Source: an uncultured Acidobacteriota bacterium (lineage in GTDB: Bacteria > Acidobacteriota > Thermoanaerobaculia > Multivoradales > JAHEKO01). From it: a stretch of 64,000 nucleotides of DNA. The stretch covers positions 672,001 to 736,000 of the forward strand of contig CAVQNG010000003.1 of NCBI GenBank assembly GCA_963713825.1, given 5' to 3'. The position numbers and the translations under genes are program-made. The notes beneath the pieces were generated by a model. It was not told where the DNA came from. It saw only the letters and a program-made list of their open reading frames with translations, and did not search any database. The stretch's first letter is position 1; every line of letters begins with the position of its first letter. This document shows positions 1 to 64,000 of this stretch, one piece after another.

Positions 1-2
1 CC

Positions 3-446
3 TGTGCCGTGTTCTTCGCCCTCGGCCTGCGCCCCGCCCGCAGTGGACGCGGTAAGCCGCTGGCCGTCTGGCTCGGCACCGCCGCGTCCCTCCTGGTCGT
101 CGTCGTGATTGCCGGGCACCTGACGGACAGGACCCTGCATCACCTCCGCGAAGCCCATGAGGAGCAGCGGATCACGACGGTCGTCAAGGACTGGGCGGGC
201 AGTCACCCCGTCGAGATTCACAAGATCGACGTGAGAGACGACATCGTCGAGATCCGACTTCTCTTCGGGGTTCCCTGGACCGGGGCGGATGAACTGGTCG
301 CTCCTGGAGCGCTCGTGTCGAAGTCGCTATCCATTGTGACCCTGAGAGACCGCATCGCCTCGACGTTGGAGCGCAGCGTCACCATCCTGCTCAGTGGCCA
401 GATTGTCTTCGAGGAATCGATGGAGGCAGTACCTCCGAGGCCGTGA
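3..446 (+). CDS. 3' part of a membrane protein, DUF389/TIGR00341-like C-terminus (partial, starts before the window)
   Basis: Frame is open from the window edge: hydrophobic helix (LAVWLGTAASLLVVVVIAGHL) followed by a small soluble domain. Family assignment is from recalled architecture only. Confidence 0.45.
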   Translation, partial: CAVFFALGLRPARSGRGKPLAVWLGTAASLLVVVVIAGHLTDRTLHHLREAHEEQRITTVVKDWAGSHPVEIHKIDVRDDIVEIRLLFGVPWTGADELVAPGALVSKSLSIVTLRDRIASTLERSVTILLSGQIVFEESMEAVPPRP

Positions 447-744
447 AACTCGAACCCTGTTTCGGCTGCGGGGCCTCAGTGCCCTCGATCGACGGGCCAA
501 CACATCGCTACATGCTCTCTTCGCCTGGCTGTTGGGCATCTTGATGTGCCGCTGGATGTGGTCCTCCACCCGGTCGCCCCGTTCCGCCCAAGACGCGACC
601 GAAAACCAGCAAGTGGCGAGTAGCCTGTCTTCAACCTTCGCTTACTACGCAGGTCTTAAGAACTGTCGCCAGTTCCTGGGTTGGGGTTTGCCCTTGGCCA
701 ACCGGGAATCGTCTGACAAAAATGAACCGACCAAGGAGAACACC

Positions 745-1053
745 ATGAAACGTCGAACAATCCATTGCTTACTCGCCGTCCTCACGCTGTCCCTCATGCT
801 GGTGGGTTCCGCCACCGCAGGCGAAGACAGAATCGCCCGTTCCAGGTCTGCCGCACCAGCCTCCATCAGCGACGACGCGACCGTGATGGAAGGCGACGGC
901 ATGATTCTCCATGAAGGCAGCAATGGCTGGACATGCAGGCCCGATACGATGCCCAACGACGGCGCCCCGATGTGTAATGACGCAATGTGGACTGAAACCT
1001 GGCAGCCGCCGTTCGGATCTGGATCTCCGATCTGTTCTCTTGGTTGCGGTTAG
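745..1053 (+). pseudogene. Secreted hypothetical protein, C-terminally truncated
   Basis: RBS AAGGAG before ATG 745, signal peptide MKRRTIHCLLAVLTLSLMLVGSATA, family-like motif SAAPASISDDATV..GSNGWTCxP..PMCND. Resemblance is lost after ~990 and the ORF runs into the convergent gene. Confidence 0.55.
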
Positions 1054-1616
1054 CCCACGTCGGTGACGAATCCGTACGAGCCCACAAGAATCGCAAACAG
1101 AATCCAGGCCACGACAGTCAACACGGCGTGGACTGTTGTGCTGGCTGTTACCGCCAGGGTCACGGTGACGGCCAGAAGAGAAGCAGCCACTCGAGGATCG
1201 GATCAAGTTGGCCGAAAATCACCGGGTAGATCGACATCCCCCACACCACGGCCACCGACATGGTGGCAAAAAAGCTGCGGTGGACTCGGTAGTAGTACTG
1301 TCGTGAGTCGAGATCCGGTCGGAGCCGAGGTCTGGAATCAGGATGTTGGTGGCAGCGGACAGCGCCACTGGTCCGCCAAGAAGAAAGAGATAGGTGAGAT
1401 AGTTCCAGTTTGTGCCAGCCGGAATTCCCGGAAGCTCCACCAGACGTGAAAATAGAGTAACAGCAACAGCGAGAGCCAAGCGCCGTGCAGCCAGTAGGGC
1501 CGTACCTGAGCCCGGTGCTTGACCATCTCACCTACCGCGGTGATCAGACGCACCACGCCCATGCCCAAGAGGACCGCGAACATGACAGCGAGGAATGGAA
1601 ATGCGGACACGGTCAT
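1050..1616 (-). CDS. Hypothetical integral membrane protein (frameshifted)
   Basis: Hydrophobic segments continue across frames: MTVSAFPFLAVMFAVLLGMGVVRL..YWLHGAW..WW (1338-1616), NWNYLTYLFLLGGP (1219-1479 frame), and terminal VLTVVAWILFAILVGSYGFVTDVG* with stop at 1050. Confidence 0.6.
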
Positions 1617-1637
1617 CGACTACCGATGATAGCTCAC

Positions 1638-1849
1638 CAGTGGTGGATGAGCTTATACAACGAGCGCCGACCGCACTCGTCGCTCGACGACCGGACGCCC
1701 GAGGAGGCGTACACTGACGACGGGGCTGCTCGGAGACCGGGGCTTCGCCCCGCCGCCTCGCAGCCCAAAGAGGAAGCAGCCTGAATCATGAACCCGCATC
1801 CCCACCTTAGCTGTCACTGAAAACTGTCCGAAGGATGGGGTCCACCTCT
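1638..1849 (+). mobile_element. IS3-family insertion sequence remnant (3' end of OrfB plus right end)
   Basis: WMSLYNERRPHSSLDDRTPEEAY matches the IS3 integrase C-terminal YNxxRPHSSLxxxTP motif. It is followed by AAACTGTCCGAAGGATGGGGTCCACCTCT, which resembles an IS3-type right terminus. Confidence 0.8.
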
Positions 1850-1976
1850 GTAGTACATCGCCTCGATTTGACCGTTTGCCGAGATGCCCTAGATGGCGAT
1901 GATAAAACAACGTCAAAAATCTTATGCATCACTTCTCTCCGCAATCAAAAAGCAAGATCTCGATTGGTGCATTAAC

Positions 1977-2008
1977 CGAAAAAGGCCGTCCAGAGACGGA
2001 CTTTTTCG
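1977..2008. terminator. Rho-independent (bidirectional-type) terminator after the arylsulfatase
   Basis: CGAAAAAG-G-CCGTC-CAGA-GACGG-A-CTTTTTCG hairpin flanked by A and T tracts, 20 nt past the sulfatase stop. Confidence 0.75.
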
Positions 2009-2027
2009 TTACTTGCTGTTTGCACTG

Positions 2028-3580
2028 CTAGTGCCTGGTGCCCTTATTCATTTCTTCGATCTGTTGCTGCATCTTCGTCAAATTGAACGAACCTGGTGTC
2101 TGGCTGGGCGGGTAGTCCTTGAAGGTCATGAGGAACTCCCCAACCTTTGCGGCGCTTGGCGCAATGGCAAAAGCGTGATCCAGCCACCAGTCGTAATAGG
2201 TGTTCGAGTTTTCCTGGGCTCTTTCATACGGATCGCGTCGCAGATTGAAAATCAATGGGGCGCGCAACGTACAAATGGTTCCAGCCAGAGAGCCATTGTT
2301 TTAGCACGCATCACCTGGAAGGTAATCTTCCAGTCGTTCCAGCGGGCAGCAACAATCTCGCCGACATCATTTACATAGACGAACTCATGGCGTGGCGACT
2401 CTTTCACCTTGCCCGTCAGGTAATCGAGCTGGTTATAGCCATCAATGAAGTTTTTGTAAGTGCGACCATTGAGCTCTACACCCTTCAAAAGCTTTTCCTT
2501 GATGTCGGGCGCACCGGCGATAGCAGCAAAGGTAGGCAGCCAATCTTCGTGTGAAACAATACCATTGAGGGTTACGCCTGCAGGGAAATGACCGGGCCAA
2601 CATATAAAGGCAGGCACACGGTAAGCACCTTCCCAGTTGGTGTTCTTTTCACTGCGGAATGGCGTGGTGCCTGCATCGGGCCAGGAATTGTAGTGCACGC
2701 CGTTATCGGTGGAATACTGAACAATCGTGTTATCGGCAACACCCAGCTCATCCAGTAACTTGAGGAACTCGCCAACATGCATGTCGTGTTCAACCATGCC
2801 GTCACCGTATTCATTTTGCCCCGAAATACCTATATGTTCTTCCTTTAAGTGGGTGCGAAAGTGCATGCGCGTGCCATTCCACCAAACAAAAAATGGTATG
2901 TCAGCTTTGACCTGCTCTGTAATAAACTTCTTAGCGGCAGCTACCGTTTCATCATCAATGGTTTCCATGCGTTTTATGGTCAGCGGGCCAGTGTCTTCAA
3001 TCTTTTGCCCACCCTTGCCATCAGCCCAAGAATGGATCACCCCGCGCGGGCCAAACTTTTTGCGAAACTCAGGATTTTTCGGATAGTCTCTGTGCTCCGG
3101 CTCTTCTTCGGCATTCAAATGATAGAGATTGCCCATGAATTCGTCGAAGCCGTGCATCGTCGGCAGATGCTCATCGAGATCGCCTAAGTGATTTTTGCCA
3201 AACTGGCCGGTGGCGTAGCCCTGGCTTTTTAGTACCGTGGCCATCGTCATATCCGTTTTCTGCCAACCTTCCTTCGCACCGGGTAAACCGACCTGGTCAT
3301 ACCATTCGGTTAGGGACACTACCACAGAAAAAGCCGCTCTACCTGCCGAGCAACTTCGTGAGCGTAATAGTCAGTGAAACCTATGCCTTCTTTGGCGATA
3401 CGGTCAATGTTGGGCGTCATATAACCATCATGCCGCGATTGTTATAGCTGATATTCTCCATGCCAATGTCATCGCCCCAGATCACCAGGATATTCGGCTT
3501 CTCCTGGGCCATGGCTCCTTGTACGTCAGGGCCAACACCAAAAGGAACAATGCAGCTGCTACGAATTTGCTTTGTCGCAT
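2028..3580 (-). CDS. Cys-type arylsulfatase (frameshifted over several frames)
   Basis: RBS GAGGAG, ATG at 3580, KPNILVIWGDDIG, FTDYY..SCSAGRAAF (CxAxR formylglycine motif), GQFGKNHLG, STDNG, EGAYRVP, C-terminal IFNLRRDPYE. ORF pieces are 2252-3325 and 2028-2267. Confidence 0.9.
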
Positions 3581-3657
3581 CCAACCTCTCCTCTTCTGTC
3601 CATTGACTTGTCTTGATGCAATCGCGTCACACATTTACAGGTGCTTCGTACCACTCC

Positions 3658-4290
3658 TCAACGCTCGCAGGAGATCTCTTCAGCGCTGCGGGTCTCTCGG
3701 ATCTTGAGAATCGCCTGGTCCGCCGCGACGCTCGCCTGCTGAACGGTGTCGACGTCGTCGTCGAGGTCGGTCAGACCGGCGAACAGGGGCTCGTTGGCGG
3801 TCTTCTGGTCCTGCTGGTCGACCGCAACAAGAGCTTCGATCCAATCGCCCCGCGAGAGCGAAGTCCGGGTTCTCCGACGTGGCCCCAGCCTTGGCGAGCA
3901 GCTCCGCACGATCGTGCTGGCAATCGACTAGGGCATCGAGTGCATTGGTGTTGTCCTGGCCGATGGCCGCGATCCACTCTTCCTCGGTCTGCGGCAGATC
4001 GTAGGCCTGACCCTCGGCTTCCTTCTGGCGCAGCTCCTCGAGCTAGCCTTGTTTGCCTTTTTCTTCTTGTTGGAGTCGGAGATGGCGCACCCCACGGCGC
4101 GCGCGGCCGCGCCCACTGCGGCACCGACCACCGCTCCGCCAAGGTCACCCCCCACCAACAGACCGAGAATCGCCCCGCCGGCTGCCCCTCGGCCGGCCCA
4201 GCGGCCGGTGCCACTTTTGGCGGGACGTCTGGGTGTGCTCGCCAGGGCGACCATGAGGGCAAGACTCGTCAGTTTCTTAGCTCGGTTCAT
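3658..4290 (-). CDS. Secreted glycine-zipper (YMGG-like) protein, frameshifted
   Basis: Signal-like MNRAKKLTSLALMVALAS and GAAGGAILGLLVGGDLGGAVVGAAVGAA glycine zipper. A helical C-terminus continues in the 3658-3909 frame. Confidence 0.6.
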
Positions 4291-4383
4291 ACGGAGATCC
4301 TTCCCATGAATGACTCTTTGTGTAACGAGCGAATGGTCCCGTGAGACAACGACCTCGTACGGGGGCTGCATCCTATCAGAGGT

Positions 4384-4427
4384 GCTTGATGTCGTGATGT
4401 TATAGAGCTTGATGCTATGATGTCACC
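4384..4427 (+). promoter_or_regulatory. vapBC promoter/operator: tandem repeats plus extended -10, probably leaderless
   Basis: GCTTGATGTCGTGATGT (4384-4400) and GCTTGATGCTATGATGT (4407-4423). TGcTATGAT ends 6 nt before ATG 4428, with no Shine-Dalgarno. Confidence 0.6.
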
Positions 4428-4693
4428 ATGAGAACAACGGTGCGAATCGAAGACGATCTGCTTCTCGAGCTCAAAGACAAAGCCGCCCAAGAGAGATCCT
4501 CTCTTGCCAGGGTCTTCAACCAGGCCCTGCGAGCCGGGCTGCGAGCTGAGCAGAAGACCAAGAAACCCCGCCCTGGTTACCACGGAAGACTCATTCGTTG
4601 GGTGTCCCCCGAGTCGACCTCACCAAGGCACTGTCTCTTTCCACGCAACTGGAAGACGACGAAGCTCTTCGCAAGGTGCAGCTGCGCAAATGA
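4428..4693 (+). CDS. vapB: VapB-type ribbon-helix-helix antitoxin (frameshifted)
   Basis: MRTTVRIEDDLL..L..VFNQALRAGL. The native C-terminus VDLTKALSLSTQLEDDEALRKVQLRK* lies in another frame and its stop overlaps the toxin start (ATGA). Confidence 0.8.
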
Positions 4694-5116
4694 AGCTGCT
4701 CGACCTCAACGTCCTTCTCTACGTCGTCAACGAAGATGCGGTTCACCACCAGGTGTCTCTGACTGGTGAAGAGACTCTGCAGGGAGATGAGCCCGTGGGC
4801 CTCGCATGGGTGGTTCTGCTCGGCTTTCTTCGACTGAGTACGAACCCGGCTATCTTTCCTTCTCCTCTAGATTCCGAAACCGCGCTTGCCAAGGTCGGAA
4901 CCTGGTTGTCTCTCGACCAGGCTCGCCTTGTCCGGGAGAGCGACGACCACTGGCATATCCTCTGTGGCCTTCTTGCCGAAACTGGCAGCGCCGGAAACCT
5001 GACAACGGATGGGCACCTGGCCGCTCTGGCCATCAGTCATGGTGCGACCCTCGTCTCCTTCGACAACGACTTCGCGCCGCTTCCCAGGTCTGCGTTGGGA
5101 GAGCCCTTCCAGCTAG
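4690..5116 (+). CDS. vapC: VapC PIN-domain toxin (mycobacterial-like family; frameshift near 3' end)
   Basis: MKLLDLNVLLY, GFLRLSTNP, GNLTTDGHLAALAISHGATLVSFDNDF. The typical ending RFPGLRWESP lies in a shifted frame with stop at 5114-5116. Confidence 0.88.
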
Positions 5117-5152
5117 ATACCGACTCAACTCGCCAGCGACGCTCCAGCCTTA

Positions 5153-5548
5153 CTACGGCGTGTACCAGATCGGACTCGTATCGGCCCGATCCTGGTGGCT
5201 CAGCGGACATCGTCGGGCATCGTGATGCCGAAGAACTGCGCATCGAAGGCCTGCCAGGTCGGGTCGGGATCTCGAGCACGCAAGAGTAGTAGAAGGCACT
5301 GTGCTTCGGATTGAAGTCAGGGTCCTTCCAGACCGTGATGAGCGCGGGTCGCCGATGGTGTTGGTCCAGGTAGCGTTCTCGATGTCGACCGTGTTGCCCA
5401 CCAGTGGCAGGTTGCCTTGTGCGTCGAGTGAGCGCCGATCGGCATCGCCCCAAGCGACGTTGTAGACCTTCTCCTGGGTCTTGCCACTCCTGTCCACCCA
5501 CCCCTTAACGATCTGGATCCGATCGAGATTAGCACTGGTGGGATGCTT
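5153..5548 (-). pseudogene. DUF3604-family protein, C-terminal fragment only
   Basis: SANLDRIQIVKGW..EKVYNVAW..VGNTVD..WTNTIG..VWKDPDF..AFYY..VLEIPT..TSPIWYTP. There is no start codon or N-terminal portion, and the upstream gene abuts it. Confidence 0.8.
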
Positions 5549-5555
5549 ACACCCT

Positions 5556-6374
5556 CTAGCGGGTCCCTCCCGGAATCCGCACCGGAAACGTGAACCCGAT
5601 CCGCGCGACCCAGTCAGGAGCCCCGTCGGGCTTGACTACGTTGGCGTAGGCCTGCAAGGACACATTCATCCTCGCTGGATCGAACTCGAAGCTCCTGCCG
5701 ATGCCACCGCCCAGCGGCACGAGCCATCTCTGCCCCGAGGCGGCGTTCCAGTTCGCCGTGATGATGGGTGCGGAGACGAAGAACCATTTCCCGCCGAGGG
5801 TACGTCGGACCAGCCCTCGCGCCAGCAGCTGATGAATGTCCGCCCGGTCGGAATCGCCGGCGAACGACCATCGATTGGCGGCGAGTACCCCGAACCGCCA
5901 GGCGCCGACCTGGTGGCCGAGGCGCACCGCCGGCCCCGCCTGCCACTTGCCGCTGCCCAGACGATCGTCGGTCGCGATGGGAATACCGACGGCCACCCCC
6001 ACACCCCACATCGAACCCTCGGATGTCGTTCGCGTGTAGAAGACGGCGTCGGTGAGATCACCGAGGCCGAAGACCTTGGGTCCGGGAATCGGTTCCGGGT
6101 TGCCGGGAACACCGGGTATTCCTCCCGGCGCATCCGCGATCGTCACCATCGCGACGTTGACCAACTTCCAATCTTCGCGGACAACAATGGAGTTGACGGG
6201 AATCACTCGTCCGATGATGGCGTCGCCGTTGTCGGCTCCGAAGTCGGATTCGATCTCGAACGGCAGCAAAAAGACGCGTCCCACGGCCTCCTGCGCCACC
6301 ACCGCAGCCGCCCACATCCCAACGACTGCCATCACCAGGAGGACTCTCGTCGAGCTCTTTCGTGCCAAGATCAT
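5556..6374 (-). CDS. Putative outer-membrane beta-barrel (MetA/phenol-pathway-like, 'neuromedin U'-type) protein
   Basis: Signal peptide, FGLGDL, PIATDDRLGSGKWQAGP, WLVPLGGGIGR, C-terminal amphipathic strand WVARIGFTFP. Confidence 0.7.
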   Translation of the reverse strand: MILARKSSTRVLLVMAVVGMWAAAVVAQEAVGRVFLLPFEIESDFGADNGDAIIGRVIPVNSIVVREDWKLVNVAMVTIADAPGGIPGVPGNPEPIPGPKVFGLGDLTDAVFYTRTTSEGSMWGVGVAVGIPIATDDRLGSGKWQAGPAVRLGHQVGAWRFGVLAANRWSFAGDSDRADIHQLLARGLVRRTLGGKWFFVSAPIITANWNAASGQRWLVPLGGGIGRSFEFDPARMNVSLQAYANVVKPDGAPDWVARIGFTFPVRIPGGTR

Positions 6375-6418
6375 TTTCCTCGAATACCCTCAGCTCCTCG
6401 ACTGCGATTCGATACGTC

Positions 6419-7282
6419 TTACTCTGTCACCCACTCGTGAGCGTCGTGGAATCTGAACTCGACGAGGAATCGTAGATCATTGACAGTACCTTCGGCGGGC
6501 CGCACGAGATTGTGAAAAAACTGCAAACCAAGGTTCATCTGTGCCCAGCCGAGCTCGAAGTGTCGCTGTACGCCACCGCCCACAGGGAGATACAACTTAT
6601 CACCCGACGGTTTGTTCCAGTACACCTGGATGCCGTAGGGAACGTGCGTCAGGTCCCAGTGCTCGCTCACCGAATAGAAGGCAAACGGCTTGATCATGAG
6701 CATGTTGACGCTTTTGCGATCCTCATCGCCGGCAACCGACCAGACCTGGAGCGCGATGGCGCCGGCGAACCAGCGGCCGCTCTCGTACTCGTAATCGAAG
6801 CTGGGTCCGAGTGACCACTTGCCGCTGCCGAGGGTATCGTCCGAGGCGGTCGGGAACTGAGCCGCCACCCCAGGCGCGAAATGGTGTTTTCCGTGGTGTT
6901 CACTCTTCTTCGAAAACCAGAACGCGGTGAGCAAGTCGGTGATGCCATCGGCGGCCGCGGTGCCCGCATCCGGATTACCCGCCGGTTGACCCGGTATGCC
7001 GCGGCCGTACTCCGCCACCTCGAAGTACGAGATGTTCTTGATCTCGAGGCTCTTCAGGCTGAGCTTGCTCTCGAACTCCATTCCCAGCGTGGTCGCGTCG
7101 TCGCTCTCGTCCTGCAGGAAGCTGCGAAAGATCCAGTTGGCGTAGCGGTTGAGTCGGAGTCCCCTCGCGTCGGTGTCTACTGCCTCGCCATGCTCCTCCT
7201 GCGCTAGAAGAGGTTTCTCGGCGCCGACGATCAGCAGGACGACAGCGATGGCGATGAGCACGACAAGGCTTCTCGAGTTCAT
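6419..7282 (-). CDS. Paralogous putative outer-membrane beta-barrel protein
   Basis: Signal peptide, GITDL, FPTASDDTLGSGKWSLGP, LPVGGGVQR, terminal LRFLVEFRF. Confidence 0.7.
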   Translation of the reverse strand: MNSRSLVVLIAIAVVLLIVGAEKPLLAQEEHGEAVDTDARGLRLNRYANWIFRSFLQDESDDATTLGMEFESKLSLKSLEIKNISYFEVAEYGRGIPGQPAGNPDAGTAAADGITDLLTAFWFSKKSEHHGKHHFAPGVAAQFPTASDDTLGSGKWSLGPSFDYEYESGRWFAGAIALQVWSVAGDEDRKSVNMLMIKPFAFYSVSEHWDLTHVPYGIQVYWNKPSGDKLYLPVGGGVQRHFELGWAQMNLGLQFFHNLVRPAEGTVNDLRFLVEFRFHDAHEWVTE

Positions 7283-7542
7283 GTCAGGGTTCTCCCAGCA
7301 GCAGCTCGACTCGTTTCACTCGCCTCGCCCTTGAAGAAAGGCAGAAAGTCGTAGCCGTCAAGTCCAATGCGCATGGTCGCGCGGTCCTCATCCGAGATGT
7401 CGGAGCCCGCTTCGGCACTCTCATCCTCGTCTGCCGTTTCCTTCTGGTTGTCCGCCTGAGCTGCAGCGACCCCCGGCAGGCTGGGCGCGAGCAGGAGGGT
7501 CAGCCCTAGAATCCCGACCCCTCGTTGGTTGAAGACTTTCAT
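7279..7542 (-). pseudogene. Short chimeric remnant: signal peptide joined to an arylsulfatase-like internal fragment
   Basis: MKVFNQRGVGILGLTLLLAPSLPGVAAA signal, then LDGYDFLPFFKGEAS, which resembles the IDGYNQLDYLTGK segment of the sulfatase at 2028-3580. Confidence 0.5.
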
Positions 7543-7811
7543 GTTCACTGTCCTATTCCTTGAGTCTCCGCCCGCCGTCGACGGGAGAGGCCTGTGATTA
7601 TCCCCTGCCGCCCCAGGCGTACTGATAGGCGATGGAGATTGTATCGTGGTCCCCGCAGGCTCTTCGCGTTACCGCAGAGCCCAGTCCAAAGACGATGCCC
7701 TAAGAGGCTGTGACCGGGTAGGCCAGCGACCAGCGAAAACGCCAGTTGCTCTGAAGGGTCTAAAGAAACCCGTTTCTCTAGACCTTCGAAGATGAACCCC
7801 TCGCCACGCGC

Positions 7812-8432
7812 TCACTCCGGGGCGTCCGCGGTAGAAGGTCCGCTCGGCGAGGGGTCTTTCTTCGCCAACAGCGCCTCCGTCCCCACTCCCCAATTCAGGG
7901 GCCAGCCCAGGGCATCAGACATCGAGCACTCGAGACGTTCGAGCTTGGTCGGACTGACGATCTGGAGGAATCCCATTCCCGGAGCCGGGGCCATCGGCGC
8001 GAACACAGTCAGATCTCCATCCGGCAGCTCTTCGACAATGGCCACGAGCATTCGGGAGTCGGGGGCTACAGTCATGAGTGCCGGCTGGAGACCCTCCTGC
8101 TCTTCGCCCGAGAGCCGCTGCGACAGGCTCTTGAGGAGTGCATAGGGAGGGAACTTGCCCATGACGGTGTCCTCGAACCACCGCCCGAAACGACGAGCGA
8201 GGGTGGTGTGGGCAACCTGAGCCACCAGGATGCAGAGCACGATGAGGACGAGGAAGGCAAAGAGACGCTGCATGCCTTCTCTGCGAATCAGGCTCCCGGG
8301 CATCACGTCGACGATCGGCTGCGTCAAAGAAAGGAGCAGGTCGACCAGCTGACCCAGCAACAGGTACGCGATCAGAAACGGAAGGAGGATGAAAAAGCCC
8401 CGCATGGTCTTCGCTACGATTGATTCCTTCAT
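7812..8432 (-). CDS. DUF502-family membrane protein
   Basis: GFFILLPFLI N-terminal TM pair, FPPYALLK, and TVFAPMAPAPGMGFL (DUF502 VFxPxxPxPxxG motif). Confidence 0.8.
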   Translation of the reverse strand: MKESIVAKTMRGFFILLPFLIAYLLLGQLVDLLLSLTQPIVDVMPGSLIRREGMQRLFAFLVLIVLCILVAQVAHTTLARRFGRWFEDTVMGKFPPYALLKSLSQRLSGEEQEGLQPALMTVAPDSRMLVAIVEELPDGDLTVFAPMAPAPGMGFLQIVSPTKLERLECSMSDALGWPLNWGVGTEALLAKKDPSPSGPSTADAPE

Positions 8433-8477
8433 TTCCCCAATCTCCTCTCTGGCTCAATTCGGCAACCGGAAGGCGAG

Positions 8478-8556
8478 GCCCGTCCCGCAGCGCCTCGAGC
8501 GTGATCTCCGCTCCTGCGGTCGGCGTAGCATAGTCGTTGACCAGGAGGATCTTCAT
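8478..8556 (-). pseudogene. GT4 glycosyltransferase N-terminal stub
   Basis: MKILLVNDYATPTAGAEITLEALRDG matches the classic GT4 start (MKILxVxxxxxxxGGAE) and is cut after ~26 codons. Confidence 0.55.
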
Positions 8557-8581
8557 CCTGCCGGCACCATGAGGCGCAATC

Positions 8582-9637
8582 TCAACCGCCTCCAGCCTCC
8601 GTCTCGATCGGAATGGTCCTGGACTCCGCTGCCGACCGCATCGCTGCATCCAACAAAGACAGACCACGAAGACCGTCTGCAAGATCCGGTCTTGCTGGGC
8701 GGCCTTCTCGGGCCGCTCGAGAGAATTCGTTCAGGGCCTCCGAGTAGCTCGCCTCGGGTACCCCACCGCGGAGCTTGCGCTGCCAATAGGAGAGGTCAGC
8801 CAGCGCCCCCACGGCATTCGATACCCGGAGCAGTCGTACCCGATCGAGCGTAGTCGGATGTACCTCTATTCGATCGCTGCGATAGCGATCGATGACGATC
8901 CTGCCGGCGTCGCCATAGATCTCGATGCGGTCGTCCTCCACCGAGCTGATCGTGGCCAGGATATGAACGGCTACGCCGCCCTCCATCTCCAGCCGAACCG
9001 TCGCCGTATCGTCCTCGGAATGAACCGATCGCAGGTGGCACGAGATGGCCAGTGGTCGGGATTGCAGTAGCCATGGCAGCAGATCGAGATGGTGCGACGC
9101 CAGGTCCAGCAACGCTCCGCCTCCGGTCTCCCGCTGCCGTTTCCAGTCGGGCAGATCCCGCAAGGGGGTGGAGAAGACGGTCTGCACGGCTACTACCCGG
9201 CCGATCCGCCCCTTGGCTACCAACCTGCGCGCCTCCCCTTGCATGCTGCCGAAGCGGTAGTTGTGCCCGATCATGCCGGTCGTTCCCGCCGCCTTCCATG
9301 CCGCGACGACCTCCCGCGCGGCCGCCAGAGTCGGAGCCAGGGGTTTCTCCAGATAGACGTGCAATCCCCTGGCGAAGGCTGCGGCGGCGGCGCCAGCGTG
9401 CAGTGCGTTCGGCAGGGTAATCACCACGGCGTCGAGCTGGACCTCGTCAAGAAGCGTCTCGATCCCATCGAATACCGCGGCAGCAGGAAGACAACGGCTC
9501 ACCTCTTCCCGCCGGGCGGCGTCCGTCTCGGCTATCGCAACTACATCGACGCCCTCGAGTCCCGTCAGCACCGGCAGATGGATGTGCTCGGCCACCCGAC
9601 CGTAGCCCAGCAGGGCAACTCTGAGTTTGCTCTCCAC
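8582..9637 (-). CDS. Gfo/Idh/MocA-family NAD(P)-dependent oxidoreductase
   Basis: LRVALLGYGRVA, HVYLEKPLA, GGGALLDLASHHLD. Confidence 0.92.
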   Translation of the reverse strand: MESKLRVALLGYGRVAEHIHLPVLTGLEGVDVVAIAETDAARREEVSRCLPAAAVFDGIETLLDEVQLDAVVITLPNALHAGAAAAAFARGLHVYLEKPLAPTLAAAREVVAAWKAAGTTGMIGHNYRFGSMQGEARRLVAKGRIGRVVAVQTVFSTPLRDLPDWKRQRETGGGALLDLASHHLDLLPWLLQSRPLAISCHLRSVHSEDDTATVRLEMEGGVAVHILATISSVEDDRIEIYGDAGRIVIDRYRSDRIEVHPTTLDRVRLLRVSNAVGALADLSYWQRKLRGGVPEASYSEALNEFSRAAREGRPARPDLADGLRGLSLLDAAMRSAAESRTIPIETEAGGG

Positions 9638-9775
9638 TATGCTCGACTCCTATCAAGGGCTGTTCGGCGACCTTGCATTTCGAAGAACCCTATACTCCCA
9701 TGGCCGAACGCTCACGTGGAGAAAGGGCATCCGCGAGCTCGAGACCGGGTCCCCGCCACCTATACTTGGCGCTCG

Positions 9776-11245
9776 ATGACTGCCACACCGCAGCCTCCGA
9801 TCGACTCCCAACCCCGATCGCGAAAGAGGACCCGACTCATGGCCATCGCGTTGCTGTTCTTCCACATTCTCGGGGCGATCTCCTCCATGCACGCCATCAT
9901 GAGCACCAGGACGTCCCAGGGAGCCGTCGCCTGGGTTGTCTCTCTCAATACGTTCCCCTTTGTCGCTGTACCCGCCTACTGGGTTCTCGGCCGCAACAAG
10001 TTCCAGGGCTATGTCACCGCCCGGCAACTGGTCGACGAGGAGCTCGTCCAGGTGGCGCCCGAAACCGTAGCTCACGTCGAGGAGTTCATGGTCTCTCGCG
10101 ACGAGCTCACTCCCGGCCTGAGGATGGTCGACACTCTCACCGACATGCCGTTCACCACGGGCAACGACGTCGAGCTCCTGATCGACGGGGATGCAACATT
10201 CGACAGCATTCTCGAGGGCATCGCGGGTGCCAAGGACTATGTCCTGTTTCAGTTCTACATCATCAAGGAAGACGAGTCGGCACCGCATCAAGGATCTCTT
10301 GATCAGAGGGCCAACCAGGGAGTGCGGGTCTTCTTCCTTTTCGACGAGGTCGGCAGCAGCAAGTTGTCGCGGAGGTACCAGAACGAGCTTCGCGAGGCCG
10401 GGGTCGAAGTCTCGGCTTTCAACACGACCCAGGGGCGCCGTAATCGGTTTCAGCTCAACTTTCGCAATCACCGCAAGATCGTGGTCGTGGATGGGCATAC
10501 CGCCTGGATCGGGGGGCACAACGTCGGTGACGAATACCTGGGGAGAGATCCGAAGTTCGGGCACTGGCGCGACACCCACGTGCGCCTGGAGGGACCCGCT
10601 GTCATCGGTGCACAGATTTCTTTCGCCGAGGACTGGTACTGGGCCACCCGCAGGTCCCTCGCTCTCGACTGGCTGCCCGACCCTTCGTCGACCGGCGACC
10701 GCAAGATACTGGTGATACCCACCTCACCTGCCGACACCAGGGAGACGGCTTCGTTGATGTTCATCCAGGCCATCTCCAGCGCCGTGGAACGGGTCTGGAT
10801 CGCCAGTCCCTATTTCGTACCCGACGAAGGCGTGCTCAAAGCACTCGAGTTGGCCGATCTGCGAGGGGTCGACGTGCGAATCCTGATTCCCGATGAGCCC
10901 GATCACATGCTGGTCTACCTCGCGGCCTTTACATTCGTCGATGAGCTCGCCAACACCGGCATCGGCTTCTATCGCTACACCGCCGGCTTCCTGCACCAGA
11001 AGGTCGTTCTCGTCGACGACCACATTGCGGTCGTCGGCACGGCCAACCTCGACAATCGGTCTTTGCGCCTCAACTTCGAGGTCTCGACCTTGGTGGTGGA
11101 TCCTCCGTTCGCGAGCCAGGTGGCTGCGATGCTCGAAGAGGACTTCGCCAAGTCGCGCAAGATGAGCCCCGGCGCATTTCGCGAGAGGCCCTTCTGGTTT
11201 CGGTTCGCGGCCCGGGCCGCCCGGCTTACTGCGCCGATTCTCTAG
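9776..11245 (+). CDS. cls: Cardiolipin synthase
   Basis: N-terminal TM pair with RTSQGAVAW, and two HKD motifs (RNHRKIVVVDG..GGHNVG and FLHQKVVLVDD..GTANLDNRS). Confidence 0.93.
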   Translation: MTATPQPPIDSQPRSRKRTRLMAIALLFFHILGAISSMHAIMSTRTSQGAVAWVVSLNTFPFVAVPAYWVLGRNKFQGYVTARQLVDEELVQVAPETVAHVEEFMVSRDELTPGLRMVDTLTDMPFTTGNDVELLIDGDATFDSILEGIAGAKDYVLFQFYIIKEDESAPHQGSLDQRANQGVRVFFLFDEVGSSKLSRRYQNELREAGVEVSAFNTTQGRRNRFQLNFRNHRKIVVVDGHTAWIGGHNVGDEYLGRDPKFGHWRDTHVRLEGPAVIGAQISFAEDWYWATRRSLALDWLPDPSSTGDRKILVIPTSPADTRETASLMFIQAISSAVERVWIASPYFVPDEGVLKALELADLRGVDVRILIPDEPDHMLVYLAAFTFVDELANTGIGFYRYTAGFLHQKVVLVDDHIAVVGTANLDNRSLRLNFEVSTLVVDPPFASQVAAMLEEDFAKSRKMSPGAFRERPFWFRFAARAARLTAPIL

Positions 11246-11254
11246 CGCCAGCCC

Positions 11255-12003
11255 TCAGTCGAGAACGAGCCTCGAATTGAGAGGCTGGATGGGCCGATTG
11301 TTGTCGAAGCCCAACAGGTCATGGTAGTGCTGGATCTGCGCGGGCGAGGCGATTACCGGCTGCTTGAGGACGATCCACTTCACTCCCTCCGTACAGGGAG
11401 GCGTGGTCAGGGAGCCGTTGTAGAGGAAGTAGTCTGACCGACCCTTGACCAGTTCGTTGATATCCACTGGGTCTGCGAAGGGGTCCTCGCCGCGCGCGGC
11501 CCTGAACGAGGGCAGCTGGTTCAAGCAGGTCATTGGACTCGCCCTCCTGGAAGAGCAGACCGACGACAACATAATCTCCCTTCTTATTCTGGTGAACGAA
11601 ATGCGTCTCCATCGGGAAGGCCTCGCCGTCGACCAGGTGCTCGCTCGGGCTGTGAAAATGAAACTGCTTGAGCTCGAACCGGTCGTCTTTGATGAGGATG
11701 TAGTTGCCGGGTCTCACATTCTCTTGGATGGCGTGCCCGGTGTTGACCTCGACGAGATTGCCGGGGTTGGTGTAGTCGAAGATCAACTCGGGTAGATCGG
11801 CGTCAGATGGGCCACAAGGTCGATCGGAGACTGGTTCCTCCCCTTGGCGCACATGTCGAATTCCTCCGCCAGCTCGCCCCAGTGCTCCGGTCCCTCCTCG
11901 CCCTCGTAGGTCCAGTGGGCGCCTTCGCTTGCCCAGGCAGATGAGGTACAGCAGCGATCGCGGTCAGCAGCATGAAACACAGCAACGCGGGTATGTAACG
12001 CAT
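11255..12003 (-). CDS. cah: Alpha-class carbonic anhydrase, secreted (frameshifted)
   Basis: [37 protein letters not shown] (Zn ligands), [23 protein letters not shown], spread over 3-4 frames. Confidence 0.9.
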
Positions 12004-12071
12004 CAAGGAATTCCCTCTCACGGCTAGCTGTGGTTCGAGATCGCACCAGGTGTCGTAGCCCAGCCGAAAGT

Positions 12072-12876
12072 CTATCCGAGTCGCTGGCGAAGGAAATCCA
12101 CCATTGCGGCAGTGACCGCCTCGGGTTGCTCGAGGGTCGAGAGGTGACCAGCGCGCGGGATCTCGACCAGCTTCGAGTCGGGCAATCCCGCATCGATCTT
12201 CTTCGACAGTCGCGCGGGCAGAGAGCGATCCTCGGAGCCGAAAATGACCAGGGAGGGAACCTCGATCTCGCCCAGGCGGGCGACGACCGAGTCCCGGCGC
12301 ATCAGCATCTCCAGAAGTGGCGCATCGACTCCAGGTCGGCCGCGGCAAAGCGGCTCCTCCATTCCTCCACCAGTTGTCGGTTCTCGCGGCAGGTCGTAGG
12401 ACCGAACATCCCCTTCGACAATGGCGGGCAAGAAAGGGACGCAAACCCACCAGGCGGGTCGCCCGCTCCCATGGGCCGGTTCTTGATCTTGATCCAGGCC
12501 CGCTCGGCGCCGGCATCGGTATCGAGGAGGATCAGTGCGCGGACGCGCTCCGGGTAGCGGAGAGCGCGCTCGCATCGCGGTCATTCCGCCGACCGACAGT
12601 CCGGCCCAGACCGCCCGTTCGATCTCGAGGTGATCCAGAAGGGCCACGCGAATCCTCGACCAGGTCGTAGACCTCGAAGTCTTCCCGTACCGGACTGCTC
12701 CGCCCGTGGCCCTCGGTAGTCGACGTTGATCACCCGGTGGGACTCGGCCAGCTCGGGCACCTGCTCGCGCCACATCTCTCCCGAGCAGAAGAAGCTGTGA
12801 CCCAGCAGAATGGCCGGCTCCCGAGCCGATCTCTTCGTAGAAGATCTGCTGATGCCTGAGGTTCTAGGAACGGCAT
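12072..12876 (-). CDS. Alpha/beta hydrolase (enol-lactonase-like), frameshifted
   Basis: ILLGHSF..MW..Q, VDYRG, GLSVGG nucleophile elbow, [14 protein letters not shown]. Confidence 0.85.
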
Positions 12877-14821
12877 GGAAGCTGGACCAGCAGTCTACAG
12901 CAACCGTCGGAGTCTGAGCTTCGGCTAGCTCGGATCCTCGGCCGCCGTACTCCTCGCGCAGGGATTCCGTGTCCCAACCCTTGTCCCGGGTATCACCGGA
13001 GTCTTCCAGGTCGCCCAGCAGGAGGGTCTCGAGATCGCCGATGCGCTGGCGGGCGGTATGGATGTAGAGCTTGCGATCGTGGCGCATCTCGGCCAGCTCC
13101 CGCACCGCTGCCTCGTCATGCAGACGGAACTTCTGCGCTGCCCGAAAGGCCTGATAAGCCCTTCTCCCGAGAAGTCGAAGTGCTTCGACCCCGGTCCTCA
13201 AGCCGCTGTCGAGCTTCTCGCGATAGACGTGGTCGACACCCGCTTCGAGCAGATCGTAGGCCTCGCGACGACCTCCAGCTCGGGCGAGGAGGACGAGATG
13301 AGGGAAGTGTTTGCGGACCGTTTCGACAAGCTCCATCCGCTTGTCGTGGGAGTCGAGAGCCAGCACCAGGAGCTTCGCCTGATCGGCCCCCGCCGCCTTC
13401 AGCAGGTCGAAGCGGGAGGCATCTCCATAGAAGACCTTCAGACCCAGCTTGCGAAGCAGATCGACGCGATCCGAGTCGTACTCGAGAACCGTCGTTCCCA
13501 CCCCGTTGGCGCGGAGCAGGCGCCCCACGATGCTGCCGAAGCTGCCAAAGCCGGCGATGATCACGGGGTTTTCCTCGTCGATGACGTCGGCCTCCCGATC
13601 CTCCCTCTCCCGGGTACCGAAACGAGGCAGCACGATCTTCTCGTTGAGCAGCATCAGGATCGGTGTCGCGGCCATGGTCAGGGCGGCGACCGCCATCAGG
13701 GTGGAGGCCAAGCTCGATTCCACGACGCCCTCGCGGACGGCGAATGAGAACAATACGAAGGCGAACTCACCACCTTGCGCTAGCGAAAAGGAGAAGACCA
13801 GGTTCTGATCCAGGCTCATCTTGAAGACTCGCCCCAGCACCAGCAGAATCGCGAGCTTCACGACGATCAGCACGACCATCAGAGAGACGACGAGACCCAG
13901 CCGCTGCGAGATCAGTCCAAAGTCGATCGCCGCACCGACCGAGATGAAGAAGAGGCCCAACAGCAGCCCCTTGAACGGCTCGATATCGCTTTCGAGCTCA
14001 TGCCGATACTCACTGCGCGCCAGGATCACGCCGGCCAGAAACGTCCCCAGCGCCGGGCTGACCCCGACCTTGCTCATCAGCATGGCCGTTGCGATGACCA
14101 GCAGAAGGGCTGCCGCTGTGAAGAGCTCACGCATCCCGGTGCGGGCGATGAATCGGAAGAACGGCTGCAGCAGATATCGCCCCAGCAGGATGATCGAGGC
14201 CACGGCGGCGACGACCACCAGCGTTTCGGCCCAACCCGGCAGGCCCTCGACCCAGGTCGTGTCATGCCCGCCAGTTCCGGAGCCATGGGTCCGTGCGGCC
14301 GACGTCGCCAAGAGCGGCAGCAAAGCCAGAATCGGTATGACGGCGATGTCCTGGAAGAGCAGCACCGAAAAAGCGCTCTGGCCGCCTGAAGTTCGCAGTA
14401 GGCCCTTCTCCCGCAGGGTTTGCAGCACGATGGCAGTCGAGGAAAGAGCGAGTATCACACCGATTGCCAAAGCCTCGCGCCAGGTCAAATCGAAGACCAG
14501 ACCGATGACAGTCAATACTCCGGCGGTCAACACAACTTGGGAGCCACCCAGGCCGAGGATCGGCGCCCGCAAGCTCCAGACGCGGCTGGGCTCGAGCTCC
14601 AGGCCGATCAAAAAGAGCATCAGGACCACACCGAACTCGGCGAAGTGCAGAACGTCCTGGCCTTCCTCCCCAACCAGCCCCAAAACGAAGGGCCCGATGG
14701 CTACACCGGCCAGCAGATAGCCCAACACCGAGCCCAAACCCAGGCGCTTGGCAATCGGCACCGACACAACGGCGGCCGTCAGATAGATCAGGGCCTGGAG
14801 GAAGAAGCCCTCGCCGTACAT
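12581..14821 (-). CDS. kefC: Glutathione-regulated K+ efflux protein KefC/KefB (CPA2 plus KTN domain); native stop probably near 12925
   Basis: LGLGSVLGYL, HFAEFGVV, LSSTAIV, LLFQDIA, HELESDIEPFKGLLLGLFF, IIAGFGSFG KTN domain. The read-through past ~12925 appears to be a frameshift artefact. Confidence 0.92.
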   Translation of the reverse strand: MYGEGFFLQALIYLTAAVVSVPIAKRLGLGSVLGYLLAGVAIGPFVLGLVGEEGQDVLHFAEFGVVLMLFLIGLELEPSRVWSLRAPILGLGGSQVVLTAGVLTVIGLVFDLTWREALAIGVILALSSTAIVLQTLREKGLLRTSGGQSAFSVLLFQDIAVIPILALLPLLATSAARTHGSGTGGHDTTWVEGLPGWAETLVVVAAVASIILLGRYLLQPFFRFIARTGMRELFTAAALLLVIATAMLMSKVGVSPALGTFLAGVILARSEYRHELESDIEPFKGLLLGLFFISVGAAIDFGLISQRLGLVVSLMVVLIVVKLAILLVLGRVFKMSLDQNLVFSFSLAQGGEFAFVLFSFAVREGVVESSLASTLMAVAALTMAATPILMLLNEKIVLPRFGTREREDREADVIDEENPVIIAGFGSFGSIVGRLLRANGVGTTVLEYDSDRVDLLRKLGLKVFYGDASRFDLLKAAGADQAKLLVLALDSHDKRMELVETVRKHFPHLVLLARAGGRREAYDLLEAGVDHVYREKLDSGLRTGVEALRLLGRRAYQAFRAAQKFRLHDEAAVRELAEMRHDRKLYIHTARQRIGDLETLLLGDLEDSGDTRDKGWDTESLREEYGGRGSELAEAQTPTVAVDCWSSFHAVPRTSGISRSSTKRSAREPAILLGHSFFCSGEMWREQVPELAESHRVINVDYRGPRAEQSGTGRLRGLRPGRGFAWPFWITSRSNGRSGPDCRSAE

Positions 14822-15438
14822 CAGATCTCCTCTCCTGCGCCTCGCAGCAACTGGTTCAGATTCCAGTTGATGCGCGGCAGGTCATCCAGGCCATCCAACT
14901 TGACGCGTTCCTCACGCAGCGCCTCGACAAGTCGCCGATAGTCGTCTGCATGGGATCGGACCTCCTCGGCGGTCATTCCGTGCGTTCCGTGCACGACGAA
15001 AGGAGGCAGGTACTCCACGCCGCACAGTCGGAAGGTCTGCGCGATCGGTGTCAGGAACTGGCGCATGGTGAATCGATTGTGCCCGGCGGGTTCGTACGCT
15101 GGCTCACCGCCTCCGGTGGTGACGACGCTCAAGGCCCGTTTGCCTTCCAACATTCTGCCCTCGGAGCCGTAGGCCCAGCCATGCTCCAGCACGAGATCCT
15201 GCCACTCCTTGAGCAATGCCGGAGTGCTGTACCAGAAGAAGGGGTGCTGCAAGACAATCAGATCGTGCTCGACCAGGAGCGCCTGCTCTCTTCGCACGTC
15301 GATATCGAATTCCGGATAAGTCTCATAGAGATCGTGGAAAGTCACGCCTGGCAGGTCCCGCACCGCCGCCATCAGTTTGCGATTGACACGGGACTTCTCC
15401 AGCGCCGGATGCGCAAAAAGGACCAGTATCCTGTTCAT
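14821..15438 (-). CDS. kefG: Kef ancillary NAD(P)H oxidoreductase (KefF/KefG, flavodoxin-like)
   Basis: ILVLFAHP..SRVN, HDLYETYP, QHPFFWYSTPALLKEWQD, GWAYG. Directly upstream of kefC. Confidence 0.88.
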   Translation of the reverse strand: MNRILVLFAHPALEKSRVNRKLMAAVRDLPGVTFHDLYETYPEFDIDVRREQALLVEHDLIVLQHPFFWYSTPALLKEWQDLVLEHGWAYGSEGRMLEGKRALSVVTTGGGEPAYEPAGHNRFTMRQFLTPIAQTFRLCGVEYLPPFVVHGTHGMTAEEVRSHADDYRRLVEALREERVKLDGLDDLPRINWNLNQLLRGAGEEI

Positions 15439-15594
15439 GCTGCGGTCTCCACCGTCTCGCTGGCGGGAAGGATACCGGATTCTGACCCGGTTGCCCTTTC
15501 GTGCGCCATCGGAACGGGGACGCACACTGCCTCCGGTCGCTCCGGCCGCGTTCTGAGAGCAGGAATCTCGCTCCGACCATCAATTTCTATCGGA

Positions 15595-16553
15595 TCAGGT
15601 GCGTGTCTCGTTGACCGAGACCCAGTTGTACCAGAAGGTGTCGAATCCGGTGAGCTTTCGGCTCCACTGCCTCGCCCGCTCGTCGCCAGCGCCAGGAGAT
15701 CCCTCGCTTACTTGGCCTGGTACGACCAGGGATCCCGGAACGATCCAGGCCTCGGGAAGACTCGAAGATGGCGGCCTTTTTGCCCCGATAGAGGAAGAGT
15801 CGCTGGTCGCCCCAGCCCTCGACTTCGAGGACCTTGCCTCCCGCAAAGGCGGTATGAGGCACGGCATAGGGCTCGTCGTCCCTCCAGAAGGAGTAGATGG
15901 AATCTTTCGGCGCCAGCCGATGGTCGTCGATCTCGAGATCGCGGAAGGTGCCTTCGGAGTCGAAATAGTTGTCATAGGGGTTGTTCTCGATGTGCTCCTC
16001 ACCGTCGACGGAAAGCACCAGGGTGTCTGGATGGCGCCGGCGCCAGTCCTTCCAGGTGACCTTCTCGCCCCGGGGAAACTCCACCAGCTCGACGCCGTCC
16101 AGCTCTCCGCCGATGGCGTCGGAGGTCATGATCGACCACCAGCTGTCCGTCTCGCGATCCCGCATCACCAGGGAGGCATCCATCAGCGCCCCCGAGGCCT
16201 CGAAGTTCAGTTCCTTCTCTCCTACTTTGCGGTCGTAGACTACGGCCGTGTTGGCGAGCGGTCACCACACGGCAGCGAACGAGTTTTCGCCGATCCTGTC
16301 GTTCACCACTTCGTGCCGGTTGAGCAGGTTCAGGCTGTAGGCGCGAGCCTGCCCATCGATCTCCACTCCCAGGATCCAGGCGTCGTCCGCGATCTCCGCT
16401 TCCCCGGCGCTGACGAACTCTGGATTGAAGATCGCGGCGATCTTGCCCCGCTCGAGGATTTGCTCCACTCCCTCCGGCAGCTCGTCAGCCAGGCATCGCA
16501 CTCCCCAGACCGGCGCCCAGGCCAAGCAGGGCAAGCATCGTTCGTTTGCGCAT
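15595..16553 (-). CDS. DUF3179-family protein with in-frame UGA, probable selenoprotein (also frameshifted near both ends)
   Basis: GKIAAIFNP..ARAYSL..HEVVND..AVW[TGA 16262-16264]PLANTAVVYDR..FEASGAL..SLVMRDRETDSWWS reads in one frame. The UGA sits at the family Cys position. A signal peptide starts at ATG 16553, and the C-terminal FWYNW motif is present. Confidence 0.85.
16230..16248 (-). promoter_or_regulatory. Candidate bacterial SECIS hairpin
   Basis: 13 nt after the UGA: CGG-C-CGTA [GTC loop] TACG-A-CCG, with G at the first loop position. Confidence 0.6.
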
Positions 16554-16667
16554 CGCTCTCTCCAATTGCAATCCCCTCCGTTCGCCCACACTGCAGTCTA
16601 CGGCTGCAGTGCCTGAGCAGATCTCAAAGGTGGCCAATCCTACTCCGGGAGGGGTGCCCTGTCAGTG

Positions 16668-16716
16668 GCCAAAAAGCTCCACTAGACAGCCAAAATCAAC
16701 ATCTCGACGGCCAAAA
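16668..16716. repeat. Three GCCAAAA direct repeats with exact 21-bp period
   Basis: GCCAAAA starts at 16668, 16689 and 16710. Copies 2 and 3 extend to GAC(A/G)GCCAAAAT. Confidence 0.7.
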
Positions 16717-16756
16717 TGACAAAGGCCGGCTTTCTAGCCGGCCGTCCCTCTCTGCA

Positions 16757-16810
16757 TGTAGGGGAGAGCCTTGCGCCCTCCCACGGGCGGGGGCAAGCCC
16801 CGCCCCTACA
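16757..16810. repeat. GTAG-type REP doublet (inverted pair)
   Basis: TGTAGGGGAGAGCCTTGCGCCCTCCC-AC-GGGCGGGGGCAAGCCCCGCCCCTACA: GTAG at each outer end with imperfect internal palindromes. Confidence 0.75.
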
Positions 16811-16819
16811 TTGTTTGTA

Positions 16820-16859
16820 GCCTCAGTGCCTCAGTGCCTCAATGCCCCATTGCCTCAAT
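16820..16859. repeat. Octamer tandem repeat x5
   Basis: GCCTCAGT GCCTCAGT GCCTCAAT GCCCCATT GCCTCAAT, overlapping the stop of the PDZ gene. Confidence 0.8.
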
Positions 16860-17346
16860 CCACGTGCTCCGAGTACTCCTCTCCGTGGTAGTGAAGGACG
16901 TGCTCGCCGATCCACTTCGCCAGGATCTCCTCGGGCATTGGCTCCAGAGTTACAGTGATGTCCTGACCCTTTCCGTCACGCTCGATGCCGAAGGTCGCCA
17001 TGCGACCGGGACGAAACGCCTTGTACTCCTGCTTGAGCTTCTCTTCGTTGGCCTCGTCATAGGGCACGCCATTGAGCGAGGTCAGAAGGTCACCCTTCTT
17101 CAAGCCCGCCTCTTCCGCTGGACTATTGGGAGAAACCCACGTCAGTACGACGCCTCCGGCCTCCTCGCTCGCCTCCATGTTGATACCGACCCAGCCCCGC
17201 TCAGAGAACTGCTCCTTCATCGCTCGCACACACTCCTCGACTTCATTCGGGCACTGCTGCCCTTTCTTGCTCTCATCCCCTGCGAAGACCGCTGGGGCCA
17301 CCAGAATCGCTGTCACTGCCATTAGGGGAAGCCATGTCTTTCTCAT
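16855..17346 (-). CDS. Secreted PDZ-domain protein
   Basis: RBS GGAGGT, signal peptide, RGWVGINM..GVVLTWVSPNSPAEEAGLKKGDLLTSLNG. Confidence 0.85.
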   Translation of the reverse strand: MRKTWLPLMAVTAILVAPAVFAGDESKKGQQCPNEVEECVRAMKEQFSERGWVGINMEASEEAGGVVLTWVSPNSPAEEAGLKKGDLLTSLNGVPYDEANEEKLKQEYKAFRPGRMATFGIERDGKGQDITVTLEPMPEEILAKWIGEHVLHYHGEEYSEHVD

Positions 17347-17380
17347 CGAGTGCTACCTCCAGATCCTCACCGCTCGCAGA

Positions 17381-17668
17381 TCAGATGCAAGTACTGTAAG
17401 GATCGTCCGTGAGCTGGCAATCCGACGTATCCGTGGTGAAGCCCAACGCCGGCATGAAGCTGGGAAAGACGGATATGTCGTCGAGGGCGTTTCCACCGCC
17501 ACCCTGAGGTTGCGCCGGTGCATTCGCCTGTTGTTCCACCACCGGCGTAGAAACCTGACTATCGAGCACCGAGGCCGGGATGCCGGTCTCCTCACCCGCG
17601 CAGCCCGCCCCCGAAATCAAGAGCAAAGCGAGAGCGAGACCACCGACGTATCGGTACACGTAAACCAT
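17381..17668 (-). CDS. Small putative lipoprotein
   Basis: Hydrophobic leader ending GAGC (lipobox-like), Q/P/G-rich linker, terminal CxxxxxxxxxC. Lies co-directionally between two clear genes. Confidence 0.5.
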   Translation of the reverse strand: MVYVYRYVGGLALALLLISGAGCAGEETGIPASVLDSQVSTPVVEQQANAPAQPQGGGGNALDDISVFPSFMPALGFTTDTSDCQLTDDPYSTCI

Positions 17669-17799
17669 GTCGTACCAATGATAGTACGGGCCCGAGCCGG
17701 ATAGGGTTGCATAGGACAAACGGCTCAGGGAGATGCAGGGAAACGCGTACCGCTCCGAGTTGGAACCAGATCTCCACCTGGCTACAGCAACTCGATCAG

Positions 17800-19200
17800 C
17801 TACGGGGCGGCCGTGGCGGACCAGGCGCTCGTATCGCCACTCTCGAAGTCATCGGCGAAAAGCGGCCCCAAATACACGAAGGTTCCTTCGTTATCGTAGC
17901 CGTTGAACGATGGGCAGCCCACAGCCGCCGTCACCCCATCCAAAGCTATTGCGTTGCCACCCGAGCATGCACCCACCGGTGGCAGGTCCGGGATCGTCAG
18001 GGACCCCGCGAGAATCCAGGTTTCGATCGTCGCTCCCATGTCGTACAGGAAGACGGCGCCATCGGTTCCGACACCCGGTGCTCCGACGGCCAGGATTTGG
18101 TTCGACAGAGCCACCGAAGTGCCGAAACAGGCACCCTGTCCGAGGCCCGTGGGCTCGATGACTGCAGACTCGGTGATCGGGGAGGCCACACCGAAGTCGA
18201 AGACCAGGACAAGACCCGCGTTGAACGCGACCTGGTCGGAAAGCGGAAAACCGATCGCTGCAGCAGCAACGATGACGCTCGGATTGTATTCCGCCGCCAC
18301 CGACACACCTTGCCCTACACCAACTTCAGGAGCCGACGGCTGCATGGTCATGGCCAGGTTGTACTTGTACCAGCCAGCCGGCTGTTGGTTGGCCGCCACG
18401 ATCACATACGCGCCGCCGCCATTGAATCCCGTCCCGTCCAGACCCTCGGTTCCAACAACGACATAGTCCGAGGCCATCGCCAGAGAGACGCCCATCCGAT
18501 CACCGTTCACCAGTCCAAAGAACTCCTCGGTGCGGCCCCATGTCGATGGGTCACCGGTGGGCTGAAAGATCGAGACCGAACCCTGTTGTGACCCACTCCC
18601 TGCCGGATCCCGGTTCTGCGGTGCGCCCACGGCAGCCACGAAGACCTTGTCATCCTTCGGGGAATTGGCCGGCTCGAAATAGTCGATCGCGACGGAGGTC
18701 CCGAACAGGTCGCCTGCCTGGGGCTCGTCCTGGACCAGCGTCGCGTCGAACTCCCAAGAACCGCCGCCCATGCGCTTGAAGATGTAGGCGGAGCCACCAG
18801 CTCCCGGAGCACCGACGATCAGATAGTCGACGTCGACGTCACCGAGAGCCACTCCGACCGAGGACCCGAACTCCTCGAAGGCGGCCTCGCTGGGCGACGT
18901 CAGCTGCTGCTTCTCGACCCAGCCACCTCCCTCACGCTGGAATACATACACGGCACCGGTGTCGAAAACCATGGGATCCGTCGCTGAGTCTTCACCAGGT
19001 GCGCCGATGACCAATACCTCGCCATCGAGCGCGACCGCGGCGCCAAAGTCAATTTGCGAACCGTTGGTGACAGGATTCGCGGCCTTCACCCGCACCGGGA
19101 TCTGGTCGAGGATGTCTTGCGCGCCCTGACCCATGACCTGCTGGCCCTGCAGGAGCGAGTAGAGGACGAGCGTCGCGACCCACCGTAGTGACGCCTTCAT
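17800..19200 (-). CDS. Secreted FG-GAP repeat beta-propeller protein with C-terminal FADDFESGDTSAW motif
   Basis: Repeated FGxxVAxxGxxxxxGAP..GAVYVF units, RBS GGAGG, and tail LFADDFESGDTSAWS. Confidence 0.88.
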   Translation of the reverse strand: MKASLRWVATLVLYSLLQGQQVMGQGAQDILDQIPVRVKAANPVTNGSQIDFGAAVALDGEVLVIGAPGEDSATDPMVFDTGAVYVFQREGGGWVEKQQLTSPSEAAFEEFGSSVGVALGDVDVDYLIVGAPGAGGSAYIFKRMGGGSWEFDATLVQDEPQAGDLFGTSVAIDYFEPANSPKDDKVFVAAVGAPQNRDPAGSGSQQGSVSIFQPTGDPSTWGRTEEFFGLVNGDRMGVSLAMASDYVVVGTEGLDGTGFNGGGAYVIVAANQQPAGWYKYNLAMTMQPSAPEVGVGQGVSVAAEYNPSVIVAAAAIGFPLSDQVAFNAGLVLVFDFGVASPITESAVIEPTGLGQGACFGTSVALSNQILAVGAPGVGTDGAVFLYDMGATIETWILAGSLTIPDLPPVGACSGGNAIALDGVTAAVGCPSFNGYDNEGTFVYLGPLFADDFESGDTSAWSATAAP

Positions 19201-19431
19201 GAGCACCTCCCGAGATTGTGGTGGCGTGATCATACACAATCCGACGGCTCGCGCTCAGTCACTGTCGAGAATCGCGGACTCGGCTATGACGGACGACATG
19301 ATGCCTCAGCAGAATAGGAAGTCGGGTTGCAGCACCGCGGGGTGTCGGGCTGTAGAGTGGCTACCAGCCCCATCCCACCCTCCTGCTTCGTTGGTTGAGT
19401 GGCCGGCGGCACCCAATCGCCAGGCGGTTGT

Positions 19432-19926
19432 TCAGAGCCTAAGCAGCAGGATGAGGAGCAGGACAGATACCAGGCTCGCCAAGCCCGTCCTTATCGAGTT
19501 CCAGGTGTTCCATCGCACTTCGAAGTCTTGGCGGGCCGCCGCCTGCGCCGTCTCGTCCATGGCGTCGATCTCGAGAGCTTGCACTGAGTTGTTCAACGGA
19601 ACGTTGATGGTGACAGTCGGCACCTGAACGCCAAAAAGGTACACGAGAGCCGCCACGATGATGAGCAGACGCCCTGTTGCATCCAGTTGTCCGAAGCCAA
19701 GCGCGGCCGCAGCCAGCAAGGCGATCACCGAACCCATCCAGACCAAGAGAAATAGCGGCTGGTTGTTCTGGATGACCCGATCCATCACCTGGAAGGCTCG
19801 GAGAAACTCCCCGTCTCCCAGGTGCCCGATGCCAGGCATCACTACCACAGCGAACGCGAATACGAACCCTGCCACCAGGGAACATAGGAGGGTCGCCACA
19901 ATCAGAGTGAGCTGAAAAATCCCCAT
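19432..19926 (-). CDS. DUF1772 (anthrone oxygenase-like) membrane protein
   Basis: VAGFVFAFAVVVMPG, FQVMDRVI, TVTINVPLNN, FEVRWNTWNSIRT. Confidence 0.88.
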   Translation of the reverse strand: MGIFQLTLIVATLLCSLVAGFVFAFAVVVMPGIGHLGDGEFLRAFQVMDRVIQNNQPLFLLVWMGSVIALLAAAALGFGQLDATGRLLIIVAALVYLFGVQVPTVTINVPLNNSVQALEIDAMDETAQAAARQDFEVRWNTWNSIRTGLASLVSVLLLILLLRL

Positions 19927-20160
19927 TCTTTCGTCCTCCTCTCAGTGCAGAAGGTACTATTACATCATCACCTCACAACGGCTGTCGGCCCGCCTCTGGC
20001 CCAAATCGGTGACAGGCACGTCATTGGCCGAGGCGAGTGCGCTACCGTCCCTCAAGACGGAGAGCGGCTGCAGGGAAGCTCCAGCACCGGATGGGCCGAG
20101 ATCGAGATCTTGATAGCGCGTTGCCTCGACCAGGATCCGGGCCATGAGGCCGAGGGCTGT

Positions 20161-21879
20161 CTATTGGGTGGCCCAGAGGGGGATGGTGGACAGGTCGAGG
20201 CCCAGCAGGCGGGAGGAAACGAGAAAGAAGAGCGTCGCGATGACGACCACGCCAATCAAGTTGAGGAGCAATCCTGCCCGAACCATGTCACGAATCTCCA
20301 CCTCCCCCGACGCGAACACGATGGCGTTCGGCGGCGTAGCGATCGGCAGCATGAACGCACAGCTCGCCGACAAGGTCGCCGGCAGCATGAGCAATAGCGG
20401 ATGAACTCCCATGGCGGTAGCGGTGCCGGCGAGAATCGGCAGCAAGACCTCGGTGGTCGCGGTATTGGAGGTGACCTCGGTCAGAAAGGTCAGTAGCAGA
20501 CAGGTTGCAATCACCAAGAAGAATGGCGGCAGGCCACCGACCTGCCTGGCAAACGAGGCCGCGAAGTACTCCGCCAGCCCCGACTCCTTGAATGCCAGCG
20601 CCAGCGCGAAACCGCCGCCGAAGAGCAGGAGAATCCCCCACGGCAACTGAACGGCCGTGTCCCAGTCCATCAGGGCCGGGCGCCGACCATCCGGCTGCCG
20701 CTCTCCCGGTATCAGGAAGGTGAGCAGCGCCATGCCCATGGCGACGGTCGCGTCGTGAAGATGACCGGCTGCAAACCTGCCTGGCAGCCAGGCCTCGACA
20801 AGGCAGGCCCAACCCGGAATTCGGAAGGTCCCTAGATCGAGATCCCCGCGGGTGATCCACAGCAAAGCGGTGATGACGAAGATCCACAGCATGCGGCGCT
20901 CGGCGCCGCTCATGGTTCCCAACGCCCTGATCTCCTCAGCGATCACTCCCGGACCCGAGGAGCTCGAGCCTCTCGGAGCTCGACACCCGAAGAGGCGGAC
21001 AAGAAGAATCCAAGCGATGGGAAGAAGGACGATCACGACGGGTAGAATGGCGAAAAACCAGCTACCAAATGAGATGGTTGGCGCCTCAGGGAAGAGAATC
21101 TCCGAGATTCTCAGAAACGAGATGTTCGGCGGTGTTCCGATGGGAGTGGCCAGGCCACCGATCGAGGCGGAGTAGGCAATGCCGAGTAGCAGGGCTGGTG
21201 CAAAGCCCTTGCCGCGGTCCCCATCGACCTCGCGCAGCGATGCGACCACAGCCAGGGCGATGGGCAGCATCATGAGGCTAGTCGCCGTGTTCGAGATCCA
21301 CATCGACAGAAAGGCTGTCGCCACCATGAATCCAAGGACCATTCGGGACGGATTGGTACCGAAGATCTGAACGATGTGCAACGCAATGCGTCGGTGCAGG
21401 CCCCAGCGCTGGATTCCCAGAGCCAGGATGAAGCCACCCATAAACAAGAAGATGATCTCGCTGGCATAGTTGACGGCCGTTTGCTTGCTCGTCAGCACCC
21501 CAAAAACCGGGAACAGGACGAGCGGCAACAGAGAGGTGGCGGGGATGGGTATCGCTACCGTGATCCACCACGAGGCCATCAGGACCGCGGTTGCCAGAGT
21601 GGCCCGGGCCACACGTGGCATCTCGCTCAAGGCTGGCGCCAAGACCACCGCAGCGGCAACGCAGAGAAGCACGGCCGCAACGAGGACCGACTTCCGATGC
21701 TGGCGCCGATAGATCAGCAGCGCCAATGCAACCAGCACCATCGCGGGAACGGTCCACACGAGAGGGCGGGCCCAGGCAGCGGCGAGCCACGGCGCCAACA
21801 GGACGCCCGCAAACCCGCAGAGCCCAACCAGGAGCCCGACCGACTTGCCGAGGGGGTTTGGCTCCCCTATCCGTGCCAT
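20161..21879 (-). CDS. DASS/SLC13 sodium:dicarboxylate/sulfate symporter
   Basis: LSMWISNTAT and TEVTSNTAT (SNT motifs), TPIGTPPN, FMLPIATPPNA. Confidence 0.93.
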   Translation of the reverse strand: MARIGEPNPLGKSVGLLVGLCGFAGVLLAPWLAAAWARPLVWTVPAMVLVALALLIYRRQHRKSVLVAAVLLCVAAAVVLAPALSEMPRVARATLATAVLMASWWITVAIPIPATSLLPLVLFPVFGVLTSKQTAVNYASEIIFLFMGGFILALGIQRWGLHRRIALHIVQIFGTNPSRMVLGFMVATAFLSMWISNTATSLMMLPIALAVVASLREVDGDRGKGFAPALLLGIAYSASIGGLATPIGTPPNISFLRISEILFPEAPTISFGSWFFAILPVVIVLLPIAWILLVRLFGCRAPRGSSSSGPGVIAEEIRALGTMSGAERRMLWIFVITALLWITRGDLDLGTFRIPGWACLVEAWLPGRFAAGHLHDATVAMGMALLTFLIPGERQPDGRRPALMDWDTAVQLPWGILLLFGGGFALALAFKESGLAEYFAASFARQVGGLPPFFLVIATCLLLTFLTEVTSNTATTEVLLPILAGTATAMGVHPLLLMLPATLSASCAFMLPIATPPNAIVFASGEVEIRDMVRAGLLLNLIGVVVIATLFFLVSSRLLGLDLSTIPLWATQ

Positions 21880-21944
21880 GGACGAAGGATACTAGGTAAC
21901 TAACCAACCGCGGCCGTGCAATCGCCCCTAGGCAGCTCAGCCAA

Positions 21945-21979
21945 TTGACAGATCGCTAGTTTTTGAGTACTCTAAAACT
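21945..21979 (+). promoter_or_regulatory. Sigma70 promoter with overlapping DtxR/MntR-like palindromic operator
   Basis: TTGACA (21945-50), 17 nt, TACTCT (21968-73). Palindrome AGTTTTTGAGTACTCTAAAACT (21958-79) has one mismatched pair. Confidence 0.8.
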
Positions 21980-22021
21980 CGGCGCTTCGACACCGATTCA
22001 TTCAACGTCATCGAAACGATC

Positions 22022-23056
22022 ATGATCAATCCGTACCTCGCACTTCTGTGGGTGATCGGCCTGACCTTGCTGGCTGTCTACCTCCTGCGGCCCGATCGCG
22101 GCCTGCTCTGGAAGCTCCTTCGAGCCTCGAAGGCGACCGAGCGGGTGCTCATCGAAGATGCGCTCAAACACCTGTTCGACTGCGAGTACCGACAACAAGT
22201 GGGCACACTGCAAAGCCTGGCCGGCGTCTTGGCCATCTCGGGCAACCGCGCTGCCGAGCTCCTAGCGAGCCTCGAAGAGCAGGGGCTCGTCTCCTCCGGC
22301 GAAGGAGGCTACCTGCTGACCACCAAAGGCCGGCGACACGCTCTGCAGGTCATCCGCATCCACCGCCTCTGGGAGCGGTACTTCTCGGACGAGACCGGCT
22401 TGGAGCCCCGCGCCTGGCACCAGGAAGCCGAGTTTCGAGAGCACACCACGACTCCGGCCGAAGCGGAGGCCCTGGCCGCCAAAATGGGTGATCCCCCCTT
22501 CGATCCGCACGGCGACCCCATTCCCACGGCCACCGGCGAAATGCCGCCCCAGCAGGGCAGGGCGCTGACCGAGCTGCCGGTTGGGGAGCTGGCCGAGATC
22601 ATCCATATCGAGGATGAGCCCGAGGCGGTCTACGCTCAGCTGTTGGCCGAGGGCCTCCACCCTGGAATGAGGGTCCGAGTTAACGAATCGACGCCGCGGC
22701 GCATACGGTTCGAAGCCAACGCCGAAGAGATCGTCCTGGCACCGGTCCTGGCAGCAAATCTCTCGGTGGCTCCGTTGCCAGAAGAAGTCGAGATGCCAGG
22801 ACCCTTCGAGCGACTCTCGGGGCTGCCGTTGGGCGAGCAGGCTCGGGTCGTCGCCATCGCGCCAACACTGCGTGCCCCCGAGAGACGACGGATGCTGGAC
22901 CTCGGCCTGATACCGGGCACGGTCGTCGGAGCCGAGCTGCGCAGTCCCAGTGGTGATCCCACCGGATACCGCATTCGTGGCGCCGTCATCGCCTTGCGAC
23001 GAGACCAGGCCGACCAGATCCAGATCGAGCGGCTCGAGGCGGGCGCCACCTCATGA
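22022..23056 (+). CDS. DtxR/MntR-family metal-dependent regulator with N-terminal TM helix and two FeoA domains
   Basis: EDALKHL winged [28 protein letters not shown], and FeoA repeats LLAEGLHPG and [17 protein letters not shown]. Confidence 0.9.
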
Positions 23057-25311
23057 GCCACTCTCCTGCCGACTGCGCCACCTGCCCGGCCCATAACCTT
23101 CCCAACTTGGTGAAGCTGGGCGTGGACATGGAGAACTGGGACTACGTCGTGGCCTTGGCCGGCAATCCGAACACTGGCAAGAGCACGGTCTTCAACGCCC
23201 TGACCGGATTACGACAGCACACCGGCAACTGGCCCGGCAAGACGGTGGCACGAGCCGAAGGTGGCTTCTCGATCGGGGAAGCGCGCTACAAGCTCGTGGA
23301 TCTGCCCGGGACCTACTCTCTGCTGTCCACCAGCGTGGATGAAGAGATCGCCCGCGATTTCATTCTCTTCGGTAAGCCCGACGTCACGGTCATCGTGGTG
23401 GATGCGACCCGATTGGAGCGCAACCTGAACCTGGTGCTCCAGGTTCTGGAGATCACCGATCGTGCAGTCGTTTGCCTCAATTTGATGGATGAAGCAAGGC
23501 GCAAGGGGCTGGAGATCGACGACCGCCGACTGGCGCGCGATCTGGGGGTGCCTGTCGTTCCCACGTCGGCTCGGTATGGAGAGGGTCTCGAGGAGCTGAA
23601 CCGGGTCGTCGCAGAGATCGCCAGCGGCCAGCTGGTAGGCAAGCCCCGCAGGGTGGGTGGGCAGTCTTCCGCCCTCAAGAAGGCGGTGGGGCAGTTGACC
23701 AGGGAAGTCGAAAAGGCCTACCCCGGCCTGCCGAATGCGCAGTGGGTGGCACTGCGCCTGCTGGATGGTGACGCGAGAATTGCCGAGGCCTTCCGTACCG
23801 GCGAGCTCGGTGAGCTCCAGGAGCCGCATCTACTCTCGGAAATCGCGACCGGGGCTGCCCCGCAGCCAGCTTCCTTTCCGGACAACGCTCGACCTGACAC
23901 AGAAGAGATCTTCGCTCTAGCGGCGAGCCTTCGATGGCAGGTTGGCAAGGACTTTCACCAAGAGTTGATGGAGCTCATCTACACGGAGGCTGCCGGCTTG
24001 GCCGATCGGGCCGTTCATCGAACGGGTGAGAAGCCCCGCTTCGACCTGGACCGGGCGATCGACCGCCTGGTGACCAGTCGCGTTCTGGGCTTTCCCTTGA
24101 TGCTGGCTCTCCTTACCGGGGTGTTCTGGATCACGATTGCCGGTGCCAACGTACCGTCGAAGATGCTGGCAACCCTGTTTCTCGACAAGCTGCACCCTAT
24201 GCTGAAAACTGCAGCGACCGCCGTCGGAATGCCCTGGTGGCTCGACGGTCTCTTGATCGACGGGATGTACATGGCAACGGCCTGGGTCGTCAGCGTCATG
24301 CTGCCACCGATGGCGATCTTCTTTCCGCTGTTCACCCTGCTGGAGGATTTCGGCTATCTGCCGCGCGTCGCCTTCAATCTAGACAAGACCTTCAACCGGG
24401 TAGGGGCCCACGGCAAGCAAGCGCTGACCATGGCCATGGGCTGGGGCTGCAATGCCGCCGCCATCGTCTCGACCCGCATCATCGACAGCCCCAGAGAGCG
24501 GCTCATCGCGATCATTACCAACAATTTCGCGCTTTGTAACGGCCGCTGGCCAACCCAGATCCTGATTGCCTCGATCTTCATCGGCGGACTGGCGCCTGCC
24601 TATCTCGCCGGCCTCATCTCGGCCCTGGCGGTGGTCTCCGTCGCGGTCTTGGGAGTGGTCCTGACGTTCGCCACCTCCTGGCTGCTTTCCCGCACCGTTC
24701 TGCGCGGCGAGGTCTCCACGTTCAATCTGGAGCTTCCTCCCTACCGCCCCCCCCGTTTCTGGCAGACGATCTACACCTCGATGATCGATCGAACGCTGGT
24801 CGTACTCTGGCGCGCCGTGATCTTCGCCCTACCGGCCGGAGCCGTCATCTGGCTGCTCTCGAACATCCAGGTCTCCGGGACGAGCCTGGCGCAACACATC
24901 ATCGGAGCCATCGATCCCTTCGGCCTCGTCGTGGGGTTGAGCGGCATCATACTGCTGGCCTACATCATCGCGATTCCCGCCAACGAGATCGTCATCCCGA
25001 CCATTCTCATGCTCACCGTGTTGGTGACCGGCGTGGAGGGTGTCGGAGCCGGCACCGGGGTCATGTTCGAGCTCGACAGCCTGGAGGCTACGACCCGACT
25101 GCTCCAGGCCGGGGGATTCACCCTGCTCATGGCCGTCAACCTGATGCTCTTCAGCCTGGTCCATAATCCCTGCTCCACGACGCTCTACACCATCTACAGG
25201 GAAACCCGCAGCGCCAAATGGACCACGGTCTCGGCGCTCCTACCCCTCGGCATGGGCTTTGTGCTCTGCTTCGTCGTCACCCAGATCTGGCGTATCGTTG
25301 CCGGCTCCTGA
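23053..25311 (+). CDS. feoB: Ferrous iron transport protein B
   Basis: GNPNTGKS (G1), GNWPGKT (G2), DLPG (G3), NLMD (G4), gate motifs [27 protein letters not shown] overlap with the regulator gene. Confidence 0.95.
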
Positions 25312-25413
25312 CCCCCGCCCGGAGAGCCCCGACAGACTCTAGGACTCCACAAAGAAGGTCCAGGGGGGCGTGCTATTCTGATTTCGGTCGCACCCCCGAA
25401 TCCCACAGCCGAC

Positions 25414-27291
25414 GTGCGTATCGCCTTGAACAGCGAGACTCCAGCCACCAGCAATCTCACCCACTTGTCGCTGCGCCTGGCGACACTGCTGGGACTCGGC
25501 CTGACTCTAGCCCTGGCAACGGTCTGGGGCACGAAACCGCTGATTCACGACGATCTCTTCTTCCATCTGTCGACCGGCGACTTCGTCGTCGAGAACCACA
25601 GCGTTCCCACCACCGATTCCTTCTCCTTCACCCGCACGGGTGAGCCCTGGGTCAGTCACGAATGGGGCTTCGGCCTATTGGCCTACGGTGCCCATGCCTT
25701 GGGCGGGGACCGGGGGCTGGTTGTGCTCAAAGGCCTACTCGTCCTGACTATCGCGGTCCTGTTGTTCCTGCTCATGCTCCGGATGGCTGGTCGAGACCGC
25801 TCGAAGTTCGCCGTCTATCTCGTCCCCCTGCTGGCTCTTGGATTGTGGTCGATCGAGGATCAGTTGGTGCTGCGCCCCTCGCTCGTGAGCTGTCTGCTCC
25901 TGCTGGTGTTGCTTCACCTGCTTCTGACGTTCGATCGGGCCGCCAACGGGTGGGTCTTCGGCGGCATCGTCGGCCTGTTCCTGCTGTGGGGAAATCTGCA
26001 CAGCGAAGTGCTTTTCGGTCTCTTCGTGCTGGGCCTCATCATGCTGGAAGCCGTGCTGGGGAGACTGCCGGTGCTCGCAGGCTCATCCTGGGGGTCCTTG
26101 CTTCGAGCCTCGCCAGATAGGCCTTACGTACGGCTTTTCGGACTCTCGGCCCTTGCCACCCTGATCAATCCAAATGGTGTTCAGGTTCTGCTCTATCCCT
26201 TTCGCGTGGTGCGCTTTCTCTCCCTGGGCGGAATGGACCTCGAAATGGGCCATTTCACCGGCGCGACCCCCGAATCACAGCCCGCTTTCTTTCTGTTGCT
26301 CATCCTGCTTCTGGTGGCTCTCCTGCCGCTGCGCGAGCAGCTGCGCAAGGTCTCCCTGACCCAGGTCGCCGCGGTCGGCGTCTTTCTACTGCTCTCCTTG
26401 AGCTCTCACCGCTTCATCTTCTACTTCACCTTGCTGGCCCTGCCCACGATGGCCATGCTCTTCGAGCCGGCCATGCGATGGCTGGATAACTCGAAGCACT
26501 ACCGGCTGATTCGCAACGGCCTGCGCGCAGCGGTCCTGGTACTCGTAGGAGGTGCCCTCGTTACCAGTTGGCAAAGCATCCCTGAAGGGTCGTCGGTCTC
26601 GAGGCATTTCCCCGGCGGTGCCGTCCGCTTTCTCCAGGAGGAGGGGGTGAGTGGGAGGATTTTCAATCACCAGAACTACGGTGGATACCTTCACTGGACA
26701 CTGCAGAAACCCATCTTCTGGGATGGGCGGGCCCTTCTGTTCGAGCCGCTGATGCGTCGACTCCCCGGCACTCCTTTGGAGGAGGCCACCGCAGAATGGA
26801 ACCTCAGCCATCTCCTGATCACCGAGCACGAATTCAAGGACCTTGCCGTGCAGTTGACCAGGGATCGCTGGGGTCTCGTCTACTGGGACGACTTCGCAGC
26901 CCTCTATCTGCGACGGCTACCCCGATTCGAGGCCTTGCTCGAGAGTCGCGAGCTGACGGTCCTGCCACCCTTCGGTGGCGTGACGGGACTCAATCTGATC
27001 GCAAGAGACTCCACCGCGGCTGCGGCGGCACGGCGGGAGTTGGATCAGGTCCTCGCATTCGAGCCTCAGTCCCAAAGGGCCCTCTACCTCGAGGGGTTGA
27101 TCAGCTACTACCGCCAGGAGCTTTACCGGGCCGAGGAAGAGCTCGCGGCAGCAGCGGCCATCGGCCCGAACTCCTATGTCCTGTCCAGTCTGGCCGACGT
27201 CCTGGCGGAGACCGGCCGCGGCGAGGAGGCGACGCGCCTGCGGCGCCAAGCCATCGATGTCGATTCGAGCCCTGTTTCCAACAAGGAGTGA
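25414..27291 (+). CDS. Polytopic membrane protein, GT-C-like glycosyltransferase candidate with C-terminal TPR
   Basis: DDLFFHL..G..DSFSFT..PW..HEW first loop, WGNLHS, FNHQNYGGYL..FWDGR, and TPR-like helices at the end. Confidence 0.65.
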   Translation: MRIALNSETPATSNLTHLSLRLATLLGLGLTLALATVWGTKPLIHDDLFFHLSTGDFVVENHSVPTTDSFSFTRTGEPWVSHEWGFGLLAYGAHALGGDRGLVVLKGLLVLTIAVLLFLLMLRMAGRDRSKFAVYLVPLLALGLWSIEDQLVLRPSLVSCLLLLVLLHLLLTFDRAANGWVFGGIVGLFLLWGNLHSEVLFGLFVLGLIMLEAVLGRLPVLAGSSWGSLLRASPDRPYVRLFGLSALATLINPNGVQVLLYPFRVVRFLSLGGMDLEMGHFTGATPESQPAFFLLLILLLVALLPLREQLRKVSLTQVAAVGVFLLLSLSSHRFIFYFTLLALPTMAMLFEPAMRWLDNSKHYRLIRNGLRAAVLVLVGGALVTSWQSIPEGSSVSRHFPGGAVRFLQEEGVSGRIFNHQNYGGYLHWTLQKPIFWDGRALLFEPLMRRLPGTPLEEATAEWNLSHLLITEHEFKDLAVQLTRDRWGLVYWDDFAALYLRRLPRFEALLESRELTVLPPFGGVTGLNLIARDSTAAAAARRELDQVLAFEPQSQRALYLEGLISYYRQELYRAEEELAAAAAIGPNSYVLSSLADVLAETGRGEEATRLRRQAIDVDSSPVSNKE

Positions 27292-27294
27292 GCC

Positions 27295-27794
27295 ATGATG
27301 CGAATATTCTTTCTGGTGACCTTCGTAGCCAATATCGTGTTGACCCTGGTGTCGTGGGTGATCCTGCCCGACACCGTGGCGATCCACTTCCGGCACGATG
27401 GCATGCCCGATGGTTGGTCCCCTGTCTGGTTTCACGTTCTCATCTTCCTGGGAATGCAACTCGTCCTGTTCGTGACGATCTATCTCGGCTCCAAGCTCAA
27501 ACTCGGACTTCCTCGCGCTGGGCGAACCTGCCCAACAAGGACTACTGGCTGCGGGAAGAGAATCTGCCCAAGGCACAGGAGGTGGTCAGATCGACGATGC
27601 TGGAGTTCGGCACCGCCATGATGCTCTTTCTCTTCGTCGTCGGCATCCTGACGCTCAAAGCCAACCTCTCGGACCCCGTCAGGCTAAGCAACGAGTTCTT
27701 CTGGCCGAGCTTCGTCCTGTTCATGGCCTTCGTGGTCTATTGGTGCGCGAAGCTCCTCTTCCTGTTTCGGGTACCAAGAGAAGATCTCTCCTGA
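27295..27794 (+). CDS. DUF1648-family membrane protein (frameshifted)
   Basis: LPDTVAIHF..G.PDGW, continuing in a shifted frame NLPNKDYW..to the stop at 27794. Confidence 0.8.
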
Positions 27795-27859
27795 CGCCGA
27801 GATCGACCATCGGGTGCCCGAAGCCGCCCCGGCTGGCATCGCTGAATGACGGCTGGAGG

Positions 27860-28711
27860 TTACTGCGAGAACGGCCCCACAAGCTGCAGCGTCATTCGAC
27901 GCACGACCTGAGCGAGAGCGAAGCGACGGTACTCGGCGGTTGACCGCACGTCGTCAATGGGCCTGACAGCTTGCGCTGCCAGATGGCCGGCGAGGTCGGC
28001 GACTTCCGTCTTCGCGGTCCTGCCCACCATCGCCTCTTCGACCTCGGTCAACCGAACGGGAGTCTCCGCAACGCTGCCGGCCGCCAGCCGATACTCGGCA
28101 ATCACGCCTTCGCTGACGCTGGCCAGCAGGGCCACCACGACTTTGCTGATCGCCTGCGCTTCCCGCGTTCCCACCTTACGAAAGAACTGTGTCGCCCCGG
28201 CTGGGGGCTGCGGCAGTTCGACCCAACCGATGATCTCTCCGGGAGCTAGCGCGGTCTGCCGATACCCGAGATGAAAATTGCGATAGGGCACGGTGCGCCT
28301 GCCCTCTGGACCCACGAGGACGACCTGGGCATCCAGGACCAACAGCACCGGCAGTGAGTCTCCGGCCGGGCTGGCGTTGGCCATGTTGCCACCGAGACTG
28401 GCCCGGTTCTGGATCTGCCAACCGCCGATTCTGGACGCTGCCTCTGCCAGCGCCGGAAAGCTCTGTCGCACCTCTGGAGAATCACGGATTTCTGAGAAAG
28501 GAGTGACGGCTCCGATCTCCAGCACCCCGTTCCGCCATCGAATACCGCGCAGCTCCGCGATCCCCTGCAGGTCGACGACTCCCGGCAATTCGAGTCGCTC
28601 TTCCGGCTCGCTGACCATGAGATCCGTACAGCCTGCCAGCGGGCGAAGATTCGGCTGCTCCGCCAGCCGTTCCAGAGCCTCGTCCAGCGATCTCGGGGCA
28701 AAGGCCTTCAC
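27860..28711 (-). CDS. Xanthine dehydrogenase family FAD-binding subunit (CoxM/XdhB-like)
   Basis: LAGCTDL, QIQNRASLGGNMANASPAGD, PIDDVRSTAEYR. Confidence 0.93.
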   Translation of the reverse strand: MKAFAPRSLDEALERLAEQPNLRPLAGCTDLMVSEPEERLELPGVVDLQGIAELRGIRWRNGVLEIGAVTPFSEIRDSPEVRQSFPALAEAASRIGGWQIQNRASLGGNMANASPAGDSLPVLLVLDAQVVLVGPEGRRTVPYRNFHLGYRQTALAPGEIIGWVELPQPPAGATQFFRKVGTREAQAISKVVVALLASVSEGVIAEYRLAAGSVAETPVRLTEVEEAMVGRTAKTEVADLAGHLAAQAVRPIDDVRSTAEYRRFALAQVVRRMTLQLVGPFSQ

Positions 28712-29166
28712 TCTTCGTCCTCCGTCTCACGCGCGAAGGCCCGATGGATCCCTTCGTAGCCCGTGCACCGACAGAGATTCCCCGCCAGTGCCGCCTGCAC
28801 TTCCTGCCGGCTGGGATCAGGATTGTCGCGTAGCAGTGCCCATGCCGTGACAATGATGCCCGGGGTGCAAGCACCACACTGCACACCACCGTCGCTGACG
28901 AAGCCTTCGAGAAAGGCTTGGGCCTCGGGCGCAGCAAGACCCTCCACCGTTTCGATCGTCGCCTCGGCGCACTGGATCCGGGGGATGAGGCAGGAGAGCA
29001 CCGGTTCGCCGTTCATCAGCACCGTGCACGCCCCGCACTCGCCCTCGCCACAACCCTCCTTGGTGCCGATCAGATCGAGCTCGTCTCGTAGGATGTCCAA
29101 AAGACGTGCCATGGGGTGGCCCTCGACGACGATCGCCTCACCATTGACGACAAGCTCGGTCTTCAT
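28708..29166 (-). CDS. Xanthine dehydrogenase family [2Fe-2S] subunit (CoxS/XdhC-like)
   Basis: GCGEGECGACTV..SC, QCGACTPG, NLCRCTGY. Confidence 0.95.
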   Translation of the reverse strand: MKTELVVNGEAIVVEGHPMARLLDILRDELDLIGTKEGCGEGECGACTVLMNGEPVLSCLIPRIQCAEATIETVEGLAAPEAQAFLEGFVSDGGVQCGACTPGIIVTAWALLRDNPDPSRQEVQAALAGNLCRCTGYEGIHRAFARETEDEE

Positions 29167-31466
29167 CGTCCTTGCCCTCTGCCACTTTCCGGATCCTCGG
29201 GAGGAGCGGACACCCGCCGCCGGGCCGACGATAGGGCGAGTAGACGCTCTGGCGTGGCCGGTATCGCGTCGACCTCGATACCCGTGGCGTTCTCGACCGC
29301 CGAAACGGCCGCTGGAGCACCACCGTCCATCGGCAATTCACCCACGCCTTTGGCCCCGAAAGCACCACCTTTCCAGGGCTTCTCCAACAGAAATACCTCC
29401 ATCTCGGGGCTGTCCCTGATGGTGGGGATGATGTAGGTGGCGAGCCGGTCGTTCAGATAGCGCCCCTGCTCCAACTTGACCTCCTCCAGCAGCCCCCACG
29501 CCACGGCCTGCAGGGTGCCGCCCTCGACCTGGCCGACGCAGAGCTTTTCGTGCAGAACGCGCCCGACTTCGCAGACGGCGGTGACCTTCTTTGGGCGCAC
29601 CTCGAGGGTGTCAGGGTCCACCTCGACTTCCACCACGTCGGCCCCGAATGCGTAAGTCGGATAGGCAACCCCCTGGTAGGTCTCCTCGTCGAAGACCTGC
29701 CACTCTGGAGGCTCATGGCGGCGCGATACGACCAGGGGCTCCATCGCCTCGGCATAGCACTTTGCGACTTCTCGGAACGACCAGCTCCTGCCGCTCTCGC
29801 TATGCACAACGCCGTCCTCGACGGCGGGAATCGATCCCTCGTTCTGACGGTCGGACCACCAGGCCAGAACGCGATCCCGAACTTCGCTCACCACGAAAGC
29901 GACCTCGCTACCCACCACCATCGAAGTGCGCGACGCGACGCTGGGACCGGAATCGGGGACCCTGGAGGTATCCGGAGGTGCCAACACCACATCGTGCACG
30001 CTCAGACCGCTGGCCTCGGCTGCCATCATCGGAAAGACCGTGTCACAGCCCTGTCCCATCTCCACCGCTGCCGTGCGCACCTCGACCCTTCCATCCTCGA
30101 GCAGGGCACCCTCGATGACCGACTGCAGAACCCGTTCGCCGTTGCCGGTAAATCCTGCACCATGGAAATAGAGGCTCAAGCCCACACCCGGCGACGGTTC
30201 ACCATCGCGGTGGGTCGCGCGTTGCGCTTCGAGATGCTGCCAACGCTGCTGGAAATCGGTCTCCCGAGCTGCTTTCTCGAGACAGAGACGAGCCGAGCAG
30301 CTCTCATCCATCCTCTGACCCGTCGGCAGCCTGTCGCCTTCCTCCAGCACGTTTCGGAGCCGGATCTCCAGTGGGTCGAGGCCCAGGCGCCGGCCGATCC
30401 GGTCCATCTGTCGCTCGGCGGCGAACTGCACCTGGGGGGCTCCGAAACCGCGAAAGGCGCCGTTGGGTGGTGTGTTCGTGCGCAGCACTTTGCCCCGAAT
30501 GTGGACGTTAGGGCACCGATAGGGGCCGACGGCGTGCAGCACGGCTCGTGAAAGGACCACCGGGGAGAGGGTTCTGAAGGCCCCTCCATCCAGCAGTACA
30601 TCGATCTCCATGGCCCGCAGGCGGCCTGCGGAATCGACCGCGGCTCGATGGGTCACCATCGAAGGGTGCCGTTTGGTCGTGCCCACGATGTCTTCATGGC
30701 GGTCGTAGGCGATACGAACAGGGTTACCGCATGCCTTCGCGAGGAGCGCCGCGTGCAGGGCGATGACGCTCGGGAAATCCTCCTTGCCTCCGAAGCCGCC
30801 GCCAACCGGTGTCGCCTTGACGACGACCCTGTCGGCTGCCAACCGCAGGGCGTGGACGAGCGAACGATGCACGAAGTAGGGGCACTGCATGGAGCCCTCT
30901 GCGATCAGGGTTCCATCGGCCTCCCACCAGGCACTCATGACCTGGCACTCGATATAGATGTGCTCCTGGTGCCCCGTGCGATAGGTGCCCTCCACCAAGA
31001 GGTGTGCCTTTGCAAGCTCCTTCCCGGCATTGCCACTCTCGAGCTCCAGGCTGTAGAGGGGCTCCTGTCGGCCCGCGGCCGAGAAATCCAAAACGGGCTC
31101 GATGGGCTCGTAGTCCACCTCGATGGCGGCCAGTGCCTGGCGGGCGGCCAGTCGCGTCGGTGCTGCCACGACCGCTACAGGCTCTCCTACGTGTTGGACG
31201 AGGTCCGCCGCCAGCACGGGCCATTCATCATCGAGGAGCTGTACGCCGTTCGGTCCAGGCAGATCGCCGGCGGTGACACAGACGGCTCCAGTCGGGGCTC
31301 GCTCGGGGTGCCACCGCAGTCGGCGAATACGCGCATGGGGATGCGGGCTTCGCAGTGTGGCGCCGTGCCACATGCCCGCTGCGGGCAGATCGTTGGCGTA
31401 GCGCAGGGTCCCACCCACCTTCGAGGCGCCGTCGGGGCGGGGTGGGCTCGAACCGAGAGTGCTCAC
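29163..31466 (-). CDS. Xanthine dehydrogenase family molybdopterin-binding subunit
   Basis: GGGFGGK, AFRGFGAPQ, EMGQG, ASR, GAKGVGE (catalytic Glu). Confidence 0.95.
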   Translation of the reverse strand: MSTLGSSPPRPDGASKVGGTLRYANDLPAAGMWHGATLRSPHPHARIRRLRWHPERAPTGAVCVTAGDLPGPNGVQLLDDEWPVLAADLVQHVGEPVAVVAAPTRLAARQALAAIEVDYEPIEPVLDFSAAGRQEPLYSLELESGNAGKELAKAHLLVEGTYRTGHQEHIYIECQVMSAWWEADGTLIAEGSMQCPYFVHRSLVHALRLAADRVVVKATPVGGGFGGKEDFPSVIALHAALLAKACGNPVRIAYDRHEDIVGTTKRHPSMVTHRAAVDSAGRLRAMEIDVLLDGGAFRTLSPVVLSRAVLHAVGPYRCPNVHIRGKVLRTNTPPNGAFRGFGAPQVQFAAERQMDRIGRRLGLDPLEIRLRNVLEEGDRLPTGQRMDESCSARLCLEKAARETDFQQRWQHLEAQRATHRDGEPSPGVGLSLYFHGAGFTGNGERVLQSVIEGALLEDGRVEVRTAAVEMGQGCDTVFPMMAAEASGLSVHDVVLAPPDTSRVPDSGPSVASRTSMVVGSEVAFVVSEVRDRVLAWWSDRQNEGSIPAVEDGVVHSESGRSWSFREVAKCYAEAMEPLVVSRRHEPPEWQVFDEETYQGVAYPTYAFGADVVEVEVDPDTLEVRPKKVTAVCEVGRVLHEKLCVGQVEGGTLQAVAWGLLEEVKLEQGRYLNDRLATYIIPTIRDSPEMEVFLLEKPWKGGAFGAKGVGELPMDGGAPAAVSAVENATGIEVDAIPATPERLLALSSARRRVSAPPEDPESGRGQGR

Positions 31467-32842
31467 GCCGCCAGGCTCCTGGCAAGATACCGCCCGGCGC
31501 CACGCTCTACCGCCAAGTCACCATCCTGGAATTGGATGCGCCCCGCGGCGATTACGGCTGAAGGCAGACCGGTGACGCTAAAGCCTTCGAAGATGCTGCG
31601 ATCGCAGCGCTGGTGGTGCGTGGCGGCTGAAATAACGCCGGTCGCCTCCGGATCCCATACAACCAGGTCCGCGTCGGCGCCGACCGAGATCGAGCCCTTG
31701 CGCGGATAGAGGCCGAAGAGCTGAGCGGGACGGGTAGAGACCAGGTCCACGAACTGCTGCAGTCCGATACGTCCTTGCCTCACACCATAGGAGTAGAGCA
31801 ATGCCAAGCGGTGCTCGACACCTGCGGCGCCTCCCGGGATCTGTCGAAAGTCGTTGCGACCCAGGTCCTTCTGCCCCTTCAGATTGAAGGGACAATGGTC
31901 GGTGCCCACGACTTGGAGAGCTCCGGTCCGCAAGGCCTCCCAGAGAGCTTGCTGATGCTCAGCCGATCGAATCGGCGGCGCGATGACGTAGGCGGCTGCC
32001 TCGAAATCAGGCTTCTCGTACACCGATTCGTCCAGGAGCAGGTACTGGGGACACGTCTCGCCATAGACCTCCAGCCCCGAGTCCCGAGCCTTTGTCAGGG
32101 CGTCAACGGCCTGCTGGCAGGTGACGTGGACGATGTAGGCGGAAGCTCCGGTCAGCCCTGCCAGGACCATCATCCGCTCGGTAGCCTCGCCCTCCAATTC
32201 GGGCGGCCGCGAGCGAGGATGGGCCTCCGGGCCCAGACTACCGGCAGCCGCCAGGCGGCTGCGCAGGTGCTCCACCATGTCCCCGTGCTCGGCGTGCACC
32301 AACACACGGGCTTGCAGGTTGTGCGCCGCCTCGAGGGCGCGAATCAGCGCCGCGTCTTCCAGGCCCACCGTCTCCTTGTAGGCCATGTAGAGCTTGAAGG
32401 AGGGAATTCCCTGGTTGTGGACGCAGTCGGCCATCCACCGCGTGGTCTCCTCCCCCCACCAGGTGACGGCCATGTGGAGCCCATAGTCGGCCACCGCCTT
32501 ACCAGCCTCCTCCTTGCGGGCCGCGAGCGCCTCCAAGAAGCTCTCTCCACGCTCTGGGTGAACGAAATCCACGATCGTCGTAGTGCCGCCTGCCAGCGCC
32601 GCCGCAGTACCACTCTCGAAATCGTCCGAAGAGACGGTGCCTGCCACTGGTAGCTGCATGTGAACGTGGGGATCGACGCCGCCGGGAAAGACCAGTTGGC
32701 CTGCGGCATCCAAGACTTCGTCTTCGGAGCCCGGCGCGAGAGCTTCGGCCAATTCCACGATCCGGCCGTCACGACATCGAATATCACCGCGCCAGCGCTG
32801 CTGGCCCGTCACGATGTCGCCGTTGCGGATGAGAATGCCCAC
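31463..32842 (-). CDS. hydA: Dihydropyrimidinase / D-hydantoinase (HydA/HyuA)
   Basis: PGGVDPHVH, GGTTT, SFKLYMAY (carboxylated Lys), VHAE, VHV, GTDHCPF. GTG start at 32842. Confidence 0.93.
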   Translation of the reverse strand: MGILIRNGDIVTGQQRWRGDIRCRDGRIVELAEALAPGSEDEVLDAAGQLVFPGGVDPHVHMQLPVAGTVSSDDFESGTAAALAGGTTTIVDFVHPERGESFLEALAARKEEAGKAVADYGLHMAVTWWGEETTRWMADCVHNQGIPSFKLYMAYKETVGLEDAALIRALEAAHNLQARVLVHAEHGDMVEHLRSRLAAAGSLGPEAHPRSRPPELEGEATERMMVLAGLTGASAYIVHVTCQQAVDALTKARDSGLEVYGETCPQYLLLDESVYEKPDFEAAAYVIAPPIRSAEHQQALWEALRTGALQVVGTDHCPFNLKGQKDLGRNDFRQIPGGAAGVEHRLALLYSYGVRQGRIGLQQFVDLVSTRPAQLFGLYPRKGSISVGADADLVVWDPEATGVISAATHHQRCDRSIFEGFSVTGLPSAVIAAGRIQFQDGDLAVERGAGRYLARSLAA

Positions 32843-32984
32843 GATCAACCTTTGAAGAGGCGCATGTTCTCCTGAGAGTAACGCGAATTCGCGCCTTGCA
32901 TAGCGGATTCTGCCTCTCAGAGTGGGTGAGAAGGACCTTCGGACCTGCGTTTCGACTCCCGAATCAAGTATCCTGTCACGCTGT

Positions 32985-35614
<2,630 letters not shown>

Positions 35615-35618
<4 letters not shown>

Positions 35619-36838
35619 CCACAGAACCATCTCTTTCGTTGGGCCCTGACCGGGACGGCAGGATTCTCGTCACGGCGGCCGGCCGTGTGGTCCGGTTCGA
35701 CGACGAGGCCACGCCTGGGACAGCCCCGGCGTCGAACCTGAGCTGCGAGCAAGCTCGCATCGAGCCCGGCAGGGTCAACGCTCACACCCACATCTACAGC
35801 GGGCTGGCACCGTTCGAGATGCCCCCCCCGGCAGTGGCGCCCGAGAACTTTCTGCAGATTCTCGAGCGCGTCTGGTGGCGGCTGGATCGGGCTCTCGACG
35901 AGGAGTCCCTGCGGGCTTCGGCCCGCTTCTACGTGGCCCAAGCCCTTCTCGCTGGTACCACAACCCTGGTCGATCATCACGAATCGCCAACTTTCATCGA
36001 CGGCTCGCTGGACATCCTGGCCGATACCTGTCAGGAGCTCGGGATGCGGGCGCTGCTGTGCTATGGCGCCACCGAGCGCAACGGCGGCCGCGAGGAGGCT
36101 CACCGAGGACTCGAGGAGTGCCGCCGGTTCCATCAGGACAACAGTCGATCGTTGGTTCGAGGACTCGTAGGGCTCCATGCCTCCTTCACGGTCTCCGATG
36201 AGACCATCGAGGAGGCTGCCAACCTGAGCCGCGAGCTCGACACAGTCCTACACGTCCATGTGGCCGAGGACCTGGCCGATGTCGAGGATGCCCTTGAACG
36301 GGGCTACGACGGACCGCTGGAGCGCTTGCTGCACTTCGGTGCCCTGCCGCCGGGTTCGATTCTGGCTCACTGTGTTCACTGCCAGGCGGCGCAAGTTCGC
36401 ACCATTGCCGCCCGAGACCTGTGGATCGTCCAGAACCCGCGCTCGAATCTTGGCAACGGTGTGGGCTACCCCGCGGCCCTCAGCGAGAGTAACCAGGTGG
36501 CGGTCGGAACCGACGGCTATCCGGCCCGCATGGAGGACGAGGTGCTCGTCCTGAGAGCCGAGGCTGCCGAACACGGCGAAGCCGAGACTGTCATCACTGC
36601 TCGCGTCGCCGGCGCCTACCAGCTCGGAGCCGAACGCATTGGCCTCCAGCTGGCACCTTTGACACCAGGTGGTGCCGCTGATTTCATTGTGCGCGACAAC
36701 GACCGGGTCCGCCATGTTGGAGTAGCCGGTCGAGTTGTGGTTCGTGACGGCAGCTTGACGACTGCCGACCTGGAAGAAATCCATGCTCATGCGGTGGAGC
36801 AGGCCAGGCGTCTGTGGAACCGACTGGGCTCTGTGTAG
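35615..36838 (+). CDS. ssnA: SsnA-like amidohydrolase
   Basis: NAHTHIYS, FLQILERVWWRLDRALD, GTTTLVDHHES, GLHASFT, HVHVAE, NPRSN, GTDG. GTGA overlap with xdh. Confidence 0.8.
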
Positions 36839-36854
36839 CGGGAGGTAACGTGTC

Positions 36855-38345
36855 ATGCCGACACTCGGGCTGGAAACGAAAATCATCGACAAAGAAGTCT
36901 TCGACAACACGGTCAGCCATTTCCGCGCAGCCGGGATCCGCCTGCCGACCTTTGGCGAGCTGGCCGATCCCAAACGCATTCCGGAGACCATTCGCCAGGG
37001 CCTGGACGAGATCGACACCGATGCTGGGCACCCCCTGAACCTGTTCCGAGTGCACTGGCACAATGCGTCGGGTGGAGGCGCGTTTCGGGCCGTCCCCGAG
37101 CACATTGTCTTGCCATCGGAGCTGACGGGCGTCGAAGCGAAGATCGTCGTTCTTCCGGCGGATCACTTCCCAATGATTCACGCTCACAAGGTGCTGGCAA
37201 CCTATGGTTGTCTGGCTCCTCGGGTCATTACAGGGCAGTTCGATCCCACCCATCATCGAGCCATCTGGCCCTCCACCGGCAACTACTGCCGTGGAGGCAT
37301 CGCGGTCTCGAGGATCATGGACTGTCGAGGGGTCGCGGTGCTGCCGGAGGGCATGAGTCGAGAGCGCTTCGATTGGCTCGAGGCGTGGGTATCGAACCCC
37401 GAAGACATCATCAGGACCCACGGCACCGAGAGCAACGTCAAAGAGATCTATGACAAATGCGCCGAGCTCGACCAAGATGCGGACAACATCATCTTCAACC
37501 AGTTCAGTGAGTTCGGAAACTACCTGGCTCACTACTTATGCACCGGCTCGGCGATCGACCGGGTCCTGACACATCTGAAGGCCGACCATCAAGAGCTGCA
37601 ACTGCGGGCCTACATCTCGGCCACCGGATCCGGCGGCACTCTGGCGGCCGGCGACTACCTCAAGGAGCGTCATGGCGCCTGGATCGTCGCAGTGGAGGCC
37701 CTGGAGTGCCCGACGTTGCTCTACAACGGCTTCGGAGAGCACAACATCCAGGGCATCGGAGACAAGCACATTCCGTTGATTCACAACGTCATGAACACCG
37801 ACGCTGCCGTGGCGATCTCGGACGCCAGCACCGACGAGCTGCTGGTGCTCTTCAACTCCGATGAAGGCAAGCGCTATCTGGCCGAGCGACAAGGAGTACC
37901 CGACGATACTCTCGAAGCCCTGCACCGATTCGGGTTCTCCTCCATTTGCAACATCCTGGCCGGTATCAAGACGGCCAAGTACCTCGATCTCGGATCGGAC
38001 GATGTCGTCGTAACGGTGGCCACCGATGGTGAAGAGCTCTACCGCAGCGAGCACGAGAAGATCCTCGCCCAGCGATTTGGTGACCGGTTCGATTCGATCT
38101 CGGCTGGAGAGACCTTTGGGCAGCACCTGGCGGGCGTCGCTACCGACCACTTCCTGGAACTGTCGCACATCGACCGAACCCGCATCTTCAATCTTGGCTA
38201 CTTCACCTGGGTGGAGCAGCAGGGCATTTCCATCGAAGACTTCGTTGCCCGTCGCGAGCCGATTTTCTGGCACCGACTCCTCGATCTGATCCCCGCCTGG
38301 GACGCAATGATCGACGAGTTCAACAGTCACGTAGGCCTGGAGTGA
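36855..38345 (+). CDS. PLP-dependent enzyme, fold type II (uncharacterised family linked to Se-dependent Mo-hydroxylase loci)
   Basis: AHKV (PLP Lys), [17 protein letters not shown] phosphate loop, [12 protein letters not shown]. Confidence 0.85.
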
Positions 38346-38377
38346 GGTAGGCTCGAGCCTCGTCCCGGAATCGCATC

Positions 38378-39817
38378 ATGAACCTCGCGTCGACTCTCGT
38401 CTGTCAGGGCTGCGGCCATTCCGTGCCTCCCGATGAGCCCTATCCGTTCCGCTGTCCTCAGGCCGATCTCGACGACGACATCGATCACGTTCTCCGGCGG
38501 ATTCTGGACACCTCCGCCCTGGACTCGCCCGCCGAGCTGAGTCGGCCTTTCTCCAGCGATCTCCGCAGCCCTTTCTTGCGATATGGGCGGCTACTTCACA
38601 GCTATCAGACGGCCCGCCACATGGGCCTCGACGATACGAGCTTCGCCAAACTGGTGACACGACTGGACGCCGCGGTGGCTCAGACCGACGGCCACGGGTT
38701 TCGAGTCACGCCCTTCGCTCCGGCTGACAAGCTGGCGCAGGCGCTCGACCTCGAGCCCGGTGGCCTTTGGATCAAGGACGAGACAGGCAATGTCTCCGGC
38801 TCCCACAAGGCTCGACACCTGATGGGACTCATGCTCTGGCTGGAGATGAGCCGGCAGCTCTGGCCAGAGAAGGTGGAGACCGCCCCCCGGCTGGCGATCG
38901 CCAGTTGCGGCAATGCCGCCCTCGGCGCCGCGGTCGTTGCCCGTGCGATGAACTATCCGCTCGACGTGTATGTGCCGACCTGGGCGGATACGGCGGTCAC
39001 AGAGCGCCTCGCCGGGCTGGGTGCAACCCTCGTTGCCTGCCCAAGGGAAGGTTCGATCACCGGCGACCCCTGCTATCACCGCTTCCGGGAAGCTGTCGGT
39101 CAGGGGGCCCTGCCCTTCACCTGCCAGGGGACAGAGAACGGTTTGGTCATCGAGGGAGGCAAGACCCTGGTCTGGGAGATGGTTTCCTCTCTCATGGTCG
39201 AGGAGCGCGAGCTCGACCACCTGTGCATCCAGGTCGGCGGTGGAGCCCTGGCCAGCGCCTGTATCCAGGGACTGTTCGAAGCGCGAAGCGTCGGCGTTCT
39301 CGAGCGGCTCCCCGCCATCCACACAGTGCAGTCGTCGGGCGCAAGCCCTCTGCACCGGGCCTGGGAGGCCTTGATGGAGAGGACTCTCGTTCGCCACCAG
39401 CGCGAGACACGTGAAATGCCCCCCCACCTCGGCGATGACGTGGAGCGGGCCGAATTCGTGCGCGACCGGGTCTCTCCTGCCCTCATCCAGGACGAGCTGC
39501 ACTATGCCGCCACCCACCGTTCCGAGTTCATGTGGCCCTGGGAAGAAGAGCCCACCAGCATCGCCACCGGCATCCTGGACGACGAGACCTACGACTGGCT
39601 GTCCGTGGTCGAAGGCATGCTGCTGACGGGGGGTGTCCCTTTGGTCGTCGATGAGAAGACCCTGACTCGGGCCCACGGACTGTCTCGCGAATACACCTCG
39701 GTGGCGGCCGACCCTACCGGCACTTCGGGTCTGGCAGGGCTCTTGGAGTTACACCGCCGCGGTACGATCCAGCCCGGCGAGACTCTCGGCGTGCTGTTGA
39801 CCGGCGTCGAGAGATAG
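38378..39817 (+). CDS. Threonine-synthase-like PLP-dependent enzyme (fold type II)
   Basis: N-terminal CxxC..C, KDETGNVSGSHKAR, ASCGNA, QVGGGAL, LTG. Confidence 0.85.
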   Translation: MNLASTLVCQGCGHSVPPDEPYPFRCPQADLDDDIDHVLRRILDTSALDSPAELSRPFSSDLRSPFLRYGRLLHSYQTARHMGLDDTSFAKLVTRLDAAVAQTDGHGFRVTPFAPADKLAQALDLEPGGLWIKDETGNVSGSHKARHLMGLMLWLEMSRQLWPEKVETAPRLAIASCGNAALGAAVVARAMNYPLDVYVPTWADTAVTERLAGLGATLVACPREGSITGDPCYHRFREAVGQGALPFTCQGTENGLVIEGGKTLVWEMVSSLMVEERELDHLCIQVGGGALASACIQGLFEARSVGVLERLPAIHTVQSSGASPLHRAWEALMERTLVRHQRETREMPPHLGDDVERAEFVRDRVSPALIQDELHYAATHRSEFMWPWEEEPTSIATGILDDETYDWLSVVEGMLLTGGVPLVVDEKTLTRAHGLSREYTSVAADPTGTSGLAGLLELHRRGTIQPGETLGVLLTGVER

Positions 39818-39944
39818 CCTCCCTGCGGCATATATACTTCCCGTCAGCTTTAGCCGTACCCAAAACCAAGAGCCTCGTATCGCGGGGCCCAGGACGACAG
39901 GCTCTCTCGTTGGTCTGTCGCGATAGACAAACAAGGAGAACTCA

Positions 39945-40895
39945 ATGAGTGACACGAAAATCATTGTTGTCGTCGGAGCGACTGGTGCGCAGGGTGGTGG
40001 CTTGGTTCGCGCCATCCTCGATGACGAGGGTGGACCCTTCACAGCGCGCGCCATCACCAGAAATGTCGAATCGGAGAAGGCGCAAGAGCTCGCCACGCTG
40101 GGCGCCGAGGTCGTCGCCGCCGACATCGACGACCCGCAGAGTCTCGAAAAGGCCTTGGAAGGCGCCTATGGTGCCTACTTCGTAACCTTCTTCTGGGAGC
40201 ACTTCTCGCCGGAGAAGGAGATGGCCCACGTCCGAGCCATGGCCGAGGCCGCCAAGCACGCAGGGCTCCAGCACGTTGTCTGGTCGACCCTCGAGGACAC
40301 CCGGAATTGGGTACCGCTCGACGACGACTCGATGCCGACGCTGATGGAGAGCTACAAGGTGCCACACTTCGATGCCAAGGGTGCGTCGAACCACTACTTC
40401 ACGGACCTCGGTGTTCCCGTCACGTTCCTGCTTACATCGTTCTACTGGGACAACTTCATTCATTTCGGGATGGGGCCGCAGAAGGGACCCGACGGCAAGT
40501 ACACCATCGCCCTGCCCATGGACGACAAAAAGCTTCCGGGCATGGCTGCCGAGGACATCGGACGCGCCGCCTATGGCATCTTCAAGAAGGGGCCCGAGCT
40601 CATCGGCAAGACGATCGGTATCACGGGCGAGCATCTGTCTGGAGCGGAAATGGCTGCCGCGCTCGGCAACGCCCTGGGGGTGGAGGTGGCCTACAACGCC
40701 GTGCCGCCCGAGGTCTATCGCAGCTTCGGCTTCCCCGGCGCCGAAGACCTCGGCAACATGTTCCAGTTCAAGCGGGACTTCAACGACTACTTCTGCGGTG
40801 TGCGCAAGGTCGACGAGACTCGAGCACTCAATCCAGCCCTCCAGTCCTTCGACGAGTGGCTCGCCCGCAACGCTAGTCGCATCCCGATAGAGTAG
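39945..40895 (+). CDS. NmrA/HSCARG-family NAD(P)-binding protein
   Basis: VVGATGAQGG, VPHFDAK, RBS AAGGAG. Confidence 0.92.
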   Translation: MSDTKIIVVVGATGAQGGGLVRAILDDEGGPFTARAITRNVESEKAQELATLGAEVVAADIDDPQSLEKALEGAYGAYFVTFFWEHFSPEKEMAHVRAMAEAAKHAGLQHVVWSTLEDTRNWVPLDDDSMPTLMESYKVPHFDAKGASNHYFTDLGVPVTFLLTSFYWDNFIHFGMGPQKGPDGKYTIALPMDDKKLPGMAAEDIGRAAYGIFKKGPELIGKTIGITGEHLSGAEMAAALGNALGVEVAYNAVPPEVYRSFGFPGAEDLGNMFQFKRDFNDYFCGVRKVDETRALNPALQSFDEWLARNASRIPIE

Positions 40896-40938
40896 CCGGG
40901 CGACAAGAATCGAAATCGAGACCGACGAGGAGATACGG

Positions 40939-41175
40939 ATGATCCGACTTCGCATCAAGGAGACCGGCACCGAGCTGGGATCCATCACCGAGGAAGACCT
41001 GCAATTCCTCATCGATAATCTGGAAGAAGAGTGGGAGGAGGACCAGGACTACTACCTCAACCGCCAAACCCTGGAGATGCTCAAGGGCCGCGGCATCTCT
41101 GCCTCTCTCGCTCAGATGCTCGAACGTGCGATGGGAGAAGGCGACGACGTCGAGGTGGAGTGGTCGCGGGAATAG
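40939..41175 (+). CDS. Small acidic conserved hypothetical protein
   Basis: RBS GAGGAG and LGSITEEDLQFLIDNLEEEWEEDQDYYL motif. Confidence 0.8.
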   Translation: MIRLRIKETGTELGSITEEDLQFLIDNLEEEWEEDQDYYLNRQTLEMLKGRGISASLAQMLERAMGEGDDVEVEWSRE

Positions 41176-41301
41176 GCGCTCCTTGGACTTGCTTTCTTCG
41201 ATCACGCTGCTCGTCGCATTGTCTGCTGGCGCGCTGAGCTTACTGGCGGGCTGAGTGGCTCTGGCGAGGGCCCGACTCGGACGTCGCAGTCTGGAGAGTT
41301 C

Positions 41302-41958
41302 ATGTTTCTAGGTCATTTCGGAGTCGGATTCGGGGCCAAACGTATAGCCCCGAGGACGTCGCTGGGGACCCTGTTCCTGGCCTCCCAGTTCATCGATCTA
41401 CTCTGGCCCCTCCTCCTTCTCGTGGGAGCCGAGCGCGTCGCAATCGTGCCAGGCATCACGGTGGTTACGCCCCTGGACTTCACCCACTATCCGTGGTCCC
41501 ACAGCCTGCTGGCCGTCACGCTCTGGGGTGTACTTTTTGCAGCGACCTACTATCTGGTGAAGCGCTACAAGGCTGGAGCGTGGGTCTGCGGAGCCGCGGT
41601 CGTCAGCCACTGGGTACTCGATCTCGTGCTGCATCGGCCCGACCTGCCGCTGTTGCCCGGCGGTGACTACCGGGCGGGGTTCGGCCTCTGGAACTCTCTT
41701 GCAGCCACTCTCGTGATCGAGCTTGCGGTCTTCGCCGTGGGCCTTGTCCTCTATCTTCGAACCACGACCGCGTCTGATCGTATCGGGTCGATCGGTCTAT
41801 GGAGTCTGGTCGGCTTTCTCCTGCTGGTCTATGCGGGAAATCTGTTCGGGGCTCCTCCACCGAGTGTGCGCGCCATCGCCTGGCTAGGGCAGGCGCAATG
41901 GCTACTTATCGCGTGGGGCTACTGGATCGACCGACATCGAGTGACACAAGGAGTCTGA
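41302..41958 (+). CDS. Membrane-bound metal-dependent hydrolase (YdjM/DUF457-like)
   Basis: MFLGH, FIDLL, YPWSHSL, SHWVLDLVLHRPDLP. Confidence 0.8.
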   Translation: MFLGHFGVGFGAKRIAPRTSLGTLFLASQFIDLLWPLLLLVGAERVAIVPGITVVTPLDFTHYPWSHSLLAVTLWGVLFAATYYLVKRYKAGAWVCGAAVVSHWVLDLVLHRPDLPLLPGGDYRAGFGLWNSLAATLVIELAVFAVGLVLYLRTTTASDRIGSIGLWSLVGFLLLVYAGNLFGAPPPSVRAIAWLGQAQWLLIAWGYWIDRHRVTQGV

Positions 41959-42054
41959 ATGACCCTCGCCCTGACCGCGACGGTCTACCTGATCCTCGGA
42001 CTTCTGAAGAGCAGGCCCTGATCCAAGCGTCCACGCCCCGGGAGGAAGACTTCG

Positions 42055-42996
42055 TCAGGGCACGATATGGGTGCCGGCCGAGCCGCGAATGGCAGCCTCG
42101 AGTAGGTGGGGCTGGGTAATGATTACCTCCTGGCCGCCATGCTCCAGGAACTCGATCGCCGCTTCGATCTTGGGCTTCATGCTGCCGGGCGGGAAATGAC
42201 CTGCCTCGAGATACAGCCGCGCCTCGCGGACGGTCATTCGATCGATCTCCCGCTGCTCGGGCTTCCCGAAGTTCAGAGCCACCCTGTCCACTGCCGTCGA
42301 GAGGATGAACATCTCGGCTCCGAGGTTCTTGGCCAGCATGCATGAGGCCCAGTCCTTGTCGACAACGGCACCCACCCCTTCGAGGCCACCGTCGTCCCGG
42401 CGAATCACCGGAATCCCGCCACCGCCAACCGCCACCACGATGATGTCCTTGGCCAACAGTGCCTCGATGGCCGGCTCCTCGATGATCTCCAGTGGCCGGG
42501 GTGACGCGACCACCCGCCGCCAGCCCCGCCCGGCGTCCTCGACCATCATCCACCCTTCGTTGTCCTGGTGCTCACGTGCTGTTGCCTCGCTGTAGAAGGG
42601 GCCGATCGGTTTCGAGGGCTTCTCGAATCCCGGGTCGTTCGCGTCGACCACCGTCTGCGTCACAATCGCGGCCACGGGCTTGTCGATCCCGCGGCGCCGC
42701 AACTCGTTGCCCAGGGTCTGGCTGATCTGATAGCCGATGGCACCCTGCGTATCGGCGCCACAACTGTCCAGGGGCACTTGGTGCAGCACCTCCTTGGCCA
42801 GCTCCGAGCGCAACAGGATGAAGCCGACCTGTGGGCCGTTGCCGTGCGTGATGACGACACGGTAACCCTCGGCCACGATATCGGCGATGTAATCGCTCGT
42901 CTCACCACAGGCCCGGTACTGATCGAAGACCGTCGAGTGCTCCGCATCTTTGATCAGCGAGTTACCACCAATAGCAATGACGACCAGCTTCTCCAT
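42055..42996 (-). CDS. arcC: Carbamate kinase
   Basis: VIAIGGNSL, THGNGPQVG, PSKPIGPFY, GWRRVVASP, VVDKD, GSMKPK. Confidence 0.95.
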   Translation of the reverse strand: MEKLVVIAIGGNSLIKDAEHSTVFDQYRACGETSDYIADIVAEGYRVVITHGNGPQVGFILLRSELAKEVLHQVPLDSCGADTQGAIGYQISQTLGNELRRRGIDKPVAAIVTQTVVDANDPGFEKPSKPIGPFYSEATAREHQDNEGWMMVEDAGRGWRRVVASPRPLEIIEEPAIEALLAKDIIVVAVGGGGIPVIRRDDGGLEGVGAVVDKDWASCMLAKNLGAEMFILSTAVDRVALNFGKPEQREIDRMTVREARLYLEAGHFPPGSMKPKIEAAIEFLEHGGQEVIITQPHLLEAAIRGSAGTHIVP

Positions 42997-43112
42997 GGAT
43001 CACCTCTCTCATGCCACGTCTCAGAGTTGAGACTCTTAGGCTATTATCCCGTTTCCAGACCCATTCAAGGGTCCTGAACTGTACGACCCCCGAAATCGGG
43101 AGGAGGTTTTCA

Positions 43113-44066
43113 ATGCGTAGCTTTCTGGGAAGGGACGTCCTCTCCCTCAAGGACTTCGACCGCGAAGAAGTCGATCACATTCTCGAAGTGGCCGAGGAAT
43201 TGGCTCCGATCGCCCGTAATCGTCAGAACACCGACTTGTTGCAGGACAAGATTCTGGCGGTGGCCTTCTACCAGCCCTCGACACGCACGCGGCTCGCCCA
43301 TGAGGCCGCGATGCTCCGCTTGGGCGGCAAGGTCACCGGCTACTCCGACGCCAAGATGACCCGCGCCGGCGACTTCTACCAGGAGACCATCAAGGACACC
43401 GTCAGGATGCTGGAGTGCTATGGCGATTGCATTGTCATGCGCCATTTCGAGCAGGGCGCACCCCACGAAGCCGCCCGCTGGGCAGAGGTTCCCATCATCA
43501 ACGGTGGCGACGGCTGGGGCGAGCACCCCACCCAGATCCTCACCGATCTCTATACCGTGCAGCAGGCCAAAGGCAGGATCGACGGCCTCAACTGGCTGGC
43601 CGTGGGTGACATGCGGATGCGCACCATGCACTCCCTGGCCTACGCCCTGACCAACTTCGACTGTCCCATCACTTTCGTCGCGCCGCCCGAGATCTCCCTG
43701 ACCGACGAGTTCAAGGCCGAGTTGGCGGGCTACGACCTCGACTTCCGTGAGGTGGACCATGTCGAGGAGGCCATCGCCGAGGCCGATGTGATTCTGGTCG
43801 AGCCCGTCGTGCAGCCCGACTACACCAAGTCCCGTGATGAGCGAGACGGGGACGTCGATCTGACACCGGCCAACTATCGGATCACCCGGGAGCTGCTCGA
43901 GGCCAAGGCCAAGTCGGATGCCGTGCTGCTGCACTCGCTGCCCCGCATGGACGAGATCCCGACCGAGGTCGACGACACCCCCTGGGCCTACTACTGGCAG
44001 GAGGCCTTCAACGGCGTGGTGATGCGGATGGCGTTGCTCGCCCTGGTCCTGGGAGCCAAAGAGTAG
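43113..44066 (+). CDS. Aspartate/ornithine carbamoyltransferase-family protein (ATCase-like, non-canonical)
   Basis: RBS GGAGG, PSTRT, NGGDG..EHPTQ, HSLPR. Lacks the ATCase KGE and RxQxER aspartate-binding motifs. Confidence 0.85.
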   Translation: MRSFLGRDVLSLKDFDREEVDHILEVAEELAPIARNRQNTDLLQDKILAVAFYQPSTRTRLAHEAAMLRLGGKVTGYSDAKMTRAGDFYQETIKDTVRMLECYGDCIVMRHFEQGAPHEAARWAEVPIINGGDGWGEHPTQILTDLYTVQQAKGRIDGLNWLAVGDMRMRTMHSLAYALTNFDCPITFVAPPEISLTDEFKAELAGYDLDFREVDHVEEAIAEADVILVEPVVQPDYTKSRDERDGDVDLTPANYRITRELLEAKAKSDAVLLHSLPRMDEIPTEVDDTPWAYYWQEAFNGVVMRMALLALVLGAKE

Positions 44067-44079
44067 GGAGCTTTTGGGG

Positions 44080-45270
44080 CTATAGGCGGCGCGGAGCCCC
44101 TCGCTGCAGCACTTCGGCGAGCACTCGGGCGGGATTCTCGAAGCGCGACAGTAGAATCATCGCCGCCATCACATAGGGCTTGTGCTCGGCCTCGTGGTAG
44201 GTGGCCGTCCGGTAGCGCTCGAACACGCTGGCGGCCACCTCACCCTCCTCACAACTGACTGCCGTGATATCGGCGGGGAGGCAGTGCATGTAGAGGGCTC
44301 GTCCTTCCTGCGTGGTCGCCATGAGCTCCTCGGTGCATTCCCACTGCTTGAACTGAGCGTTGTTCGCCACCGCCTCTTTCTCCAGTTCATCCATTTTGTC
44401 GGCCTGCCCCGAGCGCAAATAGCGGGTCCGCTTCTCCATGACGTGGAAGGGCGCCCAGCTCTTCGGGTAGACGACCTCGGCATCGGCGAAGGCTTCTTCC
44501 ATGCTGTGAACCAACTGGAAGGAGCCACCCGAACTCGCGGCCTGCTGGCTGGCCCGCTCGGCCGTGCCCGGCATCAGGTCATAGCCCTCGGGGTGAGCGA
44601 GCACCACATCCATCCCAAAGCGGGTCATCAGGTTGACGATGCCCTGGGGCACCGACAGAGGCTTGCCATAGGAGGGTGAGTAGGCCCAGGTCATGGCCAG
44701 CTTCTTGCCCCGCAGAGCCTCGAGCGAGCCGAAGGTCTTCCCGAGATGCATCAGGTCGGCCAGCGACTGTGTCGGATGGTCGCGGTCGCACTGCAGATTG
44801 ACCACCGCGGGACGCTGCGGCAACACCCCCTCTTCGTAGGCTTCGTCCAGTGAGCTCGCGACCTCGACCATGTACTCGTGCCCTTCGCCGATGAACAGGT
44901 CGTCCCGGATTCCGATGGCCTCGGTGAGAAACGAGATCATGGCCGCCGTCTCCCGCACCGTCTCTCCATGCGCCACCTGGGTCTTTGTTTCGTCCAGATC
45001 CATCAAGGACAGGCCCAGCAGGCTGGCGGCGCTGGCGAATGAGAATCGGGTACGGGTCGACTTGTCGCGGAAAAGAGAGACGGCTAGTCCGCCGCGAAAC
45101 AGACGCGCGTCGCAGTTGGCCCGATAGAGGTCCTCGAAGATCTCGGTGGCCAGCAGGAGCGCCTTGAGGTCGGCGCCCGATTGCTCCCAGGTCAGAAGGC
45201 AGTCCCTCTGGTAGAGATTCGTCTCTGTCCGGCCGAGCTCTTCGATACGTTGGCGAATCCGTTCCGACAT
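44080..45270 (-). CDS. ygeW: Knotted carbamoyltransferase YgeW
   Basis: FRDKSTRTR, HGETVRETA, LQCDRDHPTQ, WAYSPSYGKPLSVPQG, YPKSW, HCLPAD. Confidence 0.93.
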   Translation of the reverse strand: MSERIRQRIEELGRTETNLYQRDCLLTWEQSGADLKALLLATEIFEDLYRANCDARLFRGGLAVSLFRDKSTRTRFSFASAASLLGLSLMDLDETKTQVAHGETVRETAAMISFLTEAIGIRDDLFIGEGHEYMVEVASSLDEAYEEGVLPQRPAVVNLQCDRDHPTQSLADLMHLGKTFGSLEALRGKKLAMTWAYSPSYGKPLSVPQGIVNLMTRFGMDVVLAHPEGYDLMPGTAERASQQAASSGGSFQLVHSMEEAFADAEVVYPKSWAPFHVMEKRTRYLRSGQADKMDELEKEAVANNAQFKQWECTEELMATTQEGRALYMHCLPADITAVSCEEGEVAASVFERYRTATYHEAEHKPYVMAAMILLSRFENPARVLAEVLQRGAPRRL

Positions 45271-45288
45271 CCGATGCTCCTTGAGGTC

Positions 45289-47340
45289 CTATGCGTAGAG
45301 ACTGTTGATGTAGTTGATCCGATCCCCATCCAGAATCGCGAGTCGTAGCGCATCCATGAGAAAGAAGTACGTCAGGTCTACCTCGCCCTCGGCTTCCCCT
45401 TCGAGTGTTCCCTCAGGGTCCTGGCGGTCGAATCGTACCCGGAATCCTGGCCCGGTGAACGCGATCTCGTTCGCCTCGGCCCGCAGCTCGAACTCCTGGC
45501 CTTCGAAGCGGCCCAGCACCTCGTCGCGACCGGCCCGTCGCGCCATCTGGAAGCCATCCAACTCGATCGACGTCCTCCAGTCTTCAGCCCGCCGAAAGAA
45601 ACGCGGTTTGACGACGTAGGGCCCTCCATCTTCGGGGCAGAAGACGTCGCAGTTGCCGCACTCGTTGCAAAAGTCGGCGAAGGTGCCGATCTGGTGTCGC
45701 TCCTCGAGTCTCAGAGATCCCGTCTGCGCCCAATCCCAGCCTTCGGATCGCCGTTGCACCTTGACGACGGGAATCTCATCTCCTTCGATACGGTAGGTGA
45801 AGTTGGCATCATTGGGGCAGACCGGTACGCAGATGTCACAGGTGATGCAGTCGAACAGCTGCAGGTGGCGGCCGATCTTACGCGGTGCGGTGGCGTTGCG
45901 CTCCCGCCCGTAGCGGGGATCCCGTTCCACGGCCTCGACATAGCGTTCCGTGTTCAGCACCTTGGCAGCAGAGACCCACTGGCTGAACAGATCTTCTCCG
46001 GCCGCTTGTCTGAGGTCAGCCTCGTCCGACAGCGCTAGCAGGCAGGCCTCGCGAACTGGCGCTTCCGGGACTAACTCCAACTGGTCGAGGGCCTCTCGGC
46101 CCAGGTCATGCGCTCGCACGATGAAGTCGTCGATGGTCGGGGCGCCCACCTGCTCCATGCGTCGGGCCAGCTCTGCATGGTAGGCCTGCATTCGTCCATA
46201 ACCGCCCTTCTTCAGTAGGTCCGTGCAGACCGTCACCGGCACCAGGCCCAATGCCACCGCGTCCGGGAAATTGACGCTATCGATGCCAGCTGAGAACGAC
46301 ACCGGGATACGATCGCCGAAGTGCCGTCGAAAACGCCGCACCAGATGCATGGCAAGAACGTGGAGTGGCGGTCCCGACAAATAGACCTCCCTCTCGCTCT
46401 CCGGCAGGAATCCCTGGTTGTTTTCGACGATCAGAGTGTTGGTGAACTTCGCACCCAGACCCAAATCGAGAGCCCTGGCTTTTTGCTCCAGTCGCTCCAT
46501 CATGGCAACGGCTTGCTCCCAGGTCGTATCCCGCTCGAAAGCGCTGGCCGGCACGCGGATATCGTGGTAACCGAGGCTGTCGTGCAGCAGGTGCGCGGTC
46601 TTCTCGCGGCCGAGCAGCATGGGATTGAACTTGACGACGCAGTTGAGCCGATACTCCTGCATCAGAAACAGGATGATGCCTTCGATCTCCTCTGGAGGAC
46701 AGCCGTGAAAGGTGCTCAGGGTGACCGTGTCCGCCAGGGAGTTGGAGAAATCCAGATCGCGCAGCTCGCCCAGCTCAGAGGGAATCTCTTGGCGCAGCCG
46801 TTCGATGGTTTCGCCGGCGCTCATCATCCCTTCAATGAACGATCGAACCCTGTCCGAACGGATGCCGGCGAGGTCGTATCCCACACTCAGGTCGTAAACG
46901 ATCTCTCGGCACCCCTGCACCCCTTCGATCTGGCCGCTGTCGGCGAGCATCTCGATCAGCATCGAGCCCTTCACGTACTCGTTCAGTGACTCTTCCAGCT
47001 TGAGCTCCTGGGACCACTCGGCGTTGAAGCCTACAGTCCGCATGTCGATGCAGGGGCGTGGAATCTCCAGGTCGTCGAGAACTTGGACGGTCTTCAGCTC
47101 CAGGATCCGGGCGCCGCCCAACCAGGCCAGAACGAGGTTCTGCGCCATCTGGGTCTGGGGGCCGGCCGCCGGGCCCAGCGGGCTGGGTACCCGGTGGCGG
47201 TGAAAGTCGACCGCGAAGTCCTGCCCATGCTTTGGGGAGAAGAACCGACTCCGCGGCAAGTCGAAGATCGATCCGCATGCCGCCAGCTCTCGGAACATGC
47301 GCCGCGTCAGCGCGGCAAAAGGATAGGGCGTCAGGTTCAA
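45289..47340 (-). CDS. YgfK-like oxidoreductase, short form (DHOD-like barrel plus C-terminal 4Fe-4S, no central NAD(P)H/FAD module)
   Basis: GPAAGPQTQMAQN, ELKTVQ..PCID..FNAEWS, TLSTFHGCPP, YLSG, CTDLLK.GGY, then FDCITCDICVPVCPNDAN and CNECGNCDVFCP. Likely TTG start overlapping the upstream stop. Confidence 0.85.
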   Translation of the reverse strand: MNLTPYPFAALTRRMFRELAACGSIFDLPRSRFFSPKHGQDFAVDFHRHRVPSPLGPAAGPQTQMAQNLVLAWLGGARILELKTVQVLDDLEIPRPCIDMRTVGFNAEWSQELKLEESLNEYVKGSMLIEMLADSGQIEGVQGCREIVYDLSVGYDLAGIRSDRVRSFIEGMMSAGETIERLRQEIPSELGELRDLDFSNSLADTVTLSTFHGCPPEEIEGIILFLMQEYRLNCVVKFNPMLLGREKTAHLLHDSLGYHDIRVPASAFERDTTWEQAVAMMERLEQKARALDLGLGAKFTNTLIVENNQGFLPESEREVYLSGPPLHVLAMHLVRRFRRHFGDRIPVSFSAGIDSVNFPDAVALGLVPVTVCTDLLKKGGYGRMQAYHAELARRMEQVGAPTIDDFIVRAHDLGREALDQLELVPEAPVREACLLALSDEADLRQAAGEDLFSQWVSAAKVLNTERYVEAVERDPRYGRERNATAPRKIGRHLQLFDCITCDICVPVCPNDANFTYRIEGDEIPVVKVQRRSEGWDWAQTGSLRLEERHQIGTFADFCNECGNCDVFCPEDGGPYVVKPRFFRRAEDWRTSIELDGFQMARRAGRDEVLGRFEGQEFELRAEANEIAFTGPGFRVRFDRQDPEGTLEGEAEGEVDLTYFFLMDALRLAILDGDRINYINSLYA

Positions 47341-48761
47341 CTGCCCATGTCCTCGGTAAAGACCGACCGGGGAGGGGCGTGCGGATAAGCCCACTTGCGA
47401 ACCGCGACCGCCTCTTTGACGTGGTCGATGACCTGAAGCGAGATCTCCGTGACGATCTGTTCCAGTTCTCCTTCAGTCATCTCCACGATGAGACCGTCCA
47501 CGGCATCACCGATCATGGCCTCTACGACTGTATGCCCCTCCTCGCTGGAAAGCGTGGCCGACAGCGTGTCGGCGAACGCATTGAAGACCACCTGTCCCAC
47601 GGTGACTACGAGCGGTCTCAGAACGGCATCCGGTAGAGGCACCATTCGCAGGGCGTCAGCACTTTCCACGGCCTGCTCCAGGTTGGTGTTCATGAAGCCC
47701 CTTGCCTGTTCCCTGACTTCCTCGCTGGTCAGGATCTCCTGCAACTGATTGGCCAGCTCGCGGCTCAAAGCGTCGCGGTGAGTCGTAGCGACCGAGCGGA
47801 TGATCTTCTGGTGGGTCCCGTCACGGATCTCGGCCTGGGTCTCGTTGAGGATGCGCAGCGACACCATGTCGGAGATCTCTTCGCTGATGATGTTGGCGAA
47901 GTACTTGACTGTGCGGCTGATGACGTCGTCCCCTACCTTCGAGTATTCGCTCTGGTGCAGGCGAATGTAGATGGAAGCCACCCGAAACAGACGGAAGAGC
48001 CGGAATTGCTTGAGCGGAATGATTCCCAGCAGGTCGTACCAGTGGAACAGCGGGTACAGAAACCAGGTGGCATAAGTCCCACGACGAACCGAGACGAACC
48101 AACCGATGAAGAACTCCGCCGCGAAGATCAGCAGAAAGGGGAGATCGATCTTCCAGAAATTGTCGGTGAGATTGCCGCCCAGATCATAGGTTCGGTAGAA
48201 GTTGACCTCCATCAGGGGTCGCACTGTGTCGTCGAAGAACTGAACCCGCCCGGGAAGCCTCTGAGGGTCCGGCTGCAGCGACCAGAAGTATGGGAGGCCT
48301 TCCTCGCTGGTCACTCCTTCCATGACGGCCATTCCGCCCGGCTCCTCTTGGAGGTACAGCTGCATTTCCTTGAGACTGCGAATCAGGCTCCGGGTCAGCC
48401 CCGAGCGCTCGAACGGGTTCTCCTTCACAATCGTCACGGAGAGCCCTTGTAACTCCACAAGTGTCGTTTCGAGCTCGAAGGGTGGCGCCGCCGCTTCGAG
48501 CTGCTCTTCGAGGCGATCGACGAGCGCCAAGGTTGCCGTCGTGAGCGGCTCGGGCTCGATGCCCTTGACCGGATCGTAGATTCGCGTGATCGACGGAAGG
48601 TGCCGGAAATAGACGGGGCGTAGCCAGAGGTAAGTGAGATCGAACAGGATCAGGCCCAGGTTCACGATGGCCAGATAGACCATCAAGAAGTCCCAAGCCA
48701 ACCGTGGCGTGAGACTCCTCCCGAAGGCTCGTAGCCGAGCGAATCTGCCTTCCCTGCTCAT
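47337..48761 (-). CDS. Ion-transport-like membrane protein with S4-like helix and long helical C-terminus
   Basis: S1-like helix, large loop, IDLPFLLIFAAEF (S2), WYDLLGIIP (S3), FRLFRLFRVASIYIR (S4-like). No pore signature. Confidence 0.7.
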   Translation of the reverse strand: MSREGRFARLRAFGRSLTPRLAWDFLMVYLAIVNLGLILFDLTYLWLRPVYFRHLPSITRIYDPVKGIEPEPLTTATLALVDRLEEQLEAAAPPFELETTLVELQGLSVTIVKENPFERSGLTRSLIRSLKEMQLYLQEEPGGMAVMEGVTSEEGLPYFWSLQPDPQRLPGRVQFFDDTVRPLMEVNFYRTYDLGGNLTDNFWKIDLPFLLIFAAEFFIGWFVSVRRGTYATWFLYPLFHWYDLLGIIPLKQFRLFRLFRVASIYIRLHQSEYSKVGDDVISRTVKYFANIISEEISDMVSLRILNETQAEIRDGTHQKIIRSVATTHRDALSRELANQLQEILTSEEVREQARGFMNTNLEQAVESADALRMVPLPDAVLRPLVVTVGQVVFNAFADTLSATLSSEEGHTVVEAMIGDAVDGLIVEMTEGELEQIVTEISLQVIDHVKEAVAVRKWAYPHAPPRSVFTEDMGS

Positions 48762-48845
48762 GACCAGAGTCAAGCGTAACGCATACCCGCCTGCTTTGGC
48801 TTTGGCGGATTGCACATTGCGCTGTCTCGCGTGGCAGGGCCGTGG

Positions 48846-49200
48846 TTAGTCCTGGCGCAGAACCACGTCACCGTCGCCGGTGGTGATCTGGATGGTGCCC
48901 TGGCCGTCACCAATGCGGCCAGAGGTGCGGCGTCGGAGCCTTCGACCTCGATGCTCCCCTCGCAGCGCTCGAGAGTCACATCGCCATCACTCGTTCGGAT
49001 GCTGCCTCGACTGGTCTCGCAATCGCGGATCTGAATATCCCCATCCTGGCCCCGGATCCTGAAGCCAACCTGCAATCCAGCGATTCTGATGTCGCCGTCA
49101 CTCGACTCGAGGGCGATGTCGGCGCCCCAGTCCTGGATCGACACATTCCCGTCCTGGCCTTCGAGCTCGAGAGCGACCCGCGGTACCGACTTCCAAAGCC
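48846..49200 (-). pseudogene. DUF4097-type beta-strand repeat protein fragment
   Basis: Repeats LEGQDGNVSI, LESSDGDIRI, IRGQDGDIQI, IRTSDGDVTL, and terminal IGDGQGTIQITTGDGDVVL in a shifted frame. The 5' part is missing. Confidence 0.7.
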
Positions 49201-49222
49201 GCTCGTAGTAGATTGGGCGTCC

Positions 49223-51118
49223 ATGTCGGACTCCTTCGCTCCCGTTCGCCAGGTGGCCTTGCTCTTTCTGGTACTCGCCGCCTCTTCCCTGGAGCCGGTT
49301 GGAGCGCAGGAGTCACCTGGGTTCGCGGACACTCGCTCGCGACTCGTCAGTCTTCACACCGATCGGTTGACCTCCGGCTGGCTGAAGACTCATGGCGTGC
49401 CCGGTGCTGTGGTGGCCCTCGTCAAAGACAGGCGTCCGCTGCTGGTCAAGGGCTACGGCGTGGCCGACTTGGCCTCCGGCGTGCCAATGGATCCCGAACG
49501 CACGCTCGTCCATGCCTCCTCTCTTGCCACACCCTTGACAGCGACCGCTCTGCTCCAGTTGGTCGATGCTGGACTTCTGGATCTGGGAGCCGACATCGAC
49601 TCCTATCTTCAGACCCTGCGAATCCAACCGACGTTTCCGGAGCCTGTTACCGCCAAGCGGCTTCTGGTTCATAGCGCCGGGTTCGACGCCCGGATCATCG
49701 CTCGTCAGGTTCACTACCCCGAGGAGCTCCAGCCACTGCAGGACTACCTGGCTGCCAGAATGCCACCCAGGATCCGGCCACCAGGCGAGGTCAGCATCTA
49801 CTCCGAGCACAGCTACGCCCTGGCGGGATTGCTGATCGAAGAGATCTCCGGCGCCCCGTTTGCCGCCTACATGCGTCGAAACGTGTTCTTGCCTTTGGGA
49901 ATGCGCCGGAGCTCATTTGCTTGGACGCCGGAGCTCGCGACCTCCGTGGCGACGGGCTATGGATTGGTAGGCACAGATCTCGAGCCGGTGCCAAGGGATC
50001 TCCGGCAGACGGTGCCGGCTTTCATGTTGGCGACCACCGCCTCGGACGCGGCCCACTGGATGCTGGCCCTGCTCAATCAGGGCGCCTTCGAAGGGCACCG
50101 CATCCTCAGCAGCGAAAGCGCTTCTCTGATGCTGTCGCGGCAATTCACCCACCATCCTGCGCTCGTCGGCAGGAGCTTTGGCTTGCGCGAAGGCCACCAC
50201 TTCGAGTCCGGCGAGTTCTTTCAGGTGGGCACGAGCTCGGGTTTCTCTTCGGCGGTTGTGCTGCTTCCTGCTCGACGCCTCGGACTCTTTGTGGCGGGCA
50301 ATGGTCGAACTCCTATCTGGGGATTGGTCGACGCCATCCTGAGGCCTTTTGTGGGCCGAGCTCCAAGCCCCCTCCCCCTAGATGAGGAGCCCTCCGAGGA
50401 CCGCGCTCTCGGGGTAGCCGGGTTCTATCGCGAGACCGGCATCCCGCTGACCAGCCTCGAGAAGCTGGCTACCCTGATCCGTCAGGATCGCCTGGTCGAG
50501 TCGGCCGCAGGCGACCTGGTCTGGCGGTCTCGCACATTCAGACCGGCGGAAGAGCCGTTGCTCTATCGAGAGATGGACTCGGGCGAGCCCTTGGCCCTGG
50601 TGAGCGGGACATCCAAGACCTGGTACCTGGCATTCTCGTGGGGACTCATGGAGGGCGTCTCCTGGTTCGACAGCCGACCGGTGCAGCTCACCCTCTGGGT
50701 CGTGTTTGCGGCCCTCTTTCTGGCGGCATCGGCCTTGCCGACGAGCCGGTTTCCGGCCCGGCAGGCCAGCCTGACTCCGCCGGACTCCTTTCGTCCTCGC
50801 TGGCCCCTCTACTGCGCTTCCCTCGCGGCTCTCTTTCATCTGGCCTTCCTCATCACCCTGGCCACCACACTGGCCTGGGCCCTTGGAGAGGGAGCCCAGA
50901 GTCTGGCCTTCGGTGTCCCCCTCGCCCTCCGCCTGGTATTAGGCCTGCCTTTGATCGGAGCAGCCCTGACCCTGCCCGCCCTGCTTGGCACGATTCGCGC
51001 CTGGTTGGCGAGATCCTGGACTCTCGGTCATCGTCTCCGCTTGACCTTCACCGTTGTCGCGTTGTTGCTGTTCCTGCCGTTTCTCCGCACCTGGAATATG
51101 CTGGGGTTCCATTTTTGA
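49223..51118 (+). CDS. Beta-lactamase class C/serine hydrolase-family membrane protein with degenerate active-site motifs
   Basis: VPGAVVALV..KGYG..D, LLVHSAG, PLGM, C-terminal TMs. The motifs read SLAT, YSE and QVG instead of SxxK, YxN and HxG. Confidence 0.85.
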   Translation: MSDSFAPVRQVALLFLVLAASSLEPVGAQESPGFADTRSRLVSLHTDRLTSGWLKTHGVPGAVVALVKDRRPLLVKGYGVADLASGVPMDPERTLVHASSLATPLTATALLQLVDAGLLDLGADIDSYLQTLRIQPTFPEPVTAKRLLVHSAGFDARIIARQVHYPEELQPLQDYLAARMPPRIRPPGEVSIYSEHSYALAGLLIEEISGAPFAAYMRRNVFLPLGMRRSSFAWTPELATSVATGYGLVGTDLEPVPRDLRQTVPAFMLATTASDAAHWMLALLNQGAFEGHRILSSESASLMLSRQFTHHPALVGRSFGLREGHHFESGEFFQVGTSSGFSSAVVLLPARRLGLFVAGNGRTPIWGLVDAILRPFVGRAPSPLPLDEEPSEDRALGVAGFYRETGIPLTSLEKLATLIRQDRLVESAAGDLVWRSRTFRPAEEPLLYREMDSGEPLALVSGTSKTWYLAFSWGLMEGVSWFDSRPVQLTLWVVFAALFLAASALPTSRFPARQASLTPPDSFRPRWPLYCASLAALFHLAFLITLATTLAWALGEGAQSLAFGVPLALRLVLGLPLIGAALTLPALLGTIRAWLARSWTLGHRLRLTFTVVALLLFLPFLRTWNMLGFHF

Positions 51119-51202
51119 GTGGAGCTTCCAACGCTCACTCCGCCATGGTTCGTGGCACAATGCAGCACGGCTAGACCTAGACGCTTGGGAGGGTCGATCT
51201 CT

Positions 51203-52330
51203 ATGCAACAGACTCGTATCACAGCCCTTTTCCTGACTGCACTGGTCGTCGGTTTCGGGGTCGCCTCGGGTGCCGATCTCGACCCCAACGCCGCGGCCCG
51301 CTTCGCCGGCCTGGCGCTCGATTGTGTGCATCGGGAGTATCCGAACAAGATCGCTCATGTCCTGGATAGCGACGAGGATGTCCAGCCGCCTCGACAGCTG
51401 ACACCGGTCTTCTATGGCTGCTACGACTGGCACTCGGCGGTGCATGGACACTGGCTGCTGGCACGGCTGGCGCGCTCCTTCCCCGGTACCGAGCTGGATC
51501 GCCAAGCCCGCGAAGCACTGGACAGGAGCTTCATCCCGCAGAACGTCCAGGGTGAAGTGGCCTATCTCGAGGGCTCGGGCAGGATTTCCTTCGAGCGTCC
51601 CTATGGCCTCGCCTGGCTCCTGCAATTGGCTGCCGAGTTCCGCCAATGGGACGACCCCAGGGCGCAGTGGTGGGCTTTTACCCTGGGTCCCCTCGAGAGG
51701 GTCGCCGTCGAGCGACTGACCGAATGGCTACCCAAGCTGACCGACCCCATTCGGGTCGGAGAGCACTCGCAGACCGCATTCGCTTTCGGTCTGATTCTGG
51801 ACTGGGCCCGCATCGCGGGCGATCAGGACATGACCGCTCTGATGGTGTCGCGGATCCGCGATTTCTACTTGCGTGACCGCAATTGCCCACTGTCCTACGA
51901 ACCCTCTGGCCAGGACTTCCTGTCCCCTTGCCTGGCCGAGGCCGATCTCGTGCGCCGGGTTCTGCCGCCCGCGGAGTTCGCGGCCTGGTTGGGGGCCTTC
52001 CTGCCGGAGATTCCCTTCGATGGCACGACGACCTGGCTGGAGCCCGCGGTGGTCACCGATCCAGAGGATCCGAAACTCGCCCACCTCGACGGCCTGAACC
52101 TGAGCCGCGCCTGGATGCTGGACGGTATCGCCTCCGGGTTACCCGCGGCGGATCCCCGCCTGGGCTCGATTCGGGGCGCCGCTGATCAGCACAGGAATGA
52201 TGGTCTCGGCTCGGTCACAGGCGAGCACTATGAAGGCGGCCATTGGCTGGGCAGCTTCGCCACCTATCTGGTCACGCAAAGGGGTCTTTCGAACCTGGCA
52301 GAACAGGAACAAGACGGCAAGAAGAAGTGA
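51203..52330 (+). CDS. DUF2891 protein
   Basis: REYPNK, FYGCYDWHSAVHGHW, FERPYG.AW, HLDGLNLSRAW, YEGGHWL. Confidence 0.92.
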   Translation: MQQTRITALFLTALVVGFGVASGADLDPNAAARFAGLALDCVHREYPNKIAHVLDSDEDVQPPRQLTPVFYGCYDWHSAVHGHWLLARLARSFPGTELDRQAREALDRSFIPQNVQGEVAYLEGSGRISFERPYGLAWLLQLAAEFRQWDDPRAQWWAFTLGPLERVAVERLTEWLPKLTDPIRVGEHSQTAFAFGLILDWARIAGDQDMTALMVSRIRDFYLRDRNCPLSYEPSGQDFLSPCLAEADLVRRVLPPAEFAAWLGAFLPEIPFDGTTTWLEPAVVTDPEDPKLAHLDGLNLSRAWMLDGIASGLPAADPRLGSIRGAADQHRNDGLGSVTGEHYEGGHWLGSFATYLVTQRGLSNLAEQEQDGKKK

Positions 52331-52410
52331 GGTCGGTCTTGGGCAACCGTTGATCTCGGCCCCCTCCCTTCCCCCGCGCCACTCGTTGTCGCGATGAGAG
52401 TCCACCAGCC

Positions 52411-54153
52411 TTGCGCATTACAGACTCACAAGCCCTGTTCCGGCCGACCTACCGTCTGGTGCTGTACTGCGTCGTGGTGGGCCTGTTCGGAGCCCTGGCG
52501 GCCCTGGCCTTCGATTTCCTCGTCGACTGGGCCCAGAGGTTCCTGCTCGGTGGGATCGGTCACTTCCCGACTCCCGAGGTCACCCCGACCGAGACGCAGG
52601 TCTTCATTCCGCAGGGACTCGACCGGCTCTGGCTGCCCCTGGTAACCACCCTCGGAGGCTTGCTTAGCGGTTGGCTGGTCTATCGCTGGGCCCCCGAGGC
52701 CGAAGGACACGGTACCGACGCCGCCATCGCCGCCTACCATCGCCGCGGAGGCGAGGTTCGCGGCCGCATTCCTTTCATCAAGGCTATGGCTTCCGCTCTG
52801 ACAATCGGCTCGGGCGGTGTCGCGGGCCGGGAGGGACCCACGGCACAGATCGCCGTTGGATTGGGGACTTCCCTGGCACGTTGGGCTGGGCTGCGAGGCC
52901 AGGAGCGGCGATCTCTGCTGTTGGCCGGCATGGCAGCTGGACTCGCCGCGATGTTCCGCGCCCCCTTGGGGATGGCCATTTTCGCGGTGGAGATCCTCTA
53001 CTCGGGGATGGTGTTCGAGTCGGAGGCGCTGATCTATACGGTAATCGCTGCCGTGACCTCCTATGCCTTCTATGGTCTCTTTGCGGGTTGGGATCGCCTC
53101 TTCTTCATCCCCGATCCCCTGCGCTTCGAAGATGCGCCCCTGTCTCTGCTCAGTTTCGCGGTCCTCGGGATCCTCGCCGGCCTCCTCGGGGCCGTCCTGC
53201 CGACGATGCTCTACTGGGTACGAGACCGCTTTCGACGCCTGCCGGGACCACCCCATATCCGGCCCGCGATTGGCGGCCTCATGGTCGGTATCCTGGCGCT
53301 GGCCGCACCCGAGATTCTGGGAACCGGGTACGTCTGGGTCGAGTTGGCGATGCTCGAGAAGCTGTCGCTGACCACCATCCTGCTGCTGTTGATTCTCAAG
53401 GCACCTGCCATGGCCCTGACCATTGGGTCGGGCGGCTCGGGCGGGGTCTTCGCTCCCACCGTAACAATCGGCGGCATGCTGGGTGCGGCGATCGGGTTGC
53501 TCGTCAACCACCTCGCCCCGGCCGCCGGCATGCCCGTGGCCGCGTTCGTCGTCGTGGGGATGGCCGCGGTCTTCTCCGGCGCTGCCCGCACGCCGATCTC
53601 GACACTCATCATGGTGGCGGAGATGACGGGTGGATACGACCTCATCGTTCCCGCCATGTTGGCCAACATCCTGGCCTTCATGGTGCAAAGGTCCCTGACC
53701 GCGGGTAGCCGCTACCCGACGCTCTATGAATCCCAAGTTCCATCACGTGAGGACTCGCCGTTGCACCGCGGCGTCTTTGTCCGGCGAACTCTAGAGTTGC
53801 TCGACCAGGAAGGCGTCGAGACGAGCCAGTTTCGTCTGCCTCGCCTGGTGAATCTGTTGCGTTTCGGAGAGTCGATTCCAATCGCCGATGGCGAAGGAAA
53901 GCTCGTGGCACTCTGGGTCGGCCGCGGCTCCGAGTTGGCCGACCGAACCGTTGTCGAGACGCTCGGCAAGCTCCAAGGAGTGACAGCGGTGGCGGTGATG
54001 CGCAAAGGAGAGTTGCTGGTGCCCCGTGGGGATACCCGCTTTCGGGAGGGAGACCAGTTATTGGCGGTGACCGCTTCGGCCATCGATCGAGATCTGAGTC
54101 GCCTCGCCATGGCGACGAGCGAAGCTCACGAATCGGAGGTTTCGCCCGAATAA
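52411..54153 (+). CDS. ClC-family chloride channel/transporter with C-terminal TrkA-C (RCK_C) domain
   Basis: EGHGTD, GREGP, GSGGVFAP, LYESQ, C-terminal VAVMRKGELLVPRGDTRFREGD. Confidence 0.92.
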   Translation: MRITDSQALFRPTYRLVLYCVVVGLFGALAALAFDFLVDWAQRFLLGGIGHFPTPEVTPTETQVFIPQGLDRLWLPLVTTLGGLLSGWLVYRWAPEAEGHGTDAAIAAYHRRGGEVRGRIPFIKAMASALTIGSGGVAGREGPTAQIAVGLGTSLARWAGLRGQERRSLLLAGMAAGLAAMFRAPLGMAIFAVEILYSGMVFESEALIYTVIAAVTSYAFYGLFAGWDRLFFIPDPLRFEDAPLSLLSFAVLGILAGLLGAVLPTMLYWVRDRFRRLPGPPHIRPAIGGLMVGILALAAPEILGTGYVWVELAMLEKLSLTTILLLLILKAPAMALTIGSGGSGGVFAPTVTIGGMLGAAIGLLVNHLAPAAGMPVAAFVVVGMAAVFSGAARTPISTLIMVAEMTGGYDLIVPAMLANILAFMVQRSLTAGSRYPTLYESQVPSREDSPLHRGVFVRRTLELLDQEGVETSQFRLPRLVNLLRFGESIPIADGEGKLVALWVGRGSELADRTVVETLGKLQGVTAVAVMRKGELLVPRGDTRFREGDQLLAVTASAIDRDLSRLAMATSEAHESEVSPE

Positions 54154-54195
54154 GGCTTCTGATCAAGCCATTGATGTCGATTCTAGGAGGGAAGA

Positions 54196-54600
54196 ATGGC
54201 GATGATGAAAGTTACCTTTCCCGGTGGACTGGCTGTCGATGCCCATTGCAAAGGGCACTCGATTCACACCGACCAACCCGAGAAGAACGGCGGCGACGAC
54301 ACCGGTCCGGCTCCATTCGATCTCTTTCTGGCCTCGATTGCCACCTGCGCGGGACTTTACGCTTTGCGCTTCTGTGAAAAGAGGGGCTTTGCGGCCGAAG
54401 AGCTCGCAGTATCCCTGGAACCGGTACGGGACCCGGAGAACAAGCGGGTGGCGACCATTCGCATCGAGGTCCACCTGCCGCAGGGCTTTCCCGACAAGTA
54501 CCACTCTGCCGTCCTTCGGGCCATCGATCAATGCGCCGTCAAGCGGCACATCGTCAATCCACCCGACTTCGACGTTCAGATCGCCGGCTCGGACGCCTGA
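54196..54600 (+). CDS. OsmC-family protein
   Basis: TDQP..GG..PAPFDLFLASIATC and DQCAVKRH (two Cys). Confidence 0.92.
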   Translation: MAMMKVTFPGGLAVDAHCKGHSIHTDQPEKNGGDDTGPAPFDLFLASIATCAGLYALRFCEKRGFAAEELAVSLEPVRDPENKRVATIRIEVHLPQGFPDKYHSAVLRAIDQCAVKRHIVNPPDFDVQIAGSDA

Positions 54601-54627
54601 TCCCGGTCGTTCACCAGGAGATCTCTG

Positions 54628-56463
54628 ATGCAACGCTCACGACTCTTGCACGTCCTCTGGCTCTTCACCTGTTCAGCGGTTCTCGTAGCCGCTCCACCCG
54701 AGACTACGATCGATCCCGAATCTCTACTGCCGCCAGTCATGGCTTGGGATGGGGCCAGCCGGAGCTGGATCGCTGCGACCGATGACCCTTGGCGAACACC
54801 TGCTGAGGCGAGCGAGTTCCGAACGACTCCCGACTACGACACCACGGTCGCCTGGGTCGAGCGCCTCGTGGAGGCCTCGCCTCGGCTACACAAGGTCTCG
54901 CTCGGTGACAGCCTCGAGGGCCGCCCGATCTGGATGGTTGTCGCTTCGGCGGATGGTGCCGATTCCCCAGAGGCGCTTCACGCCAGTGGTCGACCGATCC
55001 TGCTCGCCCACGCAGGCATCCATTCTGGTGAAATCGATGGCAAGGATGCTGGCCTGATGCTCTTGCGGGACCTCACGGTCGGTGGCCGTCAGAGCGAGCT
55101 TCTCGAGGCCGTCAGCTTCCTGTTCGTTCCCATTCTGAACGTCGATGGTCACGAGCGCCGTTCCGCCTACAACCGCATGAATCAGCGCGGACCCGACGAG
55201 ATGGGGTGGCGCACGAACGCCGCCAATCTCAATCTCAACCGGGACTACGCCAAGCTCGACACTCCCGAGATTCGGGCCCTGATTCGAGCGCTCGATCTCT
55301 GGCGACCCGACCTCTATCTCGACCTCCACGTCACCGATGGAATGGACAAGCAACACGATGTGACATGGGGATTCCACGGGGCCCATTCCTGGTCTCCAGC
55401 AGGCGGTGCCTGGCTGGAGAAGCAGCTCGATGTCGCCCTGGTGCGGGAGCTCGAGGCTGCTGGGCACATCCCGGGGCCGCACATCTTCTCGCTGGACCGC
55501 CGGGATCCGAGCCAGGGAATCCTGAAGTGGATCGGAGGTGTCCGCTACTCGGACGGCTATGGTGCCGCCCGCCATCTTCCTACCGTTCTGGTCGAGAATC
55601 ACTCTCTCAAACCCTACGAGCAGCGGGTTCTGGGAACCTATGTCCTGCTGGCCACCAGCCTGCGCACGCTTGGCGAGTCCGGCGAGGAGCTTCGCGCCGC
55701 TGTCCACGCCGATCAGGAGCGTAGGCCTTCCGAGGTCGTCCTCGGATGGGGCAAGAGTGAGGTGCCCAATGCCGCCCCTATGCCGTTTCCGGCTGTCGAA
55801 GTGCAACTCTCGCCATCGGAGGTCTCCGGCAGCGAGCGCATCGAGTGGACCGGCAGGAAGGTGGACCTCGAAGTGCCGGTCTTCGAGACCTCGCGGCCGC
55901 TGGGAAAGGTCGAGCCCCCACCGGCCTACTGGCTCCCCGCGGCCTGGCCGGAGGTGATCGAGCGCCTACTCCTCCATGGTGTGATTGTCGAAACCCTCTC
56001 AGAGCCTCGGGAAATCGAGGTCGATGTCTATCATCTCGGCGAGCCGCAATACGGGGAAGAGCCCTACGAAGGTCGCTTCACGGTCAAGGCCGAAGCCACG
56101 CTGGAACGCACTACACAAATCTTTCCCGTCGGCTCCGTTCGAGTTCCCGTGGACCAACCCCTGGGCAACCTGGCCGTACTGCTCCTGGAGCCCGCGTCGC
56201 CGGACTCCTTCTTCCAGTGGGGCTTCTTCCATCCGATCTTTCAGCGAACCGAGTACGGAGAGAGCTACGCCCTCGAACCGCTGGCCGAGCAGATGCTGGA
56301 CGACCCCGAGGTCGAGGCGGCTTTTCATCGCCGATTGGAAGAGGACCCAGAGTTCGCCGCCAACCCTCGACAACGCTTGGAGTGGTTCTACGAGCGCAGT
56401 CCCTTCTTCGACGAACGCTGGCGTGTCTACCCCGTGGCCCGCGAGATTCCGTCAGGCCGCTAG
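54628..56463 (+). CDS. Secreted M14 zinc carboxypeptidase-family protein
   Basis: Signal peptide, GIHSGE, NVDG, NLNRD, DLH, VENH. Confidence 0.9.
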   Translation: MQRSRLLHVLWLFTCSAVLVAAPPETTIDPESLLPPVMAWDGASRSWIAATDDPWRTPAEASEFRTTPDYDTTVAWVERLVEASPRLHKVSLGDSLEGRPIWMVVASADGADSPEALHASGRPILLAHAGIHSGEIDGKDAGLMLLRDLTVGGRQSELLEAVSFLFVPILNVDGHERRSAYNRMNQRGPDEMGWRTNAANLNLNRDYAKLDTPEIRALIRALDLWRPDLYLDLHVTDGMDKQHDVTWGFHGAHSWSPAGGAWLEKQLDVALVRELEAAGHIPGPHIFSLDRRDPSQGILKWIGGVRYSDGYGAARHLPTVLVENHSLKPYEQRVLGTYVLLATSLRTLGESGEELRAAVHADQERRPSEVVLGWGKSEVPNAAPMPFPAVEVQLSPSEVSGSERIEWTGRKVDLEVPVFETSRPLGKVEPPPAYWLPAAWPEVIERLLLHGVIVETLSEPREIEVDVYHLGEPQYGEEPYEGRFTVKAEATLERTTQIFPVGSVRVPVDQPLGNLAVLLLEPASPDSFFQWGFFHPIFQRTEYGESYALEPLAEQMLDDPEVEAAFHRRLEEDPEFAANPRQRLEWFYERSPFFDERWRVYPVAREIPSGR

Positions 56464-56532
56464 ACCCGCACCCTCTGGATGGTGTCCCGGACACTGCGCC
56501 GGAACCCAATTCGGTTCTGGTAGCCTGACCCG

Positions 56533-57819
56533 ATGAAAAGCCGTGAGCGCCAGGTCTTGCCGCTTCTGGCGGTGTGCGTGGCAATCGTACTCCACGTGTT
56601 GGTAGTGCTGAGTATCTCAAGCCAGCCACCGGACGTCGGTGCGGCCCCAGCGTCGGAGCGTTCTCGGGTGTGGGGACTGTTTCACGACGCCGTACACCGA
56701 GTAGGTCCAGCAGCGGACTTCTTCGCGGTTTACCACGCAGGAGTAGCGGTGAACCAGGGCCGTAGCCCCTACCAGGGACAAGAGGATCCCCGGAGAACGC
56801 CCTACTTCTACCCATTCCGCTACCACCCTCTGGTTGCCGCGACACTAGGGCGAGCGGCCAGCCTCGTTTCCCCCAGAGTGGCCTACCTGCTTTGGATCCT
56901 GACTCTGGAGCTCCTTTTGGTAGGACTGGTGGTGCTCGTGCGGCAACACCTCCCAGGACAAATGGAAAGGGTTTTGGCAACGTGGGTTCTTTTGGTGAGT
57001 GCCCCGTATTTTCTCGAGCTCCATATGGGACAGTTCACCTTCGCTGCAGTTGGCTTGGCAGCGGTAGCTCTCTTGACAGCACCCTGCCCGAGCAAACCGA
57101 GACAAGCACCGGCTGCCTCGGCCTTCAGCGCTGCTGTCGTCCTGAAGATGGTTCCGGCCGCAATGATCCCAGCCCTGGTTCTCCACCGCCGCTGGTGGCT
57201 TCCGGTTGGATTAGCGCTGGCACTTACGGTTGGCGGAGGGCTCGCGTGGTTCACATCTCATCCCGGAGACTGGGAACTCTTTCGTCAGGCCAACGATATT
57301 CAAAGATCCGTCGGCGAGGATTCGGGCAACTTCAGCATCCCTCACACAGCGGCACTGATTCTCGGCCGACAGGTCGACCCTCGTATGTCATGGCTCTGGC
57401 GCATCCTTCTCGGTGGCTGGGTTCTGGTCACGGTTCTACTTTGTGGCGGCAGAAACCCGCTCGTCGGAGCAAGTGCCCTAGCGCTCGTTCACTTCTGCAC
57501 CTATCCACAGGTCTGGGAGCACCACTCGAGCGCTGTGATCGTGTTGGGTCTCTTGGCGATGCCCGAGGTCACGGACGTCCGCTCGAGGGCCGCTATCTGG
57601 GGTGTATTGATCCTGCTGGCGATGCCCTCTCCGTACTTCCTCTTGGATCCAATCAAGAATCCTGCCCTGCTAACACCTGAGGGCTGGTCCGCCAGCCGAG
57701 GGATTCTCCTCGCGGCTTCTCGGTCGATTCCCACTTTGGCTCTGATGGGGATTCTTCTCGGCGTCTTGGTGGCAGCGACCACCGCTCGCCACAGGAGCAC
57801 TATCGAGTACGAGGTATAG
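56533..57819 (+). CDS. GT87/DUF2029-like membrane glycosyltransferase
   Basis: ADFFAVY..G..PY, FRYHP, GQF, LKMVP, GNFS, VWEHH. Confidence 0.75.
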   Translation: MKSRERQVLPLLAVCVAIVLHVLVVLSISSQPPDVGAAPASERSRVWGLFHDAVHRVGPAADFFAVYHAGVAVNQGRSPYQGQEDPRRTPYFYPFRYHPLVAATLGRAASLVSPRVAYLLWILTLELLLVGLVVLVRQHLPGQMERVLATWVLLVSAPYFLELHMGQFTFAAVGLAAVALLTAPCPSKPRQAPAASAFSAAVVLKMVPAAMIPALVLHRRWWLPVGLALALTVGGGLAWFTSHPGDWELFRQANDIQRSVGEDSGNFSIPHTAALILGRQVDPRMSWLWRILLGGWVLVTVLLCGGRNPLVGASALALVHFCTYPQVWEHHSSAVIVLGLLAMPEVTDVRSRAAIWGVLILLAMPSPYFLLDPIKNPALLTPEGWSASRGILLAASRSIPTLALMGILLGVLVAATTARHRSTIEYEV

Positions 57820-57882
57820 GACTGGAATTAGCCTCAACCGCTCTGCTTGAATAGGCGAGCCGACTGGCTCGCGGCCCAACTG

Positions 57883-58413
57883 CTACGGACAGACGTCGGC
57901 GTTGCTGGGAACCTGGCCGGTCAGAACCAGAAAGTTGCCGAAGGGACCCATGTTGTTCATGGCCTCACCTTTCGGACCCTTGAACTTCAGTCGGCCGAAC
58001 ATCATCGCTTTCATGGGTCCGTACTTGCCCGCTCCCATCTCCTGCCAACGCTGAGTGTCGGCGAACATCAGATAGTCGGCTTTCTTGCTCAGCTCCTCGA
58101 CGGTGACGGCTCCGCCGTAGACACACTCCGTCGATCCGTCGCGATCTTCGATTCGCATCTCGACCCGGGGACTGTCCTCGCAGTCGCGGCGGTAGATCTG
58201 CATGATCTTGAAGCCGCGGTCGAGATCGTTCTGCATCCACTTACCGAGCTCGCCGGTAAGCCTTTCGTCCTCGTTCCAGGCCTCGCAAGCCAACTCGGCC
58301 CAGTCGGCGGACATGAAGACGAGTTCTTCGCCACTGGCGGGTGAAACGAGAATCGGCGCCAGGAGCACCACCAAAGCGAGCGTGGTGACACTTATCGTGA
58401 TGAGCCTCTTCAT
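57883..58413 (-). CDS. Secreted SCP2 sterol/lipid-binding domain protein
   Basis: Signal peptide, FMSADWA..CEAWN, GPMKAMMFGRLKFKGP. RBS AAGGAGG. Confidence 0.8.
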   Translation of the reverse strand: MKRLITISVTTLALVVLLAPILVSPASGEELVFMSADWAELACEAWNEDERLTGELGKWMQNDLDRGFKIMQIYRRDCEDSPRVEMRIEDRDGSTECVYGGAVTVEELSKKADYLMFADTQRWQEMGAGKYGPMKAMMFGRLKFKGPKGEAMNNMGPFGNFLVLTGQVPSNADVCP

Positions 58414-58607
58414 TTTGCAGCCTCCTTGTCCCCGGGTTGTCGTTGCTCATGCTCACGATCTGCTCGACACCGCGAGGAAGTCATCTGGGATGTGTCGAGA
58501 GCAACATGTATTGTGGGGGCTGTCGGCTCCTCCCACCACACTCTTTTGGGTGGTGGTGGCGGCGTAGCTCTCAAGGTGGGGTTGACTACCCCTTGGGATG
58601 GGCCGTC

Positions 58608-61600
58608 TCAGTACCGTCGCCGCAGCTTCAGAGCTCCCGGCTCGCGGGAGACGCTGAACATCTCGGCCAACGGCACGACGTAGGGACTGTCCACTGCGGC
58701 CTCTCCATTGATCGACTCGACGGCAATGCCGTGCAGGGGATCGAACTGTCGGGTCAGCAGGACCTTCAGGAAGCCGAAGTAGTCCCGCAGAAAGGGATGG
58801 TCGGGGTCGACATCGATCTGGAGGTCGTGACCCTGCCGTCGGCTCACCACCACCAACTCGGTGCCGTGATAGACGAGGTGTGTTCCCACCCGCCTGGGTG
58901 GGAGGCGCCCCTTGAGCCCTTCGAGGGCCAGACCGCAGGCAGAAGCCGGATCGAGCGCCCCCAGCCAGAAGATCCTGTCGGCCGGCAAGCCCTCGCGGAG
59001 CCAACGGTAGGCCGCAGGAGACATGAACTGCAGGCCAGGTATGCCCTGGAAGAAATGACCGGCCAACACCTCACCCGACAGCTCCATGATGCGAAGCGTC
59101 CGAAAGAGGCTGGACCAGCCGAGCACCGAGAACTCGCGGACCAACAACTCCCTGAAGAGGATCCCGTAGCGCTGCAGCAGCTGACGGACCCTCTCCCTGT
59201 TGAGCTCCTCGATCTCCAAGGCATCGCGTTCCACCTCGAGACTGTCGGGGCTTGCCAAGCGATACCAATCGCCTGGCACCGTTCTGGCGGATCGCCAGCG
59301 CTCCGGTCTGGAGCGCCGCACACGGCGCGAGCTGTCCGTCGATGGGCCGGTAGCTGAGATCTGCGACTCTGTGATCCGAAACTGATGAAGGGCCGCCTGC
59401 CGCACGACCAGAAAGGTCGAGTTCGAGATCCTCCCCTGCCAGGCCAGAGACCACAGGCTGTCAGCCAACTGAGCTGCATCGAGGCCCGTCTCGCGCCCCA
59501 ACTCTTCCAGTCCGAACCGTCCTTCATGCCGACCAAGGACCTCCAGCAGCGCCACCTCCGGGTCTGGAACCTCGTCGGCAGCACCCGGCGGTGGGAACAA
59601 CTCGAGCTCTGGTCGCAGGGCGAAGGTCAACTTCTCCTTGCCGCAGCCGACCCAGGCCAGATCGGTCTCCTGCATCAGGGCATCTAGCCAGGCCGTGTAG
59701 TAGGGGTCCAGGCGGGCTGGCAAAAACTCCGACTCCCAAAGCCGGGCTGGTGCCGGATAGCCGAACAGCTCCTCCAGGGCCGCTTTCAGGCGCTCGGGAT
59801 CGCCCCCTGCGCTGCCCAGTTCCTGCTGCGTAGCGAGGAACAGGGGTAGCTGGTCGAGAGGTAGCGCCTCGAAGGAGGGTCGAGCCTCGGCCCGCAACAG
59901 CCTCAAAAGGCGTTCGAGATTGTCACTGTCGCAGATCTCGAGCGGTGAATCGTCCCCGCTCCGGAAGCGATCGATCACGACCCCCTCCTCTTCGAGCAGT
60001 GCTTCCACTACATCCCGTGTCTCGACCTCGCTCAGGGCGAAGGTCTTCACCAGTCGCTGCTCGACGAAGGGGCCTTGGAACCGGATCCACTCCGACACCA
60101 TTTCCACGAGCGTCGCCCCAGTCTGATCACTCGCACCCGCGGCCTCTTCCGAGGCCGCGGCCAGGCGCTCCTCCGCCCACGCCAAGGCCACCCGGGCGCC
60201 GGGGGATCCACTGACCAAAGGGTGAAGCTCGACGCTGCCCTGGCGCCAGCCCAGGCTGCGGCAGAGCCGGGGGAGATCCTCGACGTGGACGACCACTTCG
60301 AGACCTCTTCTCGAATCGCCGCCCCGAACCCATAAGAGCCGCTCTGAGGCCGACTCCAGAAGGGCTTCGAGGCCGGGCTCCGCCGCCACCAGGTCTCTTT
60401 CCATTGCGCCGAGAAGCCCCTGCCACTCGCTGGCCGTCAGGACCACCCGCTCGCGGGCCCAATCCGTGAGATCTCGAGCTGTCTGCGGAGCATAGCCCGG
60501 GTAGACCCTCTGTAGCTTGCGCTCGAACCGATCCACCAGGGCGGATGGCAAACGCGGCCGCAGTTGGGAGCTGTAGACCAACTCCTGAAGCAGGTCGCGG
60601 CGAAGGCCAGAAGACAGAACGTCCTCGGGAACGTCATCCTCGTACATCAGGCGGTTGGTCTGCTTCCAGAGTACGTTAGCCGCCAGAGGCGAGGCCTCCG
60701 AGGTGGAGACTTCGCTCCAGCGAATCTCTCCCCTCTCCAACTCGCCGAGAACGAGCTTGAGACTCTGCAGATCGAACTCGTCCTGGAGGCAGGTTCGCCA
60801 GGTCTCCACCAAAATCGGGAAGTCCTCATACCGAGAAACCGAGGCCAACATCTTCTTGGCGCGCTGACGGTTGAGCCACAGAGGTACGCGACGCCGGAAG
60901 CTGGCCCGTGGTAGCAGCAGGGCCCGACCCGCGTTTTCACGAAAACGCGCTCCGAAGAACCCACTTTGTTCGAGGCTGTGACGCAGGAGCTCTTCCACGT
61001 TGTCGGGACGCACTAGCCCCAGGAGGCGATCGACATCCAGACGCTCGTCAGCGGAGAACAGGAGGCAGTCGTTGTCCTGCTCGATGGAGAGCGGCAGACC
61101 CTCCTCCCTGTCCCAGGCCGCCGCCAGGGCCAGGGCCCAGGGTCGGTTGACCTGTCCACCCCAGTGGGTGTGCAGTACCAACCCACTGCGGCCTTGCCGT
61201 GGGTCGGGGTCCATCACCCTTTCCACCACAAGGTGCTTGCGGTGGGGCAAGCCACAACCGGTCACCGCCCGCTGTTGCTCGAGGAGACGCACCAGATCCT
61301 CGGCCGCCGAGGCTTCGACGCTGTGCTCTTCTCGCAGTCGTCGCAACAGAACAGCGCGGCCGTCCTCGCTCTCCAGAAGGCGGTCGGCTCGCTCTAGGAA
61401 CTCGGCGGCTTTGGAGGCCAGATGAAAGCTCCGATTGCGCTCTTCGGCCCTCCAGAAGGGCGCCATGGCAGAGGAGCGATGCGCCGGTACGACCAGCACG
61501 TCATTGTGAGTGATGCTCCGGATCTGCCAGTTCTGTGCCCCCAGCGTGAAGGTGTCGCCCACCGAGCGCTCCCAAACGAACTCCTCATCCAGCTCCCCGA

Positions 61601-63215
61601 CCTTGGCCATCGAGTCCTGCAATCGAAGATGAAAGTAGCCGCGATCCGGAATCGTTCCGCCTGATTGATAGATGAGCCGTGCCGCGCCCGGACGGGCGCG
61701 GATCGTGTTCTCCACGCGGTCGATCGTCACCCGCGGACGGAGCTCCCGGATGCGGCTATCGGCGTAGCGCCCGGCCAGCATCTCGAGGACCAGCTCGAAC
61801 TGGCGCCGATTCAGCTCCCGATAGGGGTAGGTGGATCGCAGGAACGCGTACAGCTCCTCGACATCCCAATCCTCGGCTACCACCATGGAGAGCATCACCT
61901 GGGCGAGCACATCGAGGGCGCCTGTGACGGGACGGGTCTCCTCGATATCCTGTTCCAGAACGCACTGAGCCATCACCGCGGCGTCCAGGAGGTCACGGTC
62001 GAAGAGGGCATAGAGCCGGCCCTGGCTGGGCGCACCGACCTGGTGACCAGCCCGACCCAAACGCTGCACCGCCGAGGCGACGGTTGCCGGGGTCTGGACC
62101 AAGAGCACCTCGTCCAGGGCCCCGATATCGATGCCCAGCTCGAGGGAGTTGGTGGCGACCAAAGCCGCCAGCCGACCTTCTTTCAAGCGCTCCTCGACAA
62201 CAGCCCGGATCTCTCGGGAGAGAGATCCATGGTGAGAGTAGGCAAGGTCGGCCGCTGCGGTCTCGTTGAGCAGTCGGGTGAGCTTCTCGGTCAGTCGCCG
62301 AGAGTTGGCGAAGATCAGGGTGGAGCGATTGCTCTCGATGCGCCCTCGTATCGCCTTGATCAGGGGTTCCCAGACCTCGGCTGGCGAGGGCTCGGCCCTC
62401 ACCGTCTCCGCAGTCTCCACCTTTGGGCTGGGATCGTCCTGCCGGTGGGCCACGACGCTCAAGTCGTACCGCTTCTCCTCGGACGACACGATGACCGCCA
62501 CCGGTCGGGGCCGCCCGACGGGCTCGCCGTCGACCCCCAGTTCGGTACGGGTGAACCCGCCCACGAAGTCAGCGATGCGCTCGGCAGGACGCACCGTAGC
62601 CGACAGTGCGATGCGCTGGAACTCGCCTGCCAGCAGGCCGAGTCGCTCTACGGCCGTGATCAGGTGAGTCCCCCGCTTGCTACCGGCTACCGCGTGAATC
62701 TCATCCAGAATGACACACTCTACGGACCCGAGAATGGATCTGCCGCCCTTCGAGGTCAGCAGGATGTTGAGACTCTCCGGAGTGGTGATGAGTACCTCGG
62801 GGGGATGCCGCAGCATTCTCTGTCGTTCGACCGACGGCGTGTCGCCGCTACGGGTCTGCACCCGGATCGCATTGGGACTCTCGCCAGCCTCTTCGAGCTC
62901 GACTTCCAGTCGAGCCAGTGGACCCAGCAAGTTGCGCTGGATGTCGTTGTTGAGTGCACGCAGAGGAGAGATGTAGAGCACCTTCGTCTGTCCGCCGCGC
63001 CATTTGCCTGTCAACAACTGGTTCAAAGACCACAGGAAGGCCGCCAACGTCTTGCCGCTGCCGGTGGGAGCAGTAACGAGAACGTTCTCCCCGGCCGCGA
63101 TGCGCGGCCAGACCTGTGCCTGCACCTGGGTCGGCTGACCGATCTGGCGCTCGAACCAGCGCGCCACGACAGGATGAAAGACGCTCAACGCTGCCTTTGT
63201 CTGCTCGGACGTCAT
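58608..63215 (-). CDS. lhr: Lhr-family ATP-dependent DEAD/DEAH helicase (long form)
   Basis: APTGSGKT, SPLRALNND, DEIH, SAT, HHGSLS, LELGIDIG, QRLGRAGH, GGTIPD, and C-terminal LLQRYG..LRIMELSG..DPA region. Confidence 0.95.
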   Translation of the reverse strand: MTSEQTKAALSVFHPVVARWFERQIGQPTQVQAQVWPRIAAGENVLVTAPTGSGKTLAAFLWSLNQLLTGKWRGGQTKVLYISPLRALNNDIQRNLLGPLARLEVELEEAGESPNAIRVQTRSGDTPSVERQRMLRHPPEVLITTPESLNILLTSKGGRSILGSVECVILDEIHAVAGSKRGTHLITAVERLGLLAGEFQRIALSATVRPAERIADFVGGFTRTELGVDGEPVGRPRPVAVIVSSEEKRYDLSVVAHRQDDPSPKVETAETVRAEPSPAEVWEPLIKAIRGRIESNRSTLIFANSRRLTEKLTRLLNETAAADLAYSHHGSLSREIRAVVEERLKEGRLAALVATNSLELGIDIGALDEVLLVQTPATVASAVQRLGRAGHQVGAPSQGRLYALFDRDLLDAAVMAQCVLEQDIEETRPVTGALDVLAQVMLSMVVAEDWDVEELYAFLRSTYPYRELNRRQFELVLEMLAGRYADSRIRELRPRVTIDRVENTIRARPGAARLIYQSGGTIPDRGYFHLRLQDSMAKVGELDEEFVWERSVGDTFTLGAQNWQIRSITHNDVLVVPAHRSSAMAPFWRAEERNRSFHLASKAAEFLERADRLLESEDGRAVLLRRLREEHSVEASAAEDLVRLLEQQRAVTGCGLPHRKHLVVERVMDPDPRQGRSGLVLHTHWGGQVNRPWALALAAAWDREEGLPLSIEQDNDCLLFSADERLDVDRLLGLVRPDNVEELLRHSLEQSGFFGARFRENAGRALLLPRASFRRRVPLWLNRQRAKKMLASVSRYEDFPILVETWRTCLQDEFDLQSLKLVLGELERGEIRWSEVSTSEASPLAANVLWKQTNRLMYEDDVPEDVLSSGLRRDLLQELVYSSQLRPRLPSALVDRFERKLQRVYPGYAPQTARDLTDWARERVVLTASEWQGLLGAMERDLVAAEPGLEALLESASERLLWVRGGDSRRGLEVVVHVEDLPRLCRSLGWRQGSVELHPLVSGSPGARVALAWAEERLAAASEEAAGASDQTGATLVEMVSEWIRFQGPFVEQRLVKTFALSEVETRDVVEALLEEEGVVIDRFRSGDDSPLEICDSDNLERLLRLLRAEARPSFEALPLDQLPLFLATQQELGSAGGDPERLKAALEELFGYPAPARLWESEFLPARLDPYYTAWLDALMQETDLAWVGCGKEKLTFALRPELELFPPPGAADEVPDPEVALLEVLGRHEGRFGLEELGRETGLDAAQLADSLWSLAWQGRISNSTFLVVRQAALHQFRITESQISATGPSTDSSRRVRRSRPERWRSARTVPGDWYRLASPDSLEVERDALEIEELNRERVRQLLQRYGILFRELLVREFSVLGWSSLFRTLRIMELSGEVLAGHFFQGIPGLQFMSPAAYRWLREGLPADRIFWLGALDPASACGLALEGLKGRLPPRRVGTHLVYHGTELVVVSRRQGHDLQIDVDPDHPFLRDYFGFLKVLLTRQFDPLHGIAVESINGEAAVDSPYVVPLAEMFSVSREPGALKLRRRY

Positions 63216-63303
63216 GGTCGATCAGGAATCCGTCTCGGTGTTTCCGGAGTCACGAACCAGGAACGGTAGTCTAGCCGTTCCTCCTAGAGCCGTAGATGAC
63301 TCG

Positions 63304-63558
63304 AGGTTCGTTCGGGTGGCTCGAAGGGGGACGGTGGTCCCGCCCATCCAAGCTGAGGGTTGAGACGGTCGATCGAACCAGGGATCTCCCTCGTCTGCGG
63401 CCTCACCCGACCATGCCCCTCCGACGAGGGAGACCCATGGCCCGATCTACCACCTTCGAGACACACCGAAAATCGGATTGCTGACTCACCCCCTACGCCC
63501 CAAAGCCCCTACTACCCTCACCGGTGCCAAAGGTTCGTTCGGGTGGTTCGACAGGGGG
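63304..63558. repeat. Pair of ~27-bp imperfect direct repeats, 227 bp apart
   Basis: AGGTTCGTTCGGGTGGCTCGAAGGGGG (63304-63330) and AGGTTCGTTCGGGTGGTTCGACAGGGGG (63531-63558). Confidence 0.75.
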
Positions 63559-63764
63559 CGCCGAGTCGAGCGCGGCGCAGGGTCCTTCATAGAGCACAGC
63601 AGACGGGGCGCGATGACGAGACGAGGTGGCGGCCCGTCCGTCATAGTCTGAGTAGCCGCCGCCGTCCGCCTGCGGACCACCCGGACGGACCTCAGTAGGA
63701 AGAACGGATTGGCTGAACGCACCAACGGCCGGTAGAGGAGCCGGCCGCTTCAACTCTCGAGGCC

Positions 63765-64000
63765 TCAATCTCTCAGGTAGAAGTATCGCGGTGCGGGTCC
63801 GAGTTCGACTTTCTCGCCGGCTGGGGCTTCCAGTTGTTCACCGTCACGACCAATCACTCTCGAGGCAGGGCGAGGGAGGGTGGCCTTGACGCTCCCGGAG
63901 GTACTCCAACCCACGATCACCTCGTCTCCCGACTGACGCTGAAAGTGGTATAGCCACGCTGGCGACTCGGTCTCGAGCGGTCCGAAGAACGTACTGCCCG
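63765..64000 (-). CDS. C-terminus of a hypothetical protein (partial, begins beyond the window)
   Basis: Open frame from the edge: ..FFGPLETESPAWLYHFQRQSGDEVIVGWS..VELGPAPRYFYLRD*. This is a beta-rich tail like those of some glycoside hydrolases. Confidence 0.65.
   Translation of the reverse strand, partial: GSTFFGPLETESPAWLYHFQRQSGDEVIVGWSTSGSVKATLPRPASRVIGRDGEQLEAPAGEKVELGPAPRYFYLRD

Follow-up and report, generated by a model that had tools for sequence, protein, structure and literature searches.

The window, by which we mean the whole 64-kb stretch of DNA analysed, was scanned with Pfam and NCBIfam models over 50 open reading frames (ORFs), by BLAST against E. coli K-12 proteins and by tblastn in six frames. 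The scans revealed a gene cluster at positions 27860-47394 that encodes a three-subunit xanthine dehydrogenase (XDH), HyuA, a fused Se-dependent XDH (Se-XDH), an SsnA-like amidohydrolase, two PLP enzymes (PLP1 and PLP2), the carbamate kinase ArcC, an aspartate carbamoyltransferase (ATCase)-like protein, YgeW and a short YgfK (Table 1). The families named in an earlier, sequence-only reading of this DNA were all found at or near where it had placed them, with Pfam, NCBIfam and BLAST scores far beyond chance, and model or alignment scores likewise located the two unusual PLP enzymes, the second carbamoyltransferase and the shortened YgfK that it had described. The right end that it had drawn did not hold, as the last ORF is not part of YgfK and encodes a separate membrane protein. 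Likely starts were also corrected for HyuA (32842 or 32848), Se-XDH (32985) and the ATCase-like protein (43113). An Acidobacterium had been suggested as the host, and the window YgeW indeed falls within a 90%-identity cluster containing proteins named 'Thermoanaerobaculia bacterium'.

Table 1. Genes and other features of the cluster, with the scores that identify them
Feature	Position	Strand	Evidence
XDH-type FAD-binding subunit, 283 aa	27860-28711	-	PF00941, PF03450; 31% identity to E. coli XdhB, 27% to YgfM
XDH-type 2Fe-2S subunit, 152 aa	28708-29166	-	PF01799, PF00111; pucE-like, 163 bits, under cut-off
XDH-type molybdopterin subunit, 767 aa	29163-31466	-	PF02738, PF20256, PF01315; best model pucD
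HyuA / D-hydantoinase-dihydropyrimidinase	31463-~32842	-	TIGR02033, 554 bits (cut-off 393); 38% identity to E. coli HyuA
Fused 2Fe-2S and Mo 'Se-dependent XDH'	~32985-35618	+	TIGR03311, 914 bits (cut-off 830)
SsnA-like amidohydrolase, 407 aa	35615-36838	+	32% identity to E. coli SsnA; top NCBIfam model SsnA
PLP1, PLP enzyme of CysK fold extended at both termini, 496 aa	36855-38345	+	PALP, 32 bits (Pfam cut-off 35)
PLP2, threonine-synthase-like PLP enzyme with N-terminal Cys3His ribbon, 479 aa	38378-39817	+	PALP, 117 bits
NmrA-like	39945-40895		no homologue among the best 80 PLP1 loci
YdjM-like ORF	41302-41958		no homologue among the best 80 PLP1 loci
Carbamate kinase ArcC/YqeA	42055-42996	-	NF009007, 416 bits (cut-off 266); TIGR00746, 373 (358); 47% identity to E. 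coli YqeA
ATCase-like carbamoyltransferase, 317 aa as in relatives	43113-44066	+	TIGR00670, 257 bits (cut-off 237)
YgeW knotted carbamoyltransferase	44080-45270	-	NF005538, 622 bits (cut-off 453); 59% identity to E. coli YgeW over 394 aa
Short YgfK	45289-~47340	-	alignment with E. coli YgfK confined to residues 5-405 and 904-971
Membrane protein	47337-48815	-	no family match; no homologue in any of the best 80 PLP1 loci

Consecutive genes of the series hyuA-xdhMo-xdhFeS-xdhFAD overlap by 4 nt, and the overlap of the hyuA ORF with the XDH genes indicates a single minus-strand operon. On the opposite strand, Se-XDH and ssnA overlap by 4 nt, followed by a 16-nt gap to PLP1 and a 32-nt gap from PLP1 to PLP2. 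The molybdopterin subunit of the three-subunit XDH scored 487 bits against pucD, below the NCBIfam cut-off of 784, so its substrate is not fixed by the model and is taken from context, which makes the enzyme a probable xanthine/hypoxanthine dehydrogenase supplying urate. The FAD subunit may serve this XDH, pass electrons to the Se-XDH, or both. The Se-XDH fuses Fer2_2 and MoCoBD domains without an FAD domain and is 26% identical to E. coli XdhD; the same architecture is described for the XdhAC/XdhD FeS-Mo fusion in PMC12990295 and bioRxiv 10.1101/2025.04.24.650524. Score and domains together place it among the FeS-Mo hydroxylases of XdhAC/XdhD type that mark a reductive urate cluster, and we propose that it is a putative reductase of urate to 2,8-dioxopurine, its substrate and selenium dependence being predictions.

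The SsnA-like protein scored 285 and 260 bits against SsnA models, in both cases below the cut-off (444 and 455.5, respectively), and shares the motifs HxH, YSGL, WWRLDRAL and DHHxSP with E. coli SsnA. HyuA, YgeW and the carbamate kinase all exceeded their curated NCBIfam cut-offs. The short YgfK combines an FMN-type catalytic domain with a 4Fe-4S domain; it carries Fer4 domains and a weak DHO_dh trace, and the part aligned with residues 5-405 is 38% identical to E. coli YgfK; no Pyr_redox match was found with Pfam, the NAD(P)H/FAD GltD-like module being absent. Its YgfK catalytic and 4Fe-4S parts represent the dearomatising reductase of a reductive urate cluster (YgfK, UacX or F420 type). This short form is a common natural architecture, with a length of 600-800 aa in 58 of the best 150 YgfK representatives and in 35 of the top 40, and it occurred at 5 of the 80 PLP1 loci surveyed below (the best 80 of at least 600 pattern matches).

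The sequence-only reading had noted that YgeY and YgeX are missing, and neither gave a Pfam, NCBIfam or tblastn match in the 64-kb window. No model for an M20 peptidase or for diaminopropionate ammonia-lyase matched any of the 50 ORFs (Pfam, NCBIfam), and E. coli YgeX, YgeY, YqeB, YqeC, MocA, XanQ and UacT gave no tblastn match at E ≤ 1e-3 in the six frames of the window. Nothing resembling selD appeared in the Pfam scans of the same ORFs.

The profile of PLP1 aligned with CysK structures over residues ~90-400, and K112, S140-T-G-N143, Q216-F217, the T257-G-S-x-G-T262 loop and S362 were invariant in 24 of 24 sequences. Because PLP1 conserves the core motifs that bind PLP and carboxylate, it probably works like a beta-replacement/beta-elimination enzyme. 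Its family is large, all 8000 candidates scored having passed; the 120 best of them were 58-94% identical, with at least 65% identity in all except two. Assignment as a cysteine synthase/O-acetylserine sulfhydrylase was rejected (TIGR01139, 64 bits against a cut-off of 351), as was assignment of either PLP enzyme as a diaminopropionate ammonia-lyase, with no match to NF006058, TIGR03528 or TIGR01747 at E ≤ 1e-5. The residues C9, C12, C26, H37, K144 and S176-C-G-N179 of PLP2 were invariant in 37 of 37 sequences. Its profile matched threonine synthases best in the PDB (1e-21), against 8e-5 for the lyase YgeX/DpaL (4d9g). PLP2 is nevertheless not a threonine synthase by NF006050 (62 bits against 303), and in the profile alignment Ala or Val replaces the Arg of the NPxRxEGQKT motif, which we take to be the phosphate-binding residue of that enzyme.

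PLP2 shares with YgeX/DpaL the fold type II of PLP enzymes and its place in the loci, adjoining PLP1 and the decarbamoylases. It differs in lacking any lyase-model match, in being nearest to threonine synthases and in its extra N-terminal Cys3His ribbon. We regard the case for PLP2 as the replacement of YgeX as evenly balanced.

A neighbourhood survey was anchored on PLP1 and covered 80 loci, chosen as the best 80 from 600 or more pattern matches, with PLP1 homologues at most 66% identical to that of the window and flanks of up to 10 kb; these loci are mutually related, and p-values overstate association. PLP2 followed PLP1 at 62 of the 80 loci, at 59 of them within 300 nt and on the same strand, and the two genes are a fixed pair. 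Pathway-type neighbours were present at 42 of these best 80 loci, with none in the fetched flanks of the other 38. Se-XDH (≥45% identity) was found at 23, SsnA at 29, either or both at 30 and HyuA at 8. SsnA of the window type lay directly upstream of PLP1 at 10 loci, and the colinear order SeXDH-SsnA-PLP1-PLP2 recurred at 5. The labelled gene directly after PLP2 was ATCase-like at 9 loci, a CN-hydrolase at 3 and YgeW at 1, with Se-XDH, SsnA and a GuaD-like amidohydrolase at one locus each. Within this sample, the survey supported the earlier inference that the cluster encodes a variant anaerobic urate pathway whose lower steps have been substituted. The extra genes, for PLP1, PLP2 and the ATCase-like protein, behave as conserved partners rather than bystanders.

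The ATCase-like gene was present at 14 of the best 80 loci, and in these the PLP pair shares its operon with two carbamoyltransferase genes and, often, arcC. The ATCase-like gene was followed by a 325-aa OTC-like transferase at 11 of the 14 and by ArcC at 9. It was never found together with a YgeY-like/M20 carbamoylase (0/14, best 80 of at least 600), compared to 7 of 16 among the remaining purine-type loci (Fisher p = 0.007, uncorrected for shared ancestry). A YgeY-like gene was present at all five YgeW loci, and the combination of a true YgeW with the ATCase-like gene was seen in the window alone among 81 regions (the window and the best 80).

The carbamoyl-phosphate site of the ATCase-like protein is intact (STRTR, R105, H134, Q137, R167, LPR), and the alpha-carboxylate residues are kept as well. 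Throughout the 15 sequences compared, the 80s loop reads TRAGDFYQE (K83D, K84Y), R229 is replaced by K, Q, A or H and Q231 by R, and an 8-residue insert is present. Residues K84, R229 and Q231 (E. coli numbering) are presumably the aspartate- and transition-state-binding residues of ATCase, and the amino-acid site is predicted to be altered, with loss of the aspartate-binding residues. The protein could instead be the pyrimidine-biosynthetic PyrB of the host, encoded beside arcC by chance: it passes the TIGR00670 cut-off, shares the fold, trimer-type motifs and carbamoyl-phosphate site (STRTR, R105, HPxQ, LPR) of the PyrB catalytic chain, shows ~40% identity to ATCase structures from archaea and plants, and every named relative among the matches listed (80-98% identical) is annotated as aspartate carbamoyltransferase. 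This reading is, however, very improbable in our estimate, as the 80s loop and the 229-234 aspartate-binding motif are rebuilt in every sequence, neither pyrI nor pyrC lies adjacent (Pfam), and the gene stands in a catabolic context (ArcC, a second transferase and PLP enzymes) that recurs at the surveyed loci. We lean slightly towards an ATCase-like enzyme that replaces YgeY by phosphorolysis.

A true diaminopropionate ammonia-lyase was encoded at five loci (L009, L047, L066, L068 and L076; NF006058, 289-513 bits against 276), four of which lack PLP2. The fifth, L009 (Thermoanaerobaculia), holds PLP1-PLP2 plus a 505-bit lyase, and L068 and L076 carry, on one strand, the lyase, an M20 carbamoylase, a CN-hydrolase and PLP1. 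Because PLP1 co-occurs with the true lyase, it is not itself the YgeX replacement and would act at a step without an E. coli counterpart. Two further loci from Thermoanaerobaculia, L005 and L013, contain SeXDH, SsnA, YgfK, YgeW, a YgeY-like gene and PLP1-PLP2 without a lyase, and L005 also HyuA; in them YgeX is the one member of the canonical set that is replaced.

The pair may have a more general role, given the 38 loci without a pathway-type neighbour and the Acidimicrobiia loci, where it lies amid the housekeeping genes rph, rdgB, clpP, tsf and dprA. PLP1-PLP2 would then belong to general amino-acid metabolism (serine/cysteine/threonine-type beta-replacement or elimination) and not to a urate step, with the real YgeX and YgeY encoded outside the window. 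The lyase alongside the pair in L009, the full set of CysK-type catalytic motifs in PLP1 and the restriction of the view to 64 kb of the genome all fit such a role. We nevertheless consider it unlikely: besides PLP2, the recurrent neighbours among the best 80 loci were only Se-XDH, SsnA, carbamoyltransferases and ArcC, every other family occurring at 8 loci or fewer; the pair sits inside an operon, with ssnA on one side and the decarbamoylating genes on the other; L005 and L013 hold all canonical genes except ygeX; and both proteins score far under the CysK and ThrC cut-offs.

The SeXDH-SsnA-PLP1-PLP2 series could also form a self-contained route for another N-heterocycle, or for another fate of the purine skeleton, lying beside an incomplete YgeW/YgfK/HyuA set; the hydrolase product would then be an amino acid handled by both PLP enzymes. 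Five loci (L001, L023, L035, L038 and L056) show SsnA-PLP1-PLP2, with or without SeXDH, among unrelated genes, and three of them lack a reductase, a hydantoinase and a carbamoyltransferase within 10 kb; L035 contains a CN-hydrolase and an M20 carbamoylase, and L056 a weak CN-hydrolase match. The window SsnA moreover belongs to a diverged subfamily, scoring under the SsnA cut-offs, and a 1000-aa SsnA-PLP1 fusion was found (P0144, 6 members), although it could be a read-through artefact like the frameshifted 'PLP1-PLP2 fusions' P0146 and P0147. Against this route, the SsnA products described in PMC12507026, ureidomethyl-hydantoin and 5-ureido-dihydrouracil, offer no free amine for PLP chemistry, and at 14 loci the pair is co-operonic with lower-pathway genes (two carbamoyltransferases and often ArcC). 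We judge it decidedly unlikely.

The preferred reading is that the cluster very probably encodes a variant of the reductive (2,8-dioxopurine) urate pathway in a member of the Thermoanaerobaculia (Acidobacteriota); for the whole explanation, upper and lower parts together, our confidence is only a little better than even. The order of steps follows PMC12990295, PMC12507026 and bioRxiv 10.1101/2025.04.24.650524, and the assignments in the upper part rest on homology to the pathway published there. The three-subunit XDH would convert hypoxanthine and xanthine to urate, which the FeS-Mo enzyme would reduce to 2,8-dioxopurine; the short YgfK would dearomatise this compound with electrons from ferredoxin or a partner flavoprotein instead of NAD(P)H, and the SsnA-like enzyme and HyuA would open the first and second rings, respectively, to give 2,3-diureidopropionate. 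In the inferred lower part, YgeW and the ATCase-like enzyme would each remove one ureido group by phosphorolysis, the latter taking over the job of the hydrolase YgeY, and ArcC would convert both carbamoyl phosphates to ATP. Since two carbamoyl phosphates would be used by ArcC, the yield could reach two ATP per urate instead of one. PLP2 would take over from YgeX and deaminate 2,3-diaminopropionate, yielding pyruvate, and PLP1 may catalyse a conserved extra step on a free 3-substituted alanine (diaminopropionate or ureidoalanine), most likely by beta-elimination, beta-replacement or racemisation, no one of which, taken singly, we hold likely. On this reading, an Acidobacterium of soil or sediment type would possess the recently discovered oxygen-free breakdown of uric acid, with the last steps apparently performed by three enzymes widespread in environmental bacteria.

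The pathway of E. coli and Clostridium sporogenes comprises XdhD-YgfM or XdhAC, YgfK, SsnA, HyuA, YgeW, YqeA, YgeY and YgeX, according to PMC12507026, bioRxiv 10.1101/2025.04.24.650524 and PMC12990295. As in that pathway, the window clusters an FeS-Mo hydroxylase, the YgfK catalytic domain, an SsnA-like enzyme, HyuA, YgeW and a carbamate kinase, and its separate XDH beside the pathway genes resembles the arrangement in C. sporogenes. In contrast, the window lacks YgeY and YgeX and has an ATCase-like transferase and the PLP1-PLP2 pair; its YgfK is without the NAD(P)H/FAD module; selD, yqeB and yqeC are not in view within the 64 kb; and the host is an environmental Acidobacteriota bacterium, not a gut organism. 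Published variants include UacX (PydA-like) and UacY (D-aminoacylase-like) of C. difficile and an F420 'luciferase-family' reductase of Chloroflexota (PMC12507026). There, too, single steps have passed to non-homologous enzymes, and a reductase without its NAD(P)H module can occur, but those swaps affect the reductase and the YgeW step, whereas the ones proposed for the window would affect the YgeY and YgeX steps. UacY, as described there, changes phosphorolysis to hydrolysis; the change proposed for the window would be energetically the opposite, from hydrolysis to phosphorolysis. The use of two Mo enzymes (XDH and urate reductase) and variation in the reductase already appear in bioRxiv 10.1101/2025.04.24.650524 and PMC12507026, and novelty is confined to the lower branch.

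The proposed lower branch follows the phosphorolysis-to-ATP logic of fermentations that combine a carbamoyltransferase with carbamate kinase. The arginine deiminase, agmatine deiminase and oxalurate/oxamate routes cleave a ureido group by phosphorolysis to carbamoyl phosphate, from which ATP is then made by substrate-level phosphorylation. The difference is that the two transferases of the window would act in turn on one diureido substrate. It is possible, though we think it rather doubtful, that PLP1, PLP2 and the ATCase-like enzyme constitute an unrecognised lower branch of anaerobic purine fermentation that is widespread among environmental phyla (Acidobacteriota, Chloroflexota, Actinomycetota, Myxococcota, Gemmatimonadota and Marinimicrobia-type relatives), in which both ureido groups would yield ATP and PLP1 would catalyse a new reaction, as a racemase or beta-lyase on diaminopropionate or ureidoalanine that the E. 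coli/Clostridium pathway does not need. If true, three very large families, which now carry the annotations 'cysteine synthase', 'PLP-dependent enzyme' and 'aspartate carbamoyltransferase', would gain a function.

Among the best 80 loci, a luciferase-like gene was also present at 10, and in L066, L075 and L080 PLP1 was immediately preceded by genes of F420 biosynthesis and followed by CoA-transferase genes.

We mapped the cluster from the ORF listing and Pfam/NCBIfam scans of the window and refined the start codons afterwards (see table). The ORF listing placed HyuA and the three XDH genes in one minus-strand operon with 4-nt overlaps; the fused Mo hydroxylase, the SsnA-like gene and the genes for two unusual PLP enzymes (PLP1 and PLP2) formed a plus-strand operon divergent from it. 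Comparison with E. coli K-12 proteins, drawn from locus L081, gave identities of 59% for YgeW, 47% for YqeA, 38% for HyuA and 32% for SsnA, and the SsnA-like protein scored 260 bits on TIGR03314, under the SsnA family cut-off of 455.5. The window YgfK aligned to E. coli YgfK at 38% over residues 5-405 and 33% over 904-971, with nothing else aligned. The known urate-pathway core proposed in the sequence-only reading (XDH, Se-XDH, HyuA, SsnA-like protein, YgeW, carbamate kinase and YgfK) was thus located in full by Pfam/NCBIfam and the E. coli comparison, and its shortened YgfK was borne out as a protein of 680-700 aa covering those two stretches only.

Features of the purine-catabolic cluster, in window coordinates
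Feature	Position	Strand	Model match or remark
XDH FAD subunit	27860-28711	(-)	
XDH 2Fe-2S subunit	28708-29166	(-)	
XDH Mo subunit	29163-31466	(-)	
HyuA/D-hydantoinase	31463-~32842	(-)	TIGR02033, 554 bits (cut-off 393)
Fused 2Fe-2S/Mo hydroxylase	~32985-35618	(+)	TIGR03311 'selenium-dependent xanthine dehydrogenase', 914 bits (cut-off 830)
SsnA-like amidohydrolase	35615-36838	(+)	
PLP1	36855-38345	(+)	
PLP2	38378-39817	(+)	
NmrA-like ORF	39945-40895		unconserved
YdjM-like ORF	41302-41958		unconserved
Carbamate kinase	42055-42996	(-)	
ATCase-like carbamoyltransferase	43113-44066	(+)	
YgeW	44080-45270	(-)	
YgfK	45289-~47340	(-)	680-700 aa

Scanning the remainder of the window with Pfam revealed no YgeX, YgeY, YqeB, YqeC, MocA or purine permease, and a six-frame tblastn of the 64-kb window with E. 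coli proteins for the same genes gave no match at E<=1e-3. Searches of PLP1 and PLP2 against the diaminopropionate ammonia-lyase models gave no match at E<=1e-5, so the earlier claim that YgeX and YgeY are missing here holds; ygeX, ygeY, selD, yqeB, yqeC and a second pyrB may sit elsewhere in the genome, the 64 kb being what was covered. The originally proposed span was right for the cluster families and wrong at its right end, where the ORF at 47337-48815(-) encodes an unrelated membrane protein. This predicted protein (492 aa) has a helix of repeated arginines (FRLFRLFRV) that resembles the S4 segment of voltage sensors; it had no relative in Pfam, NCBIfam or the PDB and no homologue in 80 surveyed loci, and its stop region overlaps the short-YgfK ORF in its longest reading. 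No regulator was seen inside the cluster, Rfam gave 0 RNA-family matches, riboswitches included, across the 64 kb, and a promoter/terminator scan of 31000-49500 showed no excess over shuffles (1 vs 2.4; 9 vs 9.1). The window YgeW fell in a 90%-identity cluster whose named members were 'Thermoanaerobaculia bacterium' MAG proteins, and the nearest named relatives of PLP1 and the ATCase-like protein, among the matches listed, bore the same label. An environmental Acidobacteriota origin is therefore supported, as first proposed.

The reductive urate pathway was elucidated only in 2025, almost entirely from gut bacteria. As described in three papers (PMC12990295; PMC12507026; bioRxiv 10.1101/2025.04.24.650524), urate undergoes reduction to 2,8-dioxopurine by XdhAC or XdhD-YgfM and dearomatisation by YgfK; SsnA opens one ring to ureidomethyl-hydantoin, with 5-ureido-dihydrouracil as a minor product, and HyuA cleaves the remaining ring, yielding 2,3-diureidopropionate. 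YgeW then phosphorolyses one ureido group, the carbamoyl phosphate yielding ATP through YqeA, YgeY hydrolyses off the other, and YgeX converts 2,3-diaminopropionate to pyruvate (same sources). Published swaps for the reductase include UacX and, in Chloroflexota, an F420 enzyme of the luciferase type; UacY is a published hydrolytic replacement for YgeW (PMC12507026). A separate urate-feeding XDH is normal in C. sporogenes, and the window likewise has a second XDH. Since separate XDHs and reductase swaps are already published, both Mo enzymes and the shortened YgfK lie within known variation, and what is new is the YgeY and YgeX steps only. In the full-text papers searched, no PLP pair or ATCase-like transferase appeared in a urate pathway, and the relevant matches were the three pathway papers and reviews only. 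The SsnA network of Li et al. was built from IPR017700, with 'YgeX' coloured by PF00291 (PMC12507026), a broad Pfam family that also matches PLP2. Given this breadth and an SsnA-like protein below its family cut-off, the variant may have been merged with YgeX or be absent from that network, and the substitution thus overlooked, as far as its text and legend indicate.

The E. coli urate pathway contains no equivalent of PLP1. This protein scored 32 bits on Pfam PALP (cut-off 35) and 64 bits on CysK models (cut-off 351), and a 24-sequence profile aligned residues ~90-400 to cysteine synthase structures, leaving an N-terminal extension of ~90 residues and a C-terminal one of ~100. Invariant across the 24 sequences were the PLP lysine (K112), the carboxylate loop S-T-G-N, the Q-F pair, the glycine-rich loop that holds phosphate and an S-S motif. 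With a CysK-type site, PLP1 would be expected to act on diaminopropionate or ureidoalanine, as a free alpha-amino acid bearing a leaving group at the beta position. Enzymes of the CysK, ThrC and ATCase types normally use L-substrates, whereas the canonical intermediates are presumed to have the D configuration (PMC12507026; PMC12990295), which would make racemisation by PLP1 worth considering. The family is very large, as 8000 of 8000 scored candidates passed, and unusually conserved across phyla, with the best 120 relatives 58-94% identical and all but two at 65% or above. A protein-atlas query with PLP1 returned generic 'PLP-dependent enzyme' clusters only.

The structures nearest to PLP2 were short bacterial threonine synthases (profile E=1e-21), with diaminopropionate ammonia-lyase at only 8e-5; on ThrC models it scored 62 bits (cut-off 303). 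In the profile alignment it lacked the Arg of the NPxRxEGQKT motif of threonine synthase, which we take to bind phosphate. Its N-terminal ribbon is Cys3His and invariant.

The ATCase-like protein, the second carbamoyltransferase beside YgeW, was barely over the TIGR00670 cut-off (257 vs 237 bits) and ~40% identical to solved ATCases. We aligned 15 members with E. coli PyrB from L082. The results showed that STRTR, R105, H134, Q137, R167 and LPR were kept in 15/15, whereas the 80s loop was replaced (K83D, K84Y) with an eight-residue insert in 15/15, R229 varied (K/Q/A/H) and Q231 was R in 15/15. With the roles of these residues (E. coli PyrB numbering) presumed from general ATCase knowledge, the pattern of kept and replaced residues predicts binding of carbamoyl phosphate and an alpha-carboxylate, not of the aspartate side chain. 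Among the matches listed, 120 relatives (P0157-P0276) from several phyla and more than 100 clusters were 80-98% identical and 316-318 aa long, and all named ones were annotated 'aspartate carbamoyltransferase'; this reflects unusually tight cross-phylum conservation or recent spread. Organism labels in this set were Thermoanaerobaculia, Marinimicrobia and Anaerolineae.

For the neighbourhood survey, we collected 80 loci (L001-L080) from species-representative genomes via PLP1 alignment, with flanks of up to 10 kb and PLP1 55-66% identical to that of the window. They are the best 80 of at least 600 pattern matches, a limit that applies to every count given here over these loci; the counts are conditional on PLP1 and the loci phylogenetically non-independent. 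Genes were labelled by tblastn with window proteins, E. coli proteins and some locus proteins, and key labels were verified by NCBIfam/Pfam. PLP2 was present in 62/80 loci, in 59 of them <=300 nt downstream of PLP1 on the same strand. A pathway-type neighbour of any kind was found in 42/80. By gene, 23 loci had Se-XDH (>=45% identity) and 29 had SsnA, with 30 having at least one of these; HyuA was seen in 8, YgfK in 7, a luciferase-like reductase in 10 and ArcC in 13. SsnA lay immediately upstream of PLP1 in 10/80, and the order SeXDH-SsnA-PLP1-PLP2 was colinear in 5/80. The other 38/80 had no such neighbour within the flanks, and in Acidimicrobiia the PLP1-PLP2 pair sits among rph, rdgB, clpP, tsf and dprA. 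In L001, L023, L038 and L056 the SsnA-PLP1-PLP2 unit was surrounded by unrelated genes. These settings weigh against the pathway assignment. Unbiased clustering of all neighbours in the 80 loci revealed no other family in more than 8.

The ATCase-like gene occurred in 14/80 loci, mostly Chloroflexia and Actinomycetota with the typical order PLP1-PLP2-ATC-OTClike-ArcC; 11 of them had a 325-aa OTC-like transferase and 9 had ArcC. The next gene 3' of PLP2 was ATCase-like in 9 loci; in 3 others it encoded a CN-hydrolase, and in 1 it was YgeW. None of the 14 carried a YgeY-like gene, an M20 carbamoylase or a true YgeW, while YgeW and a YgeY-like M20 occurred together in 5/5 YgeW loci (L005, L013, L033, L034, L063), and at the survey thresholds six loci had an M20 carbamoylase and/or CN-hydrolase (L028, L035, L053, L068, L071, L076). 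L056 was not counted, its CN-hydrolase match being weak (24%). A YgeY-like gene or M20 carbamoylase was found in 7/16 other purine-type loci compared to 0/14 (Fisher p=0.007, ignoring relatedness). Among 81 regions (the window and the best 80 of at least 600), the window alone has both a true YgeW and the ATCase-like gene.

A bona fide diaminopropionate ammonia-lyase was present in 5/80 loci (NF006058, 289-513 bits, cut-off 276). Four lacked PLP2 (L047, L066, L068, L076); L009 has both lyase and PLP2, which weakens a PLP2-for-YgeX exchange in the very class to which the window belongs. When only the 69 loci with >=1.7 kb of sequence 3' of PLP1 were compared, 3/14 without PLP2 had the lyase and 1/55 with PLP2 did (p=0.02, ignoring relatedness). 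Co-occurrence with true lyases ruled out PLP1 itself as the YgeX replacement. In L068 (3656-8994) and L076 (6563-11476), diaminopropionate ammonia-lyase, M20 carbamoylase (a 'hydantoinase/carbamoylase family' amidase), an N-carbamoylputrescine-amidase-like CN-hydrolase and PLP1 lie in this order on one strand, an arrangement suggestive of an entirely hydrolytic diureidopropionate branch; no purine genes of the upper pathway were seen around it. PLP1 as selenium supplier to the Mo enzyme was also rejected, as these two operons have no Mo enzyme.

These results indicate that the constant element is PLP1, partnered by PLP2 or, rarely, a true lyase, plus two decarbamoylating enzymes of interchangeable types. 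In the simplest reading, PLP2 would be a non-orthologous stand-in for YgeX, and the ATCase-like transferase a phosphorolytic stand-in for YgeY or the hydrolytic carbamoylases. ATCase ancestry and the retained alpha-carboxylate arginine suggest that the latter would act on the 2-ureido (alpha) group; the 3-ureido group would be taken by YgeW or the OTC-like enzyme, following the order of Liu et al., and both transferases with ArcC would give two ATP per urate. The cluster is a real, coherent and new variant of a known pathway. Together with its relatives, it suggests that free-living anaerobes in soils, sediments and waters use the reductive urate pathway too, that its last-step modules are interchangeable and that one module, with a second carbamoyltransferase in place of a hydrolase, may double the ATP gained from each urate. 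Three abundant, highly conserved families probably belong to purine nitrogen recycling, where they have been mis-annotated or left unannotated. The cluster offers predictions for three enzymes and a lead on families that are very large and uncharacterised.

The short YgfK was found in 5/80 surveyed loci, and YgfK cluster representatives of 600-800 aa made up 58 of the best 150 and 35 of the top 40; on this recurrence, it is not a truncation artefact. Its electron donor might be ferredoxin or the adjacent FAD subunit, both guesses, and a PDB sequence search with it gave no match.

Among database relatives of PLP1, P0146, P0147, P0151 and P0153 appear to be neighbouring PLP1 and PLP2 genes merged by frameshifts, the junctions being out of frame, and P0152 appears to be another such merge that also includes an amidohydrolase gene. 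The N-terminus of P0145 is junk, P0154 looks chimeric and P0018 is an internal duplication; the sole candidate for a genuine fusion, which might be real, is P0144, a 1000-aa SsnA-PLP1 protein with 6 members. In the same set, which also holds P0148 and P0150, a distant PLP1-like subfamily (45% identical) is joined to an upstream ThrC-like protein, suggesting that the PLP1/ThrC-like pairing predates the PLP1 subfamily.

Several loci had further features around PLP1. In L066 (6739-11479) and L075 (5586-11491), both of proteobacterial type, and in L080 (7393-11497; Bacteroidota), F420-biosynthesis genes (CofD, CofC and fused FbiC) immediately precede PLP1 on its strand. Glycine-cleavage genes follow PLP1 in L066 and CoA-transferase subunits in L080 and L045, and luciferase-like genes lie nearby in L045, L066 and L075. 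The lyase-to-PLP1 genes of L076 abut and read as one operon. In L047 (5126-6781), a Nanopelagicales MAG, a PucR-family purine-catabolism regulator sits between PLP1 and the lyase gene.

Elsewhere in the window, an iron-dependent-repressor/FeoA fusion protein and then FeoB are encoded at 22022-25311(+), and a 625-aa ORF of no family (25414-27291) lies directly downstream of FeoB and borders the cluster. G+C falls to 0.53 at 2001-4000 compared to ~0.62 elsewhere, and this stretch, which holds a sulfatase fragment (2252-3325) matching profile positions 76-300 only, may be a degraded or acquired segment. An Lhr-type large helicase of 1535 aa with all winged-helix domains (58608-63215(-)) is ordinary and unrelated to the cluster.

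Follow-up and report, generated by a model that had tools for sequence, protein, structure and literature searches.

Pseudo-ATCases are paralogues annotated as aspartate carbamoyltransferase (ATCase) that keep the STRT and HPTQ motifs and are altered in the H265-P268 and R230-Q232 motifs (Barba, Dutoit, Legrain and Labedan 2013, PMC4016543). According to that report, the only member assayed is the allantoate-cleaving ureidoglycine carbamoyltransferase (UGTCase): Rxyl_2847 phosphorolyses allantoate (diureidoacetate), and its gene adjoins that of a carbamate kinase. A second transcarbamylase, YgeW (YTCase), belongs to another, AOTCase/SOTCase-related branch of the superfamily, and cleaves diureidopropionate in the reductive urate pathway. 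This pathway was solved only in 2025, and the order of ureido cleavage is still disputed (PMC12990295). Liu et al. have YgeW take the 3-ureido (distal) group, whereas Li et al. (PMC12507026) assign it instead to the 2-ureido group. A preprint describes the generation of ATP from diureidopropanoate by YgeW together with YqeA (bioRxiv 10.1101/2025.04.24.650524).

The gene analysed here (the target) lies in a 64-kb stretch of DNA, called the window in its full length, amid the following genes.

27860–28711, minus strand: FAD-binding subunit (XdhB/YgfM-like); Pfam FAD_binding_5 and CO_deh_flav_C, NF043083 at 186.5 bits, below its cut-off.
29163–31466, minus strand: second molybdopterin dehydrogenase large subunit (pucD-like); Pfam MoCoBD_1/2, sub-threshold TIGR03196 match (487 bits, cut-off 783.65).
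31463–33079, minus strand: D-hydantoinase/dihydropyrimidinase (HyuA equivalent); TIGR02033 at 554.2 bits (cut-off 393.25), from residue 82.
32922–35618, plus strand: selenium-dependent xanthine-dehydrogenase-type Mo/Fe-S enzyme (XdhD/XdhAC equivalent); TIGR03311 at 914.1 bits (cut-off 830.45).
35615–36838, plus strand: SsnA-like aminohydrolase; best NCBIfam match NF005540 (SsnA), sub-threshold (284.9 bits, cut-off 444).
36855–38345, plus strand: divergent cysteine-synthase-like PLP enzyme, 496 aa; sub-threshold Pfam PALP match (32.3 bits, cut-off 35).
38378–39817, plus strand: divergent threonine-synthase/dehydratase-like PLP enzyme, 479 aa; Pfam PALP at 117.3 bits.
42055–42996, minus strand: carbamate kinase (arcC/yqeA type); NF009007 at 416.3 bits (cut-off 266) and TIGR00746 at 373.3 (cut-off 358.25).
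43113–44066, plus strand: the target, a pseudo-ATCase-type transcarbamylase of 317 aa, from translation, Pfam, NCBIfam, residue mapping and AF2/Foldseek.
44080–45270, minus strand: knotted carbamoyltransferase YgeW; NF005538 at 621.7 bits (cut-off 453).
45289–47394, minus strand: short YgfK-like reductase of 701 aa that carries 4Fe-4S motifs; TIGR03315 at 395 bits, over profile positions 4–398 of 1012 only.

The initial annotation had placed the target between arcC and ygeW and divergent from the carbamate kinase gene. This order is correct: arcC is divergent at a distance of 116 bp, while ygeW is convergent and begins 13 bp past the target stop codon. Translation of 43113–44066 yields 317 aa and a stop. 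A longer frame is available from 43011, but the start at 43113 is favoured because all 120 of the 120 homologues listed are 316–318 aa long. The product scores 155.7 bits on OTCace_N and 84.8 on OTCace (Pfam) and has the two-domain transcarbamylase fold. Its AF2 model has a mean pLDDT of 94.9, and the best Foldseek match is the ATCase of P. abyssi (1ml4; TM 0.89, 41% identity), while the identity to E. coli PyrB is 40%. Among the ATCase models, the target passes TIGR00670 (257.7 bits, cut-off 236.95) and stays below the cut-off of NF002032 (229.9 bits, cut-off 263); it is far under the cut-offs of NF006046 and NF008853, and fails both YgeW models (NF005538, 30.7 bits, cut-off 453; TIGR03316, 25.2 bits, cut-off 500).

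The absence of pyrC, pyrI and pyrR neighbours, also claimed initially, is borne out. Our tblastn searches found neither PyrI nor a second PyrB-like gene in the 64-kb window, the one neighbour from the dihydroorotase superfamily is assigned by its model score to the D-hydantoinases, and the gaps between the annotated neighbours (97–407 bp) are too short for pyrR. This hydantoinase scores 238.5 bits on the allantoinase model, under the cut-off of 357.85; E. coli HyuA matches it by tblastn with 37.5% identity over 32836–31487, and its real start is probably near 32836. The selenium-dependent enzyme, which shows Pfam Fer2_2, Ald_Xan_dh_C and MoCoBD_1/2 domains, matches TIGR03311 from residue 29, and probably starts about 28 codons downstream of 32922. 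The window YgeW aligns to E. coli YgeW over its full length, including the insertions, while only residues 5–405 and 904–971 of E. coli YgfK match the short YgfK by tblastn. The SsnA-like protein falls into one cluster with an SsnA of Chloroflexota scoring above the NF005540 cut-off, at 511.2 bits; its own score below the cut-off counts against the pathway reading.

The target motifs were mapped on a HMMER alignment with 1ML4, the ATCase of P. abyssi, and in a 105-row MAFFT alignment including E. coli PyrB. Both alignments bear out the early observation that STRT, HPTQ and HSLP are intact while the aspartate-site signatures are altered (YQET and EPVVQPD). The carbamoyl-phosphate site is complete, with STRTR, MRH (R110, the equivalent of R105), HPTQ and HSLP. 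The ATCase ligands S52-T55, R105, H134, Q137 and L267 are all matched, and P266 is replaced by Ser, giving HSLP in place of HPLP. According to Shi et al. (PMC4581275), the aspartate site is formed by R167, R229 and Q231, and S80* and K84* are carbamoyl-phosphate ligands contributed by the neighbouring chain. From the set of R167, R229, Q231 and K84, only R167 survives in the target (RTMHS). The 80s loop reads TRAGDFYQET against TSLGKKGET in E. coli, with K84 changed to Y and S80 to R, and is one residue longer than that of E. coli and two longer than that of P. abyssi. TRVQKER of ATCase has become EPVVQPD (R229 to P, Q231 to V), followed by a longer 240s loop. The invariant Arg at the S80 position may assume the role of K84, and the acidic gain in the 230s motif (E230 and D236 against R229 and R234 of ATCase) would fit a non-anionic side chain. 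The target thus shares with PyrB (P. abyssi 1ML4, E. coli 1D09) the two-domain fold, the carbamoyl-phosphate site and R167, and differs from it at the aspartate site, in its loops and in its genomic context. The sequence supports the initial proposal of a transcarbamylase that is not an ordinary ATCase, in which the carbamoyl-phosphate site is intact and K84, R229 and Q231 are replaced.

Close relatives of the target occur in at least 580 species-level genomes, in addition to hundreds of metagenome proteins. None of 241 family proteins has the canonical motifs KGE[ST] or [TS]RxQx[ED]R, while TRAGDFYQE[ST] is present in 236, EPVVQPDY in 195 (the remainder mostly having EPVVQADY) and HSLPR in all 241. 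The altered motifs are not due to chance, because they are conserved throughout the family. A rapid phylogeny (LG+G4, 106 rows, SH-aLRT support) places the family outside the 57 canonical ATCase rows. The family is monophyletic (SH-aLRT 100) and nested in a 37-row clade (SH-aLRT 96) that has no RxQxER member. Every named family copy is labelled "aspartate carbamoyltransferase", although it is almost certainly no pyrimidine gene; when the metabolism of Chloroflexota, Acidobacteriota and other groups is reconstructed, these organisms will be credited with one on the strength of this label.

The surrounding non-canonical clade, comprising about 37–41 of 105 representative sequences, appears by its motifs to match the pseudo-ATCases described in PMC4016543; the target itself keeps STRT and HPTQ, is altered in both other motifs and carries the ATCase label. 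The class had been presented to us as new, and in this respect the initial annotation was mistaken, since pseudo-ATCases with such motif changes were named in 2013. The resemblance extends to the closest genuine ATCase, that of P. abyssi (1ML4 being the top match of the target by both sequence and fold), and to a place in purine catabolism beside carbamate kinase. The subgroup 2 member of Nocardioides JS614 adjoins ygeW, xdhABC and hyuA, the context found in our window, whereas the subgroup 2 signature G-x-[SC] is not matched by the target. Conversely, the published signature of subgroup 3 (HSLP and V-x-P) resembles the HSLP and V-Q-P of the target, whereas the context of that subgroup (Na+ symporter, asparaginase, marine bacteria) is unlike the one described here. 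The non-canonical clade far exceeds the three subgroups of 2013, and only one of its members is reported to have been assayed.

Gene linkage was analysed in 80 related loci from Thermoanaerobaculia and Chloroflexota. ORF clustering placed YgeW or a YgeW-like protein in 66 of the 69 loci with at least 1.3 kb of downstream sequence, and tblastn added L023 and L068, giving 68 of 69. Where the downstream sequence extends to 2.5 kb or more, 64 of 66 loci carry ArcC. The coupling to YgeW and carbamate kinase noted in the window therefore recurs across purine-catabolic clusters. In Chloroflexota, the order is target, YgeW-like and ArcC on the same strand, usually behind a GntR/UTRA regulator. The linkage is kept despite the change in the form of YgeW (396 aa and knotted, against 329 aa) and the reordering between the two phyla, and the short YgeW-like protein retains seven of the eight residues proposed for YgeW substrate binding in PMC4581275. 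In the Chloroflexota loci, the target gene has a median pairwise identity of 87.1%, against which the YgeW-like gene reaches 79.1% and ArcC 67.9%; in every one of the 150 pairs sampled, the target gene surpassed ArcC in conservation, a sign of strong purifying selection. PyrI was found in none of the 80 loci, and no pyr genes lie near the target in the loci and window examined.

The scheme that we infer, in catalytic direction, substrate, regiochemistry and ATP yield alike, would be as follows. The target, a member of the pseudo-ATCase radiation and homologous to the catalytic chain of ATCase, would be active and would no longer use aspartate. It would form a module of two transcarbamylases (the target, and YgeW or the short YgeW-like protein) and one carbamate kinase, operating in the catabolic direction, and in the window this module would supply the last steps of the reductive urate pathway. 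Upstream, the Se-XDH-type reductase, followed by the short YgfK, the SsnA-like protein and the hydantoinase, would lead to 2,3-diureidopropionate. Each transcarbamylase would then phosphorolyse one ureido group, and both carbamoyl phosphates would be converted to ATP by the carbamate kinase, so that the hydrolysis by YgeY in E. coli, which wastes ATP, is bypassed. Such phosphorolysis is thermodynamically uphill and requires the pull of the kinase. On balance, we mildly favour the view that the target is a catabolic transcarbamylase of the diureidopropionate route, in which it would phosphorolyse one ureido group out of two. Given the linkage with YgeW and carbamate kinase in purine-breakdown clusters, the target probably directs the second ureido group to ATP, and the presence of two transcarbamylases with one carbamate kinase matches the initial prediction that both ureido groups leave as carbamoyl phosphate. 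The connection to diureidopropionate itself comes chiefly from the window, from three loci of Thermoanaerobaculia and from a small number of Chloroflexota loci.

Like YgeW, the target would be catabolic and feed the carbamate kinase of its cluster, probably with a related substrate; the two proteins belong to different branches of the superfamily. YgeY, an M20 hydrolase of E. coli and C. sporogenes, would share with the target the proposed mono-ureido intermediate and the diaminopropionate product, and differs from it in its unrelated fold and in hydrolysing without ATP. As to regiochemistry, we tentatively suggest, without regarding it as probable, that YgeW acts on the distal 3-ureido group, and the target on the 2-ureido group of 3-amino-2-ureidopropanoate, releasing 2,3-diaminopropionate and carbamoyl phosphate. 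This intermediate is N-carbamoyl-aspartate with -CH2-NH3+ replacing -CH2-COO-, and the substrate of ATCase is an L-amino acid. The (R)-configured pathway intermediates proposed by Liu et al. count against the proposed role in this respect. If the assignment of Li et al. (PMC12507026) is adopted, the less ATCase-like 3-ureido group (albizziin) would be left for the target.

The initial annotation also regarded the target as a possible replacement for YgeY. This fits the present window, where no YgeY was found in 64 kb (best tblastn E 0.79), and fails as a general rule: among the 75 loci with at least 1.5 kb of upstream flank, a YgeY-family hydrolase (TIGR03526, 464.7 bits, cut-off 321.5) lies immediately upstream of the target in 24, so the target is not simply an alternative to YgeY. 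These 24 loci have three ureido-cleaving enzymes for two ureido groups, for which the simple model has no explanation. A search for YgeX in the 64-kb window was likewise negative (best tblastn E 0.38). The 496-aa PLP enzyme, which in the PDB matches cysteine synthase 3fca best (E 2.4e-14) and whose ORF cluster occurs near the target in 24 of 80 loci, is a candidate for the missing diaminopropionate-lyase step.

A catabolic role on another ureide, such as allantoate/ureidoglycine, oxalurate, N-carbamoyl-beta-alanine or an intermediate of a Chloroflexota-specific route, is rather unlikely, although it is the likeliest of the alternatives. The sole assayed pseudo-ATCase (PMC4016543) cleaves allantoate, about one third of the loci carry YgeY, and in most Chloroflexota loci the module accompanies 8-oxoguanine deaminase (42 of 80 loci) and adenine deaminase (40 of 80), not SsnA or HyuA. 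A passing SsnA occurs in 4 of 41 full-flank loci, and in most Chloroflexota loci SsnA, hydantoinase and XDH were not seen within 10 kb. However, allantoinase, uricase and ureidoglycolate dehydrogenase are absent from the 17 annotated recurrent gene clusters of the 80 loci and from the scanned window ORFs, whereas the UGTCase operon includes allantoinase and uricase-pathway genes; the window amidohydrolase passes the D-hydantoinase model and fails that of allantoinase. Moreover, the constant partner of the target is YgeW or its short form, and the substrate of YgeW is diureidopropanoate. The UGTCase substrate is a C2 (acetate) diureide, that of the target presumably a C3 (propionate) one. N-carbamoyl-beta-alanine, from the reductive pyrimidine route, was rejected as a substrate, since it would need the lost beta-carboxylate site (R229, Q231).

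It is very improbable that the target is biosynthetic, forming an albizziin-type ureido amino acid from carbamoyl phosphate as the diaminopropionate (Dap) and diaminobutyrate (Dab) transcarbamylases of antibiotic clusters do. Transcarbamylase equilibria favour carbamoylation, and Dap- and Dab-carbamoylating enzymes are known; these, however, are OTCase-like with HDLP (PMC4581275), whereas the target combines HSLP with an ATCase-like core. The recurrent neighbours include no NRPS or other biosynthetic genes, while the carbamate kinase, the GntR regulator, the purine deaminases and a recurrent PnrA/Bmp-type ABC transporter indicate catabolism. A non-catalytic paralogue, assisting YgeW or the kinase in a structural or regulatory capacity, would be consistent with the unusually high conservation of the target and with its constant occurrence with another transcarbamylase, but is highly improbable: the equivalents of the carbamoyl-phosphate ligands (S-T-R-T, R105, H134, Q137, L267) are invariant or near-invariant, on which ground a pseudoenzyme was rejected, and the remodelled loops are invariant as well, as expected for a substrate site. 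Finally, an ordinary but divergent PyrB, as the passed TIGR00670 model, the ATCase labels and the top structural matches might suggest, is hardly credible given the replacement of K84, R229 and Q231, the lack of ATCase motifs in the whole family, the failed NF002032 model, the clade separate from the 57 canonical representatives, and catabolic operon partners in place of PyrI and pyr genes.

Returning to the favoured diureidopropionate scheme, its broadest form is possible, a little short of an even chance: environmental anaerobes (Thermoanaerobaculia, Anaerolineae and others) would run an all-phosphorolytic reductive urate pathway, in which both ureido groups are released by two unrelated transcarbamylases with two ATP per urate, and the target would have a new activity (3-amino-2-ureidopropanoate, or N-carbamoyl-diaminopropionate:phosphate carbamoyltransferase), with the charge of the beta-carboxylate pocket inverted from that of ATCase. 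If true, two ATP per urate, compared with one in E. coli and none in C. difficile, would complete a series of zero, one and two ATP from the ureido carbons, which bears on the lifestyle of purine fermenters and on the design of uricolytic probiotics. The occurrence of the pathway in sediment and groundwater lineages would bear on whether its origin is ancient or a gut adaptation. An ATCase-derived second transcarbamylase could also provide an independent handle on the disputed order of cleavage, as its specificity for the 2- or 3-ureido group would reveal the mono-ureido intermediate.

Three minor observations concern the neighbours and the distribution of the family. The 479-aa PLP enzyme of the window, which matches threonine synthase 2zsj best in the PDB (E 5.3e-10), is 24% identical to the ThrC-like neighbour of the Chloroflexota loci. 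The latter occurs in 1 of 18 loci with YgeY against 27 of 38 without it; mutual exclusivity of the two failed independent contrasts (8 pairs, about 3 of them opposite, median p 0.25). A tblastn search of 72,556 plasmids with the target gave 603 records, all below 60% identity, and found no family member or reference pseudo-ATCase; the best 25 of the 603 matches are 35–40% identical and are annotated as pyrB or unannotated. A second homologue search, with P0124 as the query, added Acidimicrobiales as the sole new named lineage.

The target gene, at 43113–44066 (+), translates into 317 residues with no internal stop. Its open frame extends upstream to an ATG at 43011; since the homologues are 316–318 aa in all 120 matches listed, 43113 is the likely start of the predicted protein. 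Both transcarbamylase domains are recognized by Pfam (OTCace_N, 155.7 bits; OTCace, 84.8 bits). The top-ranked NCBIfam models are those of aspartate carbamoyltransferase (ATCase); TIGR00670 is passed (257.7 bits, cut-off 236.95), NF002032 is not (229.9 bits, cut-off 263), and the YgeW models give just 25–31 bits. An automatic pipeline would therefore call the protein PyrB, and the source names of its relatives, wherever seen, are 'aspartate carbamoyltransferase' in every case. The AlphaFold2 model, based on an input alignment of 66 sequences, is confident (mean pLDDT 94.9, pTM 0.93), and its pLDDT drops solely in two remodelled loops, to ~82 (81–90) and 71–75 (231–250). Its top structural matches are genuine ATCases, the first being 1ml4 (TM 0.89, 41% identity); no solved pseudo-ATCase was seen among them.

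The active-site residues were mapped with two alignments: HMMER against the PALA-bound P. abyssi ATCase 1ML4 (the best PDB match, E 7.9e-68), and MAFFT on 105 rows, comprising the target, E. coli PyrB and ArgI, and 102 representatives (those of 290–360 aa among 150 listed). In both, the target keeps every carbamoyl-phosphate ligand, namely S-T-R-T-R, R105 (MRH), H-P-T-Q and L267 (H-S-L-P), the initial annotation having found STRT, HPTQ and HSLP intact, and R167 is kept within R-T-M-H-S. The 80s loop is T-R-A-G-D-F-Y-Q-E-T, against T-S-L-G-K-K-G-E-T in E. coli, with K84 changed to Y and S80 to R, and is longer by one residue than that of E. coli and by two than that of P. abyssi. The 230s motif T-R-V-Q-K-E-R has become E-P-V-V-Q-P-D (R229 to P, Q231 to V, R234 to D), followed by a 240s loop longer than in ATCase. 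According to Shi et al. (PMC4581275), R167, R229 and Q231 form the aspartate site of ATCase, and S80* and K84* are carbamoyl-phosphate ligands supplied by the adjacent chain. Read against that list, the swaps at R229, Q231 and R234 predict a pocket whose β-carboxylate half is dismantled and partly acidic, while the α-carboxylate arginine is retained. The invariant new Arg at the S80 position may stand in for K84.

Of the 241 family proteins that are full-length, all contain STRTR and all contain HSLPR; 240 contain GDGWGEHPTQ, 236 TRAGDFYQE[ST] and 195 EPVVQPDY, the rest having mostly EPVVQADY. None of the 241 has KGE[ST] or [TS]RxQx[ED]R, confirming the altered aspartate-site signatures (YQET, EPVVQPD) first noticed in the target. 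The word-indexed search listed 120 matches, each at least 80% identical, the named records among those listed being MAGs of Thermoanaerobaculia, Marinimicrobia and Anaerolineae. The exhaustive representative search returned 11,953 proteins (E ≤ 1e-3); among the matches listed, just two full-length representatives of 50% clusters, P0123 (69%) and P0124 (65%), combine FYQE[ST], EPVVQPD and HSLP, and representatives below these have at most 51% identity to the target. A search based on P0124 gained an Acidimicrobiales MAG. Two patterns specific to the family, K[MN]TRAGDF and YQE[ST]IKDT, matched at least 599 stretches in a collection with a single genome for each species, and at least 580 of these were confirmed relatives. 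The family is widespread and systematically misannotated.

A quick IQ-TREE phylogeny (LG+G4, SH-aLRT support only) was built from 106 rows: the alignment rows less P0129, P0131 and P0149, representatives with broken tails, plus four locus copies. The family forms a single clade (support 100). Enclosing it are a clade of 37 rows (support 96) and one of 41 rows (support 91), and RxQxER is absent from every member of both. The 57 canonical rows, E. coli PyrB included, fall outside these clades, in agreement with the initial reading of the target as non-canonical. Across the 105-row alignment, a T-R-[AS]-G 80s loop and the loss of G166 are common to many non-canonical rows, and the 230s sequence differs lineage by lineage; the clade looks like a radiation of specificities. 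With 37–41 of the 105 representatives (P0128–P0261), its diversity goes far beyond the three published pseudo-ATCase subgroups.

These 'pseudo-ATCases' were named by Barba et al. 2013 (PMC4016543), who give the P. abyssi ATCase as their nearest genuine relative. Subgroup 1 includes Rubrobacter Rxyl_2847, which adjoins a carbamate kinase and for which phosphate- or arsenate-dependent cleavage of allantoate was demonstrated. The sole member of subgroup 2, from Nocardioides JS614, adjoins ygeW, xdhABC and hyuA, and the signature there is H[ST]LP with G-x-[SC]; subgroup 3, from marine bacteria, lies beside a Na+ symporter and asparaginase and has HSLP and V-x-P (PMC4016543). The target resembles subgroup 3 in HSLP and V-Q-P, as compared by published signature only, and subgroup 2 in gene context, as compared by published description only. 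It is a member of this already named, almost uncharacterised radiation.

The surrounding cluster is, by its predicted products, a reductive urate pathway gene set.

Genes of the window cluster, with the evidence for each
27860–28711 (−), XdhB-like FAD subunit; family scan, below equivalog cut-off
29163–31466 (−), pucD-like Mo subunit; family scan, below equivalog cut-off
31463–33079 (−), D-hydantoinase; TIGR02033, 554.2 bits, passes
32922–35618 (+), XDH, selenium-dependent type; TIGR03311, 914.1 bits, passes
35615–36838 (+), SsnA-like; 284.9 bits, below cut-off 444
36855–38345 (+), CysK-like divergent PLP enzyme; family scan
38378–39817 (+), ThrC-like divergent PLP enzyme; family scan
39945–40895 (+), NmrA-like; family scan
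41302–41958 (+), YdjM-like; family scan
42055–42996 (−), carbamate kinase (ArcC); family scan
43113–44066 (+), target transcarbamylase; family scan
44080–45270 (−), YgeW; 621.7 bits, passes
45289–47394 (−), YgfK-like; matches residues 5–405 and 904–971 of E. coli YgfK only

In published descriptions of this pathway (PMC12507026; bioRxiv 10.1101/2025.04.24.650524; PMC12990295), urate is converted through 2,8-dioxopurine, its dihydro form and ureidomethylhydantoin into 2,3-diureidopropionate, which YgeW cleaves to carbamoyl phosphate and a mono-ureido compound; YgeY hydrolyses the latter to diaminopropionate, and YgeX leads to pyruvate. By tblastn, the 64-kb window contains no YgeY (E. coli and Chloroflexota queries; best E 0.79 and 0.87), no YgeX (E. 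coli query; best E 0.38) and no PyrI, and the target is its only PyrB-like sequence. The gene is indeed divergent from carbamate kinase, as initially described.

The best 80 of the at least 580 relatives were retained as loci, 3 from Thermoanaerobaculia (95–97%) and 77 from Chloroflexota (77–81%); by these matches the window most probably belongs to a member of the Thermoanaerobaculia (Acidobacteriota). At ≥50% query coverage, tblastn detected a YgeW-type gene in 72/80, carbamate kinase in 66/80, YgeY in 25/80 and PyrI in none. When contig ends are allowed for, ORF clustering places YgeW or a YgeW-like gene in 66 of the 69 loci that have ≥1.3 kb downstream; tblastn adds L023 and L068, making 68, with L030 the exception. 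Of the 66 loci that extend ≥2.5 kb downstream, 64 carry ArcC, while L030 and L071 do not. In the Chloroflexota loci, the target, YgeW-like and ArcC genes are consecutive on the same strand. The partner directly downstream of the target there (L005–L081; e.g. L031 11695–12684), a 329-aa 'mini-YgeW', is below all NCBIfam cut-offs (OTCase 250.7 vs 306; YgeW 195.1 vs 453). It aligns with YgeW but lacks its long insertions and terminal helices, and it retains seven of the eight residues proposed for YgeW substrate binding, the exception being D124 to H. The target is the module's most conserved gene (median pairwise identity 87.1%; YgeW-like 79.1%, ArcC 67.9%), exceeding ArcC in 150/150 sampled pairs and YgeW-like in 145/150. 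Between the window and Chloroflexota, identity is 79.5% for the target, 57.7% for ArcC and 37.7% for YgeW/YgeW-like; this markedly higher conservation would reflect either unusual constraint or single-gene transfer between phyla.

Recurrent neighbours include 8-oxoguanine deaminase (42/80; NF006055, 680 bits, passes), adenine deaminase (40/80; TIGR01178, 520.3 bits, passes), a PnrA/Bmp-type ABC transporter and, inside the fetched flank of 62 of the 75 loci with ≥1.5 kb upstream, a GntR/UTRA regulator gene. Because these accompany it, the Chloroflexota module is suggested to belong to a purine-scavenging island, with ring-opening genes sited elsewhere. SsnA passing its model occurs in 4 of 41 full-flank loci, and in most Chloroflexota loci neither SsnA nor hydantoinase nor XDH genes are seen within 10 kb. 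The purine deaminase genes in L005–L081 lie ~2–4 kb upstream of the target. A ThrC-like PLP enzyme is found in 33/80 loci and a CysK-like one, as in the window, in 24/80. ThrC-like genes occur in 1/18 YgeY-positive and 27/38 YgeY-negative loci, an avoidance with too few independent contrasts to confirm (median p 0.25).

The intact carbamoyl-phosphate site, the remodelled, invariant second-substrate site and the tie to a second transcarbamylase and one kinase in purine-catabolic clusters are best explained if the target is a catabolic enzyme that passes a second carbamoyl phosphate to carbamate kinase. Given the two ureido groups of diureidopropionate and the absence of YgeY from the window, the economical model here is that YgeW and the target would each phosphorolyse one group. 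ATCase chemistry places the ureido group on the α carbon, adjacent to the carboxylate, and the kin of YgeW, the acyl-ornithine transcarbamylases, act on the distal amine. For that reason, and because R167 could still hold the carboxylate, we favour action of the target on the 2-ureido group of 3-amino-2-ureidopropanoate, with the 3-ureido group going to YgeW, which is what Liu et al. report (bioRxiv 10.1101/2025.04.24.650524). The replacement of R229/R234 by Pro/Asp, with an invariant preceding Glu, would accord with a side chain of -CH2-NH3+ or -CH2-ureido in place of -CH2-COO-. A contrary view comes from Li et al. (PMC12507026), who give YgeW the 2-ureido group; albizziin would therefore be left for the target. 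Liu et al. propose an (R) configuration for the intermediates, whereas ATCase uses an L-substrate.

The initial annotation had also cast the target as a possible replacement for YgeY. This fits the window, but a genuine YgeY (TIGR03526, 464.7 bits, cut-off 321.5) lies immediately upstream of the target in 24/75 loci, so the target is not a general substitute; in loci with complete 9-kb flanks the two adjoin in 13/41, and the adjacency requires at least eight changes over the target gene tree. There, YgeY may serve as a bypass, or regio- or stereo-isomers may be shared out among the enzymes. Likewise, the catabolic reading draws support from the intact site and the YgeW/ArcC linkage, but its diureidopropionate context is sparse in Chloroflexota: that link is direct only in Thermoanaerobaculia and a few Chloroflexota loci. 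Searches for the family in the literature on diureidopropionate or albizziin, or on a carbamoyltransferase with carbamate kinase in Chloroflexota purine use, found nothing, and 'aspartate', 'PyrB' and 'ATCase' have no occurrence in the text of the two urate-pathway papers. The conserved association of the family with YgeW and with carbamate kinase is previously undescribed in the literature searchable here, and the predicted all-phosphorolytic variant of the pathway is new.

Other features of the window deserve mention. The two fold-type-II PLP enzymes (36855–38345 and 38378–39817, +), cysteine-synthase-like (496 aa) and threonine-synthase/dehydratase-like (479 aa), occupy the place expected of YgeX. 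At 701 aa, the YgfK homologue is shorter than the 1032-aa E. coli protein and lacks its central part, presumably the FAD/NAD(P)H-binding region; this absence hints at another electron donor, by analogy with the proposal for C. difficile UacX. Because a second molybdopterin dehydrogenase pair (27860–31466, −) adjoins the gene of the selenium-dependent XDH type, purine oxidation to urate and urate reduction may both be functions of this cluster. No Pfam or NCBIfam family matches the 492-aa ORF (47337–48815, −) that lies upstream of the shortened YgfK gene; in the ESM Atlas it finds only clusters of ~465–478-aa 'hypothetical proteins', most often from Cyanobacteriota (score 0.97), and a relative occurs in 2/80 loci. 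After the cluster, 49223–52330 (+) encodes a protein of the serine beta-lactamase family (631 aa) together with a DUF2891 protein, a pair conserved at 73–89% identity in L003 and L004, both Thermoanaerobaculia loci with enough flank.
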